From: Aegotheles albertisi | Taxonomy: Eukaryota | Assembly: GCA_039906565.1 (NCBI GenBank) | Contig: JBDMAX010000536.1 | Coordinates: forward strand, 225,716 to 289,715 | Reading direction: 5' to 3' | DNA: 64,000 nucleotides | Shown here: positions 1 through 64,000 of the stretch, in pieces | How the letters are laid out: each line of letters opens with the position of its first letter | Position numbering within the stretch: the first letter of the stretch is position 1 | The notes under the pieces: generated by a model | What the model was told of the DNA's origin: nothing | Databases searched by the model: none | The model's input: only the letters and a program-made list of their open reading frames with translations | Program-made: the position numbers and the translations under genes

Positions 1-599
1 CAGAACACACCTCCCCTGGACTCCTTGGGGAAGTCACTCCGCGCTGGTGAGGCCACAGCTGGAGTTGCTCTGTCCAGTGCTGGGATCCCCAGTGCTGGAG
101 AGAGGCCAGGGATGGAGGATCATGGAGGGTCTGGAGCTTGCAGAGAGAGCTGGGGCTGCTTAGCCTGGGGAGAAGGCTCAGGGGGATCCTAATCTACGTG
201 CATGAACGTCCCATGGTATGGAAGGGGAGGGAGCCAGGCACCCCTCAGCAGTGCCCACAGGCAACGAGCACACATAAAACCCCCCAAATCCCCTCTGCAC
301 ACAAATACCCACCCTGGTCTGACTGTAAGGGCAGCTCAAACCCTGCACACGCTGTCCAGAGAGGTTGAGGAGTCTCCATCTTTGGAGATGCCAACACCCA
401 AGTGGACGTGGTCCTGGGCAGCTGCCTCTGCTCGTGCAGGGCTTGGGGCAGATCATCTCCAGGGGTCCCTTCTCCCCCGAGCCCCTCTGTGCCCCCACTG
501 GCAGCTGCTCCCCAGAGCACCCTGCAGGGAGAGCAGCACCATCGGGTACCGCACACACGGCTGCGGGATTTCAAACGCCCCGAGAGCCCCCACAGCCCC

Positions 600-1790
600 C
601 CCAGGCACACCGAGAGGCCTCGTTTCCAAGCGCTCCAGGGCAGCCGGCACTGCCCAGGCTGTGTCACGGGCCGGGCCCAAGCTCAGGCCGCCCCTCCATT
701 GCGTTCGGGCCCAGCTCTGCGAACCGCGCCTCACGCGGCCCCACGGGGCGTTCCCGCACACGCACGGGCGGCGCCCGCCCGGCTCGGCGCGTCGGCAGCC
801 GGCGAGGCTTTCCCCGGGCCGGCGCGGGGGTTTCTGTGCGGGGAGCCGGGGCCGAGCTCCAGGAGCGGCTCCTGCCCCGGCGGCCGCTGAGGAGCCCGCG
901 CCTGCGGGGCGGGGTCCTGGCGGGGCGGGGTCCTTGCGGGGCGCGGGGCGCCGCCGCGGTGCCAGCTCCTGCCCGGCCGCGGCACCGCCTCCGCCGGCGC
1001 GCGCGGGTCAGGCGAACGCCGCGGGCAGCTATGGCGGGGTCCTGCCGCGCGGCGCCCCTGGGCCCGCGCTGCCGGGCGCTCCGGGGGGTGCGCGCGGGGG
1101 AGGCGGCGGAGCGGGGTCGGGCCCGGCTGCGGCCTGGGGGGGAGCTGGGGGGGAGCCGGGGGCCCCGGCGGCGAGACCGAGCCTGCCCGGGCCCCGGGGA
1201 GAGCCCCGGGGAGGCGGCGGGGGCGGCCCCGGCCCCCTCGTGGCCTGCGCGGCTCGGCCTGGGCCAGGGCCCGGCGGCCGGGTCGGGGCCGGCTGGTTCC
1301 GGCACCGCGAACGCCCTTCCCGGGGGGCTTGGGCTGCGCTCCGCAGCCGCTGCTCTCCTGCCCCGCGCCCCCCGCCACGCACAGGGGGGAGCTGCGGTGT
1401 CGGTCCCCGGGCTCTGCGGGGGGGGGCGGCTCTCAGCTGAGCTCCGGCATCGCCCCGAGGCGACCTCGTGGGGGCCCCGTTCCCTGCCCGGAGGCCGCAG
1501 CCGCCTTTCCGCGCGGCTCCCCCGGTCGGACGCTGCTGGAGCCGGGCACAGCCCTGCCCTGCTCGGCCTGGCAAACGCTGCCGCTCGCAGCGTCCATCGG
1601 GGGGGCGCGGGTTGCCGGGCAGCCCCCAGCGACTGGATCCCAGTGCCACGGGGTGCTGGTGAGGGCCCTCGGCTCACGGCTGTGTCTGCACTCTCGGGAG
1701 TCTTTAGCTGCCTGCTCAGCACACGTTCCAGCTGCAGGCTGCGCTGGGGTTTGTGGATGATCACTCGTCTGTGGAGGTGAGAGCTGCGTG
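600..1790. promoter_or_regulatory. CpG island at the outer end of the left arm. Possible promoter or first exon. A GT donor-like site follows at 1786 (GGAG|gtgagagc).
   Basis: Very high GC and CpG density, with runs of gcggg/ccgcc. The long overlapping ORFs on both strands here are typical CpG-island artefacts. Confidence 0.6.
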
Positions 1791-3249
1791 TGGTCAGAGG
1801 GAGAGGAAAGGTTTGGGTTTCATAGATACACAAATCTATATTGCTGTCTGTTCACAGACATTGAACGTTCTGCAATGACTCTGTGAGCTATAACTGTAGC
1901 ACATGGCCTTCCTGTGTCAGTGCAGGGTGTTCGTGTTTCAGCACGAGACAAAAGTGGTGCTGTGCTGTTCAGTCCTTGCACTGTGTCTCTCGGATCTGCT
2001 CCTCTCTGCAGGTACCACGGGAATTGCTCCTGTCTGCTCGGGAATTACTGATTTGTTGTGCACTTTTCACCTGAGAAGAAGCACTTTGTCTCGCTCTGCT
2101 TTGCTCACCGTTGCTGTAGAACAAATTTCTCACAGTCCAGTCTGGTTTTTCACTTCCCATCTTGTGCGAGCCCTGGTGCAAACCCGAGAGGCTGCAGCTC
2201 CAGACAGGGGCAGGCTCTGACTGTCGCTGTTCTCCCTGAGCAGCTGCTGGAGCTGTGCCTGCCCGTGCCCCAGCAGCAGCGGGACTGGCCTGGAATCCCA
2301 GCTCTGCTGTGGGCTGTAACGCTCGCATGGAAACGGCGAAACCTGCTTGCTGGGCCTCGGCAGGGCTTCTGCTGGCCAAAAGCCTCCGGTGTTATTTCTG
2401 CGAGCCCCCAGCTCTGCGGTGCTGCAGGACGATCTGCAGCCAGGGCAGGGGATCTGCAGGGCATTGCAGCTGCAGGGGAGCTGTGGAGTTGGTTTGGGTC
2501 CGTGTGTGACAGCACAACAGCTGGAGAGGAGCTGTTTGCTGTCCTGCACAGCAGACGCACAGGTCACGGCGTTTGCCACGTGCCCCTGGCCACTGGTGAG
2601 GGAGCTCCCTGTGGGCTGGACGAGAAAACCGAGGAGGGGACATTTCCCAGGAGATGTTGTTGCTCAGGGCAAAACCTGGGCTCTGTAGCATTTTGTTTCC
2701 TGTTTCCCATGGTGATGTGAACGTGGGGGTGGTGCTGTTCAAAAAGAATGCTTCTGTCAGCCCCTGCATTCCAGGAGAAGGAGTGCTGCGTTGTCCCTCT
2801 GCGCTGTGCCACGCGCTGTGCCATGCGGACGGCGCGATGACAAACCCGATGGCCCGTGGCGTTTGGAGAAGCACATGGCCTGGACATGGTCACCTGGGGC
2901 AAGGGCAGGCAACGTGTGAGTACTGCCTGGCAGCAGCAGTGCTGTCTGTGCTGCACAGGCGTGATGCAGGTCCTGTGTGCGAGGGATCACTGCACCCCGA
3001 GCTGTTCATGGCTTGGGAAACCATTCGCCACCTCATTAAACCAACAGGAAAAACCAGCAGAAAGGAAGGCAGAGCGTGACAAGGGCTTGCTCTGCATCTC
3101 ATTTGTTCACTGGCGCTGATCTCCATCTGTTGTGTGTTTCCTTTTCCTTCTCATGCAAACCGTGGTGAAAACAGATACCCAGGAGGCTCCAGTGCTTCCA
3201 GAGAGTGGCTTGGCTGCTCGCGTGGTGAATCTCTGGTCACGTCTCCAGG

Positions 3250-3538
3250 AATGTGTGAATGGGGTCACAGAAAAATCGGGCAGCGTCCTGTTTGGGGCAG
3301 AAAGCGTGTTGGCTGTGCAGCTCTTGGGGAGGGCAGGAGGAGGCTGGCTTCCTGGGTCAGTGATGAGTGTTGGCATGTATTATCTGATGTGGAGGTGATG
3401 TCTATCCCCACTTTAGCTCTAGAATTACCCTGAGACCCAGGGAACTCCAGTTTCCCCCGGCAGTGACCTTTGAGCTTTTCCAGCGTGTGGAATCAAGTCA
3501 CTGCCACAAATCCTGTCCCAGCGCCAGGAGAAGGGGGG
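3250..3538 (+). repeat. Internal direct repeat, copy 1 (~290 bp), inside the left arm.
   Basis: Near-identical to 4841..5129 from gaatgtgtga...ggggtcaca to ...gccaggagaaggggggg. Encodes the shared ORF tail ...GQRPVWGRKRVGCAALGEGRRRLASWVSDECWHVLSDVEVMSIPTLALELP. Confidence 0.8.
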
Positions 3539-4320
3539 GGCACACGGTTGCTGTGCGTCCTTTTGTTTTCTTTTCTTTGTCTGTCGGGGGTGTTTTGATC
3601 AGGAGGAGGTGATTTGTTTTGAGCAGGCTTCTGCTGACTCAGGGGCTTTCTGGAGGTTGGACTTGCCTAGTGACCTCTTGAAACGTGGCCAGAAACGCCG
3701 CAGATGTCGTTTCCTGGGGAAAACAGAGGGATTTGCCCATTCCCGTGGATTTTATGACACGTTGTAATTAAACCTGGGGGTCAGGGGGTTGCTGGGGTTG
3801 TTGCTGACCTGCGTTCACTCGTTTCTGCCAGAGAATTCATTTGCTCTGGGGCTCGCCGTAGGGCGAGAGGAACGGGCAGGACCAATGCACAGCCTGGATG
3901 CAGAACAGTCCTAAATGTCGCCTCCGGCCCGCGGGGAGCAGTTTGAGCCTTCTGTTTGGTTTTGTTGGTTGTTTGGTTGGTTGGGTTTTTTTAAGAAAAT
4001 GTTAGTGTTTTGCCTGAGCTTTCAGTATCTTTTCCTAAAGGGTCATTTTGTTTAATCAATTTTGCACAGGGTTGCTGGCTGTAACGGCCTGGCTGCGTCA
4101 GGTAAACGTTGACCTGCTGGGTTGGTGGCTTCGTGAACGTCAGATGCCTTCTGGAAGCCTCGGCGTGCAACTGGAGAAGGTGTGAGGTGGCTTTTCTTTG
4201 TTCAAAGCTCATCGGGGATTAATTTTTGTCCCCAGAATTTGGGAGAATTCGGGGTGTGGAGTCACCAACGCGATTTGCGACATCGCGTTTGAAACAAAAC
4301 CAAAAAGTCACCGAATGCCA

Positions 4321-4850
4321 GAGTGGTTTGGGTTGGAGGGGACCTTAAAGCTCATCCAGTGCCACCCCACCGCCGTGGGCTTGTGTGCGCTTGGAGCTCA
4401 AAGAGCCCCTGGGATCCTGGGCTGTGTCACCTGCAGCGTGAGCAGCAGGGCGAGGGAGGGGGTGATGGTTCTCCTCATCTGCTCTGCTCTGCTCTGGTGA
4501 GAGCCCTCCCTGTAATGCTGGGGCCAGGTCTGGGCCGCCCCAGCATCAGAAGGACACGGAGCTGTTGGAGCGAGTCCAGAGGAGGCCACGGAGATGCTCG
4601 GGGAGCTGGAGCAGCTCTGCTCTGGGGACAGGCTGAGAGAGTTGGGGGTGTTCAGCCTGGAGAAGAGAAGGCTCGTGGAGACCTTAGAGCACCTTCCAGT
4701 GCCTGAAGGGGCTCCTGGAAAGCTGGAGAGGGACTGGTGCCAAGGGCAGGGAGTGATGGGACGAGGGGGAACGGGTTCCAACTGAAGGAAGATGGATTTA
4801 GACTGGATTTTAGGAGGTTCTTCACTGCGTGGGTGGTGGGAATGTGTGAC
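4321..4850. mobile_element. Two CR1 LINE 3' fragments arranged tail to tail: antisense 3' end at 4321..~4545 and sense ORF2 C-terminus at ~4546..4850.
   Basis: 4321.. reads ggttggaggggaccttaaagctcatccagtgccacc, the reverse complement of the CR1 3' terminus. The ORF at 4594..4785 gives the CR1 ORF2 motif [14 protein letters not shown]. Mirrored in the right arm at about 22789..23318. Confidence 0.7.
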
Positions 4851-5129
4851 TGGGGTCACAAAAAAATCGGGCAGCGTCCTGTTTGGGGCAGAAAGCGTGT
4901 TGGCTGTGCAGCTCTTGGGGAGGGCAGGAGGAGGCTGGCTTCCTGGGTCAGTGATGAGTGTTGGCATGTATTATCTGATGTGGAGGTGATGTCTATCCCC
5001 ACTTTAGCTCTAGAATTACCCTGAGACCCAGGGAACTCCAGTTTCCCCCGGCAGTGACCTTTGAGCTTTTCCAGCGTGTGGAATCAAGTCACTGCCACAA
5101 ATCCTGTCCCAGCGCCAGGAGAAGGGGGG
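4841..5129 (+). repeat. Internal direct repeat, copy 2, immediately 3' of a sense CR1 fragment.
   Basis: Same as copy 1. Mirrored copies sit in the right arm at about 22510..22798 and 24098..24386. Confidence 0.8.
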
Positions 5130-8100
5130 GACGCAGTGTGAGTTTTGGTCCATTTACGTGTTCAGAGGTCTGGTTCTTGGCCTGGTACTGGATGGTACTG
5201 GGAGATGCTTCGGCGTTATCTGGATGCGTCTCCGGATCCCCAGAGCAGAACAGTGTTCGCAAATGCTGCTGTAGAGATTTGGTGGCAAACTTAACGAGCC
5301 TGTCTTAACGAGCGTGCCTGTTCTTCCTTCAGCGATACGGTTTAGTCCCACCTTGACACCCAGAATATCTGAAGGGTCATGCTCACATCTGCCCGTGGTC
5401 ACCATTAACACACGTGTGCAGGTTTGCTTTTGAAGGGGCCTGGTGTGGTTGTCTCTTCTGTTGGGGTTCGTTGAGTTATCTCTGAGGTGGCGTCACGGCT
5501 CAGCGGAAGGCGTGTGATCCCTGAGGGAGCAGAGGAGGTCCTGTATTGCTTCCATTTTCTGCATTTCTTCAGCAGAAAAGACTTGCATCAGCCTGATCTC
5601 CAAATGACAGCGTTTCACACTTTGTGGGTAGGTTCAGCTTCAGGTTCTGACTTGGGTTAGGGTTGCTCCAAGTGTGTGCTGGGAGAGGTCTGTCAGGATG
5701 GACCTGCCCAGCAATCCCCCATCTGCAGGGCTGGCTTGGTCTGGGTCAGCTTCCCGGGCTGCATGTGCAAAAGAGAAGTTGCAGCTCTCTAGTCAGTCTT
5801 GATCTAAACCCAAGGTGGTTCCTGTTTGTGCCCAGACACCTGAGAGAGACCTAAATGTTTCAGGCAACCCAAGAGGAGGGCCCCGATGTTCATAAGAAAT
5901 TCTTAACAGCTGTTTTTGCAGGTGACTCAACTGAGGAGTGAGAACCTAAAGCTGCTGGGGCTCATCTAGCTGTAATGAGGATGGAATTAATTATTTAAGT
6001 GCACAGGGTAAGTGGCAATCAAGGTACTCAAATCTCACTCGCTCTCTGTCTTCTGGGATCTGTGCCTGGCATTGCTCACCAGGATTTTGCAGCTGCAGGG
6101 GCTGGAGGAATTAGCCAGGGTGGGGAGGAGGGAACAGCAGCAGCATCGATCCTTCTCTTCCCACTCTCTGTCTCTTTTGTCCATTTTCATTAGATCTTAC
6201 TGCTACCTATTAATGGGGATTTCAAAACCTCATAAAGAGCACAGAAGAGGATTGAAGAGGTGACTGAAGGAGATAGGAGGAGAATGTTTAAGAGCAATTG
6301 ATTTAATGGGAATAAACTGCTTCAGGTGAAGTCAGGCTCTTCACTTTAGAATCACAACAAACATCACACCACAAAACACACAGTCGCAACAGTGGGAGAT
6401 GCTTCACCTTGTTCTGATGAGAGATGTGGTTGCTTTCCAAACCTTTCAGTCCACCTTCTAGTCCTGAGATGCTGCAGGCAAGTCCGTTTCCTTTTTGTGT
6501 GAATTAAATCACCATCATTTCTGCGAAGAGCATGAGCCAGCACCATGTGGATGGCCAGAGGATTTGAAGGCAATCCTATGGTCCGTAGTAGAACATCACT
6601 GCACCACCCTGTGCAGTGCCAAAGCCAATAGCAGAGAGTATTTCCTCGTAAGGCAGCCCTAGGAGAGGAGCACCAGCAGCCTGTTTTGGAGAGTGGTCTT
6701 CACACCATTTCAGGGTGGCAGTGTGGTCTGGTGCAGGCTTGTGCTCCCACCAGGACTGCAGGCACACACAGGGCAAGTCAGAAATGGCACCGGGTGTTCC
6801 TTGGTGACAGAAACCCCAGCGCCCGCCGTCACACTTCTCACTGATTGGTGTGGCATGGGCTTGTCTTCTGAAATTTCTGCCTGAAAGGTAAGAGCTGGAT
6901 TTCGAAGGCATCCAGAGAGGCCCCAGGGTGTGTGCTAGAGCAGTGACTGGTTAGCGGTTACATTTTTAATGCAAGCACTGACATGTCAGAGTGGTGCCTC
7001 TGCTTCCTAGAACACCACCTGGGAACCTCTGAAAGTGTGCACCGCTTCTCCTCTCCTGCATCGATACATTTGCAGTAACTGAGAAACAAAATATAAATTA
7101 TTGCTTCATTTGCAGGCGGGAAAATGCAATTTCCAGTTGATGTTTTCCTTAGAAGACCATACCTAGGTATTAAAACCACATTACATTGCATTGCTCACAC
7201 TGTGCTCACACAGCAATCGGAAAATGACCTCTCTTGGAATTTTATTAGAAGTCTTAGAGATTTGGCAACACTGGTTATGGGTTTGCCCTCTCCCAAAGGA
7301 GGGAGTTAACCGGGGTCTGTCACTGTATTGGTCACCCCCTGCCTCACACCTCTGTTTGCTGCCTTGGCAGAAATTCAGTTGTCAGCCCTCTCACTTTCTC
7401 TCAGGAAGGGCAGGAGAGGCAAAGTCCCAAAGGGTGCTGTGGACTGCAAAGATGTGCCCTTAACTGTCCCACGGTTCATCAGTCACAACCATGGCCATTC
7501 ACAGGAATGGCCTTGTTAGGCTTTGTACACACCAGTGACTGGCTGCGAGTTGCTGAAATAAAATAGTTTAATAATGTCTTGTACTTCCAAATTTTGGTTT
7601 GGTGTCTGTGCTTGTCCTTTTACATTTCTTTTCTTGCACTTCTAACCTGTAGATTTTCATGCCTTATACTCAGTTGCACTCACACTTCTTTAAGGAAGAT
7701 GGGAAAAGCTGTAACCTCTCTGGTAAATGGCTGGAATGGAAGAATAATCTCTAAGCTTTAAGAAGACAAGCAATTGGCCAAACCCTTTTCCAAATCCAAT
7801 GGCCGTCTGCCTACCATTTGCAGACCATTCCCTGTGAAGGCAAAAAGCAAAGTGCAGTCAGGGAAAGGACTGAATTATTTGGGTGAGATGAAGGGCCTAA
7901 CCCCAACTTTGGAGAAAATCTGTCGTGGTTTATTTTTTGGCTCTCTATACTAAGTCATGCCCTTTGTTGGCCAAACCAGTGCAACTCCCTGGAGAGGGAA
8001 AGATGTTTATTTCAGATGTGAGCACTCGTTTCTCTTGTGGCTTAGCATCTCCCACTGTACCCCCACACATGCATTTCTTCAGGAACACTGTCTTACCCCT

Positions 8101-9380
8101 GAAGTCTAGTACAGCTTCCCGTCAGCCATTCACCTCTTGGCCACCACATGTTGTTAGTACTCCACACACTTCTTTCTGCCTTCGTTCCTCTGAATGTTTG
8201 GCTGCAGATGCCATTCCAGGTGACTGACTCCCTCCCAGGATTGCCTGGAGACACTCACCCTGCACACTAAAGCTGTGTAGAGATGCTGGCTTGTGCACAG
8301 GAAGGGATCAAGCAGCATTAGCACTCGACTGATTTCTGAATTGGAGCTCAGCTCTCTCCACACAGCATCACATTGTGCCATATGCACAGTCCTGAAGTGA
8401 TTTGCCATCCCGTGTAGAGAAAAGGTAAATAAACAATGAAAACATGTCAAAGTCCCTGCACCCTTTTAGCATGGAGGCCTGGATTACAGCCCATCAGCTG
8501 TATCTGTTTTCATAGCTATTGCACTGTGCCGTCAGCCCCGTGTTTTACTAATGCTGTGTTCCTGGGCATTGGGAAGGTCGTTTTGCAAGGGATGTTGTGC
8601 ACACTTGGCCTCTGCTGGGTTTGTGATAAAAAGCTACTAATGTTATTTACCTTGTTTCTCAAAAGTATTTGAAAATCTAGGTTAATTCACAACTGGTGGA
8701 GCAGGAAAAAACTACAAGAAGAGTTGGCACACAGAGGAAAACAAGCTTCCCACAGTGGGAAAAGGACTACAGTCTCCAGCTAGGAATGCTTGTGAACTCC
8801 TTGATGAACATCTAGAAATGCGCACGGCACTGACCTTTGTGTTCTCTCTTTCACTAGATTTTAATGTTGCTTTTTTTGTTGATGTGGGCTGGTGTATTCT
8901 TTTCATTATAGCTGTATGAAGCTAAAGAGGCTGCAAAATCATTTTCCTTCTCACAGGTCGGGTGAGGAATGGGAGTGAGTGTGTAAGGACCAGCCCAGGC
9001 CAATGTAGCTGACTGCACTGCTGCTGGTTTGCTAACCTCACATCTGTGAGACACTTCTCGTTCTGGCTTTGTGTTGAGGAAGGTCATTTTCCAAGCCAGA
9101 GCCCACCTCTTCACCTGCAAACATTCTGCACACATTTGCTGTTATTTATTAAAGGAAGTTCTCTTGGGCTTTTATTTTTAAGCTGTGTGGCGCAGACCTG
9201 CGTGCTTGTTTATCTTTAACATCCACCCTCACCTCACACTTACAGAGTAGCTTGCTGCCCAAAGGCATTGCTGTATCCAGAGGAAAGAGTAGGATAACTG
9301 CTCAAAGAAATGTTAAAGAGCAAGAGCTTCTGCCCTATGTGACTGAACTGTGTGTGTCGTGATTTTTTTCTTTGCTCCTT

Positions 9381-10465
9381 CACAGAATCACAGAATCCTA
9401 GGGGTTGGAAGGGACCTCGAAAGATCATCTAGTCCAACCCCCCTGCCAGAGCAGGGTCACCTAGAGCAGGTCACACAGGAACGCATCCAGGCGGGGTTTG
9501 AATGTCTCCAGTGAAGGAGACTCCACAACCTCTCTGGGCAGCTGTTCCAGTGCTCTGTCACTCTCACAGTGAAAAAGTTTCTCCTTATATTCACATGGAA
9601 CCTCATGTGCTCCAGTTTGCAACCATTGCCCCTTGTCCTATCATTGGTCATCACTGACAAAAGCTTGGCTCCATCGTCCTGCCCCTCACCCTTTACATAT
9701 TTGTAACCATGGATGAGGTCACCCCTCAGTCTCCTTTTCTCCAAGCTAAAGAGACCCAGCTCCCTCAGCCTCTCCTCATAAGGGAGATGTTCCACTCCCT
9801 TCATCATCTTTGTGGCTCTGTGCTGGACTCTCTCAAGCAGTTCCCTGTCCTTCTTGAACTGTGGGGCCCAGAACTGGACACAATACTCCAGGTGTGGCCT
9901 CACCAAGGCAGAAGAGAGGGGGAGGAGAACCTCTCTTGACCTACTGACCACCCCCTTTCTAATGCACCCCAGGATGCCATTGGCCTTCTTGGCCACAAGG
10001 GCACATTGCTGGCTCATGGTCATTTTCATGTCCACCAGGACCCCCAGGTCCCTTTCTCCTACACTGCTCTCCAGCAGGTCAGCCCCCAGCCTGTACTGGT
10101 GCATGGGGTTGTTCTTCCCCAGATGCAAAACTCTGCACTTGCCCTTGTTGAATTTCATTAAGTTTCTCCCCGCCCAACTCTCCAGCCTATCAAGGTCTCT
10201 TTGAATGGCAGCACAACCCTCTGGTGTGTCAGCCACTCCTCCCAGTTTGGTGTCATCAGCAAACTTGCTGAGGATACATTCTGTACCCTCATCCAGGTCG
10301 TTGATGAAGATACTGAACAACACCGGTCCCAGTACCGACCCGTGAGGGACTCCACTGGTCACAGACCTCCAACGAGATTCTGTCCCATTGACTACAACTC
10401 TCTGACTTGTTCCCTTTAACCAGTTCTTGATCCACCTCACTACCTGATCACCAAACCCATACTTT
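9381..10465 (-). mobile_element. CR1 LINE, 5'-truncated. ORF2 reverse-transcriptase C-terminal region plus 3' UTR.
   Basis: ORF 9457..10440(-), 327 aa, with [42 protein letters not shown] and [13 protein letters not shown] motifs. The 3' tail ...gaggtcccttccaacccctaggattctgtg is present in antisense at 9381..9440. Confidence 0.9.
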
Positions 10466-13400
10466 ATTAGCTTATCTACGAGGATGCTCCTTCACGCAAT
10501 TGTTTTCATAATAACGGGGTATTGGGCAGTCTGAAACCCTGCCTCTAGAATCTTACACAAAGTTTCACTTTGCTGCCCATCTGTACTGCGAAAAGGAATG
10601 GATTCAGCCCTGCTCTTTGCAGGTATTGATAGATCCTAGTTGATGCTGGAGTAAAATTGTCTGTGTGTGTTCTGATTCCACTAACGCAAATTCATTGCTC
10701 GTGCTTGGGTAACAGCTGTTGGCCACAGAGATTGATGCTTTGCACATTCCCAGGGTGGGTTGCTGGGTGACTGTAATTGATGCCATTAATTCAAGGGACA
10801 CAGGGCAGAGGTGTTACAGAGACTCACTGTGCATAACAGTGTGCTGCACAAGCTGCACTTCCCAGCTGGCACACATGGATACAACCCCTTTTCATTCTGG
10901 AGTGATGCTGATGTTTATTGGTTATGGATTTAATGAGCATTTTAAACCTGTTCCCTTGGGGGGTTGTTCCTGATGTAGTATTCAGCATGTATTTCTCACA
11001 AAAAGCAGTGTCTAAGAGGAGGAAGCAATTCCCAACTAATAAATCAAGAGAGATATACTTACAAAGTAATTTGTTTTTCTTCCCAAACTGGAGTCCTTAG
11101 CTTAAATCTTTCAGGAGACATTTGTGAACTGAATCCCGGCTGCCTAAGTGGATTTTCTTTCAGTGTTGCTAAACACTGAGATTCTATTGGTGTGTGCACA
11201 CTACCAGCAAGTGCGAGTACAGCTGCTACATGGCAACTTGTAAAATCTAAGGTGATAGACTCCAGAAGGTCATGGAGTGCAGCTGAACATTAAAATAGTT
11301 TGCAGATGACCTCCTAGCAGCTCCATTAGCAAGGACTCTACTGTTCACAGAAACCCAAGCTGAACACTAGACAGTAACAGTGAGCTTACATTCTGCGATT
11401 AGATGTATGGCAGATTGATTTTTCTTCCCCACTATAGGGAGCGAGTTCTTTCATTGCTGCTTTTTTGTTGTCAATACTGTTTAATCAGACTGACAGAAGA
11501 TGGGCAGCTGGTGTGGCAGCTCCTGGTTAGCAGTGCTGTCCTGCAGGGAGTCTGGCTGTTGAGTCGGTGCCAGGGGAAATGTTCCATTTATTTTTACAAA
11601 GACTTAAAGTCCCTTTGTGGGTGTAAAGTGTTTGGTCTGCTGCCAATTGTTCCAGAGCATGTGCCTCTGCTTGTGCCATTATGAAGATCCATAGGATATT
11701 GAGGCACTGTCATTAAATTTCCTTACTACTGATGTTCTCAGGACTCTCGTGACTGAAAAAACATCACCTTGAGAAATTTTATTTTTATGACGTCTCAAAT
11801 ATGACCCACTGCCTTTGAAACTAGTTCTGCATAGGGGCAGTAGCTTGGTTCACAGAAGATGCTCTTGTCACCCTTTCACAAACCTCTTGTGCTGTGTTTT
11901 CACACTGCAGGTCTGGGACAATTACCCACAGCCACCTTGGCACTGGCGAGAGGAGAGAGAAGAAGAGAGAAGCAGTGTGGGATGTGGCAGCACTAAATCG
12001 TCTCTGTCCCCTCTGGGCTGTTGACTTGAAACCCTTGGTCTTTGCCACACCTTTGAGATGAAGAGCAGATGAACATGCATCATTGCTTTGATGTTCCATC
12101 TCTGTTAATGAGATGTTGAGGTGCTCATATGCAGGAAGTTGCTCAGTTCCCCCGATTTTTTTTCTCAACAACTTTCTGCATTATTTGTGATACCAACCAG
12201 TTGTTACCCAGCTCCCAGCTATATAAGCAGGCAGATACTTGTTTCTGACTCTGGGCAGAAAATAGTATGGCTGTGGACATTAGCTTCCACATGGGTGTTG
12301 GGTTTTGGTTTGGTTTTGTTGGTTTTTTTTTTCAAAAGACTTCAGGGATTAAATTCCCAGGTAGTGAAACAGATGTTGGACCATTAAAGAGAGTGAATGA
12401 CAACAGCTGGACAGCTGGTCTTAAGTCCTGACAGGCAAATAGAATTACAATAGTGTTGTAAAAAGCCTTTTTTCTCCCTGTTGTTCATATTCAGAAGCTG
12501 AAATACATGAGATAAGGAGTTGGCATCATGGGAAACATTGTGCAAACTGGACCATCTCAAAGCTATGATCATTGCTTGTACTGCAGCACTTGAAAAACTT
12601 AAAAATTTGAGCTTGAATGTTCAGCATCCTGATGATACTGACTGGAAAGAGGCCAAATTTCCCCTACAGTCTCCCTTCTAAAGGATGTGACTATCCAATA
12701 ATGTCTCCCCTGTTCTTCTGGCTTAGGGAGGCAGCTAGGAAACAGATACACAGACTAGAAATGCTTTCTCTCTCAGAGTAGCCAAAGCTGCAAAAAAAAT
12801 CCAGACTTTAGAGAACATGCTTACAAACAAAGGAAGCTTTGCTGAGTCCAAAGCGTGCCTTGGGCCAGCTTCCAAGAGTAGTGAAGGAATATTTTGGCAG
12901 AAACCTGGAGAAAAACTGACACTTGTGCCAGCTGCTGCTCTGCTGTTCACTGAAGTCAAGCTGTGGCCAAACAGAGCTTCCCTGCCTGAGCCAGTGCAGT
13001 TCTCTGCCCATGCAGACAGTCATAGCAGGCAGCATCAGGTGCTATTCATCCTGAGGGGGGGGGGAAATAAGCCAGGGACTGTTTGCCTTTCTCACCAGGA
13101 AGAGAGATTTATTTAAATTAGAGACCAGCATTGTCATTTTCAGCTGCTTCCTCAGATTTCACGTGTGAGAAGTTGGACAGGAAATCTTCCTTGGTCAGGC
13201 AGGAATTCAGGATCTGCCTTCTGCTTTAGTCCTCCTGCAAAATAGGCAGGTTTCAATCAGCAAGCTTTCCACATGCAAATTATATGTCAGAGCCCAGCAA
13301 TGGACACCAGGCCAGGTGAGCAGGACAGAGTCATGCAGCAAAAGCCATTAAGCAGTCACTGCCCTTGGGGATCAATCATTAATAATGATGTATACCCTCC

Positions 13401-14948
13401 ACTTGAAATTATAAAACGGTCTCTCAAGGTCTCTTTGAAATGCCTTAGCCAGGTCCCTGTGTTTCCCAGATCCTCCTCAGATTTCTTGTTGTGTAAAAAA
13501 AACACTAAAACTGAGACAATCATCAGAAAAGAAATCCCATACAATGATATCTGGGACCACCCTGCCAGTCCAGGAGCTGTGGCACCAAGTACTGCCCTGA
13601 AGCCTGAGCCTCAGTCCTCAGCTCCCTGTCAGCAAGTCTCCAAACTCACCTGCAGCTTCCATAGTGAGTTACTTAAGGGCAGCCCCAAGGTGGGGGGATA
13701 AGAGTTAATGGGGTGTTTAGGCATTTTTAAGGCATGGAAGAGTAACTATTCTGTGGTGGAAAGGAGACGCAGGTGCTGGGAATCAGCTCTTATTGCCTGA
13801 GGCTTAAATAGAATCTTGCTCTACAAAAAGCAGGGTGAGATTGTAGTTGGGTTGGATCTTTTGGGTTTCTGCTTCTGGTCTGGGCCTTTCTCTGGATTTA
13901 CTGAGTTGACCAGTTTTCATGCTTTTTTTATGGCCTGTGGGTGACATGATCCCACCCCATTAAAAAGCAAAATTTGTCTTCAAGCATCCCTGTAGCAAAG
14001 GAGAGAGCTTGTGATGAGGAGGAAGGAGGGGGGGAGGCAGGGGGCAAATCTTCTGGAAAATGATAAGGAAAAGAAAATGGTAAAAGTGTTACTTGTGCTT
14101 ATGAGTTGCAAGGCACGGGGAAGCGAGTTTGTCTGCTGGGCTCGGAGTTTCGTAGTCCTGGAAGACGCTGTAGGTCAGTCCAATAGGTCTGAAATCTAAC
14201 AGCCTCAAAGATGAGGGCTGTTATGGGAATCTGGTTGGGCATCCTGGGGAAGGCTGTAAGAGCAGCTGCTGTTGTGCTCTTTCTGCCTTGCGTGAGGTGG
14301 AGGACAGGTGCACTTTGCATCTCACCTAACTGCAAAAGCAGTGAGGCCGTGTGCTGGAACAAAGTCCCCCCTCTTAATGCTGGGGTGCTGCTTTTTGCCC
14401 CTTGCACAAATAGTACAGGGAAATAGAGAAAGAAACTAACACAGCCATGCACAGGGTCTGCAGCTCTTAGGTACCTGCTTTGGGAATGTGGTGAAAAGCG
14501 TGCACGGTACCAGTGCAGACAAGAACCCTTGAGTGCTCTCGACTCACTCAGAGTAAAACTGCTTTGGTCCTCTAGAAGCATGGGTGTATCTCCTTGTCTG
14601 GAGTTCTCACCATGTTGAGAGATGACCCTTAATCCTCCAGCCCCTGCTGACATTTAATAAAACTGGAAAGACAGATGTCTTTTATATATAATTTGTTTTG
14701 CCCCTGGGATTAAATAACTGCTGAAACATCTTTCTCCTTAGAAGTTTGAATTCACTTTTGCCATGAACAGAGCCAAGAGTGGCATGCAGAAGGGCTGAGG
14801 AAATGTGATTTAAGATGGTAACCTTTACACTGTGTTTGCAGTAGGGCCACGTGGCTGTCTGGTCATCTTAGCTTTAAGGGATCTAAGATACATTCAAACA
14901 CAGCACTTGAACTAGTACCTGTTACACAGCTGATAATTAGTCCCACAG

Positions 14949-17664
14949 CTACTGTGGAAGTGTCCCAAGTGTGCTGAAGTGGCGATAAGACAAGGAATAC
15001 CAGTCTGACATGTCAGGCCTGAAAAAGAGCAGAAAAAGTGCCAATCTCTGCTTTCCTGTTACAAGCAATTTGAAAATGTTTTCTGTTTCCAGACAGCGTA
15101 TAATCACAGAGTTACTTCTGAACCAAGTGACCTGGTAGTCTTGAACTACCTGTGTACAATAATATGTCCACTTTGTTCCAAAATGTGTTCCAAAAATGTG
15201 TTCCAAAATTTGTGGGACAAGTTCCTTCGTGCGGGAGGAGACTGGTCAGTACAGTGAGGAAACGCAGGGACAGAGCAGGCAAAACAGGACAGTTCTGTCC
15301 CTGCTACAAACCTACTGCAGAGCTGAGCACTCCAGCTATCCAGATGAAGGGATAACTTATTTAAAAAGAGCAGACAAAAGAGTAGGAAATGAGCCATGTG
15401 CAGCTCTAAACAGCCAGAAACAATAGGGCACCGGTCACACCTCAGGTTACACTCTTTGCTCTCCCTGCCAATGTGCTCTGCTGCAATAGTTGCTTCCCTG
15501 CAACCATGAGCAATGCTGGAGGCCTTGTGTGAGAGGCTTAAGTACATGAAACTGGGTGTTGGGCACCGTGTGTGTACCAGGGTATCTGTACAACGCTCTA
15601 AGCTGTAAAGACTGGGAATCTCTATAAATGTGTATGTTCAGCTTCTTTCTGTTCCTGCTGTTACACTTAATTGTGATTGTCCGGAGGGGGGACAGAGGCA
15701 ACTGCAGAGGGGAGAAACTCCCCTGTATTTTGCCCATTATACGGATTATGCCCTCTTCTGAGTTTGCTGAATAGAACTATTTCTGCACAGACAAGCTGCT
15801 GTAGGTGGGGCTGTTAAACTGTCAGATTGCCCTTTAACTGCCTACTGCTTTTATTCATGTGACAGACCGTGGAAGTTAACCCAGTAACTATGTGCTTGCT
15901 TTAACACCATGGTTCCTGGTAAATCAAATAGTGAATTGAAGCTTTTCAGATCAATAGGAAGATTCATTTTGTATACCTCACTGCAGCTGATTTGTTGAAG
16001 GCTGTTGTTAATGGATTTAGTGTTGTCAGAGTTCCTGATGTTAGATTACAGCCTGCAATTGCGAGAGATGGTGGCCTGGTCCTCTCTGGGAGTGGAGGAT
16101 AAAACTGAGCTCCGATTCCAACCCAAAGTGCCATAAGAAAGCCAGTGACAAGACCCACAAATGCACCCTGCAAAAGAAAACAAAAACTTAGATTTACACA
16201 AGTAAAGGGCATTTGAAAAAAACCAACAGCTAGATGAGTAGGACATGGTCAAGATCATCCAAACTGTAGGCTTCATAGCAAAAATTAAATACACAGCTGG
16301 GGAGAGCTGGGGAATTTACTTCATTCCCCTTTTAGGAAATACGGTGTTTGCTCACGGCTCCTGTGCAGACCTCTGTTTATTTCGTCACTATGCCTTTACA
16401 ATCAAAGGACAACTTTGGGCTCCATGGTGTATGGGAAAATACTGCTTTGTTTCAGGCCCTACTTGAACAAATACAGAAGCAATTTTTCCATTTTCGCATG
16501 TGAGCTGTTTTTGCAAGTTTCTTCCACTTCAGGGTTGGGGTTTGTTTGGCTGACAGCTAGCGATTAGTTTTTGGTGGTTTTTAGTATATACATAAAATTT
16601 GCAACTGCAGAAAGATGTAAAGGAAATGTCCTCACAGAAAGTATCAAAGACACCTCCTTTGCTGACCAACATAAAATTGTTTGGGGAAGAGACGGATGGA
16701 GATGCCCAAAACTATCAATGAATTTTGGATGAACAGAGCTTTAAATTTCTACTTACAATTCCATTGGCAAAGGAGCAGAGGATGCCCAAGGAAAACAGTC
16801 CTAAAAGGGGACCACCATTTGTGCCAAAAATGCTGAGTGCTGCCTGAGGAAGGAAAAGAGTGTGGTATCAGGTGCTGTGCAAGAAAATTAAAGCCTCCAA
16901 TGTGTCAAGAAGGGAAGATGTTGAGAAGGAAATTACAATATTACAATTAACTGCTTGAGAGAGTCCAGCGCAGAGCCACAGAGATGATGAAGGGAGTGGA
17001 ACATCTCCCTTATGAGGAAAGGCTGAGGGAGCTGGGGCTCTTTAGCTTGGAGAAAAGGAGACTGAGGGGTGACCTCATCCATGGTTACAAATATGTAAAG
17101 GGTGAGGGGCAGGACGATGGAGCCAAGCTTTTGTCAGTGATGACCAATGATAGGACAAGGGGCAATGGATGCAAACTGGAGCACAGGAGGTTCCATGTGA
17201 ATCTCAGGAAGAACTTCTTTACTGTGAGAGTGCCAGAGCACTGGAACAGCTGCCCAGAGAGGTTGTGGAGTCTCCTTCACTGGAGACATTCAAACCCCGC
17301 CTGGATGCGTTCCTGTGTGATGGACTCTGGGTGACCCTGCTCTGGCAGGGGGGTTGGACTGGATGAGCTTTCGAGGTCCCTTCCAACCCCTAGGATTCTG
17401 TGAATATTTTTTTTTAACTGGTGCATACTTGGCTGGCAGGACTTCATACAGCTACATGGGTGCTTAAAGCAGAGGCTGAGCCGTGGGCTGTTTGAAGCCA
17501 GTACCCAACAAAGAATAAACACTAATCTCATCATGATATCCAGCAATTATTTTCTCACATAATTCAACATGGGCATGAAAAAGCAGTCTGGCACCTACCT
17601 GCAACGTGGCTCCCAGGAGATGCCAGCACAGCCACAGCGATGCAGACTCCACCATAAAACAGGC
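14949..17664 (-). pseudogene. SLC5A8/SLC5A12-like (sodium-coupled monocarboxylate transporter) gene fragment. At least 4 exons: 17599..17664, 16757..16839, 15977..16167, 14949..15018. It carries a 1-bp frameshift and a premature stop.
   Basis: Translations: 17599..17664 gives LFYGGVCIAVAVLASPGSHVA (human SVVYGALCIGMAALASLMG). 16757..16839 gives ALSIFGTNGGPLLGLFSLGILCSFANGI (human [30 protein letters not shown]). 15977..16167 gives [30 protein letters not shown] (human [30 protein letters not shown]). 15018.. gives RPDMSDWYSLSYRHFSTLGTLPQ* (human DNWYSLSYLYFSTVGTLVTLLVG). Splice phases 1/2, 0/0 and 2/1 are consistent, with donors gtaggt, gtaagt and gtatac. After FSTLGTL the homology continues in the -1 frame (TVAVGLIISCVTG...LDP). 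Confidence 0.75.
16960..17401 (+). mobile_element. CR1 LINE 3' fragment.
   Basis: ORF 16984..17334(+) gives [32 protein letters not shown]...[14 protein letters not shown]. Ends with ggttggactggatgagctttcgaggtcccttccaacccctaggattctgtga at 17350..17401. Confidence 0.9.
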
Positions 17665-19514
17665 CTGTGTGGGAAAAGCAGAGATGTGCAAATCTGCCAC
17701 AGTTTGACAAGCCCTAATGGAAATGTTTCTGTCTAACCCAGCATGGTCCCTGACATCTCCAAAACAAACCTGCTAGCACCTGGGTTTTTTCCTAAGAGAC
17801 CTTGAAGTGGCCAAAAGGTCAGGTTTCTGTTAATTAGGCAAACCTGACCAAATCCTCTTCCTGTATATTACTAAAGATCAGTTGCTAAATGGCAGCCATG
17901 TGGATTGGTCATAGTGGCAATGCCACACAGATTGTTCGTATTGCTCAGCTGATCTCCTGTGTCATAGTCCTTATTTTGAGGGAATGATTTTTGCTTCTCA
18001 GTCCAAAGTCTTTGGAGCAAGAGGGTAAATGCTGGCAGGTAACTGGCAGCTGATGCTGTGATAAGGAACATCCTGAGTCACCAGGACACAGTGACTTGTC
18101 CCAGGAACCGTAACACTTTGTTTAAGAAACTGCTCTCAGGTGAAAATATTTAATACTTGTCACCTGTCACCAGTTTGCTGTGCTCACTGGTATGGGCTAT
18201 GACACCATGTTGGGACTGGTTTTTCCAAACTCACTGCCAACACTGTCTTGGGCTACACCTGCAACCGGTCACAGACACTGCAACTAGCAGAGATGGCAAT
18301 CACAATTCAGTGGTCCAAACCATCTGCTTGACCCAATTCTGACCCTCTTTGAGCTACATCAAACAGAGGAGCTAAGCAGACTGAGGGGCTGAGAGTGTAT
18401 CAGAGAAGACATGAAGCTTCTCATTCTCTGGAATGTTATTGGGACACAATGCTATTGTTCACATATCAGTTCAAAAGGTTTGCTACAAATCATTTCCTTT
18501 GCTTCTCATTTTTGACAGATGAAAGAAAAGTAACAGCCGTTTCAGGCTGAGACATTTGGCTTTGTAGCATTGCGACTCAATACAGATGCAGATCGATACT
18601 GAATAGAGATGCAATGAGTCTTCCCTACTTGAAGATCCAATATGCTGGAAAGGAACACTGTTTTTCAAGGCTAAGTTCCCAATGGTTGGGGGGGGAAGGA
18701 CCTTGCTAGGGGAGGAGATGGGTGGGGAGAACAATTTGTTTTTCATGGTCAACAGTGGCTGCTTGTTGTGTGTGGCAAAAAGAGCCATAATGCCTGAGCA
18801 CCATGTATTTATGCTCTGTCATGGCCTTAGCTGTAGCTCCCCTCAGCATGTGGGGAGACAGTGGGGTTATTGTATGTTCAGTTACTAAAGGGGAAGCCCT
18901 GGGGTTGGTGGCAACCCCTTGCTCTCTGGGTGTGGAAGCTGTGGGTGGCTCCAGACCAGGTGCCAGTGCCTGGTTGCTGCCTCCCAGAGACAGTCCTGGG
19001 AGGAAATGGGGGGTTTGTTGCTTTACAAGGGCAACTCCTGTGTTGTGTAAGCGCCGCACTGCAGCTCCGGAGGCAAAGGAGTGCTGGTGCTGACTGAATG
19101 GTACCCCACACTTTGATCTGGGGCACCCCGCCTCCCAAACCTGTCCCAGGTTTGCCTTTCCCAGGGGTGTGGGGAGGTGGGGGGCAGAGCATCTTTGTGC
19201 CAGCTGCCTGCAATGTAAACCTCGTGCACATGGCGAAACGTGGGAATTGCCCATTGCTCCCCTCATCTCCCAAGCAGACTTTGTCAGGGGACAGGCACTC
19301 AGACGGCACCACCGAAGCCAGCAGTGTAATTCCTATCTTTGCACACATGGTCTCACACCCAGTGGGATGCTGGGAGCCACCCTCGGACTCCCTTCCCAGC
19401 AGGCAGCCACTGACCAAGAGCTCTCCTCAGTGCCGGCCCTCACAGAACCCCTGCGGGGGTCTTGCAGGCAGGACATTGACCTCTAATGTGGTGTTTCTCT
19501 GTGTGTTGGTGCAG

Positions 19515-19644
19515 GGCCCTCTACACCAGCCTGGTGGGCCTCTGGGTGACCCAAGCCTGCACGGCCCTGTGTGGGCTGTCCCTCTGCTCCATCTGCAAGG
19601 ACTGCAACCCATGGATGTCCCAGCAGGTGTTGGCATTTAACCAG
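19515..19644 (+). CDS. Single SLC5A8-like exon on the plus strand, opposite to the other SLC5A8-like exons.
   Basis: gtgcag|G GCC CTC TAC ACC... translates to ALYTSLVGLWVTQACTALCGLSLCSICKDCNPWMSQQVLAFNQ, followed by a gtaggg donor. Human SLC5A8 has [45 protein letters not shown]. The frame is intact within this exon. Confidence 0.7.
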
Positions 19645-20139
19645 GTAGGGCCCCACATTTCAGGGGAAGGTGGCAAGGGGAAATCCTGCCTCTGCAGCCA
19701 GAACAGGTGGAAACCTGAAGGAAAATAAGTTATTCCTGTCAGTCAGATTCTTTTGGTGGAAACTGGAAACAAGATACTAAAAAGACCAACTTGTCTGTGA
19801 AAAAATGGTTCACCAGAAGAAAACCTTAAAATTCCTATTTCTTTCCAACTCTCGTATGTTGCAAAGGCCAACAGATGACAGTTTCCATGATAAGGAAATT
19901 GCTCTCGGGTACCCTCAGGTTATCAAACTGTATCCAAAACCCTTTTTGTGGAGTTAACAGCAGACAGAAGCATCTACTGTGGCACCCAAGCCCAACAGAG
20001 TGATGTACAATACAGACTATCTGCTGCCATACGCCCTTGCCAGTGGAAACAGAGCCTGACGGCACGCTCACCTCTGCTGGGTGCTCTAAAAAGACTGCAG
20101 GATCTCAAGTGGATGTTTTAGGATTGGTTTTCTCTGTAG

Positions 20140-23100
20140 AATGGCCATGGTTGTGACTGATGAACCGTGGGACAGTTAAGGGCACATCTTTGCAGTCCAC
20201 AGCACCCTTTGGGACTTTGCCTCTCCTGCCCTTCCTGAGAGAAAGTGAGAGGGCTGACAACTGAATTTCTGCCAAGGCAGCAAACAGAGGTGTGAGGCAG
20301 GGGGTGACCAATACAGTGACAGACCCCGGTTAACTCCCTCCTTTGGGAGAGGGCAAACCCATAACCAGTGTTGCCAAATCTCTAAGACTTCTAATAAAAT
20401 TCCAAGAGAGGTCATTTTCCGATTGCTGTGTGAGCAAAGTGTGAGCAATGCAATGTAATGTGGTTTTAATACCTAGGTATGGTCTTCTAAGAAAAACATC
20501 AACTGGAAATTGCATTTTCCTGCCTGCAAATGAAGCAATAATTTATATTTTGTTTCTCAGTTACTGCAAATGTATCTATGCAGGAGAGGAGAAGCGGTGC
20601 ACACTTTCAGAGGTTCCCAGGTGGTGTTCTAGGAAGCAGAGGCACCACTCTGACATGTCAGTGCTTGCATTAAAAATGTAACCGCTAACCAGTCACTGCT
20701 CTAGCACACACCCTGGGGCCTCTCTGGATGCCTTCGAAATCCAGCTCTTACCTTTCAGGCAGAAATTTCAGAAGACAAGCCCATGCCACACCAATCAGTG
20801 AGAAGTGTGACGGCGGGCGCTGGGGTTTCTGTCACCAAGGAACACCCGGTGCCATTTCTGACTTGCCCTGTGTGTGCCTGCAGTCCTGGTGGGAGCACAA
20901 GCCTGCACCAGACCACACTGCCACCCTGAAATGGTGTGAAGACCACTCTCCAAAACAGGCTGCTGGTGCTCCTCTCCTAGGGCTGCCTTACGAGGAAATA
21001 CTCTCTGCTATTGGCTTTGGCACTGCACAGGGTGGTGCAGTGATGTTCTACTACGGACCATAGGATTGCCTTCAAATCCTCTGGCCATCCACATGGTGCT
21101 GGCTCATGCTCTTCGCAGAAATGATGGTGATTTAATTCACACAAAAAGGAAACGGACTTGCCTGCAGCATCTCAGGACTAGAAGGTGGACTGAAAGGTTT
21201 GGAAAGCAACCACATCTCTCATCAGAACAAGGTGAAGCATCTCCCACTGTTGCGACTGTGTGTTTTGTGGTGTGATGTTTGTTGTGATTCTAAAGTGAAG
21301 AGCCTGACTTCACCTGAAGCAGTTTATTCCCATTAAATCAATTGCTCTTAAACATTCTCCTCCTATCTCCTTCAGTCACCTCTTCAATCCTCTTCTGTGC
21401 TCTTTATGAGGTTTTGAAATCCCCATTAATAGGTAGCAGTAAGATCTAATGAAAATGGACAAAAGAGACAGAGAGTGGGAAGAGAAGGATCGATGCTGCT
21501 GCTGTTCCCTCCTCCCCACCCTGGCTAATTCCTCCAGCCCCTGCAGCTGCAAAATCCTGGTGAGCAATGCCAGGCACAGATCCCAGAAGACAGAGAGCGA
21601 GTGAGATTTGAGTACCTTGATTGCCACTTACCCTGTGCACTTAAATAATTAATTCCATCCTCATTACAGCTAGATGAGCCCCAGCAGCTTTAGGTTCTCA
21701 CTCCTCAGTTGAGTCACCTGCAAAAACAGCTGTTAAGAATTTCTTATGAACATCGGGGCCCTCCTCTTGGGTTGCCTGAAACATTTAGGTCTCTCTCAGG
21801 TGTCTGGGCACAAACAGGAACCACCTTGGGTTTAGATCAAGACTGACTAGAGAGCTGCAACTTCTCTTTTGCACATGCAGCCCGGGAAGCTGACCCAGAC
21901 CAAGCCAGCCCTGCAGATGGGGGATTGCTGGGCAGGTCCATCCTGACAGACCTCTCCCAGCACACACTTGGAGCAACCCTAACCCAAGTCAGAACCTGAA
22001 GCTGAACCTACCCACAAAGTGTGAAACGCTGTCATTTGGAGATCAGGCTGATGCAAGTCTTTTCTGCTGAAGAAATGCAGAAAATGGAAGCAATACAGGA
22101 CCTCCTCTGCTCCCTCAGGGATCACACGCCTTCCGCTGAGCCGTGACGCCACCTCAGAGATAACTCAACGAACCCCAACAGAAGAGACAACCACACCAGG
22201 CCCCTTCAAAAGCAAACCTGCACACGTGTGTTAATGGTGACCACGGGCAGATGTGAGCATGACCCTTCAGATATTCTGGGTGTCGAGGTGGGACTAAACC
22301 GTATCGCTGAAGGAAGAACAGGCACGCTCGTTAAGACAGGCTCGTTAAGTTTGCCACCAAATCTCTACAGCAGCATTTGCGAACACTGTTCTGCTCTGGG
22401 GATCCGGAGACGCATCCAGATAACGCCGAAGCATCTCCCAGTACCATCCAGTACCAGGCCAAGAACCAGACCTCTGAACACGTAAATGGACCAAAACTCA
22501 CACTGCGTCCCCCCCTTCTCCTGGCGCTGGGACAGGATTTGTGGCAGTGACTTGATTCCACACGCTGGAAAAGCTCAAAGGTCACTGCCGGGGGAAACTG
22601 GAGTTCCCTGGGTCTCAGGGTAATTCTAGAGCTAAAGTGGGGATAGACATCACCTCCACATCAGATAATACATGCCAACACTCATCACTGACCCAGGAAG
22701 CCAGCCTCCTCCTGCCCTCCCCAAGAGCTGCACAGCCAACACGCTTTCTGCCCCAAACAGGACGCTGCCCGATTTTTTTGTGACCCCAGTCACACATTCC
22801 CACCACCCACGCAGTGAAGAACCTCCTAAAATCCAGTCTAAATCCATCTTCCTTCAGTTGGAACCCGTTCCCCCTCGTCCCATCACTCCCTGCCCTTGGC
22901 ACCAGTCCCTCTCCAGCTTTCCAGGAGCCCCTTCAGGCACTGGAAGGTGCTTCAAGGTCTCCCTGGAGCCTTCTCTTCTCCAGGCTGAACACCCCCAACT
23001 CTCTCAGCCTGGCCCCAGAGCAGAGCTGCTCCAGCTCCCCGAGCATCTCCGTGGCCTCCTCTGGACTCGCTCCAACAGCTCCGTGTCCTTCTGATGCTGG

Positions 23101-26100
23101 GGAGGCCCAGACCTGGCCCCAGCATTACAGGGAGGGCTCTCACCAGAGCAGAGCAGAGCAGATGAGGAGAACCATCACCCCCTCCCTCGCCCTGCTGCTC
23201 ACGCTGCAGGTGACACAGCCCAGGATCCCAGGGGCTCTTTGAGCTCCAAGCGCACACAAGCCCACGGCGGTGGGGTGGCACTGGATGAGCTTTAAGGTCC
23301 CCTCCAACCCAAACCACTCTGGCATTCGGTGACTTTTTGGTTTTGTTTCAAACGCGATGTCGCAAATCGCGTTGGTGACTCCACACCCCGAATTCTCCCA
23401 AATTCTGGGGACAAAAATTAACCCCCGATGAGCTTTGAACAAAGAAAAGCCACCTCACACCTTCTCCAGTTGCACGCCGAGGCTTCCAGAAGGCATCTGA
23501 CGTTCACGAAGCCACCAACCCAGCAGGTCAACGTTTACCTGACGCAGCCAGGCCGTTACAGCCAGCAACCCTGTGCAAAATTGATTAAACAAAATGACCC
23601 TTTAGGAAAAGATACTGAAAGCTCAGGCAAAACACTAACATTTTCTTAAAAAAAACCAACCAACCAATCAACAAAACCAAACCGAAGGCTCAAACTGCTC
23701 CCCGCGGGCCGGAGGCGACATTTAGGACTGTTCTGCATCCAGGCTGTGCATTGGTCCTGCCCGTTCCTCTCGCCCTACGGCGAGCCCCAGAGCAAATGAA
23801 TTCCCTGGCAGAAACGAGTGAACGCAGGTCAGCAACAACCCCAGCAACCCCCTGACCCCCAGGTTTAATTACAACGTGTCATAAAATCAACGGGAATGGG
23901 CAAATCCCTCTGTTTTCCCCAGGAAACGACATCTGCGGCGTTTCTGGCCACGTTTCAAGAGGTCACTAGGCAAGTCCAACCTCCAGAAAGCCCCTGAGTC
24001 AGCAGAAGCCTGCTCAAAACAAATCACCTCCTCCTGATCAAAACACCCCCGACAGACAAAGAAAAGAAAACAAAAGGACGCACAGCAACCGTGTGCCCCC
24101 CCCTTCTCCTGGCGCTGGGACAGGATTTGTGGCAGTGACTTGATTCCACACGCTGGAAAAGCTCAAAGGTCACTGCCGGGGGAAACTGGAGTTCCCTGGG
24201 TCTCAGGGTAATTCTAGAGCTAAAGTGGGGATAGACATCACCTCCACATCAGATAATACATGCCAACACTCATCACTGACCCAGGAAGCCAGCCTCCTCC
24301 TGCCCTCCCCAAGAGCTGCACAGCCAACACGCTTTCTGCCCCAAACAGGACGCTGCCCGATTTTTCTGTGACCCCATTCACACATTCCTGGAGACGTGAC
24401 CAGAGATTCACCACGCGAGCAGCCAAGCCACTCTCTGGAAGCACTGGAGCCTCCTGGGTATCTGTTTTCACCACGGTTTGCATGAGAAGGAAAAGGAAAC
24501 ACACAACAGATGGAGATCAGCGCCAGTGAACAAATGAGATGCAGAGCAAGCCCTTGTCACGCTCTGCCTTCCTTTCTGCTGGTTTTTCCTGTTGGTTTAA
24601 TGAGGTGGCGAATGGTTTCCCAAGCCATGAACAGCTCGGGGTGCAGTGATCCCTCGCACACAGGACCTGCATCACGCCTGTGCAGCACAGACAGCACTGC
24701 TGCTGCCAGGCAGTACTCACACGTTGCCTGCCCTTGCCCCAGGTGACCATGTCCAGGCCATGTGCTTCTCCAAACGCCACGGGCCATCGGGTTTGTCATC
24801 GCGCCGTCCGCATGGCACAGCGCGTGGCACAGCGCAGAGGGACAACGCAGCACTCCTTCTCCTGGAATGCAGGGGCTGACAGAAGCATTCTTTTTGAACA
24901 GCACCACCCCCACGTTCACATCACCATGAGAAACAGGAAACAAAATGCTACAGAGCCCAGGTTTTGCCCTGAGCAACAACATCTCCTGGGAAATGTCCCC
25001 TCCTCGGTTTTCTCGTCCAGCCCACAGGGAGCTCCCTCACCAGTGGCCAGGGGCACGTGGCAAACGCCGTGACCTGTGCGTCTGCTGTGCAGGACAGCAA
25101 ACAGCTCCTCTCCAGCTGTTGTGCTGTCACACACGGACCCAAACCAACTCCACAGCTCCCCTGCAGCTGCAATGCCCTGCAGATCCCCTGCCCTGGCTGC
25201 AGATCGTCCTGCAGCACCGCAGAGCTGGGGGCTCGCAGAAATAACACCGGAGGCTTTTGGCCAGCAGAAGCCCTGCCGAGGCCCAGCAAGCAGGTTTCGC
25301 CGTTTCCATGCGAGCGTTACAGCCCACAGCAGAGCTGGGATTCCAGGCCAGTCCCGCTGCTGCTGGGGCACGGGCAGGCACAGCTCCAGCAGCTGCTCAG
25401 GGAGAACAGCGACAGTCAGAGCCTGCCCCTGTCTGGAGCTGCAGCCTCTCGGGTTTGCACCAGGGCTCGCACAAGATGGGAAGTGAAAAACCAGACTGGA
25501 CTGTGAGAAATTTGTTCTACAGCAACGGTGAGCAAAGCAGAGCGAGACAAAGTGCTTCTTCTCAGGTGAAAAGTGCACAACAAATCAGTAATTCCCGAGC
25601 AGACAGGAGCAATTCCCGTGGTACCTGCAGAGAGGAGCAGATCCGAGAGACACAGTGCAAGGACTGAACAGCACAGCACCACTTTTGTCTCGTGCTGAAA
25701 CACGAACACCCTGCACTGACACAGGAAGGCCATGTGCTACAGTTATAGCTCACAGAGTCATTGCAGAACGTTCAATGTCTGTGAACAGACAGCAATATAG
25801 ATTTGTGTATCTATGAAACCCAAACCTTTCCTCTCCCTCTGACCACACGCAGCTCTCACCTCCACAGACGAGTGATCATCCACAAACCCCAGCGCAGCCT
25901 GCAGCTGGAACGTGTGCTGAGCAGGCAGCTAAAGACTCCCGAGAGTGCAGACACAGCCGTGAGCCGAGGGCCCTCACCAGCACCCCGTGGCACTGGGATC
26001 CAGTCGCTGGGGGCTGCCCGGCAACCCGCGCCCCCCCGATGGACGCTGCGAGCGGCAGCGTTTGCCAGGCCGAGCAGGGCAGGGCTGTGCCCGGCTCCAG

Positions 26101-27636
26101 CAGCGTCCGACCGGGGGAGCCGCGCGGAAAGGCGGCTGCGGCCTCCGGGCAGGGAACGGGGCCCCCACGAGGTCGCCTCGGGGCGATGCCGGAGCTCAGC
26201 TGAGAGCCGCCCCCCCCCGCAGAGCCCGGGGACCGACACCGCAGCTCCCCCCTGTGCGTGGCGGGGGGCGCGGGGCAGGAGAGCAGCGGCTGCGGAGCGC
26301 AGCCCAAGCCCCCCGGGAAGGGCGTTCGCGGTGCCGGAACCAGCCGGCCCCGACCCGGCCGCCGGGCCCTGGCCCAGGCCGAGCCGCGCAGGCCACGAGG
26401 GGGCCGGGGCCGCCCCCGCCGCCTCCCCGGGGCTCTCCCCGGGGCCCGGGCAGGCTCGGTCTCGCCGCCGGGGCCCCCGGCTCCCCCCCAGCTCCCCCCC
26501 AGGCCGCAGCCGGGCCCGACCCCGCTCCGCCGCCTCCCCCGCGCGCACCCCCCGGAGCGCCCGGCAGCGCGGGCCCAGGGGCGCCGCGCGGCAGGACCCC
26601 GCCATAGCTGCCCGCGGCGTTCGCCTGACCCGCGCGCGCCGGCGGAGGCGGTGCCGCGGCCGGGCAGGAGCTGGCACCGCGGCGGCGCCCCGCGCCCCGC
26701 AAGGACCCCGCCCCGCCAGGACCCCGCCCCGCAGGCGCGGGCTCCTCAGCGGCCGCCGGGGCAGGAGCCGCTCCTGGAGCTCGGCCCCGGCTCCCCGCAC
26801 AGAAACCCCCGCGCCGGCCCGGGGAAAGCCTCGCCGGCTGCCGACGCGCCGAGCCGGGCGGGCGCCGCCCGTGCGTGTGCGGGAACGCCCCGTGGGGCCG
26901 CGTGAGGCGCGGTTCGCAGAGCTGGGCCCGAACGCAATGGAGGGGCGGCCTGAGCTTGGGCCCGGCCCGTGACACAGCCTGGGCAGTGCCGGCTGCCCTG
27001 GAGCGCTTGGAAACGAGGCCTCTCGGTGTGCCTGGGGGGGCTGTGGGGGCTCTCGGGGCGTTTGAAATCCCGCAGCCGTGTGTGCGGTACCCGATGGTGC
27101 TGCTCTCCCTGCAGGGTGCTCTGGGGAGCAGCTGCCAGTGGGGGCACAGAGGGGCTTGGGGGAGAAGGGACCCCTGGAGATGATCTGCCCCAAGCCCTGC
27201 ACGAGCAGAGGCAGCTGCCCAGGACCACGTCCACTTGGGTGTTGGCATCTCCAAAGATGGAGACTCCTCAACCTCTCTGGACAGCGTGTGCGGGGTTTGA
27301 GCTGCCCTTACAGGCAGACCAGGGTGGGTATTTGTGTGCAGAGGGGATTTGGGGGATTTTATGTGTGCTCGTTGCCTGTGGGCACTGCTGAGGGGTGCCT
27401 GGCTCCCTCCCCTTCCATACCATGGGACGTTCATGCATGTAGATTAGGATCCCCCTGAGCCTTCTCCCCAGGCTAAGCAGCCCCAGCTCTCTCTGCAAGC
27501 TCCAGACCCTCCATGATCCTCCATCCCTGGCCTCTCTCCAGCACTGGGGATCCCAGCACTGGACAGAGCAACTCCAGCTGTGGCCTCACCAGCGCGGAGT
27601 GACTTCCCCAAGGAGTCCAGGGGAGGTGTGTTCTGC
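20140..27636. repeat. Right arm of the large inverted repeat. It probably continues past 27636, pairing with sequence left of the window.
   Basis: Mirror of 1..7500. About 1% substitutions are visible as amino-acid changes between mirrored ORFs. One indel is visible: ORF 4398..4967 is intact on the left but split on the right as 22672..23094 and 22814..23242. Confidence 0.9.
25850..27040. promoter_or_regulatory. CpG island at the outer end of the right arm. Mirror copy of 600..1790.
   Basis: Same composition as the left-arm island. ORFs 25803..26972(+) and 25856..27271(-) mirror 664..1833(-) and 365..1780(+). Confidence 0.6.
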
Positions 27637-27689
27637 CAGCACTGAAAGAAGAGTAAAAAACCTCTCCAGAATTCCTTCTTCTTGGGAAA

Positions 27690-28015
27690 TGCAGTTACAC
27701 AGAATCACAGAGTGTCAGGGGTTGGAAGGGACCTGGAAAGCTCACCCAGTCCAACCCCCCTGCCAGAGGAGGACCACCCAGAGCAGGGCACACAGGGTTT
27801 GAATGTCTCCAGAGAAGGAGACTCCACAGCCTCTCTGGGCAGCCTGGCCCAGGGCTCCGTCACCTTACAGTGACAAAGTTCTTCCTTATGTTCACCTGGA
27901 ACCTCCTGTGTTCACCTTGCACCCGTTCCCCCTTGTCCTATCACTGGCCATCCCTGAGAAGAGCCTGGCTCCATCGTCCTGACCCTCACCCTTCACATAT
28001 TTATAAACATTCAGT
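27690..28015 (-). mobile_element. CR1 LINE fragment (antisense), just outside the right arm.
   Basis: cacagaatcacagagtgtcaggggttggaagggacctggaaagctcacccagtccaacccccctgccagagg... is the antisense CR1 3' end and ORF2 tail. Confidence 0.75.
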
Positions 28016-28847
28016 CTCCTCCAAGCTAAAGAGCCCAGTTAAGTATCTATACTGCTGGAAAGGAACTATAGGTTTAAGTATACCAGGTTTGAAATCAATG
28101 TGATGCTGTACATCATTCCTAAAGAAAAGCAACGCTTGAAGCATCCTAGTGGAACATTTACTGGCTTTGTAAATGCAGCAGGGAAAGAGGCCATGCTCTC
28201 TGCAGCTGATATTCTGTCAGTGCTGGGTGGTATCCAAAGCCTTAAAACTGACACGCGGGCGTGCAGAGAGCAGCAACACAGCAAACGTTCAAAATTGAAT
28301 GATCACACTTCTTTTTACCTTGTACAATAAAAACATGCACCTGTATTTCCCAAGAGCAGTACTGAACGTTCATCCATAAAGAAGAAATCTCGCTTAAGGC
28401 ACAAATAAACAAGTATTTTCTTCATAAACGTTACAGGTCCCCTTGAGGCACAGAGATAAGCGCACGGAGTGGCAATTCCTGTCTTTGCTAGATTCAGGGG
28501 AGTAAGGTGGTTAAGTCACTGAAAAGAAGCCCTGTGAAAACAACTCGGTTTTGTTCATACTGATTGACAAACGTGTGTAAAACATAGTCTGAAAGTAGTA
28601 ATTTGGCCACCGTTGGAGGAAAATCAGCCCTATCTGTGTTGGAATTGATGAGAATGCATGTTTTTGAAAGGCCCAGAGTCAGTAGGTGTTTACTTTCAAC
28701 TTTTTTTAAAAGATGCAAGGCCCCAGGACCACAGTGTTAGCATTTTTATGCTAAATTTAGCATTTTAGCAAGTGGTGACCTAGAGACCGTGTGCGGCTGC
28801 ACGGCATTCCTAGGGAAGCAGAAGAGCTTTTTTAAATCTCCTTGAGA

Positions 28848-28853
28848 TTTATT
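28848..28853 (-). other. ACADM: Candidate polyadenylation signal AATAAA for ACADM, about 500 bp 3' of the stop codon.
   Basis: Plus-strand tttatt at 28848..28853 reads AATAAA on the minus strand, downstream of the TAA at 29353..29355. No transcript evidence. Confidence 0.4.
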
Positions 28854-29352
28854 AATTCGATATCCACCCAAACTCCAGTGATAAAACAGTGGGACCAAGT
28901 CTGTATCGTTACAAACAATACAGAAGAACCTAAAATCCAATGCCTTGTTACATGCTGAGTGTCCTCACAGAATGGATAAAACCAGCCCCTAAAATTAAAA
29001 GAAATCAGAATTTTGTTCACTGTTTTGGTCATAGAAATCTTACAGGGAAGGTTTTTACCTCTTCTGCCAAAAGCCAAAGATTTCAGTGAAAGAGGGCGCG
29101 TGGGAAAGACGACAACCAATCACTCTGGAATTCAGAAAAGTTTAGAAAACGCCAGGTTTGTGTCAGAAGGAACGAAGTGAGGGAATGGACGGAGAGTGCC
29201 GAAGTTGTGCATAATCATGTACATGGTAAAAAGATTTTGAAGGAGAAGGGATTTTTCCACACCTTTCTGATTGTATTGAGAAACACACTAAAATCCTCTT
29301 CCATGAGAAGATGGAACACTACAGCAGTGCCAGACAAGCTCGATCTATTTCT

Positions 29353-29424
29353 TTAAGCCTGGTATTTGCCAACGTGTTCACGAGCTATGATCATCCTTTG
29401 AATCTGAGCAGTTCCCTCGTAAAT
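29353..29424 (-). CDS. ACADM: ACADM exon 12, the last coding exon, including the TAA stop.
   Basis: tcttttcag|ATT TAC GAG GGA ACT GCT CAG ATT CAA AGG ATG ATC ATA GCT CGT GAA CAC GTT GGC AAA TAC CAG GCT TAA translates to IYEGTAQIQRMIIAREHVGKYQA*. Human has [23 protein letters not shown]. Confidence 0.9.
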   Translation of the reverse strand: MYEGTAQIQRMIIAREHVGKYQA

Positions 29425-29538
29425 CTGAAAAGAATCATCGCAGTAATGTTAGCTGGTTGATTTTTAAAATATTCTTGTAAACCTTCACAGCATGGACTCG
29501 GATGTGCAGAAAGACAGAAAACTGAAAAAATCCCAGTG

Positions 29539-29578
29539 ATTAATGAATTAATGAAAAATTAATGAAAAATTAATGAAC
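29539..29578. repeat. Short AT-rich tandem repeat, (attaatgaaaa)n, in ACADM intron 11.
   Basis: attaatgaattaatgaaaaattaatgaaaaattaatgaac. Confidence 0.8.
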
Positions 29579-31279
29579 TACAGTGGGCTAAGTGCAATAA
29601 GCCCCATGAGACACTGACAGCCTTTTTCTCCAAACTCAGTAAGGTTCTCATGAAGCTAACAGACGTAGTGGGTGAAGAACAATGGGGAAAATGTCTTATC
29701 TGGGGAAGAAAATACATAATCCATGTTTTACAAAGTAGGTTTTGAAACAGTGAGTGGAGGGGAGGAGGATACCTGTGCTGGAAGTGCTGCATTTTCTTCA
29801 ACTTGCCTTTCAAGGCCATAGCAAATGTTTGCTCACACCCATTTATTCCCACTGCTCCTCCTTAACTAGTACTCTCTTCAACACGGTATTTCCTTTTCTT
29901 TATTTCAACCATGTATTCGTGTATTTTCCACTAGAAAAATTCTGCATCTTCTGTTCCATCCAGCTTGCTGGCAGCAGAGATTCACAACACCACACGTACG
30001 CAGGGTTAATGCAGAAAGAAGGCCACGTGCTTCACGGGAACAGTGAGATGTGATGCAAGGGCAGGAGAGTTTAGGGGTTCGAGTGTTTCAGCTCCCAGTT
30101 CTGACAAAACTTGCTTTGGCAAACTGCCCCAAATGCAATTGCATGCAAATTCACTCTCTGCAGTCATAGAAGAGGGATAAATCTTCCCAAGAACCTTACA
30201 GAGCTTTGAAAAAATAAAGATGCCATCACCTGTAGCCACACTGGTTTCTTGGCTCAGGGGAAATGGTTCATTCTCACAGCGAATTCGCTGACTGCGGTTG
30301 CTTACCCTGTACTTAAATCACTTGCTGATGAAGATAGCCATGAAACTCAAGTGTAAAAACATCAAAGCCCACAGCCTTCTTAAGTAACCATAAGAAAGGT
30401 TTTGGTTTATAAGCCAATGGGAGTAGTTTCAAGCATCGCTGACAAGTAAAAAAAGGGAAGTTTTCCAAATTTGAGAAACTAAGTTAGAGCTTCTATCACA
30501 GTCACCTAGATCTGCAGCCAGAGAGAAACCCAGAGGAAAGCATGGACATGTAAGGATGTCACTAGTAACCACAGCAGCAGAATTGTGTCATTGTGAGAAA
30601 TTGCAGATATAGGGAAGAAAAGAACAGGTGGATAACAAATGGCCAAGAAACACGCAACAAATGGCCATCAGCATATAGCATCTGGAATTAGGCAGTGACC
30701 CAGGGAAGTGCAGTCAAGAGACATAAATTGAATAGCTGTAAAGACAAAAACCCTTTCCTGTATTCTTTTGGGGATGAAGGGGAGCAGAAAAATCACAAAA
30801 AATTTAATACTTTGAACAATTGAAAAAAAAAGGCTACCTAGCCAAGCATTCATCAGTGTAATGGAAAATCTAAGGAACTGGGATCTTGTGAAATAAGCCC
30901 CAACTTTCAAATAACCCAACCATCTCATCTGTTTCTCTAGGAAACCATGGAACCTGGCAGGAAAAAAGCCCAGTCATAACCAAGTCTGATAACTCATTCA
31001 TTTACTCACTTGCAGGAGTGCAATTAGGACTAAGAACCTTTAGGTGCCAAACAGTGATTTTCTATCCTTAGGGTTAGACAAGAAAAAATCTTGTCTAGTC
31101 AGAATAGATTTAATTCTAAAGTCAGCGGTAAGAGAAATTTCAACTCCCTAGAATCTTAAGAATAATAGCTGTTATCCCTAACATTAGGGATCATGGTCCA
31201 CGTGCACTTCTTGCCACCTATTTTGACATGTTTTATATAGTCATTATTAATGTCAGAGGGGAAAAGATTACTGTTTTGC

Positions 31280-31390
31280 TATACATAATTAAATACCATC
31301 TCATTCCAACCCCCTGCCAAGGGCAGGGACACCTCTCACTAGACCAGGTTGCTCCAAGACCCATTCCAACCTGGCCTTGAAGTCACTCAC
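31280..31390 (-). mobile_element. Small CR1-related fragment in ACADM intron 11.
   Basis: ccattccaacccctgccaagggcagggacacctctcactagaccaggttgctccaagacccattccaacctggccttgaa resembles the antisense CR1 segment seen at 9420..9500 and 41160..41240. Confidence 0.5.
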
Positions 31391-31948
31391 CTGATTATGG
31401 GTGACTATGGGCTAAACATGAGTAAATAGGAGCATGTTTTGTTCTTTTGGGAAAAAAAAAAGGCTGATCACTGCAGGCAGTGCCAGACTTCTGTCAATAT
31501 AACACACGCGAGATAATTTATCCCTGATACTCCGTGCTGGTCGTACCTCAGCTGAAGTAATCTGCCCAAGGGTTCAGACAGAAGGTTTAACGCACAGCCA
31601 GAAGTGAGGAAGAGAAGAACATTATACAGGAACTTACAGAATACCAAAGCAAGCACCGGTATTTCCATCACTGTTTTCTGAGTTCAAAAGCTTCACAATG
31701 AAGAGTCCAAGAATTTTAAGGTGTTACCACATCAGAAAAACAAAATCACAACACTAAATGTATTTCTCTTGTGTAGGTTAAGTTGTTGATCTAATGCAAA
31801 GAGAACTGTATGCAAGAATTTGCTTGATTTGAATGCTCTTTCTTTAAACTGAAGGATTATTGCTCTTGTCCTCAAAATGTTTTTAATATGCATACCTCAT
31901 GATTTCAAGTAAGTAACCATCAGTTTATTTCATAGAAATTGTATGCTA

Positions 31949-32236
<288 letters not shown>

Positions 32237-32906
32237 CTACAAATGATGAAACAAACCAAGTTAACATTGCCTGCTTAAAATTCTATCACGTCCAAGAAGA
32301 ATAGGGCCTTCTTCATTTCTTAATTTGCAAATTCAACACACTCAGGAAATTGTACTTGAAGAGTTCTACAGAGTTTAGATCAGGCTCTCAACTGTATGTT
32401 GAATGAGACTTTCAAGTTTTTAATTCTAAAATCCACTTAGTCACAGGGATTAAGCATTGAATTACAAAGGTTTTGTGCTTTACTCTTCATGAGATCTGTA
32501 TTTAGTTTGCTGTTTATTTATGTTTCTTAAAACCTGGTAAGTGGTGTGATTGGCAGTGTTTTCTATTAATTAATACTGTGAGTCTCATTTCACGTACGTC
32601 ACAGAGGTTTTTTCCTTCCCTGAAAATCCCTGTTCATAAGAGTTGAAGAACTTAAGTAAGTCTGGACAGCACATGAGTTTCGGGGTCTGGGGTGGAGTTT
32701 TCTTTGTGATTTTGCTGTTATCAAGAAGTTACAGAAGAACCCCAGGAGCTACTGCTAGATTTCCTTAGTGCTGATGTATATACTTGAAAACCCAAGCGAT
32801 GGCAGAGATACAGTAAATCACATGTCCCAAACACCAAGGAACAACCTTGAAAATTCACTAAGTAGTGTATCTGGTATGAAAACATGGCTTTATTTTAATA
32901 TGTTTA

Positions 32907-33083
<177 letters not shown>

Positions 33084-33087
33084 TTAC

Positions 33088-33228
33088 GGGTGGTCTGGTC
33101 TTATCAAAAGCTCCCATTGCGATTTTAAAGCCAGCTCCCTCAGCTATTAATACATTTTCTTTTGGAACTCTTACATCTTCAAAGACAATACCTCTTGTAT
33201 CAGAGCAGCGCTGACCCATATTCATTTC
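33088..33228 (-). CDS. ACADM: ACADM exon 9.
   Basis: [47 protein letters not shown]. Acceptor ttttcag|, donor |gtaagta. 141 bp. Confidence 0.95.
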
Positions 33229-33838
33229 CTGAAAAGGGAAGTTTACAGAGGTGCAACTAAATTGCATTTTTCCAAGGTATAACATATTTTCATTCTTTAG
33301 TTTACTCAAAGCCTAAAGCAAGCTTTTTTCCCCAAAAAAGTAAAGTAAGCATTTTTTATTATTCTTACTAGGAACAGCACTTTGTTTTCTTTCTTTTTTT
33401 TTTAATCCCAAAACAGAGAACTAGTGCCAGTGTCTCCAAGGCCTATTCCTTGAGCAGGAGTAGCTCACATTAAAGCACACCATGTGTTCATGGTTCAAAT
33501 TGACCCCCTGGCTTCTTACATTTTCAAAGTATATTACTTCACATTAATTGGCACTTGTCAATTCAATGGTTCTCAAAGATTCTTTTGCAGCTGTGCAAAG
33601 TCATATTACTTTAGACCATTCTGAATAACTCCTTATAGGAATTAATCAAATTGTAATTATTAAGTAGGTCTTACACATCGTTTCTGTATGCTGTGAAAAA
33701 GAAAATATCATTGTACATGAGCACATGAAAATGTTCAGTCGCTTAACGCTCTTTTTTCTTTAAGTGTGATTTGTTGCAATGTTGGTTGAGAAGTGAATAA
33801 CCATTCCTGGCTTGGCAAGTAAGAGATACACTCTTCAC

Positions 33839-33947
33839 CTTTCTTCCAATCTGGATTCCGGGGCTATTTGCTTCCACAATGAATCCAGTAAAGGCTTTGC
33901 TTGCGGGGGCTTTTGGATCTGGATTGGTACGAGCTAGCAAAAAATAC
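33839..33947 (-). CDS. ACADM: ACADM exon 8.
   Basis: (W)[36 protein letters not shown]. Acceptor cactag|, donor |gtgaag. 109 bp, phase 2-in/0-out. Confidence 0.9.
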
Positions 33948-35134
33948 CTAGTGTAAAACAAAGAGGAGAGGAGTCAGTTTCTCCTCACAATTAACTATCG
34001 GATATTTTTTAGCTAACAAGTTAAATGTTTTTATGTGTGTTTGTACCATATAATAAATCTATTAATAAGTTCACACCCTTTTTTCTTGGCCCTTCCAAAA
34101 AAACCTGAGGGAGCAAAAGAGTAAGTGTCAGTGCATCTTACTGCAAAAGTCAAGATTTAATTAAATTCCTTCAGATCAACATGCAAAGGTTCTCCACTTT
34201 TTCCATGTTAAGTCTTAATATTGCAATTAGCTTCATAAATAGTACAAAAGAAACTTATTCACAGCACATACATAAAAGATACTGCTTAGGAGATACGGAG
34301 TATTGCATGCAAAATGTTGTTATCCTCTTGATTTCAGCTATCTTAATTTTATTCTTCTAAGTTGTAAATAAGTTTTTTCCTGTTAGAAATTCAACAGTTG
34401 TACATCACATTTATGGTGTTCAGTAACATCAACAGATAGCTAGTAGATTCTCTTTGATGGCTCTGCCTTGAACAAGGAAATAAATAACGCGAAAGTTCAG
34501 CTTTATACAGAAACGTATAAAGTTTTTCCTCTTGAATTAAAAACAATTTGTATTGGGGGTGAGCATGATCTTACGTGAGACAATGAAAGATGTCTGTGTT
34601 GTAAAGCACCTCCATAGAGACCACAGCAAAATCTGCATTCTCTGACACTTGGAAAATACCTTCCATTAAGAAAATTAAATGTAACACCACAATCCTTGAG
34701 TTTTTCTATCTTTGCTAAAAGTGAGAGATGTTTCTAGTAGAATCAGAAGTAAGGGATCTTGCTCACCACACCCACAAAGCAAGGTCCCTTGTAACACCAG
34801 CCTCTAACACTCTGCAAGTTAACTCTTACTGTCGCTGCCCTTCCCTGAAAAGAAAGCAGAGTTCATTTTGTTTGACAGTAGCAAAAATTGAGAGGTGTTC
34901 TTGAATGGAGCTGTCATGTCCATGCTCAGTGTCCTTTCCAGGCACCGCACAGCACTGAGACCTTTCTTACACCTTGTCCTGATAACCTGATCAGAGATTA
35001 AAGTGCAGTGTGGTGCATAATGAACGTTCAGATCTGTAACAGATCTTCAAGGAAACACCAGCACCTAACTTGCAGAGAGACACACACACACACATCAGTA
35101 TAGAACAGAATAACAGAAACAGCAAAGTGACTCA

Positions 35135-35326
<192 letters not shown>

Positions 35327-36038
35327 TCAGCAACCACAAAGGATTACAGAATTGAGTGTAGCAAACTGATCTGGGTAGAAAACTCCAAAATACTACATCA
35401 AAATACCCCATCAACTGTCTGAGCAAGAAACCAAACATGTATGGGTTAATTTTCCTTATAAATCCATAATAAGGCTTTAAATTGTCTTTTAAAGACCAAC
35501 TGAACTATTTTGTAACTTTTAATAAGTTATCACCTCCTTATGCTTCACACACTCTGATGTGAAAGCTGAGGATTTTTCAAATTTGGAAATAAGAGCAGAG
35601 AGTTACACTTTCTGGTTACTGTGCTCTTCATCTGACAAGGCTTAGTCGTTCGGATTTTAACACATTGCACGTGAATCTTTACTTCTTTCTATGTAACAAA
35701 TACTGCTTAGATAATATTTAAGATTCATAAACGCTGTTTAATGCCCATTTGAGTCAAGTTTGTGCTCATACAAATCTGGCATTTTTCTTAAACTCCTCCA
35801 CCTTCTCTTGAAAGGGAAATAAAATTAATTTTCAGTAGGCAACTTAGGATGGTTTTCCAGGTAGTATCTTCTATTTGCTTATTGAATGCATCTAATTCAA
35901 TATTCCTTGACTTTCAGTAAAAGCCACGAACCAAAAAAAGGCTACATTGTGAGTATGTATCAGTGTTTAAAAAAAAACCCCAAAACCATTATGAATATAA
36001 TTTCGGAGCAGTCTCCAGTGTTCCTAAGTTATACTTAC

Positions 36039-36119
36039 ACACATCATTGGTTCCTCTGTCATTCTTCCTAAATATTTTTTCTGCTGTAGCTCATTTCCTG
36101 CAATGATCACTGGCATTTG
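36039..36119 (-). CDS. ACADM: ACADM exon 6.
   Basis: [27 protein letters not shown]. Acceptor tttcag|, donor |gtaagt. 81 bp. Confidence 0.95.
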
Positions 36120-36205
36120 CTGAAATAAAATATTTATACTATTAATCCACCTTTTTAAAGGGCACAGACTCTAGTTTACAGGAGGCAAGAAAAGACAGAA
36201 CTTAC

Positions 36206-36306
36206 CCCTAGGGAGTTTGCCTCAATGGCAGTTTGAACGCCCGTACATCCGTAAGCTCACTCTTCCGTAATAAGGCACGCTTCGAAACTGCCGAGGCCCA
36301 GCCCAC
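36206..36306 (-). CDS. ACADM: ACADM exon 5. It contains an in-frame TGA (minus-strand codon at 36257..36259) at a conserved Leu.
   Basis: (G)[32 protein letters not shown] versus human [34 protein letters not shown]. Acceptor ctgcag|, donor |gtaagt. 101 bp, which matches the human exon 5 length. The plus strand reads gctcac; gctaac would encode Leu. Confidence 0.9.
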
Positions 36307-38517
36307 CTGCAGTTGAAATATTCTGTTGACTAAAATGAGTTTCAAGTGGAACAGACGAGTGATTTTCAAAAATTATCAAAAACATTTTCCCTGCATACAC
36401 GTGATTGTGCACTGCGTTTGAATAGACATTCCCACGCAGGCTTTTTCAATAAAGCTTTGCCAGATGAGTAACGGATGATTTAAAATGTATAATTGGCAGT
36501 TCCGGGGTGACTGCGTGCTTGATGTGGGACAAGATGCACAAAGTGGCAAGAATGTACCACTAGGATCTTTCAACTTCTTCACATCTAAGAATTTCCTTAA
36601 AATTTCTTAGGAAGCAGAAAAAGGGCCACGGGGGCTCCTGAGCTACCACAGCACTTGGGAATAAAAAGAAAGTGTCCATAGCAGTTAGAAAAACACCCCA
36701 GTAACCTGTTTCTGACAGCAGCCAACATGCTGGGAAGTGCATAAGAATGCGTAACAATACTTTCTAAAAATACTTTTGCCAGCTTTCAGGTGACTTCCTC
36801 AGCCAAAAGTACCTTTGGTATCTTTGTTGCGCCAACCCTTGACAGACATTTTCTGTGAACTCGCCCAGGCTCTTTTTGAGCCCGTGTATAATTTTAGCAT
36901 CAACAGGGGCAATGAGTTTCACAACTTAGCTACACCCCGAGTGTAGAACCATCTCCTTTCATTTATTCTGAACCTGCTGTCTGCTGACTTCAGTCGATGC
37001 CTTCTGGTTGTACTGACAGGGGCAGTGAGCTGTCAATCTCTTCTCGCACTCTCCACAACACTGGTGTTTTAGGAATTTCTCACATGGAAGCTGTTCGGTA
37101 TCTTTTACCATCTTTGCCATCCTTTTAGGAACCTCCTCCATTGCCACAATGCTCTTTTGAGGTGGAAGGAGCAGACTGTGTCATGAATTAAAGAGGTGAG
37201 TGCAATTTGGATTCAAGCTGCGGCGTAATTACAGCTTCTGCTTTTTTCTTCATTCCCTTCTTAATTTCTGACCTTAAATTTATGGTTTTGACCACTTTTG
37301 CTGACATCTTCACAAAACTATATATTACAACCCCCCACATCTCTTCTTTTCAAAGGTATTAACTCATTCAGAAGACACTATTTATCTAGGAAGTTTGGAT
37401 TGCTTCTTTACTTTCTTGTGTGCATCACTCCTCCTATTTTGAATTTCACCTGCCTTTTTAACAGTCCCTCAGCTTCACAACCTTCTCCTACAGCTCTTTG
37501 CACAAGCCTCATCTTTTCTCTACTGAATAACTTAGTATTGTAAACTCTGTGACCTCACTGTTGACCTCCTTTTCCAAATTATTTATGGATATCCCAGAGA
37601 GCACAAGCACCAGCCAGATTGTGCTCTACTTCAGGGAACTCTAATAATTTTTTGTGCCACGACTTCCTTTTATGAAAACCCTTCTCTAGCAGGTCATGTT
37701 TATGTGTGTGTCCCCTACCTCTGTACTTCATCTTACTTGCTCTTAGTTTACGTGGTGGACCAGGCTTACTGGTATGTATTTTCCCAGCTCTTCCTTGCAG
37801 AACTTGTCAAGCAATGGTGTCCAATTTGACACTTGTAGGTTTTAATTTAATAACCAAGTGATTATACAATGTGCAGCTATTTAAACCTTGAGTTTCCCTG
37901 GATTTGTGGCTGAATAAACGTGACCCTCACAATTGCTCCTTTTCTCTCTTCGATCCTTAATCGTGTTTATTAAATTTTGGTACAAAATATACACTCTGGT
38001 AAGCCTTCAAAAAAACCAGGGCCTGCTATGGACATTTCCCCAAGGTCGTTCGCAGGTAATATATACATGTAAAAAAGAAAATCTAAAATTTAACACCTTT
38101 TCCATGGTTTTCCATACCTAAGCACTGCCAAAGTATGGCTTTACCCCACCTCGTCTAAACTGGAAAACTCCTTCTGGAATAAACTCTTGAACTGCTCCCG
38201 CCGGGGTCAGGGACCAGATCAAAATACGACCTTCTAATTTCTCTGCCTCATCAGCTGGCACCGTGCACCAGGGGAACATCAGGCAATTGTAATCATGGTA
38301 CAAAATCTGGTCATAAATTACTAAATGATGATCTAATTTGTTGCCTGATTCCATCCCCCCCTAGTAACACTTGTGTGCGTCAGCCTGCCTACTGATTAAA
38401 TGCACATGATTCAAGTATGCAACTTTCCACTTTACACACAACCCATAATTAGACATAAAACTTCCTCCAGGACTTTTCTGTGTTTTATTTTACAGATTAA
38501 AAAGAATGTTTACTCAC

Positions 38518-38587
38518 CACAGCTTTCTGGTATGTGTGAATTCATAAGACCAAGTTCCCAGGCCCGCTTTATGAGCGGAAGAGGATA
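38518..38587 (-). CDS. ACADM: ACADM exon 4.
   Basis: [23 protein letters not shown](G). Acceptor ctttcag|, donor |gtgagta. 70 bp. Confidence 0.95.
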
Positions 38588-38693
38588 CTGAAAGAGACAG
38601 AGAAAATCACTGCCCGATTCATTGCAGTTAATGATTTAAATTTTACACAGGTTAAGAGAAATCTATTTTTTCTCCTACTGTATGGTAGATTCA

Positions 38694-38791
38694 CTTCTCC
38701 GGTTTTGTCATATTGTGCAGCAACTGGAATAATTTCTTCCACAGCAAATTTAGGAGCAGTAGCTTGAAATTCTTTCTGTTCATCAGTAAGT
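38694..38791 (-). CDS. ACADM: ACADM exon 3.
   Basis: (E)[32 protein letters not shown]. Acceptor aaaacag|, donor |gtgaat. 98 bp. Confidence 0.9.
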
Positions 38792-39636
38792 TCTGTTTTT
38801 TAAAAAAACAAAGGTAAAAAAAAAGTGTCATGAATTTTGCCAGTTGTCAGACTAGGAGAAAAGAGAAAACAAGCCTCAGTTCCCTCCAGGACAATCTAAA
38901 CCTCCAGCACCTGCCTTCCTGGACCTCTCCAGAAACCAAAGCAGCTCAACTTGCTCTTTCCCTCTGGAGAAAACCTCCACTGATCTCTAATCAACACCTA
39001 CAATGCACTTCCTTACTTCTGACAAAATTATTTTAAAAGTATTGAGAATAGAGTAGGGAGTAACACAGAATGTATTGCCAAAAGAAATGAAAAGCATGTT
39101 CCTTATCTGACGATTCTGGCTGCTCAAACACCTGGCTGCAGACCTGCTAAATTTGCTTTTACATAGATAACATGGCAAGATGCGGGTGAATTTCTTTTTA
39201 ATGTTTCTTTTTGATACATTGATTCATTTTGATTTATTGATACATTTTATTTTAACATCATTTTCACATTTTTACGTACTTAGCATTTATTTTAACACTT
39301 TATAACATTTCCTTCTAAGTTCAACTCTGCATTTAACATTTTGAAAGCCAATGTGAGATAATTATTCAAAGCAACTTTGGCAATATAAAAAGCTCCAGGC
39401 AGACATTAGTTAAAAAAAAGAAAAACTCATCTATATCACACACATACCTAGCTTTCCTGAGCTGGAGAAGAAAGTAATTCTGGATTCTGAATATTTTTAA
39501 AAAAGAATGGAAATCTATTCGGAATAAACATTGTGAATTCCTACTGAACTGCAATGTGGTTGTTTGGGGTTTTTCTCCCCTAACTCTGCAGTTTGTCCTT
39601 AACTGTTGTATTTCTTTCCAAACCAGCAATACTTAC

Positions 39637-39736
39637 CAAAGCTAAAGCCAGCTCCAGGTTTGCTTATGTGTACATTTTGAGCAGCTTTACTAGAAACTGA
39701 TCTCCACCCATGCCCTGCAATGGCTCGGAGCATCTG
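39637..39736 (-). CDS. ACADM: ACADM exon 2, the mitochondrial presequence region.
   Basis: QMLRAIAGHGWRSVSSKAAQNVHISKPGAGFSF. Acceptor cctttag|, donor |gtaagt. 100 bp. Confidence 0.9.
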
Positions 39737-40549
39737 CTAAAGGAAAAAAAAAGAACGTCAGGTGCAAGATCTTTGCAGCTCAAAGTCTCACAAAGCTGCT
39801 GGGACTGCAGCACAGGACGGGCCATGGAGGACACAGGCAATAACAGGTATCGACACAATGAAATAAAGTCTTTTCACAGAATACTGAAAACATGTCTAAA
39901 GTTAAAAAGTGAAGAAATGCAGGAAGAGCACTGCTAGGCACAGAAGTGCTGCATACTGAGCTGCTGAGGGAGATGTGTTGCTTGGAGGCTTCCCCAGCCA
40001 CAGCTGTTGCAAAATGGTTTATTGCTTTCTTACCCAAGTTCTACCTTCTCGCCTAAACTTCCTTGCCTGACTGCTGCTACTTGAAAACCAAACAAACAAT
40101 ACCCACAAACATCCAGAAAGACCTTGATCCTTCTACACATTTTATCTGGCAACAGACGAGAAGATGAGGCTGAGAAAAAGCCAGGTGACTGCCATCATGT
40201 TTGCTGTTTCTTGTTGAAGATGATCCTGTCAGATATAGCTTTGCCACCAAAAGGTTTTGTCTGAAAGCCCTGAATTCAAAATAACACTAAAGGTGATACC
40301 CTACAGGAAAGAAGGTGGCAAATTTATGCTGGAGAACCGGAGTTTTTGTGGTTTTCATACCTGAGTGATGTGCAAGGTGAACACCAGAGGTGTTCAAAGG
40401 TGGACAGACCCAGTGCTCCCCCCAGAAAAAGGGAAATGTGACTTGGACAGGGGGGTTCCTACTTGGAGGTGGCACAAAGGAGTGACAAAGGGCTGCAGTT
40501 CACTACCTGTAAGGATCTGGGTGAGCACCTGCCTGCTCTGTCACCCTCC

Positions 40550-41150
40550 CTACGGCCCGGCCCAGCGCCCTTCACCTTTGCCCCACTCCAGAAGCGGCTC
40601 CGGGCAGGGCCGGTGCCGAGGCCGCAGTGTCCGGCGGTCGCTTCGAGCGCTCCCTCGAGGAGCACCGGGGAGGGCCCAGCGGGAGGGCCCGGCCCCAGCC
40701 AACACTGCGGGTGTTTGTGTCCCGGTGCTGCCGGCAAAGGCAGCGGCGATGCCCCCCGAGGGGCCCTGGGGCCGCGTCCAGACCCGGCGGCGGCCGAAAG
40801 CCCCCGGGGCCAGGGCTGAGGCGCCCGCCCGGGCCCTGACGCCGCCGGCTGCGGCACGGGCTGGGCCCCGAGGCCTCCGGCCCGCCCCGGCCCCCAGAGC
40901 CCGTCCCGCCGCTCACCCGACCGGCTCCGATCGCCGACATCTTGGGGAGGGCGCCCGGCGGCCGCGGAGGCTCCTGGCAGTGCCCGGCGGGCGGGGCGGG
41001 CAGGGGGGGGGAGGTGCCAGGGAGGCCTTGCAGGGCCCGGGTGGGCTCTCCCCGGCCCTCGGGAGCTGCTTCCAGCCGCCCGCGGCTTTTCCCTGCCAGC
41101 GGGGAATCACAGAACCACAGCCTGGGTTGGGTGGGAAGGGACCTCAAAGC
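40550..41150 (-). promoter_or_regulatory. ACADM: ACADM CpG-island promoter and 5' UTR region.
   Basis: GC/CpG-rich block spanning the start codon. The long plus-strand ORF 40365..41318 here is judged a GC-composition artefact. Confidence 0.7.
40917..40940 (-). CDS. ACADM: ACADM exon 1, coding part (ATG at 40940..40938).
   Basis: ccccaag ATG TCG GCG ATC GGA GCC GGT CGG |gtgagcgg translates to MSAIGAGR, inside a CpG island. Summed coding sequence over 12 exons is 1272 bp, or 423 codons (human is 421 aa). Confidence 0.85.
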
Positions 41151-41400
41151 CCATCCAGTGCCACCCCTGCCATGGGCAGGGACACCTCCCACCAGCCCAG
41201 GGTGCTCCCAGCCCCATCCAGCCTGGCCTTGGGCACTGCCAGGGAGGGGCAGCCACAGCTTCTCTGGGCACCCTGGGCCAGGCTCTCCCCACCCTCACAC
41301 CAAACAATTTCCTCCTGATCCCCTCCCGCTCTGCTGTGCCCCGGGGATCCCAGACCCGCTGTGGGGTTACCGCTGCTCCCCTAAAAGCCAGGTCAAGCAC
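41100..41400 (-). mobile_element. CR1-like fragment (antisense) abutting the ACADM promoter island.
   Basis: gaatcacagaaccacagcctgggttgggtgggaagggacctcaaagcccatccagtgccacccctgccatgggcagggacacc matches the CR1 3'-region antisense pattern. Confidence 0.6.
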
Positions 41401-41588
41401 TCCCTAAGGCTCGTTCGGGCCTCAGAGAGCAGGCGTTCCCCATCGCAGCGCTGGGTGCTCACGGGAAGGGCTTCACATCGCTGAGCGCGCCTGTTCAACA
41501 TCACACAGCTTGTACAGTGTGATATAGGGGTACACAAACTCACTGGATCTCTGGGGAATCATTAGCACGTTCATAACCTCTACCGGGA

Positions 41589-41620
41589 TCATCATACATA
41601 CGCTAACATATGTATGATGA
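41589..41620. repeat. Perfect 12-bp inverted repeat (hairpin) at the 5' junction of the CR1 insertion.
   Basis: tcatcatacata-cgctaaca-tatgtatgatga. Confidence 0.6.
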
Positions 41621-41621
41621 A

Positions 41622-42650
41622 GAAGTCAGAGAGTTGTAGTCAATGGGACAGAATCTCGTTGGAGGTCTGTGACCAGTGGAGTCCCTCAGGGGTCGGTACT
41701 GGGACCGGTGTTGTTCAATATCTTCATCAACGACCTGGATGAGGGTACAGAATGTATCCTCAGCAAGTTTGCTGATGACACTAAACTGGGAGGAGTGGCT
41801 GACACACCAGAGGGTTGTGCTGCCATTCAAAGAGACCTTGATAGGCTGGAGAGTTGGGCGGGGAGAAACTTAATGAAATTCAACAAGGGCAAGTGCAGAG
41901 CTTTGCATCTGGGGAAGAACAACACCATGCACCAGTACAGGCTGGGGGCTGACCTGCTGGAGAGCAGTGTAGGAGAAAGGGACCTGGGGGTCCTGGTGGA
42001 CAGGAGAATGACCATGGGCCAGCAATGTGCCCTTGTGGCCAAGAAGGCCAATGGCATCCTGGGGTGCATTAGAAAGGGGGTGGTCAGTAGGTCAAGAGAG
42101 GTTCTCCTCCCCCTCTATTCTGCCTTGGTGAGGCCACATCTGGAGTATTGTGTCCAGTTCTGGGCCCCACAGTTCAAGAAGGACAGGGAACTGCTTGAGA
42201 GAGTCCAGTGCAGAGCCACAGAGATGATTCAGGCAGTGGAACATCTCCCTTATGAGGAGAGGCTGAGGGAGCTGGGTCTCTTTAGCTTGGAGAAAAGGAG
42301 ACTGAGGGGGGACCTCATCCATGTTTACAAATATGTAAAGGGTGAGGGTCAGGACGATGGAGCCAAGCTTTTGTCAGTGCTGACCAATGATAGGACAAGG
42401 GGCAATGGATGCAAACTGGAGCACAGGAGGTTCCATGTGAATCTCAGGAAGAACTTCTTTCCTGTGAGAGTGCCAGAGCACTGGAACAGCTGCCCAGAGA
42501 GGTTGTGGAGTCTCCTTGGCTGGAGACATTCAAACCCCGCCTGGATGCTTTCCTGTGTGATGGACTCTAGATGACCCTGCTCTGGCAGGGGGGTTGGACT
42601 AGATGATCTTTCGAGGTCCCTTCCAACCCCTAGGATTCTGTTGTGCTGCA
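41622..42650 (+). mobile_element. CR1 LINE, 5'-truncated (ORF2 C-terminal and 3' UTR).
   Basis: ORF 41669..42574(+), 301 aa, with [30 protein letters not shown] and [29 protein letters not shown]. The 3' end ...cccttccaacccctaggattctg is at about 42640. Confidence 0.9.
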
Positions 42651-43299
42651 CAGAGTCAAATTGACGCATGTCATCGTCTGCATTTTTGGTGGCTAATACG
42701 ATTGCTTTGGAGTAGGTCAGTGCACATTCTCACGCTCAGTTACCTGGGACAAATGCAAACTCAGTGTACCATGAAAAATTTCAGCACACAACATGACATC
42801 CAAAAGATGATGTATGTCTCTGCTGTGATGTTTCTATCATGCCTCAGAGGAAACCTATTTTAATGCACAGCTGCCAAAAGAACCACAGGTCTTAGAGCAA
42901 AAAAACCACACAGTAACTGGGGTGCATTTTCTGTCACATAAATTGGCAGAACTGCAAAAATGCATGAGATGGGACATCAGCCACATTTTTCTGAGTGGCT
43001 TTTGGGTTTTTTTTTTCTGCAGTGGTAAATTTGAATTGAATTAAGTCCCAGTGCTGGATACTGTAATGATGCCTGTCTGGAAGGACTGAATCGCTAGATA
43101 AAGAAACAAGGGAAAGCTAAGGCATGTCTACAGAATTTTGAGGTGTGAAGGAATCTAGGTATGATATTAAAATAAATTCTTTAACTCTGCAGAGAGTTTC
43201 TTTCTTAAGCCTAGTAAGCAACAAATAGGACACACAGTATGACAAAAAAAACTTCAGCCAAATTCTGACTGTCACACCCACAGCATGCAGTGTGGCTGG

Positions 43300-43920
43300 A
43301 GCAGAGCAGGCTCCTCATCCAAACCATGACTCCACATTAGCAGTAAAACCTCTTTATAAAAGGGAAGCAGCTGCTGTGCTCGCTTGTTCCAGCTACACTT
43401 TAGCAGCTCAGTGTATAGTGGCTCCCTCTCTGTGCACCTTCCCTTTAGCTGTGCGTGGGTTTGATCCCCCTGAGGCTTCCCTGTGCTGAACAGATGTGGC
43501 TCGCTCAGCCTTTCCTCATACGAGAGGTGCTCCAGGCTGTTACCTTGGTGGCCCTTCCCTGGTCTCTCTCCAGTACGTCCATGTCTCTGTGTACTGGGGA
43601 GCCCAGAGCTGGACACTGTATGCATGTGTCCCACCTATGCTGAGCAGAGCCCTGACAGGCTGGCAACAGCCCTCTGAGTGCAGCCCAGGGCACCATGGAC
43701 CTGCTTTGCCTCAAGGGCCTGATGGCTCCTCGGCAGCTTGGTGTCTACCAGGAGCCCCGGGTTCTTCCCTGCCAAGCTGCTCTCCAGCTGGTAGCCCCAG
43801 TGTGTGTCGGTGCCTGGGGTTGTTCCTTCCCAGGGGCAGATGCTGCTCTCCTCTTTGAGCTGCATGGCTGGGAGGGAGATGGTAGCGTCTTCTGGGAAGT
43901 TGTGTATTGATACCAAAACT
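43300..43920 (-). mobile_element. CR1 fragment of a different subfamily (antisense).
   Basis: ORFs 43272..43634(-) and 43635..43916(-) give LEHLSYEERLSEPHLFSTGKPQGD and LVDTKLPRSHQALEAKQVHGALGCTQRAVASLS, which are CR1 ORF2-like motifs. Confidence 0.7.
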
Positions 43921-46299
43921 ACTGGAGTTTGGCTGTTTGCCTGTTTAGATTTATGGAATGCTGCTCAAGTTCCTCCAGAGAGGTGGTGTCTGTCTGTGGT
44001 GGAGCTCCTGGAAGGGAGACACTGAGAAGTGCACTCGGGACTGCTGGCAGCTCTGCCTGCTGGTGCCCTGCTCTCCGCTTGAGGATGGCAATAGGTTGCT
44101 GACAGTGTTTATTGGCTCTGGGAGATTTTAAGAGGATAGGCAAACATTGTTAAAGAAAGGGCTTGCACAGATCTGATCCTGCCCTGGGGCAGTACTGTGG
44201 AATAAAGGACCTTTGGAGGCTTTTGCAGACTTTTTGTTTGTTTGGTTTGGTTTTTTGATGGAACGATTGCACTTTCATGTACAGTGATGCTTTAGTCTGA
44301 TCTCCTCAGGGTGCACTGCTGCTACACTTGGAGTTCGAGTGTTTGTGTTCAGGTTGCATCTTTGAATCATTGGCATTTGGGCAGCAGCTTGTGGAAGTTT
44401 TCCAACCAGTGGCTTCTTATAAAGAGTTCAGACTTGGCCTCTCCCATTGCCCAGGGAAGGTAATGTTCAGATAAACTGGAGCAGATGAACACATTTCCTC
44501 TCTTTGGACACCAGCTACTTACTATCTTGGTGAATCTGGGTGCAAACGCTCCTGAAATGGCTGGGATTTGGCTTCTGACAGCTCTTCTGAACCTGGGTGT
44601 TTTGTTTTCAAGGCAGCAGTGGAAGCAGTGAGCCGGTGCTGCTTAAGGCTGCCTGAATAGGAGGCACAAGCAAGGCAGCTGTGGAGTTCACTTTTAAAAT
44701 AGAACCATTAGGAGAAAGCTGGGAACAAGCATGGAAAAACTTTTGGGCCCTGATCCTGCACTCATCCCTGTGGCAGTGGGTGACTGACGGGCTTTGGTGT
44801 TGGTAGGGACGGAGAGAATGACACAAATCTTCACTGCTGGGTCAGGCTGGGGCATTGAGGTCCCAGTTCTCTGATGGTGTTTTTAGAGATGCTTTTGTAC
44901 AGAGTTCAGAAAGGTGCCAGAATGGTCCAGTAGCAGCACAGATTTATTGCTCAGTTGTTTGGTATTTTAAGATCTGTGCACAAGCCTGACTTAAGGAAGG
45001 GGGTGTTGCGCAAGAGACCTGCACATTATGTGTTTCAAAAAGTCAGTGTCGTGGTGTTAGGGAAATTGTAGAGAGGCCAAATGGAAGAGGGATCTTCTGT
45101 TACAAACACTTTGGCAGACACGACTTCTCTACAGGTTCAGGATGTCACTGTGTGTATTTAAATCTGAGCTTAGAACAGGGGCTCAGAATGTGCATAACGT
45201 GATTTACAGACTCCAAGGGCAGATTTAGTCATTGCCATCCTCACACAACGCTGAGGATAATGACACAGGCAGACCTCTTCTGTTCAAAAGCTGAAAAACT
45301 TCTCAGCAGTGGAGAGGAATGAAGGCATTTTTGCTAAAGCTTTACTGTGGTGACTTGCTGCCCAGTGGAGTGGAGTTATTCAAAGTATTAAGAACCTTTG
45401 CTTTGTTAGAAAACTGCTGCAAACAAGCAGGCTGTCCTAGCTCTTTTTTGGAAGACAGTGCTCTTCTAACTTGATCTCCTAGAACTTCAGCAGAGCTGTT
45501 CCCACCACTCCTCACCGGTGTTAATCTGAAGTCAGGCAGTAGCAGAGTAGCAGACTGTGCTGAGCAGCAGAGTACTTCTTGCTTAATCTGAAAAAGCAAG
45601 AACATAAGTTCAAAAGACTGTTTCAGATGTTTCTGTATATTTATCCCACGGAGATGTGTACTCCTTAAAATGACCATTTATGGAGCTCTCTTGTGCTCCC
45701 AGAGCAGCCCATGGTGTCGGTTGTGAAGGGGCAGAAAGCTCTGAGCTCACGTTTGCGTTCAGTGAGTTTGGAGCAAGCAGTTTTTTATATAGCATTTGGA
45801 TTAAAAGCAGGAGAATGAAACAGTTTGCCTTTCTTGAACAGGTGGGAATCCTTAGCTGTGCTGCTTCTCCATAAGGCGCAGCAGTTCAGCAGCTGGCGCC
45901 CCAGGACCAGCATCACCTCTCAGTGCAGCGCTGGGCGTTTGCCTGCTCGTACAGACGGTGCGGGTTTACAGTCCAGTGAGTCGCTGAATCGCAGCTGAGA
46001 TAAAGAGGTTGTCGTGTTGGCTGGGAGATTTTTGATTAGCAAGGGGAGAAAATGGTGTTGGGAAGTGCTGGTTTGAGTCTGTGCTGTGTTTGAAAACAAA
46101 ACCTCATTTTTTTGAAAGGAAAACTGGAAAGCTTTTGCTTGGCTTCTGCCTGCAGTGCTGGATGGTGCCCTCGCTGTCAGTACTGGTTACACTGCTGGGT
46201 CAGGAAGGCTTGAGAAGATAACTTCCCTGAAGAGGCCCCAGGGTAGCAAATGCAAACTAAAAAAGAAAATAAACTGCCCTCTCAGTACAAGCAAAAAGC

Positions 46300-46302
<3 letters not shown>

Positions 46303-46333
<31 letters not shown>
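46303..46333. repeat. (GT)n microsatellite, about 15 units.
   Basis: gggtgtgtgtgtgtgtgtgtgtgtgtgtgtgtg. Confidence 0.95.
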
Positions 46334-46334
<1 letters not shown>

Positions 46335-46961
46335 CATTCCACATTCCCCTGTTACTTTGGGGTTGTGGTTATGGGAGCTGGGAACGTTTGAACATGTTTG
46401 TGATTTTTTGGTTTGATCTGTGCAGTGACACATCTGCTGAGCTTTGGGTGCACACAGGTCAGCAGGCTGGTGCCTCTGGTGTCAGGAGAATGGAGAAAGT
46501 AGCAATAGGAGTATTTTTATCATGGAAAGGTTTGTCTTTACCAGAACTCGGAAGGAGGAGGAGGATGGCGGAGCACGTGTCTTGTTCTGATTTTGTTCAG
46601 CAGCCCATTCGCTCCCAGGACAGCGAATGGCTCATCCTTACGGTGAGCTGTGGTTTTATTTATGATGCCCAGAAAACTTGATGTGTTGAAGTTGCATGTA
46701 AAAGTGTACTTTTCATGAAAAAAGTTCTGCTGATCCTTGTGTTTGGTTACACATGCAGGCAAATCTAGTCTGCCATGTCTTTCCTCTACTCGTGCAGTTG
46801 TTTTTGGGTGGAAGTGGGGAAGAAGAGTGGTAGACCAGGGCTGATCATGATTTTTCCTCTCTAGTGTCCTCCCCTCATTCTTTGCTCTTTCACTGCTTTC
46901 AGCTCTTCTTTTCAAGGCTCCTCTTCTTCTCTGGGAGGATGTTGTCCCACGGGGAGGTCTC

Positions 46962-48760
46962 TCAAGTCCTGGGGGTGCTGGCTGGCCAGGGGCACTTGGC
47001 CTGTTTGCTGCTCACCTTGCCCGCTCTGGGTGCCACCTGGCAGCAGACGATGCCCGGTGGCAGTGGCAAGCGGGGCAGAACCACCCGGGGCTGCCTCCGC
47101 AGCGCCTCCTCCACCAGCTGGGCCTTGTGGGGTGGGTGATGCTGGGGGGTGTTGCTGAGGAGGGCGGTCAAGCCGGAGCTGTTGGGGTCATTGGGGATGG
47201 TGTCCTTGATGTCCACCAGCAGTGTCACCGCCACTTGCTCCTTGGTGCAGCCACCCTCTGCCCTGTACTCCAAGAGATCAGGGAACTTGTTGAGGCAGGT
47301 GCTCAAGTAGGGGGCACCGGGGACATCAGGGACAGTGCCATTGCTGGCCCCCAACCCCACAGCTGCCACTTGCTCCTGGGGCCAGCTGTCCCCTGCCACA
47401 TACTCTGAGAGGTCAGCAAGCTTGTTGAGGAGGGTGCTCAAGTAGGGGCTGTTGGGAACCTCAGGGCCATCAGGGACAGTGTCCTTGCCATCCATGGTGT
47501 CAAGCCAGGCGAGCGTGTCAGCAATGTCCACCGGGAATGACAGCTCGTCCTGAAACTGCAGGTTGTCCCCTGCCAGCTCAGGAAAGGCCTCGGCGAAGGC
47601 ATCCGGCCCCAGCTCAGGCAGGTCCAGGGTCTTCTCCAGGGTCTCCGTGATGTTCACCAGTGCTGGACGAGCAATCAAAACCAGCCCAACCCTGGAGTGA
47701 TGCAAGCTCTCCTGGGCACGGGAGGCCTGCGTGTGGGCTCTGCCACCCCCAAAACTCCCCTCTGGGCTTTGCCATGGTTCTGCCATCCAGAGGAGCCAGG
47801 GTGGGCTGGTGGGAGCTGGCAGGGGGGACCCTCTCCTCGATGGCCACTTTGTCCTTGCTGGAGGCCTCGGATGGCTTCTGGGCACTGCCAGACAGCGTGT
47901 GGAGCACAGGGGGGCCCTGCACCCAGTGCTGAGCTGCAGGCCAGGGGATTGGGGGGGGCAGGGTGGGCAGGGACATGCGGCAGGCAGGAGCCTGTGGGGT
48001 ACAGGGGCTCCCCCTGCACCACAGCCCCCAGGCCCAGCCCCATCGGCTGGTGGGGCACCAGCGTCCCCGTCACCACCTGCTGTCCCCAGCCATAGGTAGG
48101 GGGACAGGGAACAGGCCCAGGGGAGAGCTGCACCCCACAGGGGAGCTGAACCCCATAGGGGAGCTGCCCCAGCTGCCCCAGGCCTCCCAGGGGCCCTGGC
48201 ACCCCATGCCAGACGCTGACCTGCGCCAGCTGGTGGGTGATGGGGTGGACCTGGGCAGGCTCAGAGGACACCGGCAGCCCTGGCTCAGAGGGCAGCACAA
48301 CAGTGACCGGTGGTGGCGTGGCCGGGGCAGTGAAGCTCGCACCCAGCGCCTCTGATGCCATCTGCAACTGGAGAGGGAACCTCTCTGTCGGGGGAAGTGA
48401 AGAGGGGTGACGGGGTGAGAGCTCGGCAGTCAGAGCCAGCTGGGGGGTTCCCTGGTTCCCTGGAGGGCCGGAGCACGAGGAGGAGCAGGAGCCTGCGCTG
48501 CATCTGACACAGGGCTTGGCCAGCGGGGGCTCTGTGGGGGGCAAACAGCCTCTGTCCTCATGGCCATCGTTCGCCAGCACCTGCCTCAGCAGCTGTGCCA
48601 GGGGTTTATTTTTCACATCACGACAACCGCCAGGTGACACGGGCGTTTTGTCACAATGCACGTGGTGACCGAGGCACAGGGGGGGGGTGCTGTGCTTGAG
48701 CATTCCGAGAAGTGCCCGAGAATTCCGGCAGCCCGGAACTGGCAATTCCCAGAGGCCTCA
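46962..48760 (-). CDS. Unidentified long Pro/Gly/Gln-rich ORF with three tandem ~45-aa acidic repeats. It spans two overlapping frames (47675..48760 and 46962..47885). Candidate single-exon gene, internal exons, or a pseudogene.
   Basis: Frame b gives ...ALVNITETLEKTLDLPELGPDAFAEAFPELAGDNLQFQDELSFPVDIADTLAWLDTMDGKDTVPDGPEVPNSPYLSTLLNKLADLSEYVAGDSWPQEQVAAVGLGASNGTVPDVPGAPYLSTCLNKFPDLLEYRAEGGCTKEQVAVTLLVDIKD... This is not a GC-composition artefact; it has patterned hydrophobic and acidic repeats. Possible acceptor ...tcgtccag|CACTGG near 47690 and donor GGCAAG|gtgagc after 47016. No family match recognised. Confidence 0.35.
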
Positions 48761-49252
48761 CCCCAGCACAAGCACTGGGGTGGAACACTGCTCCATCAGA
48801 TCTAAGATCAAAGCTATTATAAACTCAATCAAATCAGAATCAAACAGCACTGCCAAAGCACAATCTGATCAGAGCACATCACCAAATCAGAATTAACAAA
48901 CAGCTCTGGACTAAACCAAACCATTACATTAAGACAGAATCAACGCTTCTCCCAAATACGAAATCTAGAGAGAGCTGCCCAGTTAATGACACATCCCAAT
49001 TAAGATTCATTCAGCGCAATGAGCCCATCCAAACAGCTGACCATGATCCCAGCTGAGCTCCTTGAAAGTCACATTTGCAGTCCTTGGTGCTTTTGCTTAA
49101 CTGGACTGTTACAGGGCAAATCTTTTCTCGTGATTTCTCTCGCTCTTTTTACAAAAAATAAGTTTTACAGCACGCACAAGTTCAAACAATTTTTACAAGA
49201 GAAGATACAAAGATGAATTAAGAACACAGGAACATAAACAAATTAAGGTTGG

Positions 49253-49346
49253 CTACCGCTTCTTCACTTTTTTCACAGGAGGTTCCATTTGAGGAGAAGA
49301 GGAAGAGTATCTAGAGTGAGATGAAGCACTACAGGGAGACTTGGAC
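49253..49346 (-). CDS. RBBP6-like gene, terminal coding exon (Ser-rich tail plus stop).
   Basis: ttttttcaag|G TCC AAG TCT CCC... translates to (R)SKSPCSASSHSRYSSSSPQMEPPVKKVKKR*. Human RBBP6 has ...SFSRSKSPYSGSSYSRSSYTYSK... and then continues for about 1000 aa. Here the ORF stops. Confidence 0.7.
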
Positions 49347-50747
49347 CTTGAAAAAAACACACCACAAAAAAAGAAAAGTTAATTCAAAAGTCACTCTCCC
49401 CATTTTTTTCCTCCCAAGTTTGTTTGTGGTTTTTTTCCCTCTCTACATGTTCATGTCAAAGCTTCTTCCAGCTGCTGACACAATGCTACTGTGAACTGAA
49501 GAACTTGGTAACATGTAAGAGTTTCTGCTCACAGACAAAACAGCTGCTGCTCTGTGAGGGTAAAAACACACGGGAAGGGGAAGGCAATTTCCACTCGCTT
49601 CTATCACAGGAGCTACCAGAGCTGTTGGGTGATTGAAGGTGGGGCATGCTGGCCTCTACTGGTACATGAACACGCACATTTTTCACTGCTCTGCAAGAGC
49701 AAATCATTTTTGTTGCACTAATATGCAAAAAGAGCAAGTCTCAATGGCTGCAGGGCGCTATCAAACATCAAGATGACACAATTAAGCCTGAAGACAGTGA
49801 AGCTCTATTTTGAACTGCCAGCTCAGTCTATTTAACTTTGGTACTTAGCTGGCAATTTGGCAATTTGTACAGGATGCAAGATCCTTGTCCTGCAACCTTA
49901 CAGACAGGACTATGTAACCCACACGTCCAGCCAGATGCCCCAGCAGCATTTTGCACATACCTCTAGCTCCAGCCTAGGAGAGCGACCGTGTTTCAAGAAG
50001 AGTCGTAACTTAACACTGCTAAACTCAGCCTCTAGTGCTTTGACTCAGCGCCATTACTCTAGGGCAGACACTGTCAGCATTGCTAGTAGACAGCTACTCA
50101 GACTCCTGCCCAAGGGGTTTTTGGGGATAGAAAACATCAGCTGCCCTGGTTTTGCTTCACAAGGTTTTATTTTATTATTTTTTTAAAAACCACGTCACGT
50201 TCTCCCACATATGTTCATTAGCAACATTCCTCCTCTCAAAGTCCTTCACCAATTTAAGATTGCCTTACAAACAAGTCTGATCTTTAAATTCCCCAGAACA
50301 ATTTAACAATGTCAACAAAATACCAGCAAAAGCCACCAGTTTGCAGTCCAGGTTAAAATCTCTCTGTGCAGCCACATGAAGAGGAAATGAAGACCATTTC
50401 TCTCCCATATCTCCTCCAAAGTGCTCTGAGGTTATGGCTACAATCAGAATAGGGAGACGCAGAACATCCAGCAACTGCACCTATTCAGTTTCTGGTCTCC
50501 TCACGGCTGTCAGGAGGCGAAGGCTGTCATTGCAGAGAAGCTTTAATAAAAGAGACACCTGCTCCTGAACAACTGCTGCAAATTCTATCAGCAAACTGTA
50601 ATCCCTGCGGGAACCTACATATGAAACTCCTATCGCTGCTGACTCCTGGAATCACCCAATCCATCTAACCACAGAGAGATGGAATGGAACTCCTCCCGAT
50701 TCTCCTTGACCATCTGCTTCTCCATTACGGACATGTGAAGCCCTTAC

Positions 50748-50868
50748 CTGGAAAACAAACGCCTACGCTCCTTTGGAATCTTCTTATAGTCCACCAATTC
50801 CTTAGCAAAATCATCTGTAAACTCATCCAGTCTGGGCTTTTTCTTTTCCCTGTTAAATTGAGTTCGAC
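50748..50868 (-). CDS. RBBP6-like exon.
   Basis: (G)RTQFNREKKKPRLDEFTDDFAKELVDYKKIPKERRRLFS(R). Human has KKKSKLDEFTNDFAKELMEYKKIQKERRRSFSR. Acceptor aataaag|, donor CCAG|gtaaggg. 121 bp, phase 1-in/2-out, consistent with the next exon. Confidence 0.8.
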
Positions 50869-51154
50869 CTTTATTACAAAGAGACACCAAAAAACAAAAC
50901 ATGGCCAATATGAGACCATGTATACTGCATGCACACACAAAAGGTGAACATCCCGTCCCAGCAAAACCAGCTCAGAGTTCCTGCATGCTTTAGGGAACGT
51001 TTTAGAATGACATTGGTCTCATTTCAGTTTTGCAGCTTTATCACCGCAATGAGAAAGTTCATTGGAACAATGAACATCATTTCTGCTGATGTCAGATGCA
51101 CTTTAGTGTTGCTGCAGTCCGACACGTGACTGAAACACAAAAATGAAAACCAAC

Positions 51155-51245
51155 GCAACTTCTGTGAGCCAAACACTTGCTCCTCTGTAAGTCTCCATCG
51201 TTCTCTGTAAAACTCCTCCCCAGGTAACGGGAGGCAAACAGCATC
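51155..51245 (-). CDS. RBBP6-like exon with the EEFYRE motif. Boundaries are uncertain.
   Basis: [23 protein letters not shown](VFGSQKL). Human has PPLSREEFYREQRRLKEEE. Acceptor caagccag|GATGCT. The only phase-compatible donor is a weak C|gttggt at 51155. An upstream exon is still missing, because the preceding exon at 52239..52299 ends with a 1-nt carry that does not join here. Confidence 0.45.
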
Positions 51246-51254
51246 CTGGCTTGT

Positions 51255-51350
51255 GTCAGCAACAGTGTGGCCAGCAGGACCAGGGCAGTGACCGTGCCCC
51301 TGCACTCAACACTGGTGAGGCCACACCTCGAGTCCTGTGCTCAAAGGAGA
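51255..51350 (+). mobile_element. Short CR1 ORF2 fragment inside an RBBP6-like intron.
   Basis: cactggtgaggccacacctcgagtcctgtgctcaa corresponds to ALVRPHLE-like CR1 ORF2 sequence. Confidence 0.5.
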
Positions 51351-52238
51351 CTCCCACCCCCCATGCGCCAAGTGCCCACCACCCCTCAGCCCCTCCCTGA
51401 GACATTTCATACTTCACACTTCTGATTTCCAAAGCACCGCACGACATTAACTAAACTGCTCTCAAACTTCTGTAACTCCTCCCACGTGCGCTTCTTATTG
51501 TGCTGCCTCACGATGTCGTCCTTGGCCTGTTCCGTGTTCCTGGACTGTTATTTCCTTGCTTACTGAATTTGAGATTTCAGATAACCTATAGGCTGCATCC
51601 TGGGTTCTGTTTGATTTATCTTGAAGGTTTGATAAACACAATGCACCCTTACAATCTCTCTATGACAAACATGGACCAAAAGGAAGGACTAACTTGACAC
51701 TGCAATAAATAGATAAAAGTGAGACTCCCCTCTCTCCAGCTGTGAGAAGGCACCTTGGCTATTGGAGATGACTAAATCGGAGAAATTCAAAATTGTCATA
51801 AAATAACAGCGCTGGCTTTTCCAAGAATTTGCTCAATCAGGATCAACCAAGTTGTTAAAAAAAAGGAGGCTGGAGGCTGATTTCTAGGAAGATCAATTTC
51901 TTCAGCCCTGTTCAGCCAGTCATCAAAAGAGCAGCTTTCCATCTGATCCTATAATTATATTTCATTTTTATATGTAATTATGATTCCCTCAAAAAGGGTT
52001 CACTTTTCAAAGTCCTCTTTTCACTCATGTATTGGAGTTTTATTTTAATCTTACTGCAAGCACAGATCCTCTTTGTTAAAGCCAATTTAGTTTAAGCCTT
52101 TTACAAATTAATTACTTAATTAATTCTCCACAACTCTCTGTGCATACTTTTATCATTGAAAATCAGCTGTGTGCTTGTTAACAGCCTCATTTAGCAGTTC
52201 ACAAGTAGCAACACACTGAGTTTCTGTAGAACACTTAC

Positions 52239-52299
52239 AGTTCCCAGCCTGCTCTGCCGCCTGCTGAGCGAATCGCGCTGGCTCCTGTTGGATGACCTT
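52239..52299 (-). CDS. RBBP6-like exon in the linker region.
   Basis: ccccactccag|AAG GTC ATC CAA CAG GAG CCA GCG CGA TTC GCT CAG CAG GCG GCA GAG CAG GCT GGG AAC T|gtaagtg translates to KVIQQEPARFAQQAAEQAGN. Phase-compatible with the upstream exon 52598..52723. Confidence 0.55.
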
Positions 52300-52597
52300 C
52301 TGGAGTGGGGAGAGGAAAAAAAAAATCCCATCCAGTTTATTTGAAGAGAATTTTTTAAAAGAAATAATAAAGTCACAGTTCCTTACCAGTTATGGGTACT
52401 GATTGTCCCTGGGGGCCCAGAAGCCTTGGTAATGCTGCTTGCCTTAGTACAGGAACCTGAGAGCCCTTGGGAATAAATGCAAACAGCTGGAAAATGAGCT
52501 CTACTGAAATACAAGAATCACTGCAAATGTTGATCTAAAACTGACACAAACTGCTGACTGACAGAGAGGAAGGTTTAGGAAGTTCAGCGGCACTCAC

Positions 52598-52723
52598 CAG
52601 AGCAGCGGGAGGTGTAACAGTCATGAGTGGTAGTGGTGGAGGTGGTGGTGGTGGCTGCTGCTGCTGGATCTGCTGAGCGAGCCTTTTTGTGCAGGCAGTT
52701 CCATTTGTGAAGTTGTTCACAGC
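52598..52723 (-). CDS. RBBP6-like exon: end of the RING-flanking region and the poly-Pro tract.
   Basis: AVNNFTNGTACTKRLAQQIQQQQPPPPPPPLPLMTVTPPAAL. Human has QAVNNFKNETGYTKRLRKQLPPPPPPIPPP. Acceptor ctgcctccag|, donor CTG|gtgagtg. 126 bp. Confidence 0.85.
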
Positions 52724-53172
52724 CTGGAGGCAGAAAAACATTTACAAAAAGGTGCTACGACACTCAATAGATACACGAACAGAAGGCTCCACAGAGTGAA
52801 ATGACTTGTGTATTCCTGTAAATGCCATCAATCCCCAAATAAATCAACATCCAGGTACATGAACACATCACATTAAAGAGTGATATTAATGACTGGTAAC
52901 TCAGGGAGCTGGATTTAAAGCACTTCAGTGTTAACACCCCATCGGAAAGTGAGGCAATCCTGTTCCACAAAAGTGTGACCTGAATTGGCCACATTGTCTC
53001 TAAAGAGTTGTAAGCTTCTCTAACAACAGAGAAATCTGTTGTATTTTAAAATCTGGTCTTACTCAATTCTGCCTTGCTTAAGGAGATATCAATTAATATT
53101 TCATTCCCTTTCAGCTTTTTACAAAAACGTTTGTTTTCTTACAAACACTTTATGCAAAAGTCATCATGTTAC

Positions 53173-53276
53173 CTGGCGTAGGGACTTGTTGGCAACTAAA
53201 GCATCTGGAGAAACATCTCTCTGATGGCACGTGGGGCATGCATGTTCCTCAGATTCCAGTAATGCTGTTCTAATGC
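53173..53276 (-). CDS. RBBP6-like exon, second half of the RING.
   Basis: (C)IRTALLESEEHACPTCHQRDVSPDALVANKSLRQ. Human has CIRTALLESDEHTCPTCHQNDVSPDALIANKFLRQ. Acceptor ttctccacag|, donor CAG|gtaaca. 104 bp. Confidence 0.9.
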
Positions 53277-54032
53277 CTGTGGAGAATTAGAATCATCAAA
53301 ACGGTTTTTAGCCAAACGATGGAAATCCTGGGCGTTCCAGTCAATTCTAAACACACGTATATGATTAATGGGTGAAGATGGTCTTGCATGGAGAGCGTGA
53401 AGCTATAAGTGTTCAATAGCATACACAATTTCTAGTATGCAGCAAACAACTACACAGTTTCGATGTTTCACTCTTGTAACATTTGAAGATGTAGAGTAGG
53501 CTGTGTCTTGATGGTTCAACTTGTCTTCTTGCCACTATCTAGTACTGTGAGAAGTCACCAACCCCAAGGCTAGTGAATAAAACACATCTCAGAAAACCAT
53601 TAATAGGTTTGAGCTCTGAAGGTTTTATCCAACCCCCTCAGGGAGGAGAATGTGGATCAAAGGCCAAACTACCCATTTGTTGCAGGGCACAGTAAATCCC
53701 CAGGCCTGGCTATATAATTCTGTGTGAGAGAAAGGGTTGTGGGCAAACGGAATTAATTTGATATCTGATGTTGTCATCACCTGCACAATTACGCACTCTT
53801 CTCATACTCCTCCTTCTGCAGGTAAAGAGGATTTAACTAGATCCACAAAAAGGGGAAAAAAGATTTGTGCCTTTTTTTTTTCTTCTCTACAAGAAGAGTC
53901 CTGTCCCATTCCAGGCAGACTCCAGTATTAAATGGAACTGATAACAAAGCCATTTCGTTATCTCCTATTTCTGCTCTCAGCAGATCAGACGATGGGATGT
54001 TTGGAATGAACTAACACGAAAGGAACACTCAC

Positions 54033-54202
54033 ATTCATCACAGTAACTGTTTCCACAGCAGGGAATAATGGCTGCATCAGTCATTACGTCGTTACAAATG
54101 AGACATAACAACTCATCTGGAATAGGATCATCTGAGGAGGAGGACGGCGGCTCCTTTGGTAAAAAGGGAGGGTTCTCCTTCTTCCCTCTAGCGTAAGCTT
54201 CC
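54033..54202 (-). CDS. RBBP6-like exon, first half of the RING/U-box.
   Basis: EAYARGKKENPPFLPKEPPSSSSDDPIPDELLCLICNDVMTDAAIIPCCGNSYCDE(C). Human has AIGKKEKPPFLPEEPSSSSEEDDPIPDELLCLICKDIMTDAVVIPCCGNSYCDEC. Acceptor cctcctccag|, donor T|gtgagtg. 170 bp. Confidence 0.9.
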
Positions 54203-54249
54203 CTGGAGGAGGGGAGGGAAGGAAAAAGAAAAAAGGTGAAGATGGAGTA

Positions 54250-54940
54250 GAAGAGTGTAGGAGAAAGGGACCTGGGGGTCCTGGTGGACAGGAGGATGAC
54301 CATGAGCCAGCAGTGTGCCCTTGTGGCCAAGAAGGCCAATGGCATCCTGGGGTGCATTAGAAAGGGGGTGGTCAGTAGGTCAAGAGAGGTTCTCCTCCCC
54401 CTCTATTCTGCCTTGGTGAGGCCACACCTGGAGTATTGTGTCCAGTTCTGGGCCCCACAGTTCAAGAAGGACAGGGAACTGCTTGAGAGAGTCCAGCACA
54501 GAGCCACAAAGATGATGAAGGGAGTGGAACATCCCCCTTATGAGGAAAGGCTGAGGGAGCTGGGGCTCTTTAGCTTGGAGAAAAGGAGACTGGGGGGTGA
54601 CCTCATCCATGTTTACAAATATGTAAAGGGTGAGTGTCAGGATGATGGAGCCAAGCTTTTGTCAGTAATGGCCAATGATAGGACAAGGGGCAATGGTTGT
54701 AAACTGGAGCACAGGAGGTTCCATGTGAATCTCAGGAGAAACTTTTTCACTGTGAGAGTGCCAGAGCACTGGAACAGCTGCCCAGAGAGGTTGTGGAGTC
54801 TCCCTGGCTGGAGACATTCAAACCCTGCCTGGATGCGTTCCTGTGTGATGGACTCGAGGTGACCCTGCTCTGGCAGGGGGGTTGGACTGGGTGAGCTTTC
54901 GAGGTCCCTTCCAACCCCTAGGATTCTGTGATGGGTAAAA
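54250..54940 (+). mobile_element. CR1 LINE 3' fragment inside an RBBP6-like intron.
   Basis: ORF 54284..54862(+) gives [86 protein letters not shown]. The 3' end ...ggttggactgggtgagctttcgaggtcccttccaacccctaggattctgtga is present. Confidence 0.9.
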
Positions 54941-55798
54941 GAAAACTTTCCCAAGTTTTGGATTTTATTGAAGGCAGACAACAGATGGAATTCTTCTCAC
55001 TTCATGTTAGCCTTCTAAAGCAGAGACATTTAGTTTCAACGACTTTTCTGTAACCACAACACCAGAAGAGGGACAGGGGAACAATTTTCCATCTGCAGAA
55101 CTCTCCCATTCATGGGAACAACTGAGAAATTAGGTACGATGAGAAAAATCATTTTTTTAACACCTGTGAATCAGGTGAAATGAATCACACCTCTCCTTTG
55201 CCAGTGGGTACCTGCCCATTGCAGGGCTCAGGATAGAGTTAGCCTCCAAGTAATTACATTTTATACATGGAAGAAGTCCACGTTACCGCCTCTACAGGAG
55301 ATCTGTGACAGAGAAACAGAAGTGCTACCAAGTGCATTTTACAACAGCCACTCTTGTCAGCACACAGTAGGGCTTTCTTAGTTTATGGCAATAGGAAAAC
55401 TTCAATCTGCTTCACACGTGGGATTTGATACAAGTCAGAAGGGAAGGAAATCTCAGTCCAACAGCTATTGGTTAAATTTTGCAAGAAGCCCTTGAAACAT
55501 CAAACGGAAGCAAAATGAGCTTCATTCATGAGTTGTTTCACAGAGAACAACTCCACTGCAAGGACTACTGAGATGCTATGCAGAAATACAGACCCTTCGC
55601 ATACCACAAGTTTAACCAATTGCCAGGGGCCTGAGCAGTAGGACCACCCTATGTTAACATTAGAAAGTCTTCCAGGTGTTAAGGTTAAGATACAAGGGCA
55701 ATGCTTCCTTCCCCGTCATTACAGATGCTGCCACTCTGACATTTACGTGTGGTTTCTCTCGTTCACCTTCTGGTCAGCCCAGTTCATTCCATACTTAC

Positions 55799-55938
55799 GC
55801 ATTAATAGCTGGTATTACATATTTTCCAGTGTTTGTCAGCATTGCACCCTTTTTATTGGGATCTTTCACCTCCACCAGGAAACTTCTTGGAATTCCTGTG
55901 CTCTTTTTAACTCTGGGAACAGGCTCAAAATGTTTGTC
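55799..55938 (-). CDS. RBBP6-like exon between the zinc knuckle and the RING.
   Basis: DKHFEPVPRVKKSTGIPRSFLVEVKDPNKKGAMLTNTGKYVIPAINA. Human has GDKNFESGPRIKKSTGIPRSFMMEVKDPNMKGAMLTNTGKYAIPTIDA, about 80% identity. Acceptor cttaacag|, donor GC|gtaagtat. 140 bp. Confidence 0.9.
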
Positions 55939-56424
55939 CTGTTAAGAAATGCAGACACCTCTAAGACCCACACTTAGAATGAGATTTCAATGATTATTTT
56001 AAGCAGTAAAAGTCTTTAATCCTTCTCTTACCTGGCTTAAGGGCTGCTCAACTGAAATACTTATTTTCCTTAGTGAACACTGCCAGGATGTTCCAAAGTC
56101 TCGAGCAGTGTTTTGGACTCAGTCAACATTCTTTGGCTTAACTTCAGGTTCCTTAAGGGTAAAATATCCCTCAGCTCACCACCCACTCAGAGAATGGACA
56201 CAAACTTGCTCCTCCTCCACAGTGCAATTCAGAGTGAGAGCTTAATTCAGTGCTCTGAATCAGACACTGGGGAAACTTAGATTCACCATCTATAGGTGAA
56301 GGTTGAGTCATTAAAACACGCAAATACTCAACACATGGGGTCAACATCTTGGTTTTATACAAAATACCAAAAGCTGTGAACTTTCATTAAAAAGAGTTAC
56401 CCCACAGGTCCCCCACAATCTTAC

Positions 56425-56521
56425 CTTGTTTGTTGGGCAGTTCTTTCTATAGTGGCCAGGTTTCCCACAACGAAAGCAAGTGTATGAAGGTGGAGGTGGA
56501 CCCAAGGGGACCTTCATGTAA
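56425..56521 (-). CDS. RBBP6-like exon, CCHC zinc knuckle.
   Basis: (?)YMKVPLGPPPPSYTCFRCGKPGHYRKNCPTNK. Human has YMKKPLGPPPPSYTCFRCGKPGHYIKNCPTN. Acceptor cttctag|, donor AAG|gtaagatt. 97 bp. Confidence 0.9.
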
Positions 56522-56644
56522 CTAGAAGTGTTTTGGGGAGAAAAGAGAAGGGTGTGCATGTGTCTCTCTTGTTAAAACAAACATCTCTACAATTTTTCTA
56601 TCACCTTCAAAGAACAGATTTGACATTCTCAACACTTATGTGAC

Positions 56645-56728
56645 TGGATCGTAGTAGCGGCAAGACTGTACCATCATAGCTTTTATTTTATCTTCTTCGG
56701 AGGCATTGGCTGCAGCCAGGTTGGCAGT
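56645..56728 (-). CDS. RBBP6-like exon upstream of the zinc knuckle. The 3' boundary is unresolved.
   Basis: ccattaaacag|ACT GCC AAC CTG... translates to TANLAAANASEEDKIKAMMVQSCRYYDPVT*. Human has TANLAEANASEEDKIKAMMSQSGHEYDPINY. An in-frame TAA at 56636..56638 follows directly, and there is no phase-compatible GT donor to join the zinc-knuckle exon. The N-terminal DWNN-domain exons were not found. They may lie beyond 56728 or outside the window. Confidence 0.5.
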
Positions 56729-59700
56729 CTGTTTAATGGGGAGTGGTTGGACACACACATTAAAAACACATTCCAGCCCACACAGACACCACCACTTTCC
56801 CAACCCTGTACAGAGCAGCACAATGTGAGCAGAGGTTGCATGAAAGCAGCTGCTGATATAAAACACAGTTGTCCTGAAGTGTTCTGGGGAGTCCTCATGC
56901 CACTACGTGGTGTCTATGTGCCCAGTAGCCTACTTGAAAAGAGCATCCTTGGGCACTCAAAACCTTAGGCTCCATTTGTACCTTACATAAAGACAAGCCA
57001 ATTTTCTTCCAAGTGGACGGAAGCTCTCTGTAGAAAAAATGACACCCTCCAGCATTTTTAAACTGATTTTTAAGCTCCAGACTATTTGAAGGAGAAGATA
57101 CCCACTGTACATTTCATTGAGAAAGATGTATGCAAGTATAACTGTTTACATTTTGCAGCATCAAAAGGACACACAGCTTAAGAGTCGGGGCAGTTGTTTG
57201 TGCTTGCTGAAATGCAGCTTCAGACACAGAAGGAATTAAAAGGAATCAAGCTTTTCATAACCCCTCAGCAAGACAAAAGGTTCTTTCCAGTACAAATGTG
57301 GCCATCATGTGCTGCAGGCAGTCCAAACTGCATGTTCCCCCTCGACTGACTTCTTCAGATGAAGTGATTTAACTACAGTAAGCAAAATTAGCATTTTTTC
57401 TCCCAGTTGAATGTGTTGTTTGAACATACACATACAAAGCTTCAAAGTATTGGAGCCAGCTGATTTTTTTAAAGTAGTATTTGTTCAAATGTTTTCATTA
57501 CACACTAGTCCAGAGCCTAAGGGAATCACTGTAAATTCTTTGGCCCTTCAAGCACTTATCATTCAGATCATTCACTCATGGTTTGGTTTTTATATGCAGT
57601 CATTCCCAAAAGCAACCAGCTACTTTCAACATTTATTAAATGGTTGTTCCATATACACAGGTTTTTCTCAACAGTAACATAACCCAGATCCACATCTAGG
57701 AAACCATTGCCATCAACATTTACAGAAAACTTTACAGATACTTGACTCATTTGTTTGAACCCAAACAGTTTACAACACACATCCAAACCCCACAAGACAT
57801 TGCTAGGAATACACCAGAATCCAAAGAGGGCATTTCATATAATAATGAACCAGAAAACTTTTCACAACAGATTGCCTCCATGCTAAGCCAGTCTGCACTG
57901 AAGAGGTCAGAGTAAGTAACAGTTATGTTCCTGCTTTTCTCTGAAATACTGCAGTTTTCTCAAAAGCTTTAATGTGTACACCACTTGGACAGTTTTTCAC
58001 ATTTTTGAGTAAAACTTCACAGGAGTTTGCAGAGCCAAGGCTGCGTTTAGGGACAGCACTAATGCAGACCAATTGCTCTAGGTGGCTGCCTTCCCAACCA
58101 ATTGTTTTTTTTCCCCCAAATGTACACAGTTTAATTTTGGCGGTGGGAGGGGGAAGAAGTTACCAGTGGGAAGAAATTTCCCTTTCTTGGAAATGAACTC
58201 CAGCCTTTATTTTCAGAAGAAAGAACCAGCTCCTCTGCACTAGGCCCTGCCTTCTCTAATCTTTGGAACTTTAAAAACTAGTAATAGGATGGGCACGCAC
58301 GGCGACTTCTCACACAGTGCCATCACCAGTGCTTCCCCAGACAAAGTTACACACCGGTGAGCAAAAATGCAAGCAGTTCCACAGCAACACGTGGCATCAC
58401 AACAGCTTCAGAAGGTCACGTCTGCTAATACGCCACACACATCAGTATGTTCCTATAGACCATGAGGTACATTTACACAATTCACACAGTCTGCGTGCAA
58501 ACGACTTAGATTGTGTGGCCCACTGTATGTATACTACAATTTATGAACCTGTGCAGCATCCAAAGAATGGCTCTATAACTCTAATGACTGGAAATTCAAA
58601 AAGAGCCAGGCAATTGTCCATGTTACAGAAATGCTTCTATTTTGGCTGTTGCAAGCTCCCCTCCAATGTCCACACCTTACAGCCAATTAAATTCTTCAGT
58701 AAACATTGTGTTGGCTTCCAACACAAAATAAACAAAATGTGTGAGAAACGGTAAACAGCTTCTGGAGTGCTTCTGCTTTGTGTCTTGAAGATGAGTAATC
58801 CTGCAATGCCACACTGAGGCTGATCAGGTAGTCCCCTTCTCTCTTCCCAAACTGGGAGCTACCCTTTACACCAACATAGACACACATTTTACAGTTAAAA
58901 TAAATACTTCAGATTATTAAAAATGAAACTAAAATTTTGTTCATAAGTTATCCAGCTATAGGTGACAGTATAAGATTTAAAAATAGAAAGCAAATATATA
59001 TTTTTTTAAAACTATTTGACAAGAATATATATCTATACCTTAATAAGTTGGGCCAGAGAAAGAGGTGCAGAAGAGTCACCAATCTGTTCACAAAAAATGA
59101 AACACATATTCAAGTTCTACAATCAAAACACGGCAATAGTGTACTCAACTGTAGTCTAGACGCCTGCTTTATATCCTCTGTGTGTCACTGAAAGAGGCAT
59201 TTCCAACCTAATTTGTATTTGTTCAAAACAAAGTCCAAACCTACGACAGTTTAAGGGTGCTTATGTGGTTAATGAGAAGAAACTAAAATAACCAAACACA
59301 CTTGAGATCAACTGATTGTGCCCTTGTTGAATGCTCACTACTGCTTAAAAGTCAAAGGGGTAAGGAAGCTGTTAATTTTCAAATTAAAAGTATTAACTCT
59401 GCCCGTCCTGTCAGTAAGTTTAAAAATGCAGAGCTCAGGTACCCCACAAAACCCAAATAAAAACACCAATCCAAAACAACACTGTAAAAGTAACCCACCG
59501 CTTCCTCTAGAGAAAAATACACTGCTCAAATTATTGAAATAAAGGTGTTCACTGTGACAGAGTAGCCTGTACAACCAGAGAAAACTCATTTCTTGTATTT
59601 TACTGGACCACAGATCACGCTATCCAAGTAGTTTGGGAAGTGTGAGAATTTAATAGTATTCTTGCTCTCAAAGCAAACCCAATTTTTCATGGTGATCTAA

Positions 59701-62700
59701 ACGTGGATTTGGAGCACAATGTTGTAGCTTTTGTCTCCATTGCAATCACACTCCTCCCTCCCAGCTATCTACTGGCACAGCTTGCAGGAATGAAGCCCTC
59801 AGGCCACCAGTTTGTAATGGACTGCAGTGGTTCATGAGAACTCCTACTGAAGTGCAGTTTTCTCACAAGTAAAAAGGGTACCTCTTATCTTGTTCCTGGC
59901 CCAGTACACTGAATTCTGTTATGCCACAAGCCGCAGTTAAGCTGATGTTAGTAAAGTATTACCAGAAAGACACTTGAATCGCTGCTTATTGTGTCACAAG
60001 TTGCTCAAAAATGCAGAATAAAATTTCACAATGTAAACTGAACAGCTCTTCTCAAGAGGTCACTCAGAAGGGAGTTGAAAACCCTTCCTTGAAAAAAGCT
60101 CGTCCCTTATTACCTGCGGTAGTGGGAGAATTCAAGGGAGCCATTTCAGCAGACTCTGGGAAAAAAAATACCTACATGCAGAAGAGGATTCCTCACTCCA
60201 GTTATTCATTCATTCTCTATCCAGGAAAGTACATAGAATCATTACTGTATTACTAACTAAAAAGTTCTTGAAAACGTGCCTTTGGAGAGGAACACCCATG
60301 TCTGGAAAAAGTGACCTTCTTTCCATTGCAAGTCTTACCAGAAGTTTCAACTTTCCTTCTTTTCAGGACACTTTGTACCTAGTTCTGTTAAAAAGGAAGC
60401 CCGATCAAGTATTTTGAAGCTTTACGCTCTTTTTGACATGTGGAAAAACAGGCCAGTGTTCTCTCATGGCAGGCACAATCAGGATCATTCTATGGTTTTT
60501 CAGAAGCAAACAAGAAATGAGGAAAGCTCTCCATTGGAGTTCAGCATTAAACAATCTCCTATTGCCAGGAACTGAAACAAAACAGTTCAGCAACTCCTAA
60601 GGAGTTCTTGCATGTTTTTTAGGAAACAGTTATTACGTGGCCTGCAGGCAACGGTCTGATTTCATACAGAAACCTAAAGAGAAACTGACATAAAGCAAGG
60701 GGAAAGGGGACAGAAAACAGGAGGAAAATGGCTGATCTCACTGCTAGAGCGCTACATTGAAATTACAGTGGCTTCCTAAAATCCAATAGCTTGGCTAAAC
60801 TAAAAATTCAGCCAGCAAGGATCACAGTGGTGCTTGATGGTGCTAAAACAATGGGCATGACTCTCTGCATTTCTGCAGCTTCCAAGGACAAACACCAACT
60901 AGAGATCCTTGCAGTTACCGAAACAGTAACACTGAACCAAAAAGGATCCACTGTCTTGCTTTGGCTGTAGTAACAGCAGGACCGCAGCATGAACTGGGGA
61001 GTGTGGAATGACAGTGCACAGAAGACCAAGAAAATAGTGAAGAAATAGTCCATGTACAAGCTCTTGTGTGTCCTTTTGAAAAAAAAAACCTTAACTGCTT
61101 TTACTTTTGCTGCGTTACTGATCAACAATAATGGGAAAGTTTTCCAGTGATTTACTCCTACCACAGTAAGATCCAGGTTCTGCTTTGAAATACTCAGAGA
61201 TCTGTGTATTAAAAACCAAAACAAAACCAAACCCCCACACTTTAGACCAGGAGCTGAGTTAGCTTTAAGAATCCAGCTCGTTGTGTCTCCAACACGAGGA
61301 GCACTTGAGGCTGCAGTGCTTTTACAGTGAGAGAGAGAGGGCTTGTCCAGAGAGATGCCAGGCTTCCCCCCTACCTACAGTCACCCACAACCCAAATTGG
61401 GTACAGGCAGAGAAAACAAGACTGAACTGGTTTTGCTTTGCCTTTCATTTACTTCATTAGTTCTAATTAACACTAAGACTTCCCTCCCATGCCAGGATTT
61501 TCCCTTTTTTTTCTTTTTTGAGACATCTGTGTTAGCTTATGGTAAGCTGCTACTCAGAAATGTACTACAGATACACCAGGGAATACACGAGGCTAAAAGA
61601 ATGTTAACTTCAATTATGAACATGTGACTTGGGTTTATACACATGCTAGTAAATCAAGAGAAAAATAACTGTTTTCAAGAAATCAAACCCCATCAGAATT
61701 AGATCAAACACTGTGAACATGGTTTATGTAAATGCATTACATTAACTACCAGGGTCACTGGGTCTGCTTACGGTTTTTACTATGCAGAATCAAATACACT
61801 GTATTTACAACATATACTATGTTCTACTGGAAAATATATTAAGTCAATGGTTGGAGAAACAATACAGGGTTACATTGTTTAGATTGAAGTGCAGAGTGTA
61901 GAAAAAAAGTGAGATATGTTTTTACATACTGCTTTTGACGTTCCACTCACTGGCTCAGCTGGACTTCTAGAAGAAGAAACAAAGGTGATCAGAACTGAAA
62001 ATAAAACACCTGCACCCAGCCTAAAGCAGTGAAAACAGAGTATAAAACCTGAACATCAAAACATGATGTTCTAATAGTCCAGTGAATGTGGAAATCAATT
62101 TGTACCCATAAACTGTTCCCTCGGGATATTCAGTGCAACTAAGAAACCCCCCAAAACCCCATTTCCACTTTGTCACTCACTACTCTGAGACAGAACACCA
62201 CAGTGCCAGAGGAAGCCCTCAGATATTTGCTCTCTGCCACGGAAGTACCAACAGTACGAAGTCTGTACTACAGGTTTGTGTTCTTAAATAACCAACCACC
62301 AAACACTTTGAAGGGCAAGTTTCCTGAAGTGAAAAAAGCCAGGCATCTGACAAAGAAATAACAAGGACAGTCTCTGGAACTGTGTTTCTCTGTGGCAGCC
62401 CAAGCACTGTGTTGGGAGATCACAGTGCCACAGAGTGCCAGAATACACAGTGTGTTCCGTATGCTATACTGACTAAGCACAGCAGTAGAAATGTCACCTG
62501 AAAGCACCTCCTAGGATTTTGTCCAATCTAGGAGCCCTGTGACAAGAAAAAAAGGGTCTCAATGGCCAGAATTTGCTTTAAGATAATCTTGAAAATGCTA
62601 CAATATTTTAGGAAATATTTATTACAGTTGAAAGCTTGCTGAGATTCCACACACTTCTCACACTATCTGCATGCTACTCATCACGCGTCAGACAGGCAAC

Positions 62701-64000
62701 CAGTGACACAGTTCAACAATTCACACATCACCCAAAGTGTCCCACGAGCAGAGGCAACTCAAGGGCTGCTGTGAAATTCATGGACAAATGGAAAGGCTCC
62801 ACCAGGAAGAACACCACCAGGCTCACGATGGCAGCCACGCACCTCCTGAAGGTGAGGAAGTAACCTCCAGGTTACCACACAGTGGTTTCTTCATACATCT
62901 ACCTTGAAGAACATACTACAAGGTGAGTAACACACGTTTGAAGGCCTCTCCACCATTACAGCATCCGTTCATCATTCCCATCAGTAACCACTCTACCAGT
63001 TGTTGCTGCAGTGTCTCCAGCTGAAGGAACAGAAAGCTGATCTGCCCGGTTCATTTCCAACACTGGGACAGCACGGCCATTCCCTCCTGATCCCCACAGA
63101 CAGGCATTTGTTTGAGCTCTGAGGCCAGCAGCATCTTGCCTCTCATTTTAGGGCAGCGTTACAATCCCAGAAGAGGGTGCCACCCAACCACACGCGGAGG
63201 GTGCACTGACCTGGCAGCATGAAGCACACCTATTTATATTAAGCCCCAAAACAAGGCTGTGTTTATAAGCACAATGCTGTGGCACCCAGAATTGCCAGGT
63301 AGTGCCTGCAGGCACTGCCATTACTACTGCAGTCATATGCCCAAAGTTCACAAGCAGAGCCACATCAATTCAGGTTATTTGCTTGCAAATGCCCCATGGG
63401 TGCCAGGATGCTGCTGTACCGTTTGCTTGAGACGCTGTCACTCACCGGCCTGCTTGATTTACTGAGCACCAACATGAGAAAGACACAGCCCAACCACAAG
63501 CTAACGCTGTCTACTCACTGTGGCGGGGAGGCAGACCTGTAAGAAGGCTGGAAAATGTGACCATTCAAGCAGTGCTAATGGAGCTGACAGAGAACTGGAC
63601 TGTATGAATACAGAAATGACAGCAATAATCCCGAAGTAAGGATTGCATTGGAACAGCTCCAAGTTTAACCAATGCACCCAATTCTCTGCCCTCCGTAAAT
63701 CTCGGGGATACAGAATTAACACCCAGAGCACAGATACCTGCCGAGGGTAAAAACCCACTCAGGAAGAGAAATGGTAACACTGGGCAACTAAGTGCTAAAC
63801 TGCTTCCTGGGTTTAAAGTTTTCAAAGGATTAACTCTTCCCTCATTGCATGCACACAAAGGCAACACGCTTTAGGATATTGTACTTTTCCTCTTGCCTGA
63901 AATGGACATTGCCTTCAGGAAACTGATGGGAATCACTTATGAACGGAAGCTCTTGTCGGCATGGTTCCCCAGCTGGCAGCTGTTGGTCTTTCCTCTATAG

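Follow-up and report, generated by a model that had tools for sequence, protein, structure and literature searches.

Is the large inverted repeat beside ACADM in Aegotheles albertisi a genuine duplication, and by what route could it have formed? The stretch analysed here (the window, 64,000 nt) opens with one arm, at positions 1-7500 on the + strand, and carries the other at 20139-27635 on the - strand. BLAST and global alignment of 1-7500 against the reverse complement of 20139-27635 gave 7506-7510 columns at 99.6% identity, consistent with the 7.5 kb arms at about 99% given in a preliminary description and not well below that figure. A 7.5 kb match at 99.6% identity cannot be a product of chance. 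The arms differ by 21-23 substitutions and 4 small indels, the latter amounting to 7 nt in all. Among the indels are GTTG at 3964-3967 and CA/T at 4675-4676 versus 22962-22965, which bear out the frameshifting differences reported earlier. The inner arm boundary is as sharp as had been described and falls at 7500/20139, enclosing a spacer of 12,638 nt (7501-20138; 12.6 kb in the first account). According to self-BLAST the spacer is unique, its only second copies in the window being CR1 fragments, and the 64 kb are free of N throughout. The window edge cuts the left arm, as already recognized. Because this arm begins at base 1, position 27635 is not the true outer boundary and the visible 7,500 nt are a minimum, i.e., the arms measure at least 7.5 kb.

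Symmetric CpG islands mark the outer arm ends, again as first described. The left island spans 1-2200 (GC 0.69-0.74, CpG o/e 0.70-0.81) and mirrors the right island at 25436-27635 (GC 0.69, CpG o/e 0.69); the CpG o/e of the outer arm islands is 0.69-0.70, against 0.16 in the spacer. By its position, the island at 25436-27635 is the ancestral RABGGTB promoter island, and its placement relative to ACADM matches that in penguin. Four SNORD45 C/D-box snoRNA genes were recognized by the Rfam model RF00279, each at 59.8 bits (gathering score 42). Copies a and b of the left arm lie on the + strand at 3355-3439 and 4946-5030, and copies b and a of the right arm on the - strand at 22609-22693 and 24197-24281. 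All four are identical over 126 nt, and neither their boxes (C, D', C' and D) nor their two guide regions differ from those of falcon and penguin. Within each arm the SNORD45 unit forms a direct repeat of 292 nt at 99.3% identity (3248-3564 on the + strand with its partner at 4839-5155; mirrors at 22484-22800 and 24072-24388).

Between the two left SNORD45 copies we found a decayed RABGGTB exon encoding residues 197-236 (4063-4182, + strand; mirror at 23458-23577, - strand). It is 65% identical to human RABGGTB and matches residues 197-235 of PDB RabGGTase beta with E = 4e-12, and the motif GGLNGRPEK is changed to GSLGVQLEK. With the human probe, validated by its 100% identity to 6o60_B, this one exon was detected and no further RABGGTB exons; a functional gene would have complete exons for a 331-residue prenyltransferase repeat protein. 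In the left arm the host-gene remnant reads on the + strand, toward the spacer. The mirrored open reading frames that had been taken for genes are read-through of GC-rich non-coding DNA. What an arm really contains is one CpG promoter, one decayed exon of RABGGTB and a pair of SNORD45 genes, and no intact protein-coding gene family was found in the visible arms. A six-frame scan of 5851-12050 revealed no Pfam family in the inner arm (5851-7500), nor in the adjoining part of the spacer. Judged by its sequence, the arm gene is a dead RABGGTB surviving as a non-coding SNORD45 host, as in falcon and penguin. Penguin has RABGGTB pseudo-exons with stop codons as well as SNORD45 units, which are also tandemly duplicated there, and falcon has SNORD45 together with one weak exon-like RABGGTB match (E = 0.046). 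At the pheasant ACADM locus, which is too diverged to serve as an outgroup, SNORD45 and RABGGTB are both absent. An unvalidated probe for MSH4, the human neighbour of RABGGTB, gave no match in falcon, in penguin or in the window itself. In birds, a dead RABGGTB beside ACADM appears to be retained purely as a host for SNORD45.

The spacer is composed of three blocks. Block U (7501-12012) is non-coding, has no homology to SLC5A8 and contains a CR1 LINE fragment on the - strand (about 9380-10491). The rest shows homology to the SLC5A8 locus of ibis that extends through the introns, and consists of two opposed blocks, with ibis positions 18461-20340 missing. Block S3 (12013-18648, - strand) comprises decayed SLC5A8 introns and exons for residues about 396-562; it corresponds to ibis positions 27451 down to 20340 at 79-88% nucleotide identity, except where a CR1 fragment intervenes (16949-17403). 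Block S1 (18643-20141) has the opposite orientation, + strand, and holds a decayed intron and the exon for residues 261-320 (19495-19656). The exons of the SLC5A8 copy are 84-89% identical, the same as its introns, and carry frameshifts. A functional SLC5A8 (SMCT1) would present a full SSF-domain ORF in one orientation; here the HMM recovered profile positions 287-334 and about 396-579, on opposite strands. On this sequence evidence, most of the spacer derives from the 3' half of SLC5A8, copied together with its introns; the copy is old, decayed and long dead, and no living gene is at risk in it. A 97-residue query gave only 2 hits in a protein search, and an exhaustive representative search followed by the full-length protein was needed. 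The full-length search returned canonical SLC5A8 on other chromosomes and no syntenic paralogue.

SLC5A8-like exons on both spacer strands, pointed out in the preliminary description, are thus confirmed (S3 -, S1 +). Their use as evidence for spacer flipping had to be given up, because a flip turns the whole spacer and keeps the relative orientation of its parts; the mixed orientation arises at an internal junction at about 18646. Non-allelic homologous recombination between the inverted CR1 copies at 9388-9842 and 16949-17403 was also considered as a source of the mixed orientation and was rejected, the exons flanking 16949-17403 lying on one strand.

Both joins on the right side of the spacer can be read in the sequence. 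The internal, inversion-type junction J1 (18646-18648) connects SLC5A8-copy position about 20340, read in descending direction, to about 15946, read in ascending direction, with 3 bp of microhomology (TGG). At J2 (20139-20141) the SLC5A8 intron homology ends and the right-arm homology starts, with a 3-bp overlap (GAA). Self-BLAST found no repeat able to drive homologous recombination at 7500, 18646 or 20139. J1 and J2 therefore have the form of microhomology-mediated junctions (NHEJ, MMEJ or MMBIR), with a few base pairs of microhomology and no long repeat. The right junction appears to be a rearrangement scar and the left one (7500) is probably ancestral; neither junction is polarised directly, because outgroup alignability ends at 5885/21754, 1.6 kb before the arm edge.

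As outgroups we used falcon and penguin, which are 15-20% diverged and whose loci were taken with 10 kb of flank. This comparison with the ACADM-downstream region of relatives, proposed at the outset, revealed that the right arm is colinear with both birds up to window position 21754, in the order ACADM, CpG island, SNORD45. The shared order counts in favour of a genuine duplication. In both birds the 10 kb flank, which stops short of the expected site of the second arm, is free of inverted repeats.

Taken together, we consider it probable, with appreciable room for other readings, that the palindrome arose as a true inverted segmental duplication, through microhomology-mediated joining beside an old, dead, partial copy of SLC5A8. 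The duplicated unit would be the region immediately 3' of ACADM, that is, the RABGGTB CpG-island promoter and the coding-dead RABGGTB with its two SNORD45 genes. The product would be four identical SNORD45 genes and two promoters firing toward each other across the spacer. The route would be replication template switching or end joining, most likely via microhomology. In a first step, a segment reaching from inside the SLC5A8 copy through block U and the arm toward ACADM would have been copied in reverse and joined at J1 (18646). In a second step, simultaneous with the first or subsequent to it, the right copy would have lost about 13.5 kb of its inner part, creating J2 (20139). The left arm would then extend past the window, possibly into a second copy of ACADM. 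This two-step history is the most economical path found, not a unique one, and J1 could be an older, unrelated inversion. The palindrome structure is probably neutral, no function being required, and it has the look of a scar left by an ordinary rearrangement and not of a novel type of element.

The differences between the arms bear both on the age of the duplication and on whether it is real. CpG sites account for 8 of the 21 inter-arm substitutions, and 12 are transitions. From the CpG share and the transitions, the differences look like germline mutations, even though the transition/transversion ratio, 1.3 in this small sample, is under the typical value for bird point mutations. More than half of the differences (13/24) fall within 3747-4687 (binomial p = 1e-6), where divergence is about 1.4%, versus about 0.17% elsewhere. 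Such clustering is expected from patchy conversion. We infer either that the duplication is young, with arms about 0.4-1.2 My old (under about 1 My in the preferred history), or that arm-to-arm gene conversion has patchily homogenised them. The five outermost differences are all derived on the right arm, a pattern that does not follow from a simple paralogue model or from a haplotype model.

The foremost alternative is that only one arm is real and that the second was stitched in reverse into the assembly, from the other haplotype or along a chimeric read path. False duplications are common in vertebrate assemblies, birds included, which counts for this explanation (PMC9516828). The arm divergence of 0.28-0.4% lies within the range of avian heterozygosity, and the inter-arm differences look like real polymorphisms and not like sequencing errors. 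In addition, the left arm leaves the window with its outer join out of view, and exact look-up of the window ORFs gave no independent record of the sequence. The strong clustering of the differences, however, is unlike the spread of heterozygosity, and such an assembly would still have to find support in reads for each of the specific joins at 7500, 18646 and 20139, the latter two being clean 3-bp-microhomology joins in an old decayed pseudogene. Copies produced in this way typically abut gaps or contig ends and stand in tandem (PMC9516828). The copies described here do differ at about the level of heterozygosity, but they stand in inverted orientation, contain no gaps and have 12.6 kb of unique spacer between them, and within the window neither abuts a gap or contig end. 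The same spacer rules out a missed-adapter hairpin, whose arms would meet without one. On balance we regard an assembly artefact as unlikely, while giving it more weight than any of the alternatives that follow. The microhomology join, the CpG-site substitutions and the clustering thus favour, without proving, the earlier proposal that the inverted duplication is real and either young or homogenised.

The flank to the right of the palindrome raises the question of how far the arms extend. The coding exons of ACADM (29353-39736, - strand) form the flanking context outside the visible palindrome; they run from 39736 to 29356, followed by the stop codon at 29355-29353. The visible arm ends 1.7 kb past this stop codon, so the placement directly downstream of ACADM was accurate. 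The ORF of ACADM, otherwise 98%-conserved, is interrupted in frame by a TGA at 36259-36257; this nonsense codon, a single-base change, would be harmless only if another copy exists. The visible 7.5 kb could be only the inner end of longer arms, a reading we hold to be somewhat less probable than an artefact. A second copy would make the nonsense codon tolerable, and several birds have annotated ACADM-like loci. The arm does reach the window edge, its uneven divergence fits conversion tracts over an older duplication, and the SNORD45 units are, as noted, tandemly duplicated in penguin too. Yet falcon has a single ACADM place per assembly, the falcon and penguin flanks lack an inverted repeat within 10 kb, and nothing in the window shows the arm passing 27635.

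A bolder version, which we consider improbable, takes the arms as the inner tips of a larger palindrome that duplicates ACADM, is maintained by conversion and persists through the doubled dosage of SNORD45 (and ACADM), with convergent CpG promoters over a dead SLC5A8. If true, such a dosage-kept palindrome would be an autosomal analogue of the palindromes of sex chromosomes, with a snoRNA as the selected cargo. The visible arms are without an intact protein-coding gene, however, and dosage selection is pure conjecture.

Least credible of all, and very improbable in our judgement, is a simple inversion in which one breakpoint was cut by staggered breaks, so that the arms would be its duplicated ends and the spacer the inverted segment. 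The Drosophila inversion literature does describe staggered breaks that leave inverted duplications on either side of an inversion, and an inversion-type junction is present in the spacer. This junction, J1, however, sits within the spacer at a distance of 1.5 kb from the arm and not at an arm edge, and the predicted order S1, arm, U, S3, arm is contradicted by the observed order arm, U, S3, S1, arm.

If the microhomology-mediated duplication is real, the locus would be a well-resolved natural example of a kilobase-scale palindrome forming and then being trimmed at its centre, with both junctions readable against an outgroup gene. The snoRNA gene set would be doubled, and next to ACADM a stretch of 12.6 kb would be open to repeated inversion through the arms. 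An artefact, in turn, would make the locus a useful test case for assembly quality control. For annotation, the mirrored ORFs, the SLC5A8-like exons and the RABGGTB-like exon found here should not be called as genes.

Several known systems resemble parts of this structure. Large palindromes have been defined by arms > 8 kb, arm identity > 99% and a unique spacer, and their rearrangements, deletions included, concentrate at the spacer and inner arms (PMC8327919). Like the primate X and Y palindromes (P1-P8 on the Y; 26 on the human X), the Aegotheles locus has inverted arms > 99% identical and a unique, kilobase-scale spacer. At 7.5 kb, its visible arms fall just below this limit of 8 kb, but the window cuts them short. 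In contrast to the primate palindromes, they carry only a snoRNA host remnant and no intact protein-coding family, the ACADM context is probably autosomal, and the structure is known from one genome. Among birds, there is the W-linked palindrome of New World sparrows and blackbirds, whose near-identical arms Davis, Thomas and Thomas reportedly attributed to gene conversion in 2010. It is likewise avian and has near-identical arms, but is sex-linked and common to several species.

With regard to mechanism, the FoSTeS/MMBIR, DUP-TRP/INV-DUP and fold-back inversion events of human genomic disorders place an inverted copy beside the original, with 2-5 bp of microhomology, a small inverted junction block and an accompanying deletion. 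J1 and J2, with 3 bp each, are similar. The human events are recent, pathogenic and accompanied by parental controls, whereas the history proposed here is reconstructed, in its order of events too, from a single sequence. With regard to gene content, human RABGGTB is a functional enzyme gene that hosts SNORD45A/B/C. In Aegotheles, as in mammals, SNORD45 lies beside RABGGTB exon sequence, whereas the copy adjoining ACADM here and in falcon and penguin is a pseudogene. In this respect it resembles GAS5 and the SNHG family, non-coding genes that host snoRNAs: its snoRNAs have stayed intact through the decay of its coding part.

A seed-and-extend scan of the window returned inverted-repeat pairs tiling 1-7500 against 20139-27635, and BLAST joined the two arms in a single alignment of about 7,506 columns at 99.6% identity, in agreement with the preliminary description, which had called the arms reverse complements about 99% identical. 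Global alignment resolved 21 isolated substitutions together with the indels that had been claimed (GTTG at 3964-3967 and a CA/T pair at 4675-4676), and the inner boundary is indeed sharp, identity collapsing completely past 7500/20139. The window contains no N. As described earlier, the left arm is cut by the window edge: it starts at window base 1, which pairs with 27635, and hence 27635 marks the limit of the window rather than a true arm end. The visible arm end lies downstream of ACADM, as had been reported, at 1.7 kb from its stop codon.

The long mirrored ORFs noted previously are present in both arms. They sit, however, in a 2 kb CpG island (GC 0.69-0.74, CpG observed/expected 0.70-0.81) and overlap one another on both strands, and were rejected as genes. 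Rfam identified four SNORD45 genes, all above the gathering score: 3355-3439 and 4946-5030 (plus strand) in the left arm and their respective mirrors at 24197-24281 and 22609-22693 (minus strand). All four copies are identical across 126 nt, and nothing differs from falcon or penguin in the C, D', C' and D boxes or in either guide element. Each arm carries its pair within direct repeats roughly 300 nt long (99.3% identity). Mammalian SNORD45 is hosted by RABGGTB introns. Between the left-arm pair, at 4063-4182, lies a RABGGTB exon remnant with 65% identity to human residues 197-236, which matched RabGGTase beta 197-235 in a PDB search (E = 4e-12) and in which the conserved GGLNGRPEK motif now reads GSLGVQLEK. 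No further RABGGTB exons were found in the window with the human RABGGTB probe; this absence is meaningful because the probe is 100% identical to human RABGGTB (PDB 6o60_B). The RABGGTB host in the window no longer has coding capacity.

The right arm is colinear with falcon and penguin through ACADM, the CpG island and SNORD45 up to 21754, past which alignment to both birds is lost; the falcon-penguin alignment itself ends about 350 bp further. Downstream of ACADM, a single SNORD45 accompanies a weak exon-like trace in the falcon (L001, 22700-24100), and the penguin has two SNORD45 and RABGGTB pseudo-exons with stop codons (L003, 25200-31200); the corresponding window region is 2200-5900 and its mirror. 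In these three lineages the ACADM-adjacent RABGGTB is a decayed pseudogene with intact SNORD45, a snoRNA host only. In chicken, annotated RABGGTB was reported near MSH4 on GGA8 (PMC8469556). The penguin SNORD45 unit also shows a 4.5 kb tandem duplication (243-nt repeat, 98% identity, L003 25140-25382 and 29672-29914) that doubles the RABGGTB exon-2 remnants as well; from this we conclude that the SNORD45-bearing region duplicates repeatedly in birds.

SLC5A8-like exons, with human SMCT1 as top PDB match (residues 409-498, E = 3e-28), were confirmed on both strands of the spacer. Using a profile built on 113 bird SLC5A8 proteins, positions 287-334 matched at 19516-19659 (plus strand) and positions 396-579 between 17668 and 13139 (minus strand); positions 1-286 and 335-395 had no match. 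The ibis SLC5A8 locus (L004) aligns, introns included, over 20390-27451 to 18582-12013 (minus strand, 79-88% identity) and over 15946-18461 to 18643-20141 (plus strand, 74-79% identity). Because the exons (82-89% nucleotide identity to ibis) are conserved no better than the introns and contain frameshifts, the sequence is a long-dead partial copy and no gene. Falcon and penguin have no such copy within 10 kb on the downstream side of ACADM. Block U (7501-12012), which makes up the other 4.5 kb of the spacer, showed neither SLC5A8 homology nor a Pfam match in any frame, and includes a CR1 fragment. CR1 LINE reverse-transcriptase fragments occur in the window at 9380-10491, 16949-17403, 41619-42648, 54249-54932 and 27698-28010, at least four with 95-96% mutual identity and one older (about 81%); the high mutual identity points to a recently active subfamily, and the presence of such fragments identifies the sequence as avian. 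The inverted pair 9388-9842/16949-17403 within the spacer is a substrate for further inversion.

The two SLC5A8 blocks, S3 (12013-18648, minus strand) and S1 (18643-20141, plus strand), join at 18646-18648 (J1), where ibis ~20340, read downwards, meets ~15946, read upwards, with TGG common to both sources. At J2, between spacer and right arm, SLC5A8-intron homology on the plus strand extends up to 20141 and arm homology begins at 20139, sharing GAA. At 7500 the left arm runs on into block U without any recognisable break, and no repeats were found at 7500, J1 or J2. With their 3-bp overlaps, J1 and J2 match microhomology-mediated inverted duplications. J2 cannot predate the duplication, because arm identity stops exactly where unrelated, much older sequence starts; an older J2 would require the duplication to have broken at precisely that base.

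We propose an ancestral order, left to right, of S1, S2, S3, U', arm and ACADM, the last two in minus orientation. The segment from S3 outwards would have been copied inverted, with J1 linking this copy to the beginning of S1; the resulting palindrome would have been large, its spacer being the 4.4 kb of S1 and S2. In the same event or later, the right-hand copy would have lost 13.5 kb (S2, S3 and U') by deletion, which created J2. These two steps account for all blocks, for the microhomology at both joins and for S2 being missing altogether; they are consistent with published evidence that palindromes tend to rearrange in their spacers and inner arms (PMC8327919). In another version, J1 could stem from an earlier and unrelated inversion, and the copy from the ACADM side would have been inserted at J2. 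Under both versions the 7500 junction would be ancestral and J2 derived; arm sequence beyond the window edge is required by the two-step history and possible with an older J1. Arm-to-arm recombination, to which the exons on both strands had been tied, turns the whole spacer over, cannot mix orientations and was rejected, as was a simple staggered-break inversion, for which the predicted block order is wrong.

Substitution divergence between the arms is 0.28%, which, taking neutral substitution in birds as 1.2-3.3e-9 per site per year, gives a computed age of 0.4-1.2 My if no conversion occurred. Within 3747-4687, between the SNORD45 repeats, lie 13 of the 24 differences (binomial p = 1e-6), divergence being about 1.4% there versus about 0.17% elsewhere in the arms. 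Such clustering is what patchy gene conversion acting on an older duplication would leave, although a mutational hot spot could also be the cause. With 8 of 21 substitutions at CpG sites and 12 transitions, the differences look like germline mutations, not sequencing errors. At the five outermost differences (198-479 versus 27157-27438), polarised where outgroups align well, the left arm carries the outgroup base and the right arm is derived in 5/5. The outermost 500 bp are an old CR1-derived segment, so this could stem, among other causes, from ectopic conversion with a different CR1 copy as donor.

ACADM exons run from 39736 to 29356 (minus strand), followed by the stop codon at 29355-29353, and the conceptual product of 381 residues shares 96-99% identity with ACADM proteins of Neoaves. 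Exon 5 contains an in-frame TGA at 36259-36257 (minus strand, context GAG TGA GCT), aligned to TTG in falcon, TTA in penguin and CTG in pheasant. A change of one base produces this nonsense codon, and the rest of the ORF matches other Neoaves ACADM at about 98% identity; the TGA could reflect an error in sequencing, a null allele in the heterozygous state or the existence of a second ACADM copy. Pheasant ACADM exons (L005) share only 74-79% nucleotide identity with the window and are followed downstream by an ankyrin-repeat gene, with no SNORD45. Motacilla has two ACADM protein types, 93.5% alike (P0005 versus P0014), and ACADM-like loci are annotated in several birds; ACADM may have paralogues or have been relocated in birds. 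RBBP6-like exons (minus strand; 52538-52741, 53980-54402, 56344-56571), with a RING finger, an RBBP6-type zinc knuckle (Pfam zf-CCHC_2, E = 1e-9) and a QAVNNF motif, lie 12-24 kb upstream of ACADM; these surroundings differ from the human neighbourhood, with SLC44A5 and LHX8. At 46965-48757 (minus strand), in a second GC-rich block (GC 0.65, CpG observed/expected 0.29), lie two overlapping ORFs of 360-432 residues without Pfam match, which are candidate coding sequence.

All readings together, a real duplication is clearly the probable case, and we lean towards a neutral, microhomology-mediated inverted duplication. The arm divergence falls in the heterozygosity range, false duplications are common in bird assemblies (PMC9516828), the arm continues off the window edge and exact look-up of window ORFs found no independent record of the sequence, all of which would suit an assembly artefact; we nevertheless consider an artefact unlikely, given a gap-free window, a unique 12.6 kb spacer, clustered differences and the read support needed at each of three specific junctions. 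With that reservation, the earlier claim of a real inverted duplication, young or homogenised, is favoured. An older, larger palindrome maintained by conversion appears more doubtful still. An unusually legible junction history, and what was seen in passing of RABGGTB, SNORD45 and ACADM, add slightly to the value of the locus. Compared with the large palindromes of primate sex chromosomes, the visible arms carry no intact gene family, and their 7,500 nt, cut by the window edge, are what can be set against the length criterion; in arm identity and spacer the structure agrees with the criteria for those palindromes, and it works alike.

Follow-up and report, generated by a model that had tools for sequence, protein, structure and literature searches.

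The window analyzed here, a 64-kb stretch of DNA from Aegotheles albertisi, contains approximately 8 kb of SLC5A8 (SMCT1) DNA at positions 12011 to 20141, as determined from protein matches and from nucleotide homology that covers both exons and introns. SLC5A8 is a lactate/butyrate transporter, and SMCT1 stands for sodium-coupled monocarboxylate transporter 1. We consider it probable that this stretch is an old, nonfunctional, unprocessed partial copy of SLC5A8 that resulted from a rearrangement with several breakpoints, and that it probably does not represent the native gene disrupted at its original site. Exons 10 to 14 are found on the minus strand, and the segment with exon 7 is inverted onto the plus strand. 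As a pseudogene fragment it is ordinary and of a known kind, and its junctions record the course of the rearrangement.

An earlier note on this DNA had listed five pieces of SLC5A8-type coding sequence, and all five were indeed present at levels far above chance. The frame-repaired translation of the minus-strand exons matched human SMCT1 (PDB 7sl9_A) over residues 390 to 544 (E = 1.8e-45), and exon 7 on the plus strand matched the same entry over residues 280 to 318 (E = 1.6e-7). The window was scanned by tblastn and with an HMM built from 15 SLC5A8 orthologues, which yielded E values of 5e-9 and 5.6e-12, respectively, for exon 7 and of 2.6e-13 and 3.4e-19 for exon 12. The family concerned is the sodium:solute symporter family (Pfam PF00474), to which SLC5A8/SMCT1 belongs. 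The human query of 610 aa showed 99% identity to the Pongo protein; when it was used in a protein search, only mammals were found among the 120 matches listed, and a 151-aa query returned short fragments only, none of them from birds, with matches seemingly confined to proteins of about the query's length. The bird orthologue was obtained via a representative protein search and a cluster look-up, and the nucleotide reference was the 15-exon SLC5A8 gene of the antbird Willisornis vidua (locus L003; protein P0149).

Comparison of the window with L003 by blastn revealed two colinear, non-overlapping, and oppositely oriented blocks with 71 to 88% identity, introns included, and the remaining matches all fell on one CR1 element. 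Block 1 (12011 to 18640, minus strand) is colinear with L003 34917 to 28033 at 73 to 83% identity, introns included, and extends from part of intron 9 to part of intron 14, with exons 10 to 14 in between; a lineage-specific CR1 interrupts it at 16949 to 17403. Block 2 (18643 to 20141, plus strand) is colinear with L003 23539 to 26242 at 71 to 88% identity and contains exon 7 together with parts of introns 6 and 7. Both blocks are accounted for by a single antbird stretch from intron 6 to intron 14, approximately 11.4 kb long in antbird coordinates. A processed (retro) pseudogene was rejected because introns are present and are homologous to those of the antbird. The paralogue slc5a8l, which was lost in tetrapods (PMC9309457), was likewise rejected as the source since the intron homology points to SLC5A8 proper.

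In a sensitive blastn search, the blocks ended at 18640 and 18643 and abutted within 2 bp. At this junction (J2, 18641 to 18642), intron 9 in reverse orientation (L003 28033) is joined to intron 6 in forward orientation (L003 23539), and 0 to 2 nt remain ambiguous as microhomology after long divergence. Judged from the alignments, J2 is a clean inversion junction, and it falls within the interval from 17664 to 19515 in which a breakpoint had been predicted.

The plus-strand exon was located as previously proposed, at 19515 to 19644 (aa 279 to 322), with an open frame and with both splice sites conserved (cag/G and CAG/gtaggg). This exon shares only 47% identity with human SMCT1, and its GC3 is 0.88 versus 0.30 to 0.45 for exons 11 and 12; both features would favor exon 7 and exons 10 to 14 being two independent partial copies, derived from different paralogues or from separate insertions. 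The antbird exon 7 region is locally GC-rich as well, however, and relative to bird SMCT1, exon 7 (18 of 43 residues different) is no more diverged than exons 12 to 14 (48 of 134). A separate origin of exon 7 was rejected on these grounds and because the intron homology indicates one source. Moreover, in the source gene the two blocks correspond to neighboring segments without overlap; in the window they abut within the 2 bp of J2, and their divergence from the bird gene is similar, which counts against the suggestion of two partial paralog copies. We regard such a double origin as extremely improbable.

The minus-strand exons proved to be more numerous and more damaged than had been described. 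Exon 10 (17599 to 17664; approximately aa 388 to 408) has intact splice sites and is 66 nt long versus 68 nt in the antbird; a three-frame reading and a gap in the antbird alignment both place a 2-bp deletion (TC) at approximately 17612 to 17623, so the claim that all splice phases were correct fails at this frameshifted exon. Exon 11 (16757 to 16843; aa 409 to 440, AALSIFGTNGGPLLGLFSLGILCSFANGI) has an open frame and intact ag/gt sites and is identical to the antbird exon at 77 of 87 nt. The frame is also open in exon 12 (15977 to 16167; aa 441 to approximately 503), where 156 of 191 nt are identical and one 3-bp difference is in frame. Exon 13 (14919 to 15018; approximately aa 510 to 544) carries a 1-bp deletion at approximately 14955 after FSTLGTL, and the original frame meets TAG at 14949 to 14951; comparison with the antbird exon showed that this frameshift, which had been noticed before, is real. 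A fifth exon had been overlooked: exon 14 (13118 to 13234; approximately aa 545 to 575, GGLKQKADPEFL/LTKEDFLSNF) contains a 1-bp insertion, an extra C, at approximately 13193 to 13202 relative to the antbird. At its donor position GA is found where the antbird has GT, and the donor was probably lost by a GT-to-GA change; the shifted frame continues to TAA, followed by AATAAA at 13108 to 13113. Of the exon boundaries given in the earlier note, those of exons 10 and 12 were accurate, and those at 16839 and 14949 required correction, the former being 4 nt short of 16843 and the latter having stopped just past the frameshift rather than at 14919.

The fragment thus carries a 2-bp deletion, a 1-bp deletion, and a 1-bp insertion, each visible as a gap against the antbird exons, where a single frameshift had been reported. 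Sites of the ag/gt type flank exon 7 and exons 10 to 13. No frame runs uninterrupted over the ~610 aa of the protein, exons 10, 13, and 14 being frameshifted, and a search of the whole window for SLC5A8 recovered exons on both strands and no continuous, frame-intact gene model on one strand. Nucleotide identity to the antbird is 78 to 91% in exons and approximately 78 to 81% in well-aligned introns, and pairwise comparison with the antbird gave dN = 0.154, dS = 0.277, and Ka/Ks = 0.56. At the protein level, 36 to 42% of residues differ between the window and the bird, whereas bird and platypus differ at only approximately 19 to 30%. The exons are conserved no better than the introns, and this pattern indicates that purifying selection does not act on them. 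In-frame stops were absent from the 208 repaired codons, with approximately 3 to 4 expected under near-neutral divergence; the copy may have been constrained during part of its history, or the absence of stops may be due to chance. The three frameshifts, the probable donor loss, and the relaxed constraint bear out the proposed pseudogenization, and from its sequence the fragment cannot encode a transporter.

Only 6 of the 15 exons, 7 and 10 to 14, remain, and they are divided between two strands. By tblastn, HMM, and blastn, exons 1 to 6, 8 to 9, and 15 left no trace anywhere in the 64 kb, whatever the frame; the portion with exons 8 and 9 is lost at the border between the fragment and the right arm of a large palindrome. 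Both outer ends of the fragment, 12011 and 20141, are within introns. At the left end (J1, 12010 to 12011), SLC5A8 homology stops inside intron 14, at a point that in the antbird gene would be approximately 330 bp short of exon 15. Left of J1, from 7501 to 12010, the sequence is not assigned to SLC5A8, and no Pfam family was recognized in ORFs of 40 aa or longer between 7.4 and approximately 14 kb. The reciprocal inversion junction was not found in the window, where J2 is the only one. A gene broken in situ by simple inversion was rejected because this reciprocal junction and any flanking homology to the antbird locus are both absent from the window. The earlier proposal that one SLC5A8 source had been inverted or rearranged is therefore retained insofar as the blocks are opposite and their junction is of the inversion type, and it is abandoned insofar as it implied simple inversion of a gene that was complete in other respects, with nine exons absent, intronic ends, and foreign neighbors.

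The palindrome consists of a left arm (1 to 7500, plus strand), which is cut by the window start and contains a CpG island, two SNORD45 copies, and one relic RABGGTB exon, and of a right arm (20139 to 27635, minus strand) that is 99.6% identical to it. The left arm ends in a hairpin, GGCCATTC-ACAG-GAATGGCC, at 7493 to 7512. SLC5A8-derived DNA stops exactly at the inner boundary of the right arm, and J3 (20131 to 20141) is the join between intron 7 and this inner end. Here the window reads ...TCTCTGTAGAA up to the join and TGGCCATGG beyond it, compared with ...TCTCTGTAGAAAACC in L003 and ...TTCCTGTGAATGGCCATGG in the arm parent; CTGT(A)GAA is common to both parents, a microhomology of 7 of 8 nt, and J3 is the junction at which microhomology could be assessed against both parental sequences. 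Recombination between the arms had been offered as the cause of the strand split. Such an event would be expected to flip the whole spacer rather than to place two parts of it on opposite strands; the actual link to the palindrome is that SLC5A8 DNA ends, with microhomology, at the inner boundary of the right arm.

A palindrome with a strand switch could also reflect chimeric joins in the assembly, with the frameshifts as consensus errors. In favor of such an artifact, there is almost no difference between the arms, the left one is truncated by the edge of the window, and all three indels are in short homopolymer or dinucleotide contexts. However, the arms differ by 23 substitutions and 4 indel events in 7.5 kb, clustered in patches, which is unlike a copy-paste artifact. 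Assembly noise is an unlikely cause of three indels in approximately 0.56 kb because the arms differ by so few indel events; their rate predicts approximately 0.3 in 0.56 kb of exons, and 3 were observed. The substitutions are pseudogene-like independently of the indels (Ka/Ks as given above; exons similar to introns), and J2 and J3 are clean joins of old, diverged sequences. An assembly artifact is accordingly very unlikely.

The fragment sits in a foreign locus, with ACADM, SNORD45, and a RABGGTB relic adjoining it in place of SLC5A8's own flanks. ACADM exons are at 38793 to 29359 on the minus strand, and the window contains four SNORD45 copies and one RabGGTase-beta (RABGGTB) exon, a relic. 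ACADM, RABGGTB, and SNORD45C are neighbors at human 1p31.1 (PMC4581711), and the right arm adjoins ACADM in the same order as in human. Neither ACADM nor RABGGTB lies within 10 kb of antbird SLC5A8, and no other gene is called within that distance. UTP20, MSH4, and anoctamin motifs had no matches in the window with human proteins as queries, and at the Grus and Falco loci of a "proline-rich protein 36-like" neighbor, homology was limited to that gene. These surroundings bear on whether the sole SLC5A8 of this species was shattered and its pieces moved rather than copied, leaving a species without SMCT1. The homology to bird SLC5A8 proper, which extends to introns, and the apparent lack of constraint during most of the period after the antbird lineage diverged would be consistent with such a loss. 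Against it, the fragment has none of SLC5A8's own flanks with it and ends in introns on both sides, and the surroundings represent the conserved ACADM/RABGGTB neighborhood. SLC5A8 is annotated in an antbird, its expression has been studied in chicken, and no literature report was found that ties SLC5A8 loss to birds. We consider native gene loss unlikely. A lineage that truly lost SMCT1 when its only SLC5A8 was shattered in a chromothripsis-like event, with one fragment landing beside ACADM, is a quite unlikely scenario. As a weaker variant, exons 10 to 14 with the AATAAA at 13108 to 13113 might form the 3' end of a noncoding SNORD45 host transcript, and this putative transcript might be driven from the relic RABGGTB CpG-island promoter, which lies on the same strand in the right arm.

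Under the favored explanation, a partial copy produced by rearrangement, an internal part of SLC5A8 would have been brought into the ACADM/RABGGTB region, as a copy or by relocation, in a multi-breakpoint event that could have involved either replicative template switching or end joining that used microhomology. The inverted duplication would have been built by the same or a later event, with its inner boundary at the CTGT(A)GAA junction beside the short hairpin. The event may have been duplicative; the fragment was probably nonfunctional from the time it arose, and the A. albertisi genome probably has an intact SLC5A8 elsewhere. The fragment has clear protein homology to SMCT1 and shares exon boundaries and intron sequence with a bird SLC5A8 gene, and it differs from the functional gene in its reduced, two-stranded exon set, its frameshifts and probable donor loss, and its near-neutral substitution. 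It resembles the unprocessed pseudogene fragments of segmental-duplication mosaics in that introns and splice sites are kept, breakpoints lie inside introns, unrelated gene fragments adjoin (the RABGGTB relic), and constraint is absent, although here we infer the duplicated status. Replicative template switching (FoSTeS/MMBIR) generates complex rearrangements such as DUP-TRP/INV-DUP, and hairpins can initiate inverted duplications. Several junctions within a few kilobases, an inverted internal segment, an inverted duplication, microhomology at one junction, and a hairpin repeat exactly at the arm end are all in keeping with such processes; unlike those cases, the event is old, one junction is comparable with both parents, and a series of separate events is possible. 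Large spacer-containing palindromes, for example on sex chromosomes, are kept uniform by arm-to-arm gene conversion. The present arms (at least 7.5 kb) are similar in their high identity, with patchy differences separated by identical tracts of 1.7 to 2.2 kb, and in their 12.6-kb spacer, whereas they contain snoRNA genes along with a gene relic rather than an amplified protein-coding family.

For annotation, these results caution against calling an "SLC5A8-like" gene at 12011 to 20141. With an outgroup gene as reference, three breakpoints could be placed to within a few bases, and the microhomology at J3, at the inner edge of a palindrome of at least 7.5 kb that ends in a hairpin, bears on the origin of spacer-containing palindromes. 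Moreover, the ACADM/RABGGTB region is rearranged in Aegotheles albertisi, and its gene content deserves attention. If this species were to have no other SLC5A8, the fragment would mark the loss, specific to its lineage, of the main sodium-coupled transporter of lactate and short-chain fatty acids.

The coding remnants in the spacer of the inverted repeat belong to SLC5A8, the gene of SMCT1. The frame-repaired minus-strand translation matched human SMCT1 (PDB 7sl9_A, residues 390-544; E=1.8e-45) and the plus-strand exon matched residues 280-318 of the same structure (E=1.6e-7); each exon listed in the earlier note is present. Exon limits were set by reading three frames together with splice sites and correspond to exons 10 (17599-17664), 11 (16757-16843), 12 (15977-16167) and 13 (14919-15018) on the minus strand and exon 7 (19515-19644) on the plus strand. 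This set required correction, as exon 14 (13118-13234, minus strand; GGLKQKADPEFL / LTKEDFLSNF) had been missed and a frame change in exon 10 had been passed over; the splice phases, described as correct, fail in that exon, which has 66 nt where phase demands 68. No further SMCT1 exon was detected in the whole 64 kb with an HMM of 15 orthologues run without filters against six-frame open reading frames of at least 12 aa.

To obtain a bird orthologue, platypus SMCT1 was compared with protein representatives, yielding P0149, which its cluster identifies as the SMCT1 protein of an antbird, Willisornis vidua; the SLC5A8 locus of this species (L003) has 15 exons. In blastn comparisons, window positions 12011-18640 (minus strand) were colinear with L003 34917-28033, which runs in reverse from within intron 14 to within intron 9, and positions 18643-20141 (plus strand) were colinear with L003 23539-26242, which spans exon 7 and parts of the introns on either side of it (6 and 7). 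Both blocks include introns, at 71-88% identity, and one CR1 element accounts for all remaining matches between the window and L003. Judged from this intron-inclusive colinearity, both blocks derive from one SLC5A8 genomic source, and a processed pseudogene was rejected because the introns are present. The blocks are neighboring, non-overlapping source stretches, mutually inverted, that meet within 2 bp at 18641-18642. The inversion junction proposed earlier is therefore right, and the alternative of two paralogue copies, which was offered for the same split between strands, is disfavored because the blocks are adjacent parts of a single source. Missing from the fragment are exons 1 to 6 (all source DNA 5' of intron 6), the equivalent of L003 26242-28033 (exons 8 and 9) and source DNA past mid-intron 14, including exon 15. 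A simple in-situ inversion was rejected, since exons, native flanks and a reciprocal junction are all missing. Separately, a CR1 3' fragment (16949-17403, plus strand) lies in the intron between exons 10 and 11 and shares approximately 95-96% identity with CR1 copies elsewhere in the window; since it is absent at the homologous antbird position, its insertion postdates the lineage split.

The fragment is disabled as a coding sequence. Aligned with their antbird counterparts, exon 10 lacks two bases (TC), exon 13 lacks one, and exon 14, whose frame changes after DPEFL, has gained a C; the exon 14 donor is GA in the window versus GT in the antbird. The frameshift after FSTLGTL and the ensuing TAG, described earlier, are real, the exon 13 deletion being visible against the antbird. 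Assembly noise was rejected as the cause, because the indel rate of the repeat arms (4 events per 7.5 kb) predicts approximately 0.3 indels in 0.56 kb of exons versus the three found, and because the substitution pattern is independent of indels. Nucleotide identity to the antbird was 78-91% in exons and approximately 78-81% in well-aligned introns, and over 208 repaired codons the pairwise window-antbird comparison gave dN=0.154, dS=0.277 and Ka/Ks=0.56. Since the antbird gene is presumably constrained, this ratio indicates that, during most of the period after the two sequences split, the window lineage has probably evolved almost neutrally. Residue differences between the window and bird SMCT1 were 36-42%, whereas bird and platypus differ by only 19-30%. 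The repaired frames (208 codons) contain zero in-frame stops, which is below expectation for long neutrality. When the fragment was considered as a functional SMCT1 gene, homology was found and every other test failed; with three frameshifts, the GA donor and loss of constraint, the earlier reading of a pseudogene holds.

The surrounding DNA is avian, with several CR1 LINE copies and a gene whose sole relatives are bird proteins. This gene (46962-48757, minus strand) has two exons, is apparently intact and belongs to a bird-only multicopy family; it has no Pfam domain, and its relatives in Grus, Mycteria, Falco and Anas are annotated as "proline-rich protein 36-like" or uncharacterized, the one in Falco peregrinus lying approximately 280 kb from a chromosome end. 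ACADM (minus strand, 29359-38793) adjoins the right arm. All exons for aa 40-420 were found and, apart from one stop codon, are well conserved, at 67-100% identity to human; the detected exons start at aa 40, with exons 1 and 2 (aa 1-39) outside the detected set, and a CpG island (40300-41500, approximately 60% GC) directly upstream presumably contains the promoter and first exon. An in-frame TGA at 36257-36259 (GGLGLGSFEACLITEE*AYGCTG) replaces a Leu found in all solved MCAD structures. If the palindrome continues past the window, this ACADM may be a surplus copy; a null allele and an erroneous base are other possible explanations. Rfam identified four SNORD45 copies, two per arm (59.8 bits each versus a threshold of 42), at 3355-3439 and 4946-5030 (left arm, plus strand) and at 22609-22693 and 24197-24281 (right arm, minus strand). 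Between the copies in each arm lies one strongly diverged exon of RABGGTB, encoding Rab geranylgeranyltransferase beta (4063-4182, plus strand; 23458-23577, minus strand; PDB match E=2e-12; human aa 197-236 matched at 65% identity), 3' of a CpG island of 71% GC. No second RABGGTB exon type occurs within the 64-kb window, and this arrangement looks like a decayed RABGGTB copy retained as a snoRNA host. Human SLC5A8 maps to 12q23, and neither ACADM nor RABGGTB lies within 10 kb of antbird SLC5A8. ACADM, RABGGTB and SNORD45C are neighbors at human 1p31.1 (PMC4581711). Because this neighborhood is shared with human 1p31.1 and not with antbird SLC5A8, the SLC5A8 DNA is a guest in the ACADM/RABGGTB locus, an internal gene piece with both outer ends intronic. 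The earlier description of a disrupted native gene is probably wrong, since the native flanks are missing.

The arms (1-7500 and 20139-27635) share 99.6% identity and differ by 23 substitutions and 4 indel events; the window edge cuts the left arm, and a spacer of 12.6 kb lies between the two. Their differences occupy 30 alignment columns, grouped at 198-479, 3747-4687 and 7062-7504 and separated by identical tracts of 1.7-2.2 kb, as expected of patchy gene conversion or very recent duplication. The arms may be either young (0.3% divergence) or old and homogenized by gene conversion. Recombination between them, suggested earlier as the cause, would flip the entire spacer and cannot give opposite strands inside it. 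Exactly where the left arm ends on its inner side lies a perfect hairpin (7493-7512) of 8 bp around a loop of 4 nt, GGCCATTC-ACAG-GAATGGCC, and the right arm ends at the same base as the left arm, which suggests that the hairpin set the end of the inverted duplication.

Three junctions bound the SLC5A8 blocks. At 12010/12011, intron 14 is joined to a 4.5-kb stretch whose open reading frames of at least 40 aa gave no Pfam family. The blocks join cleanly at 18641-18642, where no more than 2 bases belong to neither. At approximately 20131-20141, intron 7 (...TCTCTGTAGAA) gives way to the arm (TGGCCATGG...); there the antbird runs on ...GAAAACC and the parental sequence of the arm, in the left copy, reads ...TTCCTGTGAATGGCC, so that comparison of the two parents reveals CTGT(A)GAA shared at the join. 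A multi-breakpoint rearrangement, possibly via template switching or microhomology-mediated joining, would have carried the internal SLC5A8 piece into the ACADM/RABGGTB region, where it was probably never functional. The inverted duplication may have been made in the same event or afterwards, and would have ended at the hairpin and removed the part with exons 8 and 9. Together, these results establish that both blocks came from one source gene and meet at an inversion junction, and that the fragment is cut off where it reaches the arm, lies in a foreign locus and has lost constraint. It is an unprocessed pseudogene fragment within a complex rearrangement, a well-known kind of object.

Follow-up and report, generated by a model that had tools for sequence, protein, structure and literature searches.

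The window analysed here, a 64,000-nucleotide stretch of Aegotheles albertisi DNA, carries on its minus strand a copy of ACADM, the medium-chain acyl-CoA dehydrogenase (MCAD) gene, that is interrupted by a single in-frame TGA at codon 114 (36257..36259). This copy belongs to an avian "ACADM-like" lineage that we call type B, or ACADM-B, the canonical ACADM being type A (both labels were coined in this analysis). The stop probably reflects a real and recent event, either the pseudogenisation of a redundant or partly redundant paralogue or a null allele that is still segregating. In the scenario that we propose, an old segmental duplication of the ACADM-RABGGTB region would have given rise to avian ACADM-B; the duplicated RABGGTB would have decayed to exon remnants hosting SNORD45, with ACADM-B remaining constrained in storks, penguins, and falcons; and a single T>G change would have converted the Leu114 codon from TTA to TGA, in the species, in the individual, or in one arm of a palindrome. 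Loss of ACADM-B is probably tolerated, because birds have a type-A gene beside an intact RABGGTB and possibly an inverted partner copy as well, a redundancy that we infer for the source species. Premature stops in redundant duplicates are common in evolution, and for the ACADM pair such an event is directly documented, since the falcon type-A copy carries one.

Rebuilt by tblastn against human MCAD combined with splice-site inspection, ACADM-B occupies 29353..40940 of the minus strand from start to stop codon. Its 12 exons lie at 40940-40917, 39736-39637, 38792-38695, 38587-38518, 36306-36206, 36119-36039, 35278-35148, 33947-33839, 33228-33088, 33008-32913, 32236-31988, and 29424-29353 (24, 100, 98, 70, 101, 81, 131, 109, 141, 96, 249, and 72 nt, respectively), giving a coding sequence of 1272 nt and 423 codons. 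All 11 introns are kept with AG/GT boundaries throughout, so that the intact exons, canonical splice sites, and exon lengths described in an earlier sequence-only reading are borne out. Beyond the TGA at codon 114, which deprives the copy of the uninterrupted reading frame of an ACADM gene, no further stop or frameshift was found in any of the 12 exons. The conceptual protein is 84% identical to human MCAD over the whole precursor and matches the human MCAD structure PDB 2A1T over residues 5-422 (E = 1e-243), and the ACAD N-terminal, middle, and C-terminal domains (PF02771, PF02770, PF00441) are present in all of its top homologues. Its best protein matches are from birds, the top one (98%) being an "ACADM-like" protein of Ciconia boyciana. 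Seven variants of the protein used as queries (Leu or X at position 114, with or without R55 and Q142; the truncated 113-residue form; and a form starting at M133) had no exact database match, and the N-terminal 161 residues matched proteins of other species only. Relative to human and other vertebrate ACADM (PDB 2A1T, 3MDE), the window copy thus shares the 12-exon structure, the exon lengths, and the conserved catalytic Glu, but it is broken at codon 114, lies off the canonical ACADM-RABGGTB locus, and belongs to a separate avian paralogue lineage. One difference in transcript structure concerns intron 3. RefSeq models of the stork and penguin B genes (loci L001 and L002) include an isoform that keeps this 111-nt intron in frame, as a VNLP...LFQ insert, whereas in the window the same intron is 107 nt long and its retention would therefore shift the frame.

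At the interrupted codon, the minus strand reads ...ATT ACG GAA GAG TGA GCT TAC GGA TGT..., which confirms the in-frame TGA reported previously and places it at codon 114 of the rebuilt gene model, aligned with human Leu112. Of 21 vertebrate sequences aligned at this position, 19 have Leu and the two tinamous have Ile; at the DNA level, Ciconia B, Aptenodytes B, and Passer A have TTA and Falco B has TTG. The claim that a single T>G change struck a conserved leucine is therefore well founded, and because relatives have TTA or TTG at this position, the change at 36258 is derived. Counting as window-specific any base at which the window departs from a state common to stork B, penguin B, and falcon B, exon 5 (36206..36306, 101 nt, minus strand) has six such changes: five are AT>GC, the stop among them, one is G>C, and none is GC>AT.

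A product of 113 residues would result, broken off within the N-terminal helical domain and devoid of the middle beta-domain, the C-terminal domain, and the catalytic Glu403. The truncation was originally placed at about residue 130; it falls instead at precursor residue 114, although still ahead of the catalytic domains, as the same reading had stated. The YEGT motif (Y402-E403-G404-T405, with GAG at codon 403), whose glutamate corresponds to human mature E376, is invariant in the alignment, and being 3′ of the stop it is left untranslated. An early stop ahead of later exons is expected to elicit nonsense-mediated decay, and the ACADM-B mRNA is a likely target because the fifth of its 12 exons holds the stop. 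A donor-like hexamer, GTGAGC (36255..36260, minus strand; formerly GTTAGC), identical to the exon-1 donor of the gene, arose through the same T>G change. If used as a donor, it would remove 55 nt and cut exon 5 to 46 nt; rescue by cryptic splicing can be ruled out since this would shift the frame. With or without use of this donor, the copy is null.

Six diagnostic sites separate the two avian types (D/N229, R/K303, A/P314, L/M324, I/V366, and F/Y421, type A given first, in window numbering). The window copy is type B at all six (N229, K303, P314, M324, V366, and Y421), and thus carries none of the residues of a canonical type-A orthologue; these type-B residues are common to the window, Ciconia B, Aptenodytes B, and Falco proteins. 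The type-A states occur at all six sites in Ciconia A and at the first five in Pygoscelis A, whose sequence ends before position 421. In Ciconia boyciana, the type-A protein (P0125) is encoded on a 68-Mb contig and the others (P0135 and P0132) on the 1.76-Mb record CM067939.1. For these comparisons, type-A DNA came from Passer (intact) and Falco (decayed) only, Falco A was compared at the protein level, and clustering of proteins at 90% identity hid most species from the paralogue comparison.

Locus context points the same way. The sparrow type-A gene (Passer, L005) has an intact RABGGTB 2.5 kb downstream, with exons 76-93% identical to human. By tblastx and tblastn, the window contains no intact RABGGTB exons, only a single 65%-identical remnant in each arm of a repeat located downstream of ACADM-B. 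The stork and penguin B loci likewise have RABGGTB exon remnants downstream (50-63% identity; the penguin copy has in-frame stops), and SNORD45 is kept downstream of ACADM in the stork, penguin, and falcon B loci. The non-coding flank at 21755-29400 of the window aligns with the B loci of all three of these birds, and not with the sparrow A locus beyond the 3′ UTR. Intron identity to the window gene is about 80-86% for stork and penguin and about 77-81% for falcon. Taken together, the lack of an intact RABGGTB, the decayed remnants, SNORD45, the B-locus flanks, and the type-B residues settle that this gene is a type-B paralogue and not the canonical ACADM orthologue. Its diagnostic residues and its downstream decayed RABGGTB and SNORD45 are those of the avian "mitochondrial-like" MCAD genes (Ciconia boyciana XP_072704348 on CM067939.1, Aptenodytes patagonicus XP_076219877, and Falco XP_005235328); these stork, penguin, and falcon copies differ in having an open frame with Leu at codon 114, where the window has TGA together with R55P and Q142L.

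These observations imply that ACADM-B was born from an old segmental duplication that included ACADM and at least part of RABGGTB, after which the RABGGTB copy decayed to a snoRNA host and ACADM-B stayed intact in several orders. As for the age of the split, pheasant shares the type-A residues R303 and L324, and the type-B residues K303 and M324 also occur in tinamous, lizard, and human. From two sites only, this hints at a possible A/B split before Galloanserae and Neoaves diverged, in which case landfowl would have lost B.

Beginning 1.7 kb past the 3′ end of ACADM-B, the region is present twice as a 99.6%-identical inverted repeat with 7.5-kb arms and a 12.6-kb spacer. The right arm (20130..27635, minus strand) represents the original sequence downstream of ACADM-B and shows synteny with the B loci of stork, penguin, and falcon; within it are a stretch rich in CpG, two SNORD45 copies, and the decayed remnants of RABGGTB. 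The left arm (1..7507, plus strand) is its inverted copy, cut by the window edge; window position 1 is the counterpart of 27635, and the ACADM-B stop codon (29353) lies 1.7 kb further on. Because this arm is cut off by the window edge, a near-identical inverted copy of ACADM-B may lie just outside the window, on the left, if the arm extends that far. The arms differ by 25 substitutions and three indels, and these differences are clustered, with five within 198-479 and none over about 2.2 kb that includes the GC-rich stretch (480-2706).

The decayed RABGGTB exon remnant in the right arm (23458..23577, minus strand) is 65% identical to human residues 197-236 and has its mirror copy at 4063-4182 (plus strand) in the left arm. 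Amid these exon remnants lie four SNORD45 box C/D copies, each scoring 59.8 bits, two in the right arm (22609..22693 and 24197..24281, minus strand) and two in the left (3355..3439 and 4946..5030, plus strand). Corresponding copies are found at 27231 and 31498 of the stork locus (L001), 25755 and 29997 of the penguin locus (L002), and 23297 of the falcon locus (L003). In chicken, the U45 snoRNAs are encoded in RABGGTB introns 1 and 2 (PMC2653536). The SNORD45 snoRNAs therefore seem to have outlived the coding capacity of their host gene, in the window as well as in the stork, penguin, and falcon B loci. Each arm also contains a 292-bp direct repeat with 99.3% identity between units (3248-3539 vs. 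4839-5130, mirrored at 22509-22800 and 24097-24388); each unit includes one SNORD45, and their similarity points to recent local duplication or homogenisation.

Upstream of ACADM-B are the exons of an RBBP6-like gene (52679-59083, minus strand) encoding a zinc knuckle and a RING finger, 65-91% identical to human RBBP6; the gene perhaps extends to about 46960, and proline-rich long open reading frames at 46962-48745 (minus strand) may be its terminal exon. RBBP6-like genes form a very large multi-copy family of short genes on small scaffolds in many neoavian genomes, and the best database identity of the window member is 85% (cranes). A Pfam scan of long open reading frames elsewhere in the window returned a RING finger and nothing else. 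CR1 LINE reverse-transcriptase fragments at 9390-10440, 16949-17403, 41619-42641, and 54254-54932 are 95-96% identical to one another, which suggests a CR1 subfamily that was active fairly recently in this genome.

The substitution pattern indicates that ACADM-B was functional until recently. On the window branch, the coding sequence accumulated 46 substitutions, 34 synonymous and 12 non-synonymous, and seven of the latter fall within the first 26 codons, the fast-evolving N-terminal stretch equivalent to the mitochondrial leader. When the intronic substitution spectrum of the same branch was applied to the ancestral coding sequence, the neutral expectation was about 63 non-synonymous changes, 2.6 of them stops, and about 23 synonymous ones; the window-branch omega is thus about 0.13 (p = 4e-11). 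Divergence on this branch is 8.4% in introns and 3.8% in exons. The low omega implies that ACADM-B was under purifying selection nearly throughout its separate history, and that the stop is recent.

Three radical changes in the mature protein are specific to the window copy: R55P, L114*, and Q142L. Codon 55 is CCT (Pro; 38752..38754, minus strand); of the 20 other sequences that reach this site, 19 have Arg and one, a LOW QUALITY model, has His. Codon 142 is CTA (Leu; 36087..36089, minus strand), where every other bird compared has Gln, His, or Glu. That all three changes are transversions is a little unexpected, with a chance of about 1 in 27 under the substitution spectrum of the branch. Codon 55 aligns with human Arg53 (mature Arg28), the site of R28C, a mild folding variant (PMC2667288).

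Over exons and introns combined, AT>GC changes on the window branch number 254, against 108 GC>AT, and in the 350 bp centred on exon 5 (36495-36150) the counts are 21 and 1. The same comparison at the other B loci gives 129:29 in stork (L001), 289:103 in falcon (L003), and an unbiased 60:48 in penguin, which suggests that GC-biased gene conversion acts at the B locus with lineage-specific intensity. The exon-5 tract may have been shaped by this process, judging from its pattern, which is the one expected from GC-biased gene conversion. GC-biased gene conversion can make AT>GC alleles frequent even when they are mildly, or indeed strongly, deleterious, and as an AT>GC change within an AT>GC-biased tract the stop itself was possibly helped by it. 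Gene conversion from type A was also considered as the source of the window-specific bases and rejected, as only 3 of 43 match Passer A and the TGA is not among them.

The main competing explanation is an assembly, base-call, or polishing error, in which case the genome would truly read TTA and ACADM-B would be intact. A single wrong base would give exactly the picture seen, namely a lone lesion in an otherwise functional-looking gene with a low omega, intact splice sites, and no frameshift, and the stop lies in a region with near-identical repeats, where read mis-mapping during polishing can plant wrong bases. We nevertheless consider such an error unlikely. The window assembly contains no Ns, and most differences between the repeat arms are substitutions; with only three indels between them over 7.5 kb, the assembly is not noisy and its consensus does not appear error-prone. 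A random error creating a stop in a 1272-nt coding sequence is also very rare a priori (about 4% of changes multiplied by the per-base error rate), the same copy has two more radical changes at conserved residues, and a paralogue base imported during polishing would still mean a real TGA in some copy. Because of the local AT>GC bias, with which the T>G change agrees, the stop looks like part of a real substitution process and not like an isolated artefact. These considerations disfavour an error, and the base at 36258 is probably real.

An improbable alternative, clearly weaker than an error, is a disease-like nonsense allele of the only working ACADM, whether because this is the canonical gene or because B is the sole functional copy, with the sampled bird as a carrier. 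A recent origin of the stop would suit a segregating allele, and Falco, with a dead canonical A, relies on B, so that in a species with a similar arrangement a stop in B would matter. However, the decayed RABGGTB, type-B residues, and type-B flanks show that the locus is not canonical, falcons have more than one B copy, the window has an inverted duplication 1.7 kb past the gene, and the presence of R55P and Q142L in the same copy suggests relaxed constraint and not one isolated hit. The comparison with human MCAD-deficiency alleles (e.g., R28C, c.157C>T) is apt insofar as a truncation ahead of the catalytic domains would abolish activity, but humans have one ACADM gene, whereas the loss of the window copy is probably buffered by a paralogue and perhaps by a palindrome partner, and for this reason no disease analogy is warranted. 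Hence, among the three candidates that had been put forward from the sequence, a recently inactivated copy fits best, given an avian paralogue in a duplication-rich region that was under purifying selection until very recently; a base error is disfavoured, and the MCAD-deficiency-like framing, which took this locus for the ACADM gene proper, finds no support in a locus without an intact RABGGTB and with a type-B signature.

Two further readings can be set aside. An old, long-dead pseudogene or retrocopy is very improbable: a duplicate copy beside a decayed neighbour gene might suggest one, but retention of all 11 introns with consensus splice sites shows that the gene is not a retrocopy, and long-term decay is refuted by an omega of about 0.13 and by the presence of only one lesion, against a neutral expectation of about 63 replacements and 2.6 stops. 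Decoding of the TGA, by selenocysteine insertion, programmed readthrough, or RNA editing, would account for the otherwise intact frame and has no other support, and it is hardly credible, since no SECIS element was detected in the window at gathering score, nor, with the cutoff relaxed to E<=10, in the 1.8 kb that follow the stop codon, all 21 homologues have Leu or Ile at the position and none has Cys or Sec (which together rule out selenocysteine recoding), A-to-I editing would yield Trp and not Leu, and GCT after TGA is, to our knowledge, not a known readthrough context.

Other birds illustrate how either paralogue can be lost. In Falco peregrinus, the type-A ACADM immediately upstream of an intact RABGGTB (L006; CM042638.1, 35.57 Mb; locus positions 12215-24508) is a pseudogene: exon 9 contains an in-frame stop, exon 7 has an indel, and radical replacements are numerous, yet annotation still lists a 163-aa protein for it. 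Type-B ACADM in the same species is present in more than one copy, intact, on another chromosome. With A dead and B intact in the falcon, the paralogues look interchangeable, either one being losable. The falcon and the window thus share the disabling of one paralogue by a premature stop and the persistence of the other, but in the falcon type A was hit and is far more decayed, whereas in the window type B was hit and has a single lesion. Degenerate, truncated "ACADM-like" models also occur in Aquila, and short ones (about 165 aa) in Parus and Pogoniulus. A full-text literature search returned nothing relevant on avian ACADM duplication, and the duplication of the ACADM-RABGGTB segment in birds, with reciprocal loss, appears to be undescribed, although the extra copies bear a "-like" label in NCBI annotation.

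Taken by itself, the window copy, a young pseudogene or null allele with one lesion in a duplicated gene, is of a well-known kind. A broader hypothesis, which we put forward tentatively and hold to be nearly as plausible as not, is that the neoavian ACADM paralogues are interchangeable and lost reciprocally, the window capturing the first lesion of such a loss, possibly fixed with the aid of GC-biased gene conversion in a palindromic, recombination-rich region. It would be a mistake to label the stop described here as ACADM loss or as a model of MCAD deficiency before the other copies have been checked. The duplication of the ACADM-RABGGTB segment would date from early in the history of Neoaves, with both ACADM copies retained over tens of millions of years and different bird lineages now keeping different ones, which would provide a clean example both of reciprocal loss between paralogues and of snoRNAs that have survived their host gene. 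This affects the assignment of orthology for a core enzyme of beta-oxidation in studies of bird metabolism, including those of migration, fasting, and diving.

Follow-up and report, generated by a model that had tools for sequence, protein, structure and literature searches.

A probably decaying member of an avian RBBP6-like gene family upstream of ACADM in Aegotheles albertisi

Genes and features of the locus

RBBP6 is an essential cofactor of the machinery that cleaves mRNA 3' ends and is normally encoded by a single-copy gene. The DNA analyzed here (the window: 64,000 nt of contig JBDMAX010000536.1 from Aegotheles albertisi, assembly GCA_039906565.1) contains a diverged copy of this gene. 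Its minus-strand exons encode a zinc knuckle, a RING/U-box, a poly-Pro region, the EEFYRE/LDEFTDDFAKEL segment and a Ser-rich tail stub of ~30 residues. An earlier note made from the sequence alone had placed the copy immediately upstream of ACADM; it is found ~8.7 kb upstream of that gene and on the same strand.

ACADM is the syntenic gene (98% identical to the falcon cluster representative), with RABGGTB and SNORD45 downstream. One of its exons is identical to the human one at 44/44 positions, which agrees with the 100% given in that note. In the window, this highly conserved gene carries a single-base nonsense codon (TTA>TGA), so that base errors or heterozygous variants in the assembly are plausible.

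A copy of a further gene, here called X, is located on the minus strand at 46911..48745. X represents an uncharacterized, bird-only, multi-copy family; the copy in the window is split over three reading frames. The representative library contains 70 homologs, of which the best have 637 and 634 aa, and the family is labeled in Strix aluco only as "uncharacterized protein LOC...". X also occurs within 10 kb of the RBBP6-like genes of stork and pelican. In addition, the window holds a 7.5-kb inverted duplication with 99.6% identity.

Exon structure and domains

Two upstream exons are outside the range originally covered. Exon E0 (61930..61966, on the minus strand like all others) encodes the linker that follows the DWNN domain, RSPAEPVSGTSKA. 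This exon was matched by the N-termini of camel, loon and pelican proteins (tblastn) and aligns with the stork, pelican and loon loci, with the AG acceptor and GTATGT donor kept. Exon Ea (59039..59083) encodes IGDSSAPLSLAQLIK. Exon Eb (56640..56728, TANLAAANASEEDKIKAMMVQSCRYYDPV) was taken from a five-locus alignment, and the next intron opens with ATAAGT. Exon Ec (56425..56521) encodes the CCHC zinc knuckle CFRCGKPGHYRKNC, in which no ligand is missing, and exon Ed (55799..55938) encodes DKHFEPVPRVKKSTGIPRSFLVEVKDPNKKGAMLTNTGKYVIPAINA. The RING/U-box is divided between exon Ee (54033..54202; Pfam U-box, PDB 3ZTG) and exon Ef (53173..53276), its second half having kept all Cys/His ligands. Exon Eg (52545..52723, five-locus alignment) encodes AVNNF...poly-Pro and has a short form that ends at 52598 with a GTGAGT donor. 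Exon Ex (52387..52465, GSQVPVLRQAALPRLLGPQGQSVPIT) was detected with pelican, potoo and pigeon proteins as tblastn queries, and the alignment and splice sites agree. Exon Eh (52239..52296) encodes GHPTGASAIRSAGGRAGWEL in the ancestral frame; its previous reading as 52299-52239 used a non-ancestral frame and acceptor. The orphan 3' piece of a Pro-rich exon (51181..51245), exon Ej (50748..50849, EKKKPRLDEFTDDFAKELVDYKKIPKERRRLFS) and the last exon Ek (49253..49346, SKSPCSASSHSRYSSSSPQMEPPVKKVKKR*) follow.

The exons listed in the earlier note (56728-56636, 56521-56425, 55938-55799, 54202-54033, 53276-53173, 52723-52598, 52299-52239, 51245-51175, 50849-50748 and 49346-49253) are present with AG/GT borders (for the donor of the first, see below). 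Its gene model, though made of real exons, lacked Ex and included the EEFYRE piece, which is an orphan remnant. When ancestral splice positions are used, the 12 in-window exons form an uninterrupted ORF of 379 aa. In this model, 11 of the 12 exon borders are canonical and a single donor is the only non-canonical splice site; thus, one base separates a "dead" from an "intact" gene. Because the 12 exons are still separated by introns that have homologs in other copies, this is a DNA-level duplicate, and a processed retrocopy was rejected. A DWNN exon was not found in 59100-64000. As DWNN exon 2 of stork, pelican and loon maps ~430-600 bp past the equivalent of position 64000, the DWNN exons of this locus should be located just past the end of the window.

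The similarity greatly exceeds what chance would give. The phmmer match to bird "RBBP6-like" proteins has E=7e-136, and per-exon tblastn E-values go down to 1e-26. The zinc knuckle matches Pfam zf-CCHC_2 (33.9 bits, E=2.7e-8, cut-off 27 bits) and PDB 2YSA (E=1e-24). The RING/U-box matches Pfam U-box (26.1 bits, cut-off 21.4) and the RBBP6 RING structure PDB 3ZTG (E=9e-47), with all Cys/His ligands in the alignment. The long tail (Pro-rich, RS, Rb- and p53-binding regions) is missing: the ORF ends 30 residues into the Ser-rich part, with nothing tail-like downstream, so that the C-terminal truncation noticed earlier is real.

Assignment to the avian RBBP6-like family

Over 186 aa, the core shares 80.6% identity with human RBBP6 (likewise 80.6% for camel), close to the ~80% estimated before, whereas the exons of a petrel RBBP6 locus are ~98% identical to human (Ec-Ee differ at 3/137 residues). 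This supports the original view of a diverged paralog rather than the ortholog. A true RBBP6 ortholog that was relocated and shortened in this lineage would have the observed exon-intron layout, which is that of RBBP6, and the introns match the petrel RBBP6 locus (identity 0.82) at least as well as they match RBBP6-like loci. Such an ortholog is nevertheless extremely improbable, given the low core identity, the loss of the tail regions characteristic of full-length RBBP6, the splice lesion, and a CR1-in-exon and cut tail that are common to RBBP6-like copies of other orders. We infer that a separate true RBBP6 is encoded elsewhere in this genome.

Judged by sequence, the locus is a member of an old, Neoaves-wide, multi-copy family of RBBP6-like paralogs. 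In the NCBI annotation, dozens of Neoaves genomes from many orders contain genes named "E3 ubiquitin-protein ligase RBBP6-like". The best protein matches are RBBP6-like proteins from many of these orders, several per genome, and none exceeds ~85% identity to the window copy. At least eight such proteins are encoded on four contigs in pelican and five are encoded in goshawk. The region 49310-64000 is colinear, in exons and introns, with loci from goshawk, stork, pelican and loon (L001-L004) at 77-82%. Window, stork and loon have in common a CR1 within the exon between ..APP and LSREEFY, while this exon is uninterrupted in goshawk. Proteins from pelican, turaco, frogmouth and loon also have tails that end ..EPPVKK[VAS]K.., with the stop at a corresponding position, and the cut tail ending ...EPPVKKVK.. 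is a family trait. Thus, the gene itself is not "lineage-specific", as had been proposed, because the paralogy is Neoaves-wide and annotated in many orders; only its adjacency to ACADM looks lineage-specific. A literature search found no paper describing the bird RBBP6-like family.

The zinc knuckle-RING core is under relaxed purifying selection, with an omega of about 0.3-0.45. Pairwise dN/dS values are 0.22-0.45. The window's own branch has 12 synonymous and 19 non-synonymous changes (omega 0.44; 0.34 when six sequences are used), which is well below 1 and counts against long-standing neutrality.

Lesions and probable fate of the copy

The earlier note had reported an in-frame TAA without a compatible donor. 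The TAA is at 56638-56636, where read-through past Eb encounters it, and the cause is a G>A change at +1 of the Eb donor (56639), giving ATAAGT. In the five-locus alignment, the GT is kept in the four other bird copies (GTAAGT in stork, pelican and loon, GTGTTG in goshawk). This GT>AT donor is the only hard lesion in the 12-exon model with ancestral sites. At this donor, the linker exon should be spliced to the one for the zinc knuckle, and a stop codon lies directly behind it.

A missing exon had been suspected between 52239 and 51245. The phase clash is real, and its cause is a ~1.1-kb deletion that removed the Pro-rich exon and most of its old CR1, with the junction at 51343-51347. Stork L002 15578-16669 has no equivalent in the window. 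The CR1 remnant, from an element inserted in the ancestral Pro-rich exon, and the junction are at 51250..51347 (minus strand). In the orphan Pro-rich piece, the ancestral GTAAGT donor is now GCAAGT. The junction problems were thus recognized correctly, but not the donor mutation and the deletion as the concrete lesions. In the ancestral long form of Eg, 11 nt are deleted at 52546/52545, with loss of the LEEK codons and a frameshift. Exon Ek has lost an internal part of the RS region, and its TTG>TAG stop also occurs in a pelican copy. Homology to all other RBBP6-like copies stops at ~49250. The Ed-Ee intron contains a young CR1 retroposon (54254..54932, plus strand; reverse-transcriptase ORF 54284-54862) that is found in this copy only: all other bird loci skip 54234-54932. 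It is 95-96% identical to three more CR1 copies in the window.

Taken together, the locus is an intron-bearing, DNA-level RBBP6 duplicate of the RBBP6-like family, next to X and ACADM, that was probably recently disabled. The donor between linker and zinc knuckle is mutated, the Pro-rich exon is deleted, and the neighboring X copy is frameshifted.

The alternative is a live, expressed short paralog in which the donor change is either a private allele or an error of assembly or base calling. It would encode DWNN, zinc knuckle and RING in ~470 aa and act as a tail-less activator or modulator of CPSF 3' cleavage. The 379-aa in-frame path with its single aberrant border, the full set of zinc ligands in knuckle and RING, and the own-branch omega of 0.34-0.44 fit this reading, as does the in vitro activity of N-terminal RBBP6 fragments (PMC8887130). 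The suspicious ACADM nonsense codon also hints at base errors. However, the donor region differs from the GTAAGT copies of stork, pelican and loon at both -1 and +1, the Pro-rich exon is deleted, the ancestral end of Eg has the 11-nt frameshifting deletion, and the adjoining X copy is frameshifted. Also, AATAAA is absent within ~640 nt of the stop codon, and there is no close database protein, so that the locus may be unannotated as a gene anywhere. We consider a live gene rather unlikely and the lesions to be presumably real rather than assembly errors. The window copy is probably a decaying duplicate and not a new kind of gene.

Synteny upstream of ACADM

Homology to the penguin ACADM upstream region ends at 41106. 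For ~4.5 kb, falcon and penguin align to each other in this upstream region with no counterpart in the window. The RBBP6-like/X block upstream of ACADM is absent in falcon and penguin, and it is the position adjoining ACADM that looks lineage-specific when these genomes are compared.

In other birds, RBBP6-like and X genes form tandem arrays, which are found on small contigs or small chromosomes. The adjacency could be an assembly artefact, an RBBP6-like/X amplicon from a repeat-rich region having been misjoined to the ACADM promoter CpG island. The abrupt end of falcon/penguin synteny at 41106, within a GC-rich island, would be consistent with this, as would the inverted duplication and the in-frame stop in ACADM. 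But the window has zero N gaps, and the 41-47 kb region is ordinary unique sequence plus one CR1, and no sign of a join is visible there. At ~49250, the RBBP6-like copy has a unique 3' breakpoint of its own, as expected of a real transposed duplicate. A misassembly is thus very unlikely.

Implications

As one more, probably decaying, copy of a family already auto-annotated in many bird genomes, the locus itself is of minor weight. The RBBP6-like family as a whole may merit attention. If bird-wide short RBBP6 paralogs are indeed under selection, they would provide a natural experiment on the importance of the individual parts of RBBP6. Caution is advisable with "RBBP6" matches in bird selection scans and annotations, which may be paralogs.

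It is tempting to speculate further. Neoaves may have an undescribed set of tandemly amplified, tail-less RBBP6 paralogs, often beside X, with a core kept under purifying selection for tens of millions of years, that would serve as extra (perhaps tissue-specific) activators or competitors in CPSF 3' cleavage. The window copy would then be live and moved beside ACADM, and its donor lesion an assembly error. We regard this combination as unlikely.

Comparison with RBBP6 and its relatives

Residues 1-253 of RBBP6 (DWNN and zinc knuckle) suffice for in vitro pre-mRNA cleavage; the RING is dispensable, and the DWNN alone is inactive (Schmidt et al., PMC8887130). Members of the RBBP6-like family have retained DWNN, CCHC zinc knuckle and RING/U-box as an N-terminal module, but only a short stub of the ~1000-residue tail. 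By analogy, such a protein may behave as an N-terminal RBBP6 fragment, dock on CPSF and help to activate the CPSF73 endonuclease, but without the tail that carries the RS, Rb-binding and p53-binding regions.

RBBP6 proper, the CPSF/CPF cofactor (Q7Z6E9 in human, Mpe1 in yeast), resembles the window copy in the CCHC knuckle and the RING/U-box with all ligands, and its linker, poly-Pro and LDEFTxDFAKEL segments are recognizable there. It has, however, a tail of ~1100 residues, as opposed to ~30 in the window copy, where the RS, Rb- and p53-binding regions are absent. The window copy further differs in its core identity of 80.6%, its neighbors and its splice lesion, and the window ends before the DWNN.

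The short form of human RBBP6 arises by regulated intronic polyadenylation of a single gene. This isoform 3, ascribed to Di Giammartino et al. in 2014, is reportedly DWNN-only. A similar DWNN-plus-linker product would result in the window copy if the intron after 56640 is retained and translation ends at once at 56638-56636, but it would stem from a donor mutation in a paralog.

The closest relatives are the avian RBBP6-like genes (Pelecanus crispus, Ciconia boyciana, Gavia stellata, Accipiter gentilis, Balearica regulorum), with at most ~85% protein identity between the window copy and any annotated member. They have the exon-intron layout in common with it, as well as the tail cut near EPPVKKVK (stork and loon also the CR1 in the Pro-rich exon), and show a similarly accelerated protein divergence under relaxed constraint. 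The window copy differs from them in that it adjoins ACADM, with its own 3' breakpoint at ~49250, and has in addition the RS-stub deletion, the 1.1-kb Pro-rich deletion, the young intronic CR1 and the GT>AT donor.

Homology and exon structure of the RBBP6-like copy

The exons that the earlier note had listed at 49253-56728 were all found where it had placed them, on the minus strand and with AG/GT borders. The RBBP6 architecture that it had read from them was confirmed, as Pfam, PDB and tblastn matches all agree. In tblastn, the window exons match a human RBBP6 sequence, which served as a probe only, with E-values to 1e-26. The concatenated translation scores above the curated cut-offs of both Pfam zf-CCHC_2 and U-box, and matches solved structures of RBBP6, 3ZTG for the RING (E=9e-47) and 2YSA for the zinc knuckle (E=1e-24). 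Over 186 residues of the zinc knuckle-RING core, the window copy shares 80.6% identity with human and camel RBBP6, close to the 80% estimated before; the full identity to human claimed for an ACADM exon was also recovered (44/44).

The gene model was sound in the positions of the exons it listed, but it was incomplete and had one exon in the wrong frame. Comparison with other copies of the family provided three further exon readings, all on the minus strand (61966-61930, RSPAEPVSGTSKA; 59083-59039, IGDSSAPLSLAQLIK; 52465-52387, GSQVPVLRQAALPRLLGPQGQSVPIT). It also assigned the minus-strand exon 52296-52239 its ancestral reading, GHPTGASAIRSAGGRAGWEL, in place of the frame chosen initially. Exons for the N-terminal ubiquitin-like domain (DWNN) were not detected in 56800-64000, either among six-frame fragments or by relaxed tblastn. 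They are expected just past the window end, because DWNN exon 2 of the stork, pelican and loon loci maps about 430-600 bp past the equivalent of window position 64000.

In an RBBP6 locus from a petrel (Pelecanoides urinatrix, L008), exons Ec-Ee, which start with the zinc knuckle and lead into the RING, show just 3 differences from human in 137 residues. True RBBP6 should be conserved to this degree; at 80.6%, the window copy is very unlikely to be the ortholog. The petrel locus is a partial reference only, as it runs into a contig end and has two stops in the second RING exon. A full-length bird RBBP6 ortholog was not found with the human-core query, and the protein search gave only proteins shorter than about 640 aa. 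The aberrant petrel exon (equivalent of window 53276-53173) carries several replacements besides its two in-frame stops, while the exons upstream are about 98% identical to human. Chimeric assembly of short reads may have produced this contig, or the locus may be a paralog.

An old multi-copy family in birds

Among 261 relatives retrieved from the protein collection, the best are nearly all named "E3 ubiquitin-protein ligase RBBP6-like" and come from pelicans, storks, loons, penguins, cranes, gulls and waders, raptors, owls, parrots, pigeons, potoos, hummingbirds, hoatzin, turaco and suboscines, among others. Many records are marked LOW QUALITY. A single genome often codes for many distinct proteins (at least eight on four contigs in pelican, five in goshawk). 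The bird copies are just 72-88% identical to human, and the core of the window copy has no match above about 85% identity. Proteins from Galloanserae, palaeognaths and oscines were absent from the 174 examined, which is a weak negative.

Window positions 49310-64000 are colinear, through exons and introns and at 77-82% nucleotide identity, with RBBP6-like loci from goshawk (L001), stork (L002), pelican (L003) and loon (L004). The window copy, with its introns, therefore belongs to an old family with multiple copies. A retrocopy is ruled out by the introns, which can be aligned with those of the four other loci, and a private duplication by the existence of colinear copies in these four birds. 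The proposal of a lineage-specific paralog was thus correct as to a diverged, truncated paralog adjoining ACADM (given the core identity, the early stop and the position), but not as to lineage specificity. The window copy is a further member of an already annotated family.

Among six loci, the introns of the window copy are 0.80-0.82 identical to those of every other locus, including petrel RBBP6, and the others are 0.83-0.86 identical to each other. Neighbor-joining trees from proteins and from introns are both star-like. The star-like intron identities suggest that both the divergence of the family from RBBP6 and the separation of its branches date to about the Neoaves radiation; the trees resolve no further. 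Potoo as sister group in the protein tree and goshawk in the intron tree (bootstrap 0.77) are weak groupings, and they conflict with a CR1 retroposon marker, so that no sister-group conclusion was drawn. In this marker, an antisense CR1 splits an ancestral Pro-rich exon between ...TTHAPP and LSREEFYREQ... in stork and loon. The same CR1 flank lies directly upstream of the EEFYRE piece in the window, the 3' remnant of that exon; the goshawk exon is unsplit.

The 3' ends also have features in common. Annotated proteins from pelican (three copies), turaco, frogmouth and loon have C-termini at most a few residues from ...EPPVKK[VAS]K..., which corresponds to human residues around 1057 and is reached through deletions inside the tail exon, which vary between copies. 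The window stop (TTG>TAG) is at exactly the same position as the stop in pelican L003. Shortly past the copy's 3' end, the sequence in stork, pelican and loon switches to the equivalent of the window intron at 61.6-59.1 kb (L002 17269-19074, after exon Ej; L003 24044-25044 and L004 29949-31953, both after the tail exon). Each locus is therefore built as a tandem array of incomplete units without DWNN exons, which explains the DWNN-less gene models.

Multiple short "RBBP6-like" proteins are also annotated in the rodents Arvicanthis niloticus, Scotinomys, Onychomys and Sigmodon (records P0044, P0045, P0059, P0070, P0072, P0073, P0085 and P0095), pointing to independent mammalian expansions.

Lesions, reading frame and selection

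Both junction problems reported before, an in-frame TAA at 56636 and a missing exon between 52239 and 51245, could be traced to concrete lesions. Exon Eb, upstream of the zinc knuckle, ends with ...ATC AA/GTAAGT in stork, pelican and loon and with ...ACC AA/GTGTTG in goshawk. The window has ...GTC AC/ATAAGT, with the +1 G of the donor changed to A (56639), and read-through reaches the TAA immediately. With an ordinary AG acceptor at the following exon, the donor change is of the classical splice-blocking type. The gap between 52239 and 51245 is real and is due to a deletion of about 1.1 kb relative to stork (L002 15578-16669), which took away the entire Pro-rich exon along with the greater part of the old CR1 (junction at 51343-51347). 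The EEFYRE piece (51245-51181, minus strand) is left as an orphan, with GCAAGT in place of its ancestral GTAAGT donor. An alternative donor for it, AAGT/GTTTGG, was dropped in favor of the ancestral position. A further deletion of 11 nt at 52546/52545 takes out the LEEK codons that close the ancestral long poly-Pro exon; it can be avoided via an upstream GTGAGT donor at 52598. When the 12 exons in the window are joined by ancestral splicing and the orphan piece is skipped, an open 379-residue ORF extends to the TAG, and all borders on this path are canonical except for the Eb donor.

Pairwise dN/dS of the window copy against the four others is 0.22-0.45 across the 170 codons of the zinc knuckle-RING core. 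Twelve synonymous and 19 non-synonymous changes were assigned to the window lineage (omega 0.44), and a three-point estimate from six sequences gave dN 0.055, dS 0.161 and omega 0.34. The non-synonymous share is 61%, compared to a neutral expectation of about 78%. By these omega values and the non-synonymous deficit, the core was under relaxed purifying selection through much of the history of the window copy, as in its relatives (omega 0.15-0.58). Inactivation, if any, is recent on that time scale. The window copy is probably disabled.

Two features of the window advise caution. ACADM has an in-frame TGA (36259-36257, minus strand; ...ACLITEE*AYGCTG...) in an otherwise strongly conserved exon, where penguin has TTA and falcon TTG; the TGA may stem from a base error or a heterozygous null allele, or may be genuine. 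An inverted duplication pairs positions 1-7507 with 20130-27635, 12.6 kb apart and 99.6% identical (23 mismatches, 4 gaps); it spans the 5' part of RABGGTB and accounts for the presence of four SNORD45 copies. With base errors and misjoins thus to be kept in mind, we call the window copy a pseudogene with only moderate confidence.

Position next to ACADM

The coding exons of a bird ACADM extend from 38793 down to 29359 on the minus strand (98% identity to the cluster represented by Falco cherrug ACADM). Four SNORD45 snoRNA genes (3355, 4946, 22609, 24197) are found downstream, as expected for RABGGTB; together these genes mark the syntenic ACADM-RABGGTB locus. The window is avian, as seen from its ACADM and from CR1 elements with reverse-transcriptase ORFs. 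Four CR1 copies (9390-10412, 16949-17403, 41619-42641 and 54254-54932) are mutually 95-96% identical, which implies recent CR1 activity in the window lineage; one has an open 301-aa reverse-transcriptase ORF (41669-42574).

The RBBP6-like copy is on the same strand as ACADM, its stop some 8.7 kb upstream of the ACADM promoter island. The interval contains a 1.8 kb copy (48745-46911, minus strand), spread over three reading frames, of a bird-only multi-copy gene family, here called X. Pfam has no match for these GC-rich ORFs at 46.9-48.7 kb. The representative library contains 70 X homologs, the best being 634-637 aa long; the family is marked by a repeated ..P.LS.LLN.LPDLSEY.. motif and a C-terminal ..RRQPRVLLTRLPLPPG..KRRKMV. 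Names found for the homologs are limited to "uncharacterized protein LOC...", "hypothetical protein" and "unnamed protein product"; many ("uncharacterized protein LOC1419292xx") are encoded on one Strix aluco chromosome. X-like sequence also occurs less than 10 kb from the stork and pelican RBBP6-like genes.

Within the 10 kb upstream of ACADM, falcon and king penguin can be aligned to each other over about 4.5 kb that has no counterpart in the window. Homology to penguin ends abruptly at 41106, inside the promoter CpG island, and ACADM is absent within 10 kb of all four RBBP6-like loci. In the simplest reading, the window lineage acquired a block of RBBP6-like and X sequence, at least 23 kb long, by insertion upstream of ACADM, or underwent a rearrangement there. 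A deletion may instead have pulled a more distant RBBP6-like/X block close to ACADM, or the adjacency may be a misassembly. The label "ACADM-like" is given to proteins of stork, king penguin, manakin and kagu (P0126, P0127, P0141, P0191). The one from penguin (L007) is from the syntenic ACADM-RABGGTB locus; look-up of the stork protein gave no record.

Predicted function

Literature searches found no paper describing the avian RBBP6-like expansion. Population-genomic papers on macaws and gulls list "RBBP6" as a candidate gene, with paralogs unmentioned. In the window copy, the mutated Eb donor would cut the DWNN domain and linker off from the zinc knuckle, so that at best a DWNN-plus-linker stub is predicted, and more likely nothing useful. 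In a reconstituted mammalian reaction, DWNN alone is inactive, zinc-knuckle mutations are inactivating, and the RING is dispensable (PMC8887130). RBBP6 residues 1-253 (DWNN and zinc knuckle) are enough to activate pre-mRNA cleavage (PMC8887130), and because of this an intact family member would be predicted to act as a minimal RBBP6 without the functions of the tail.
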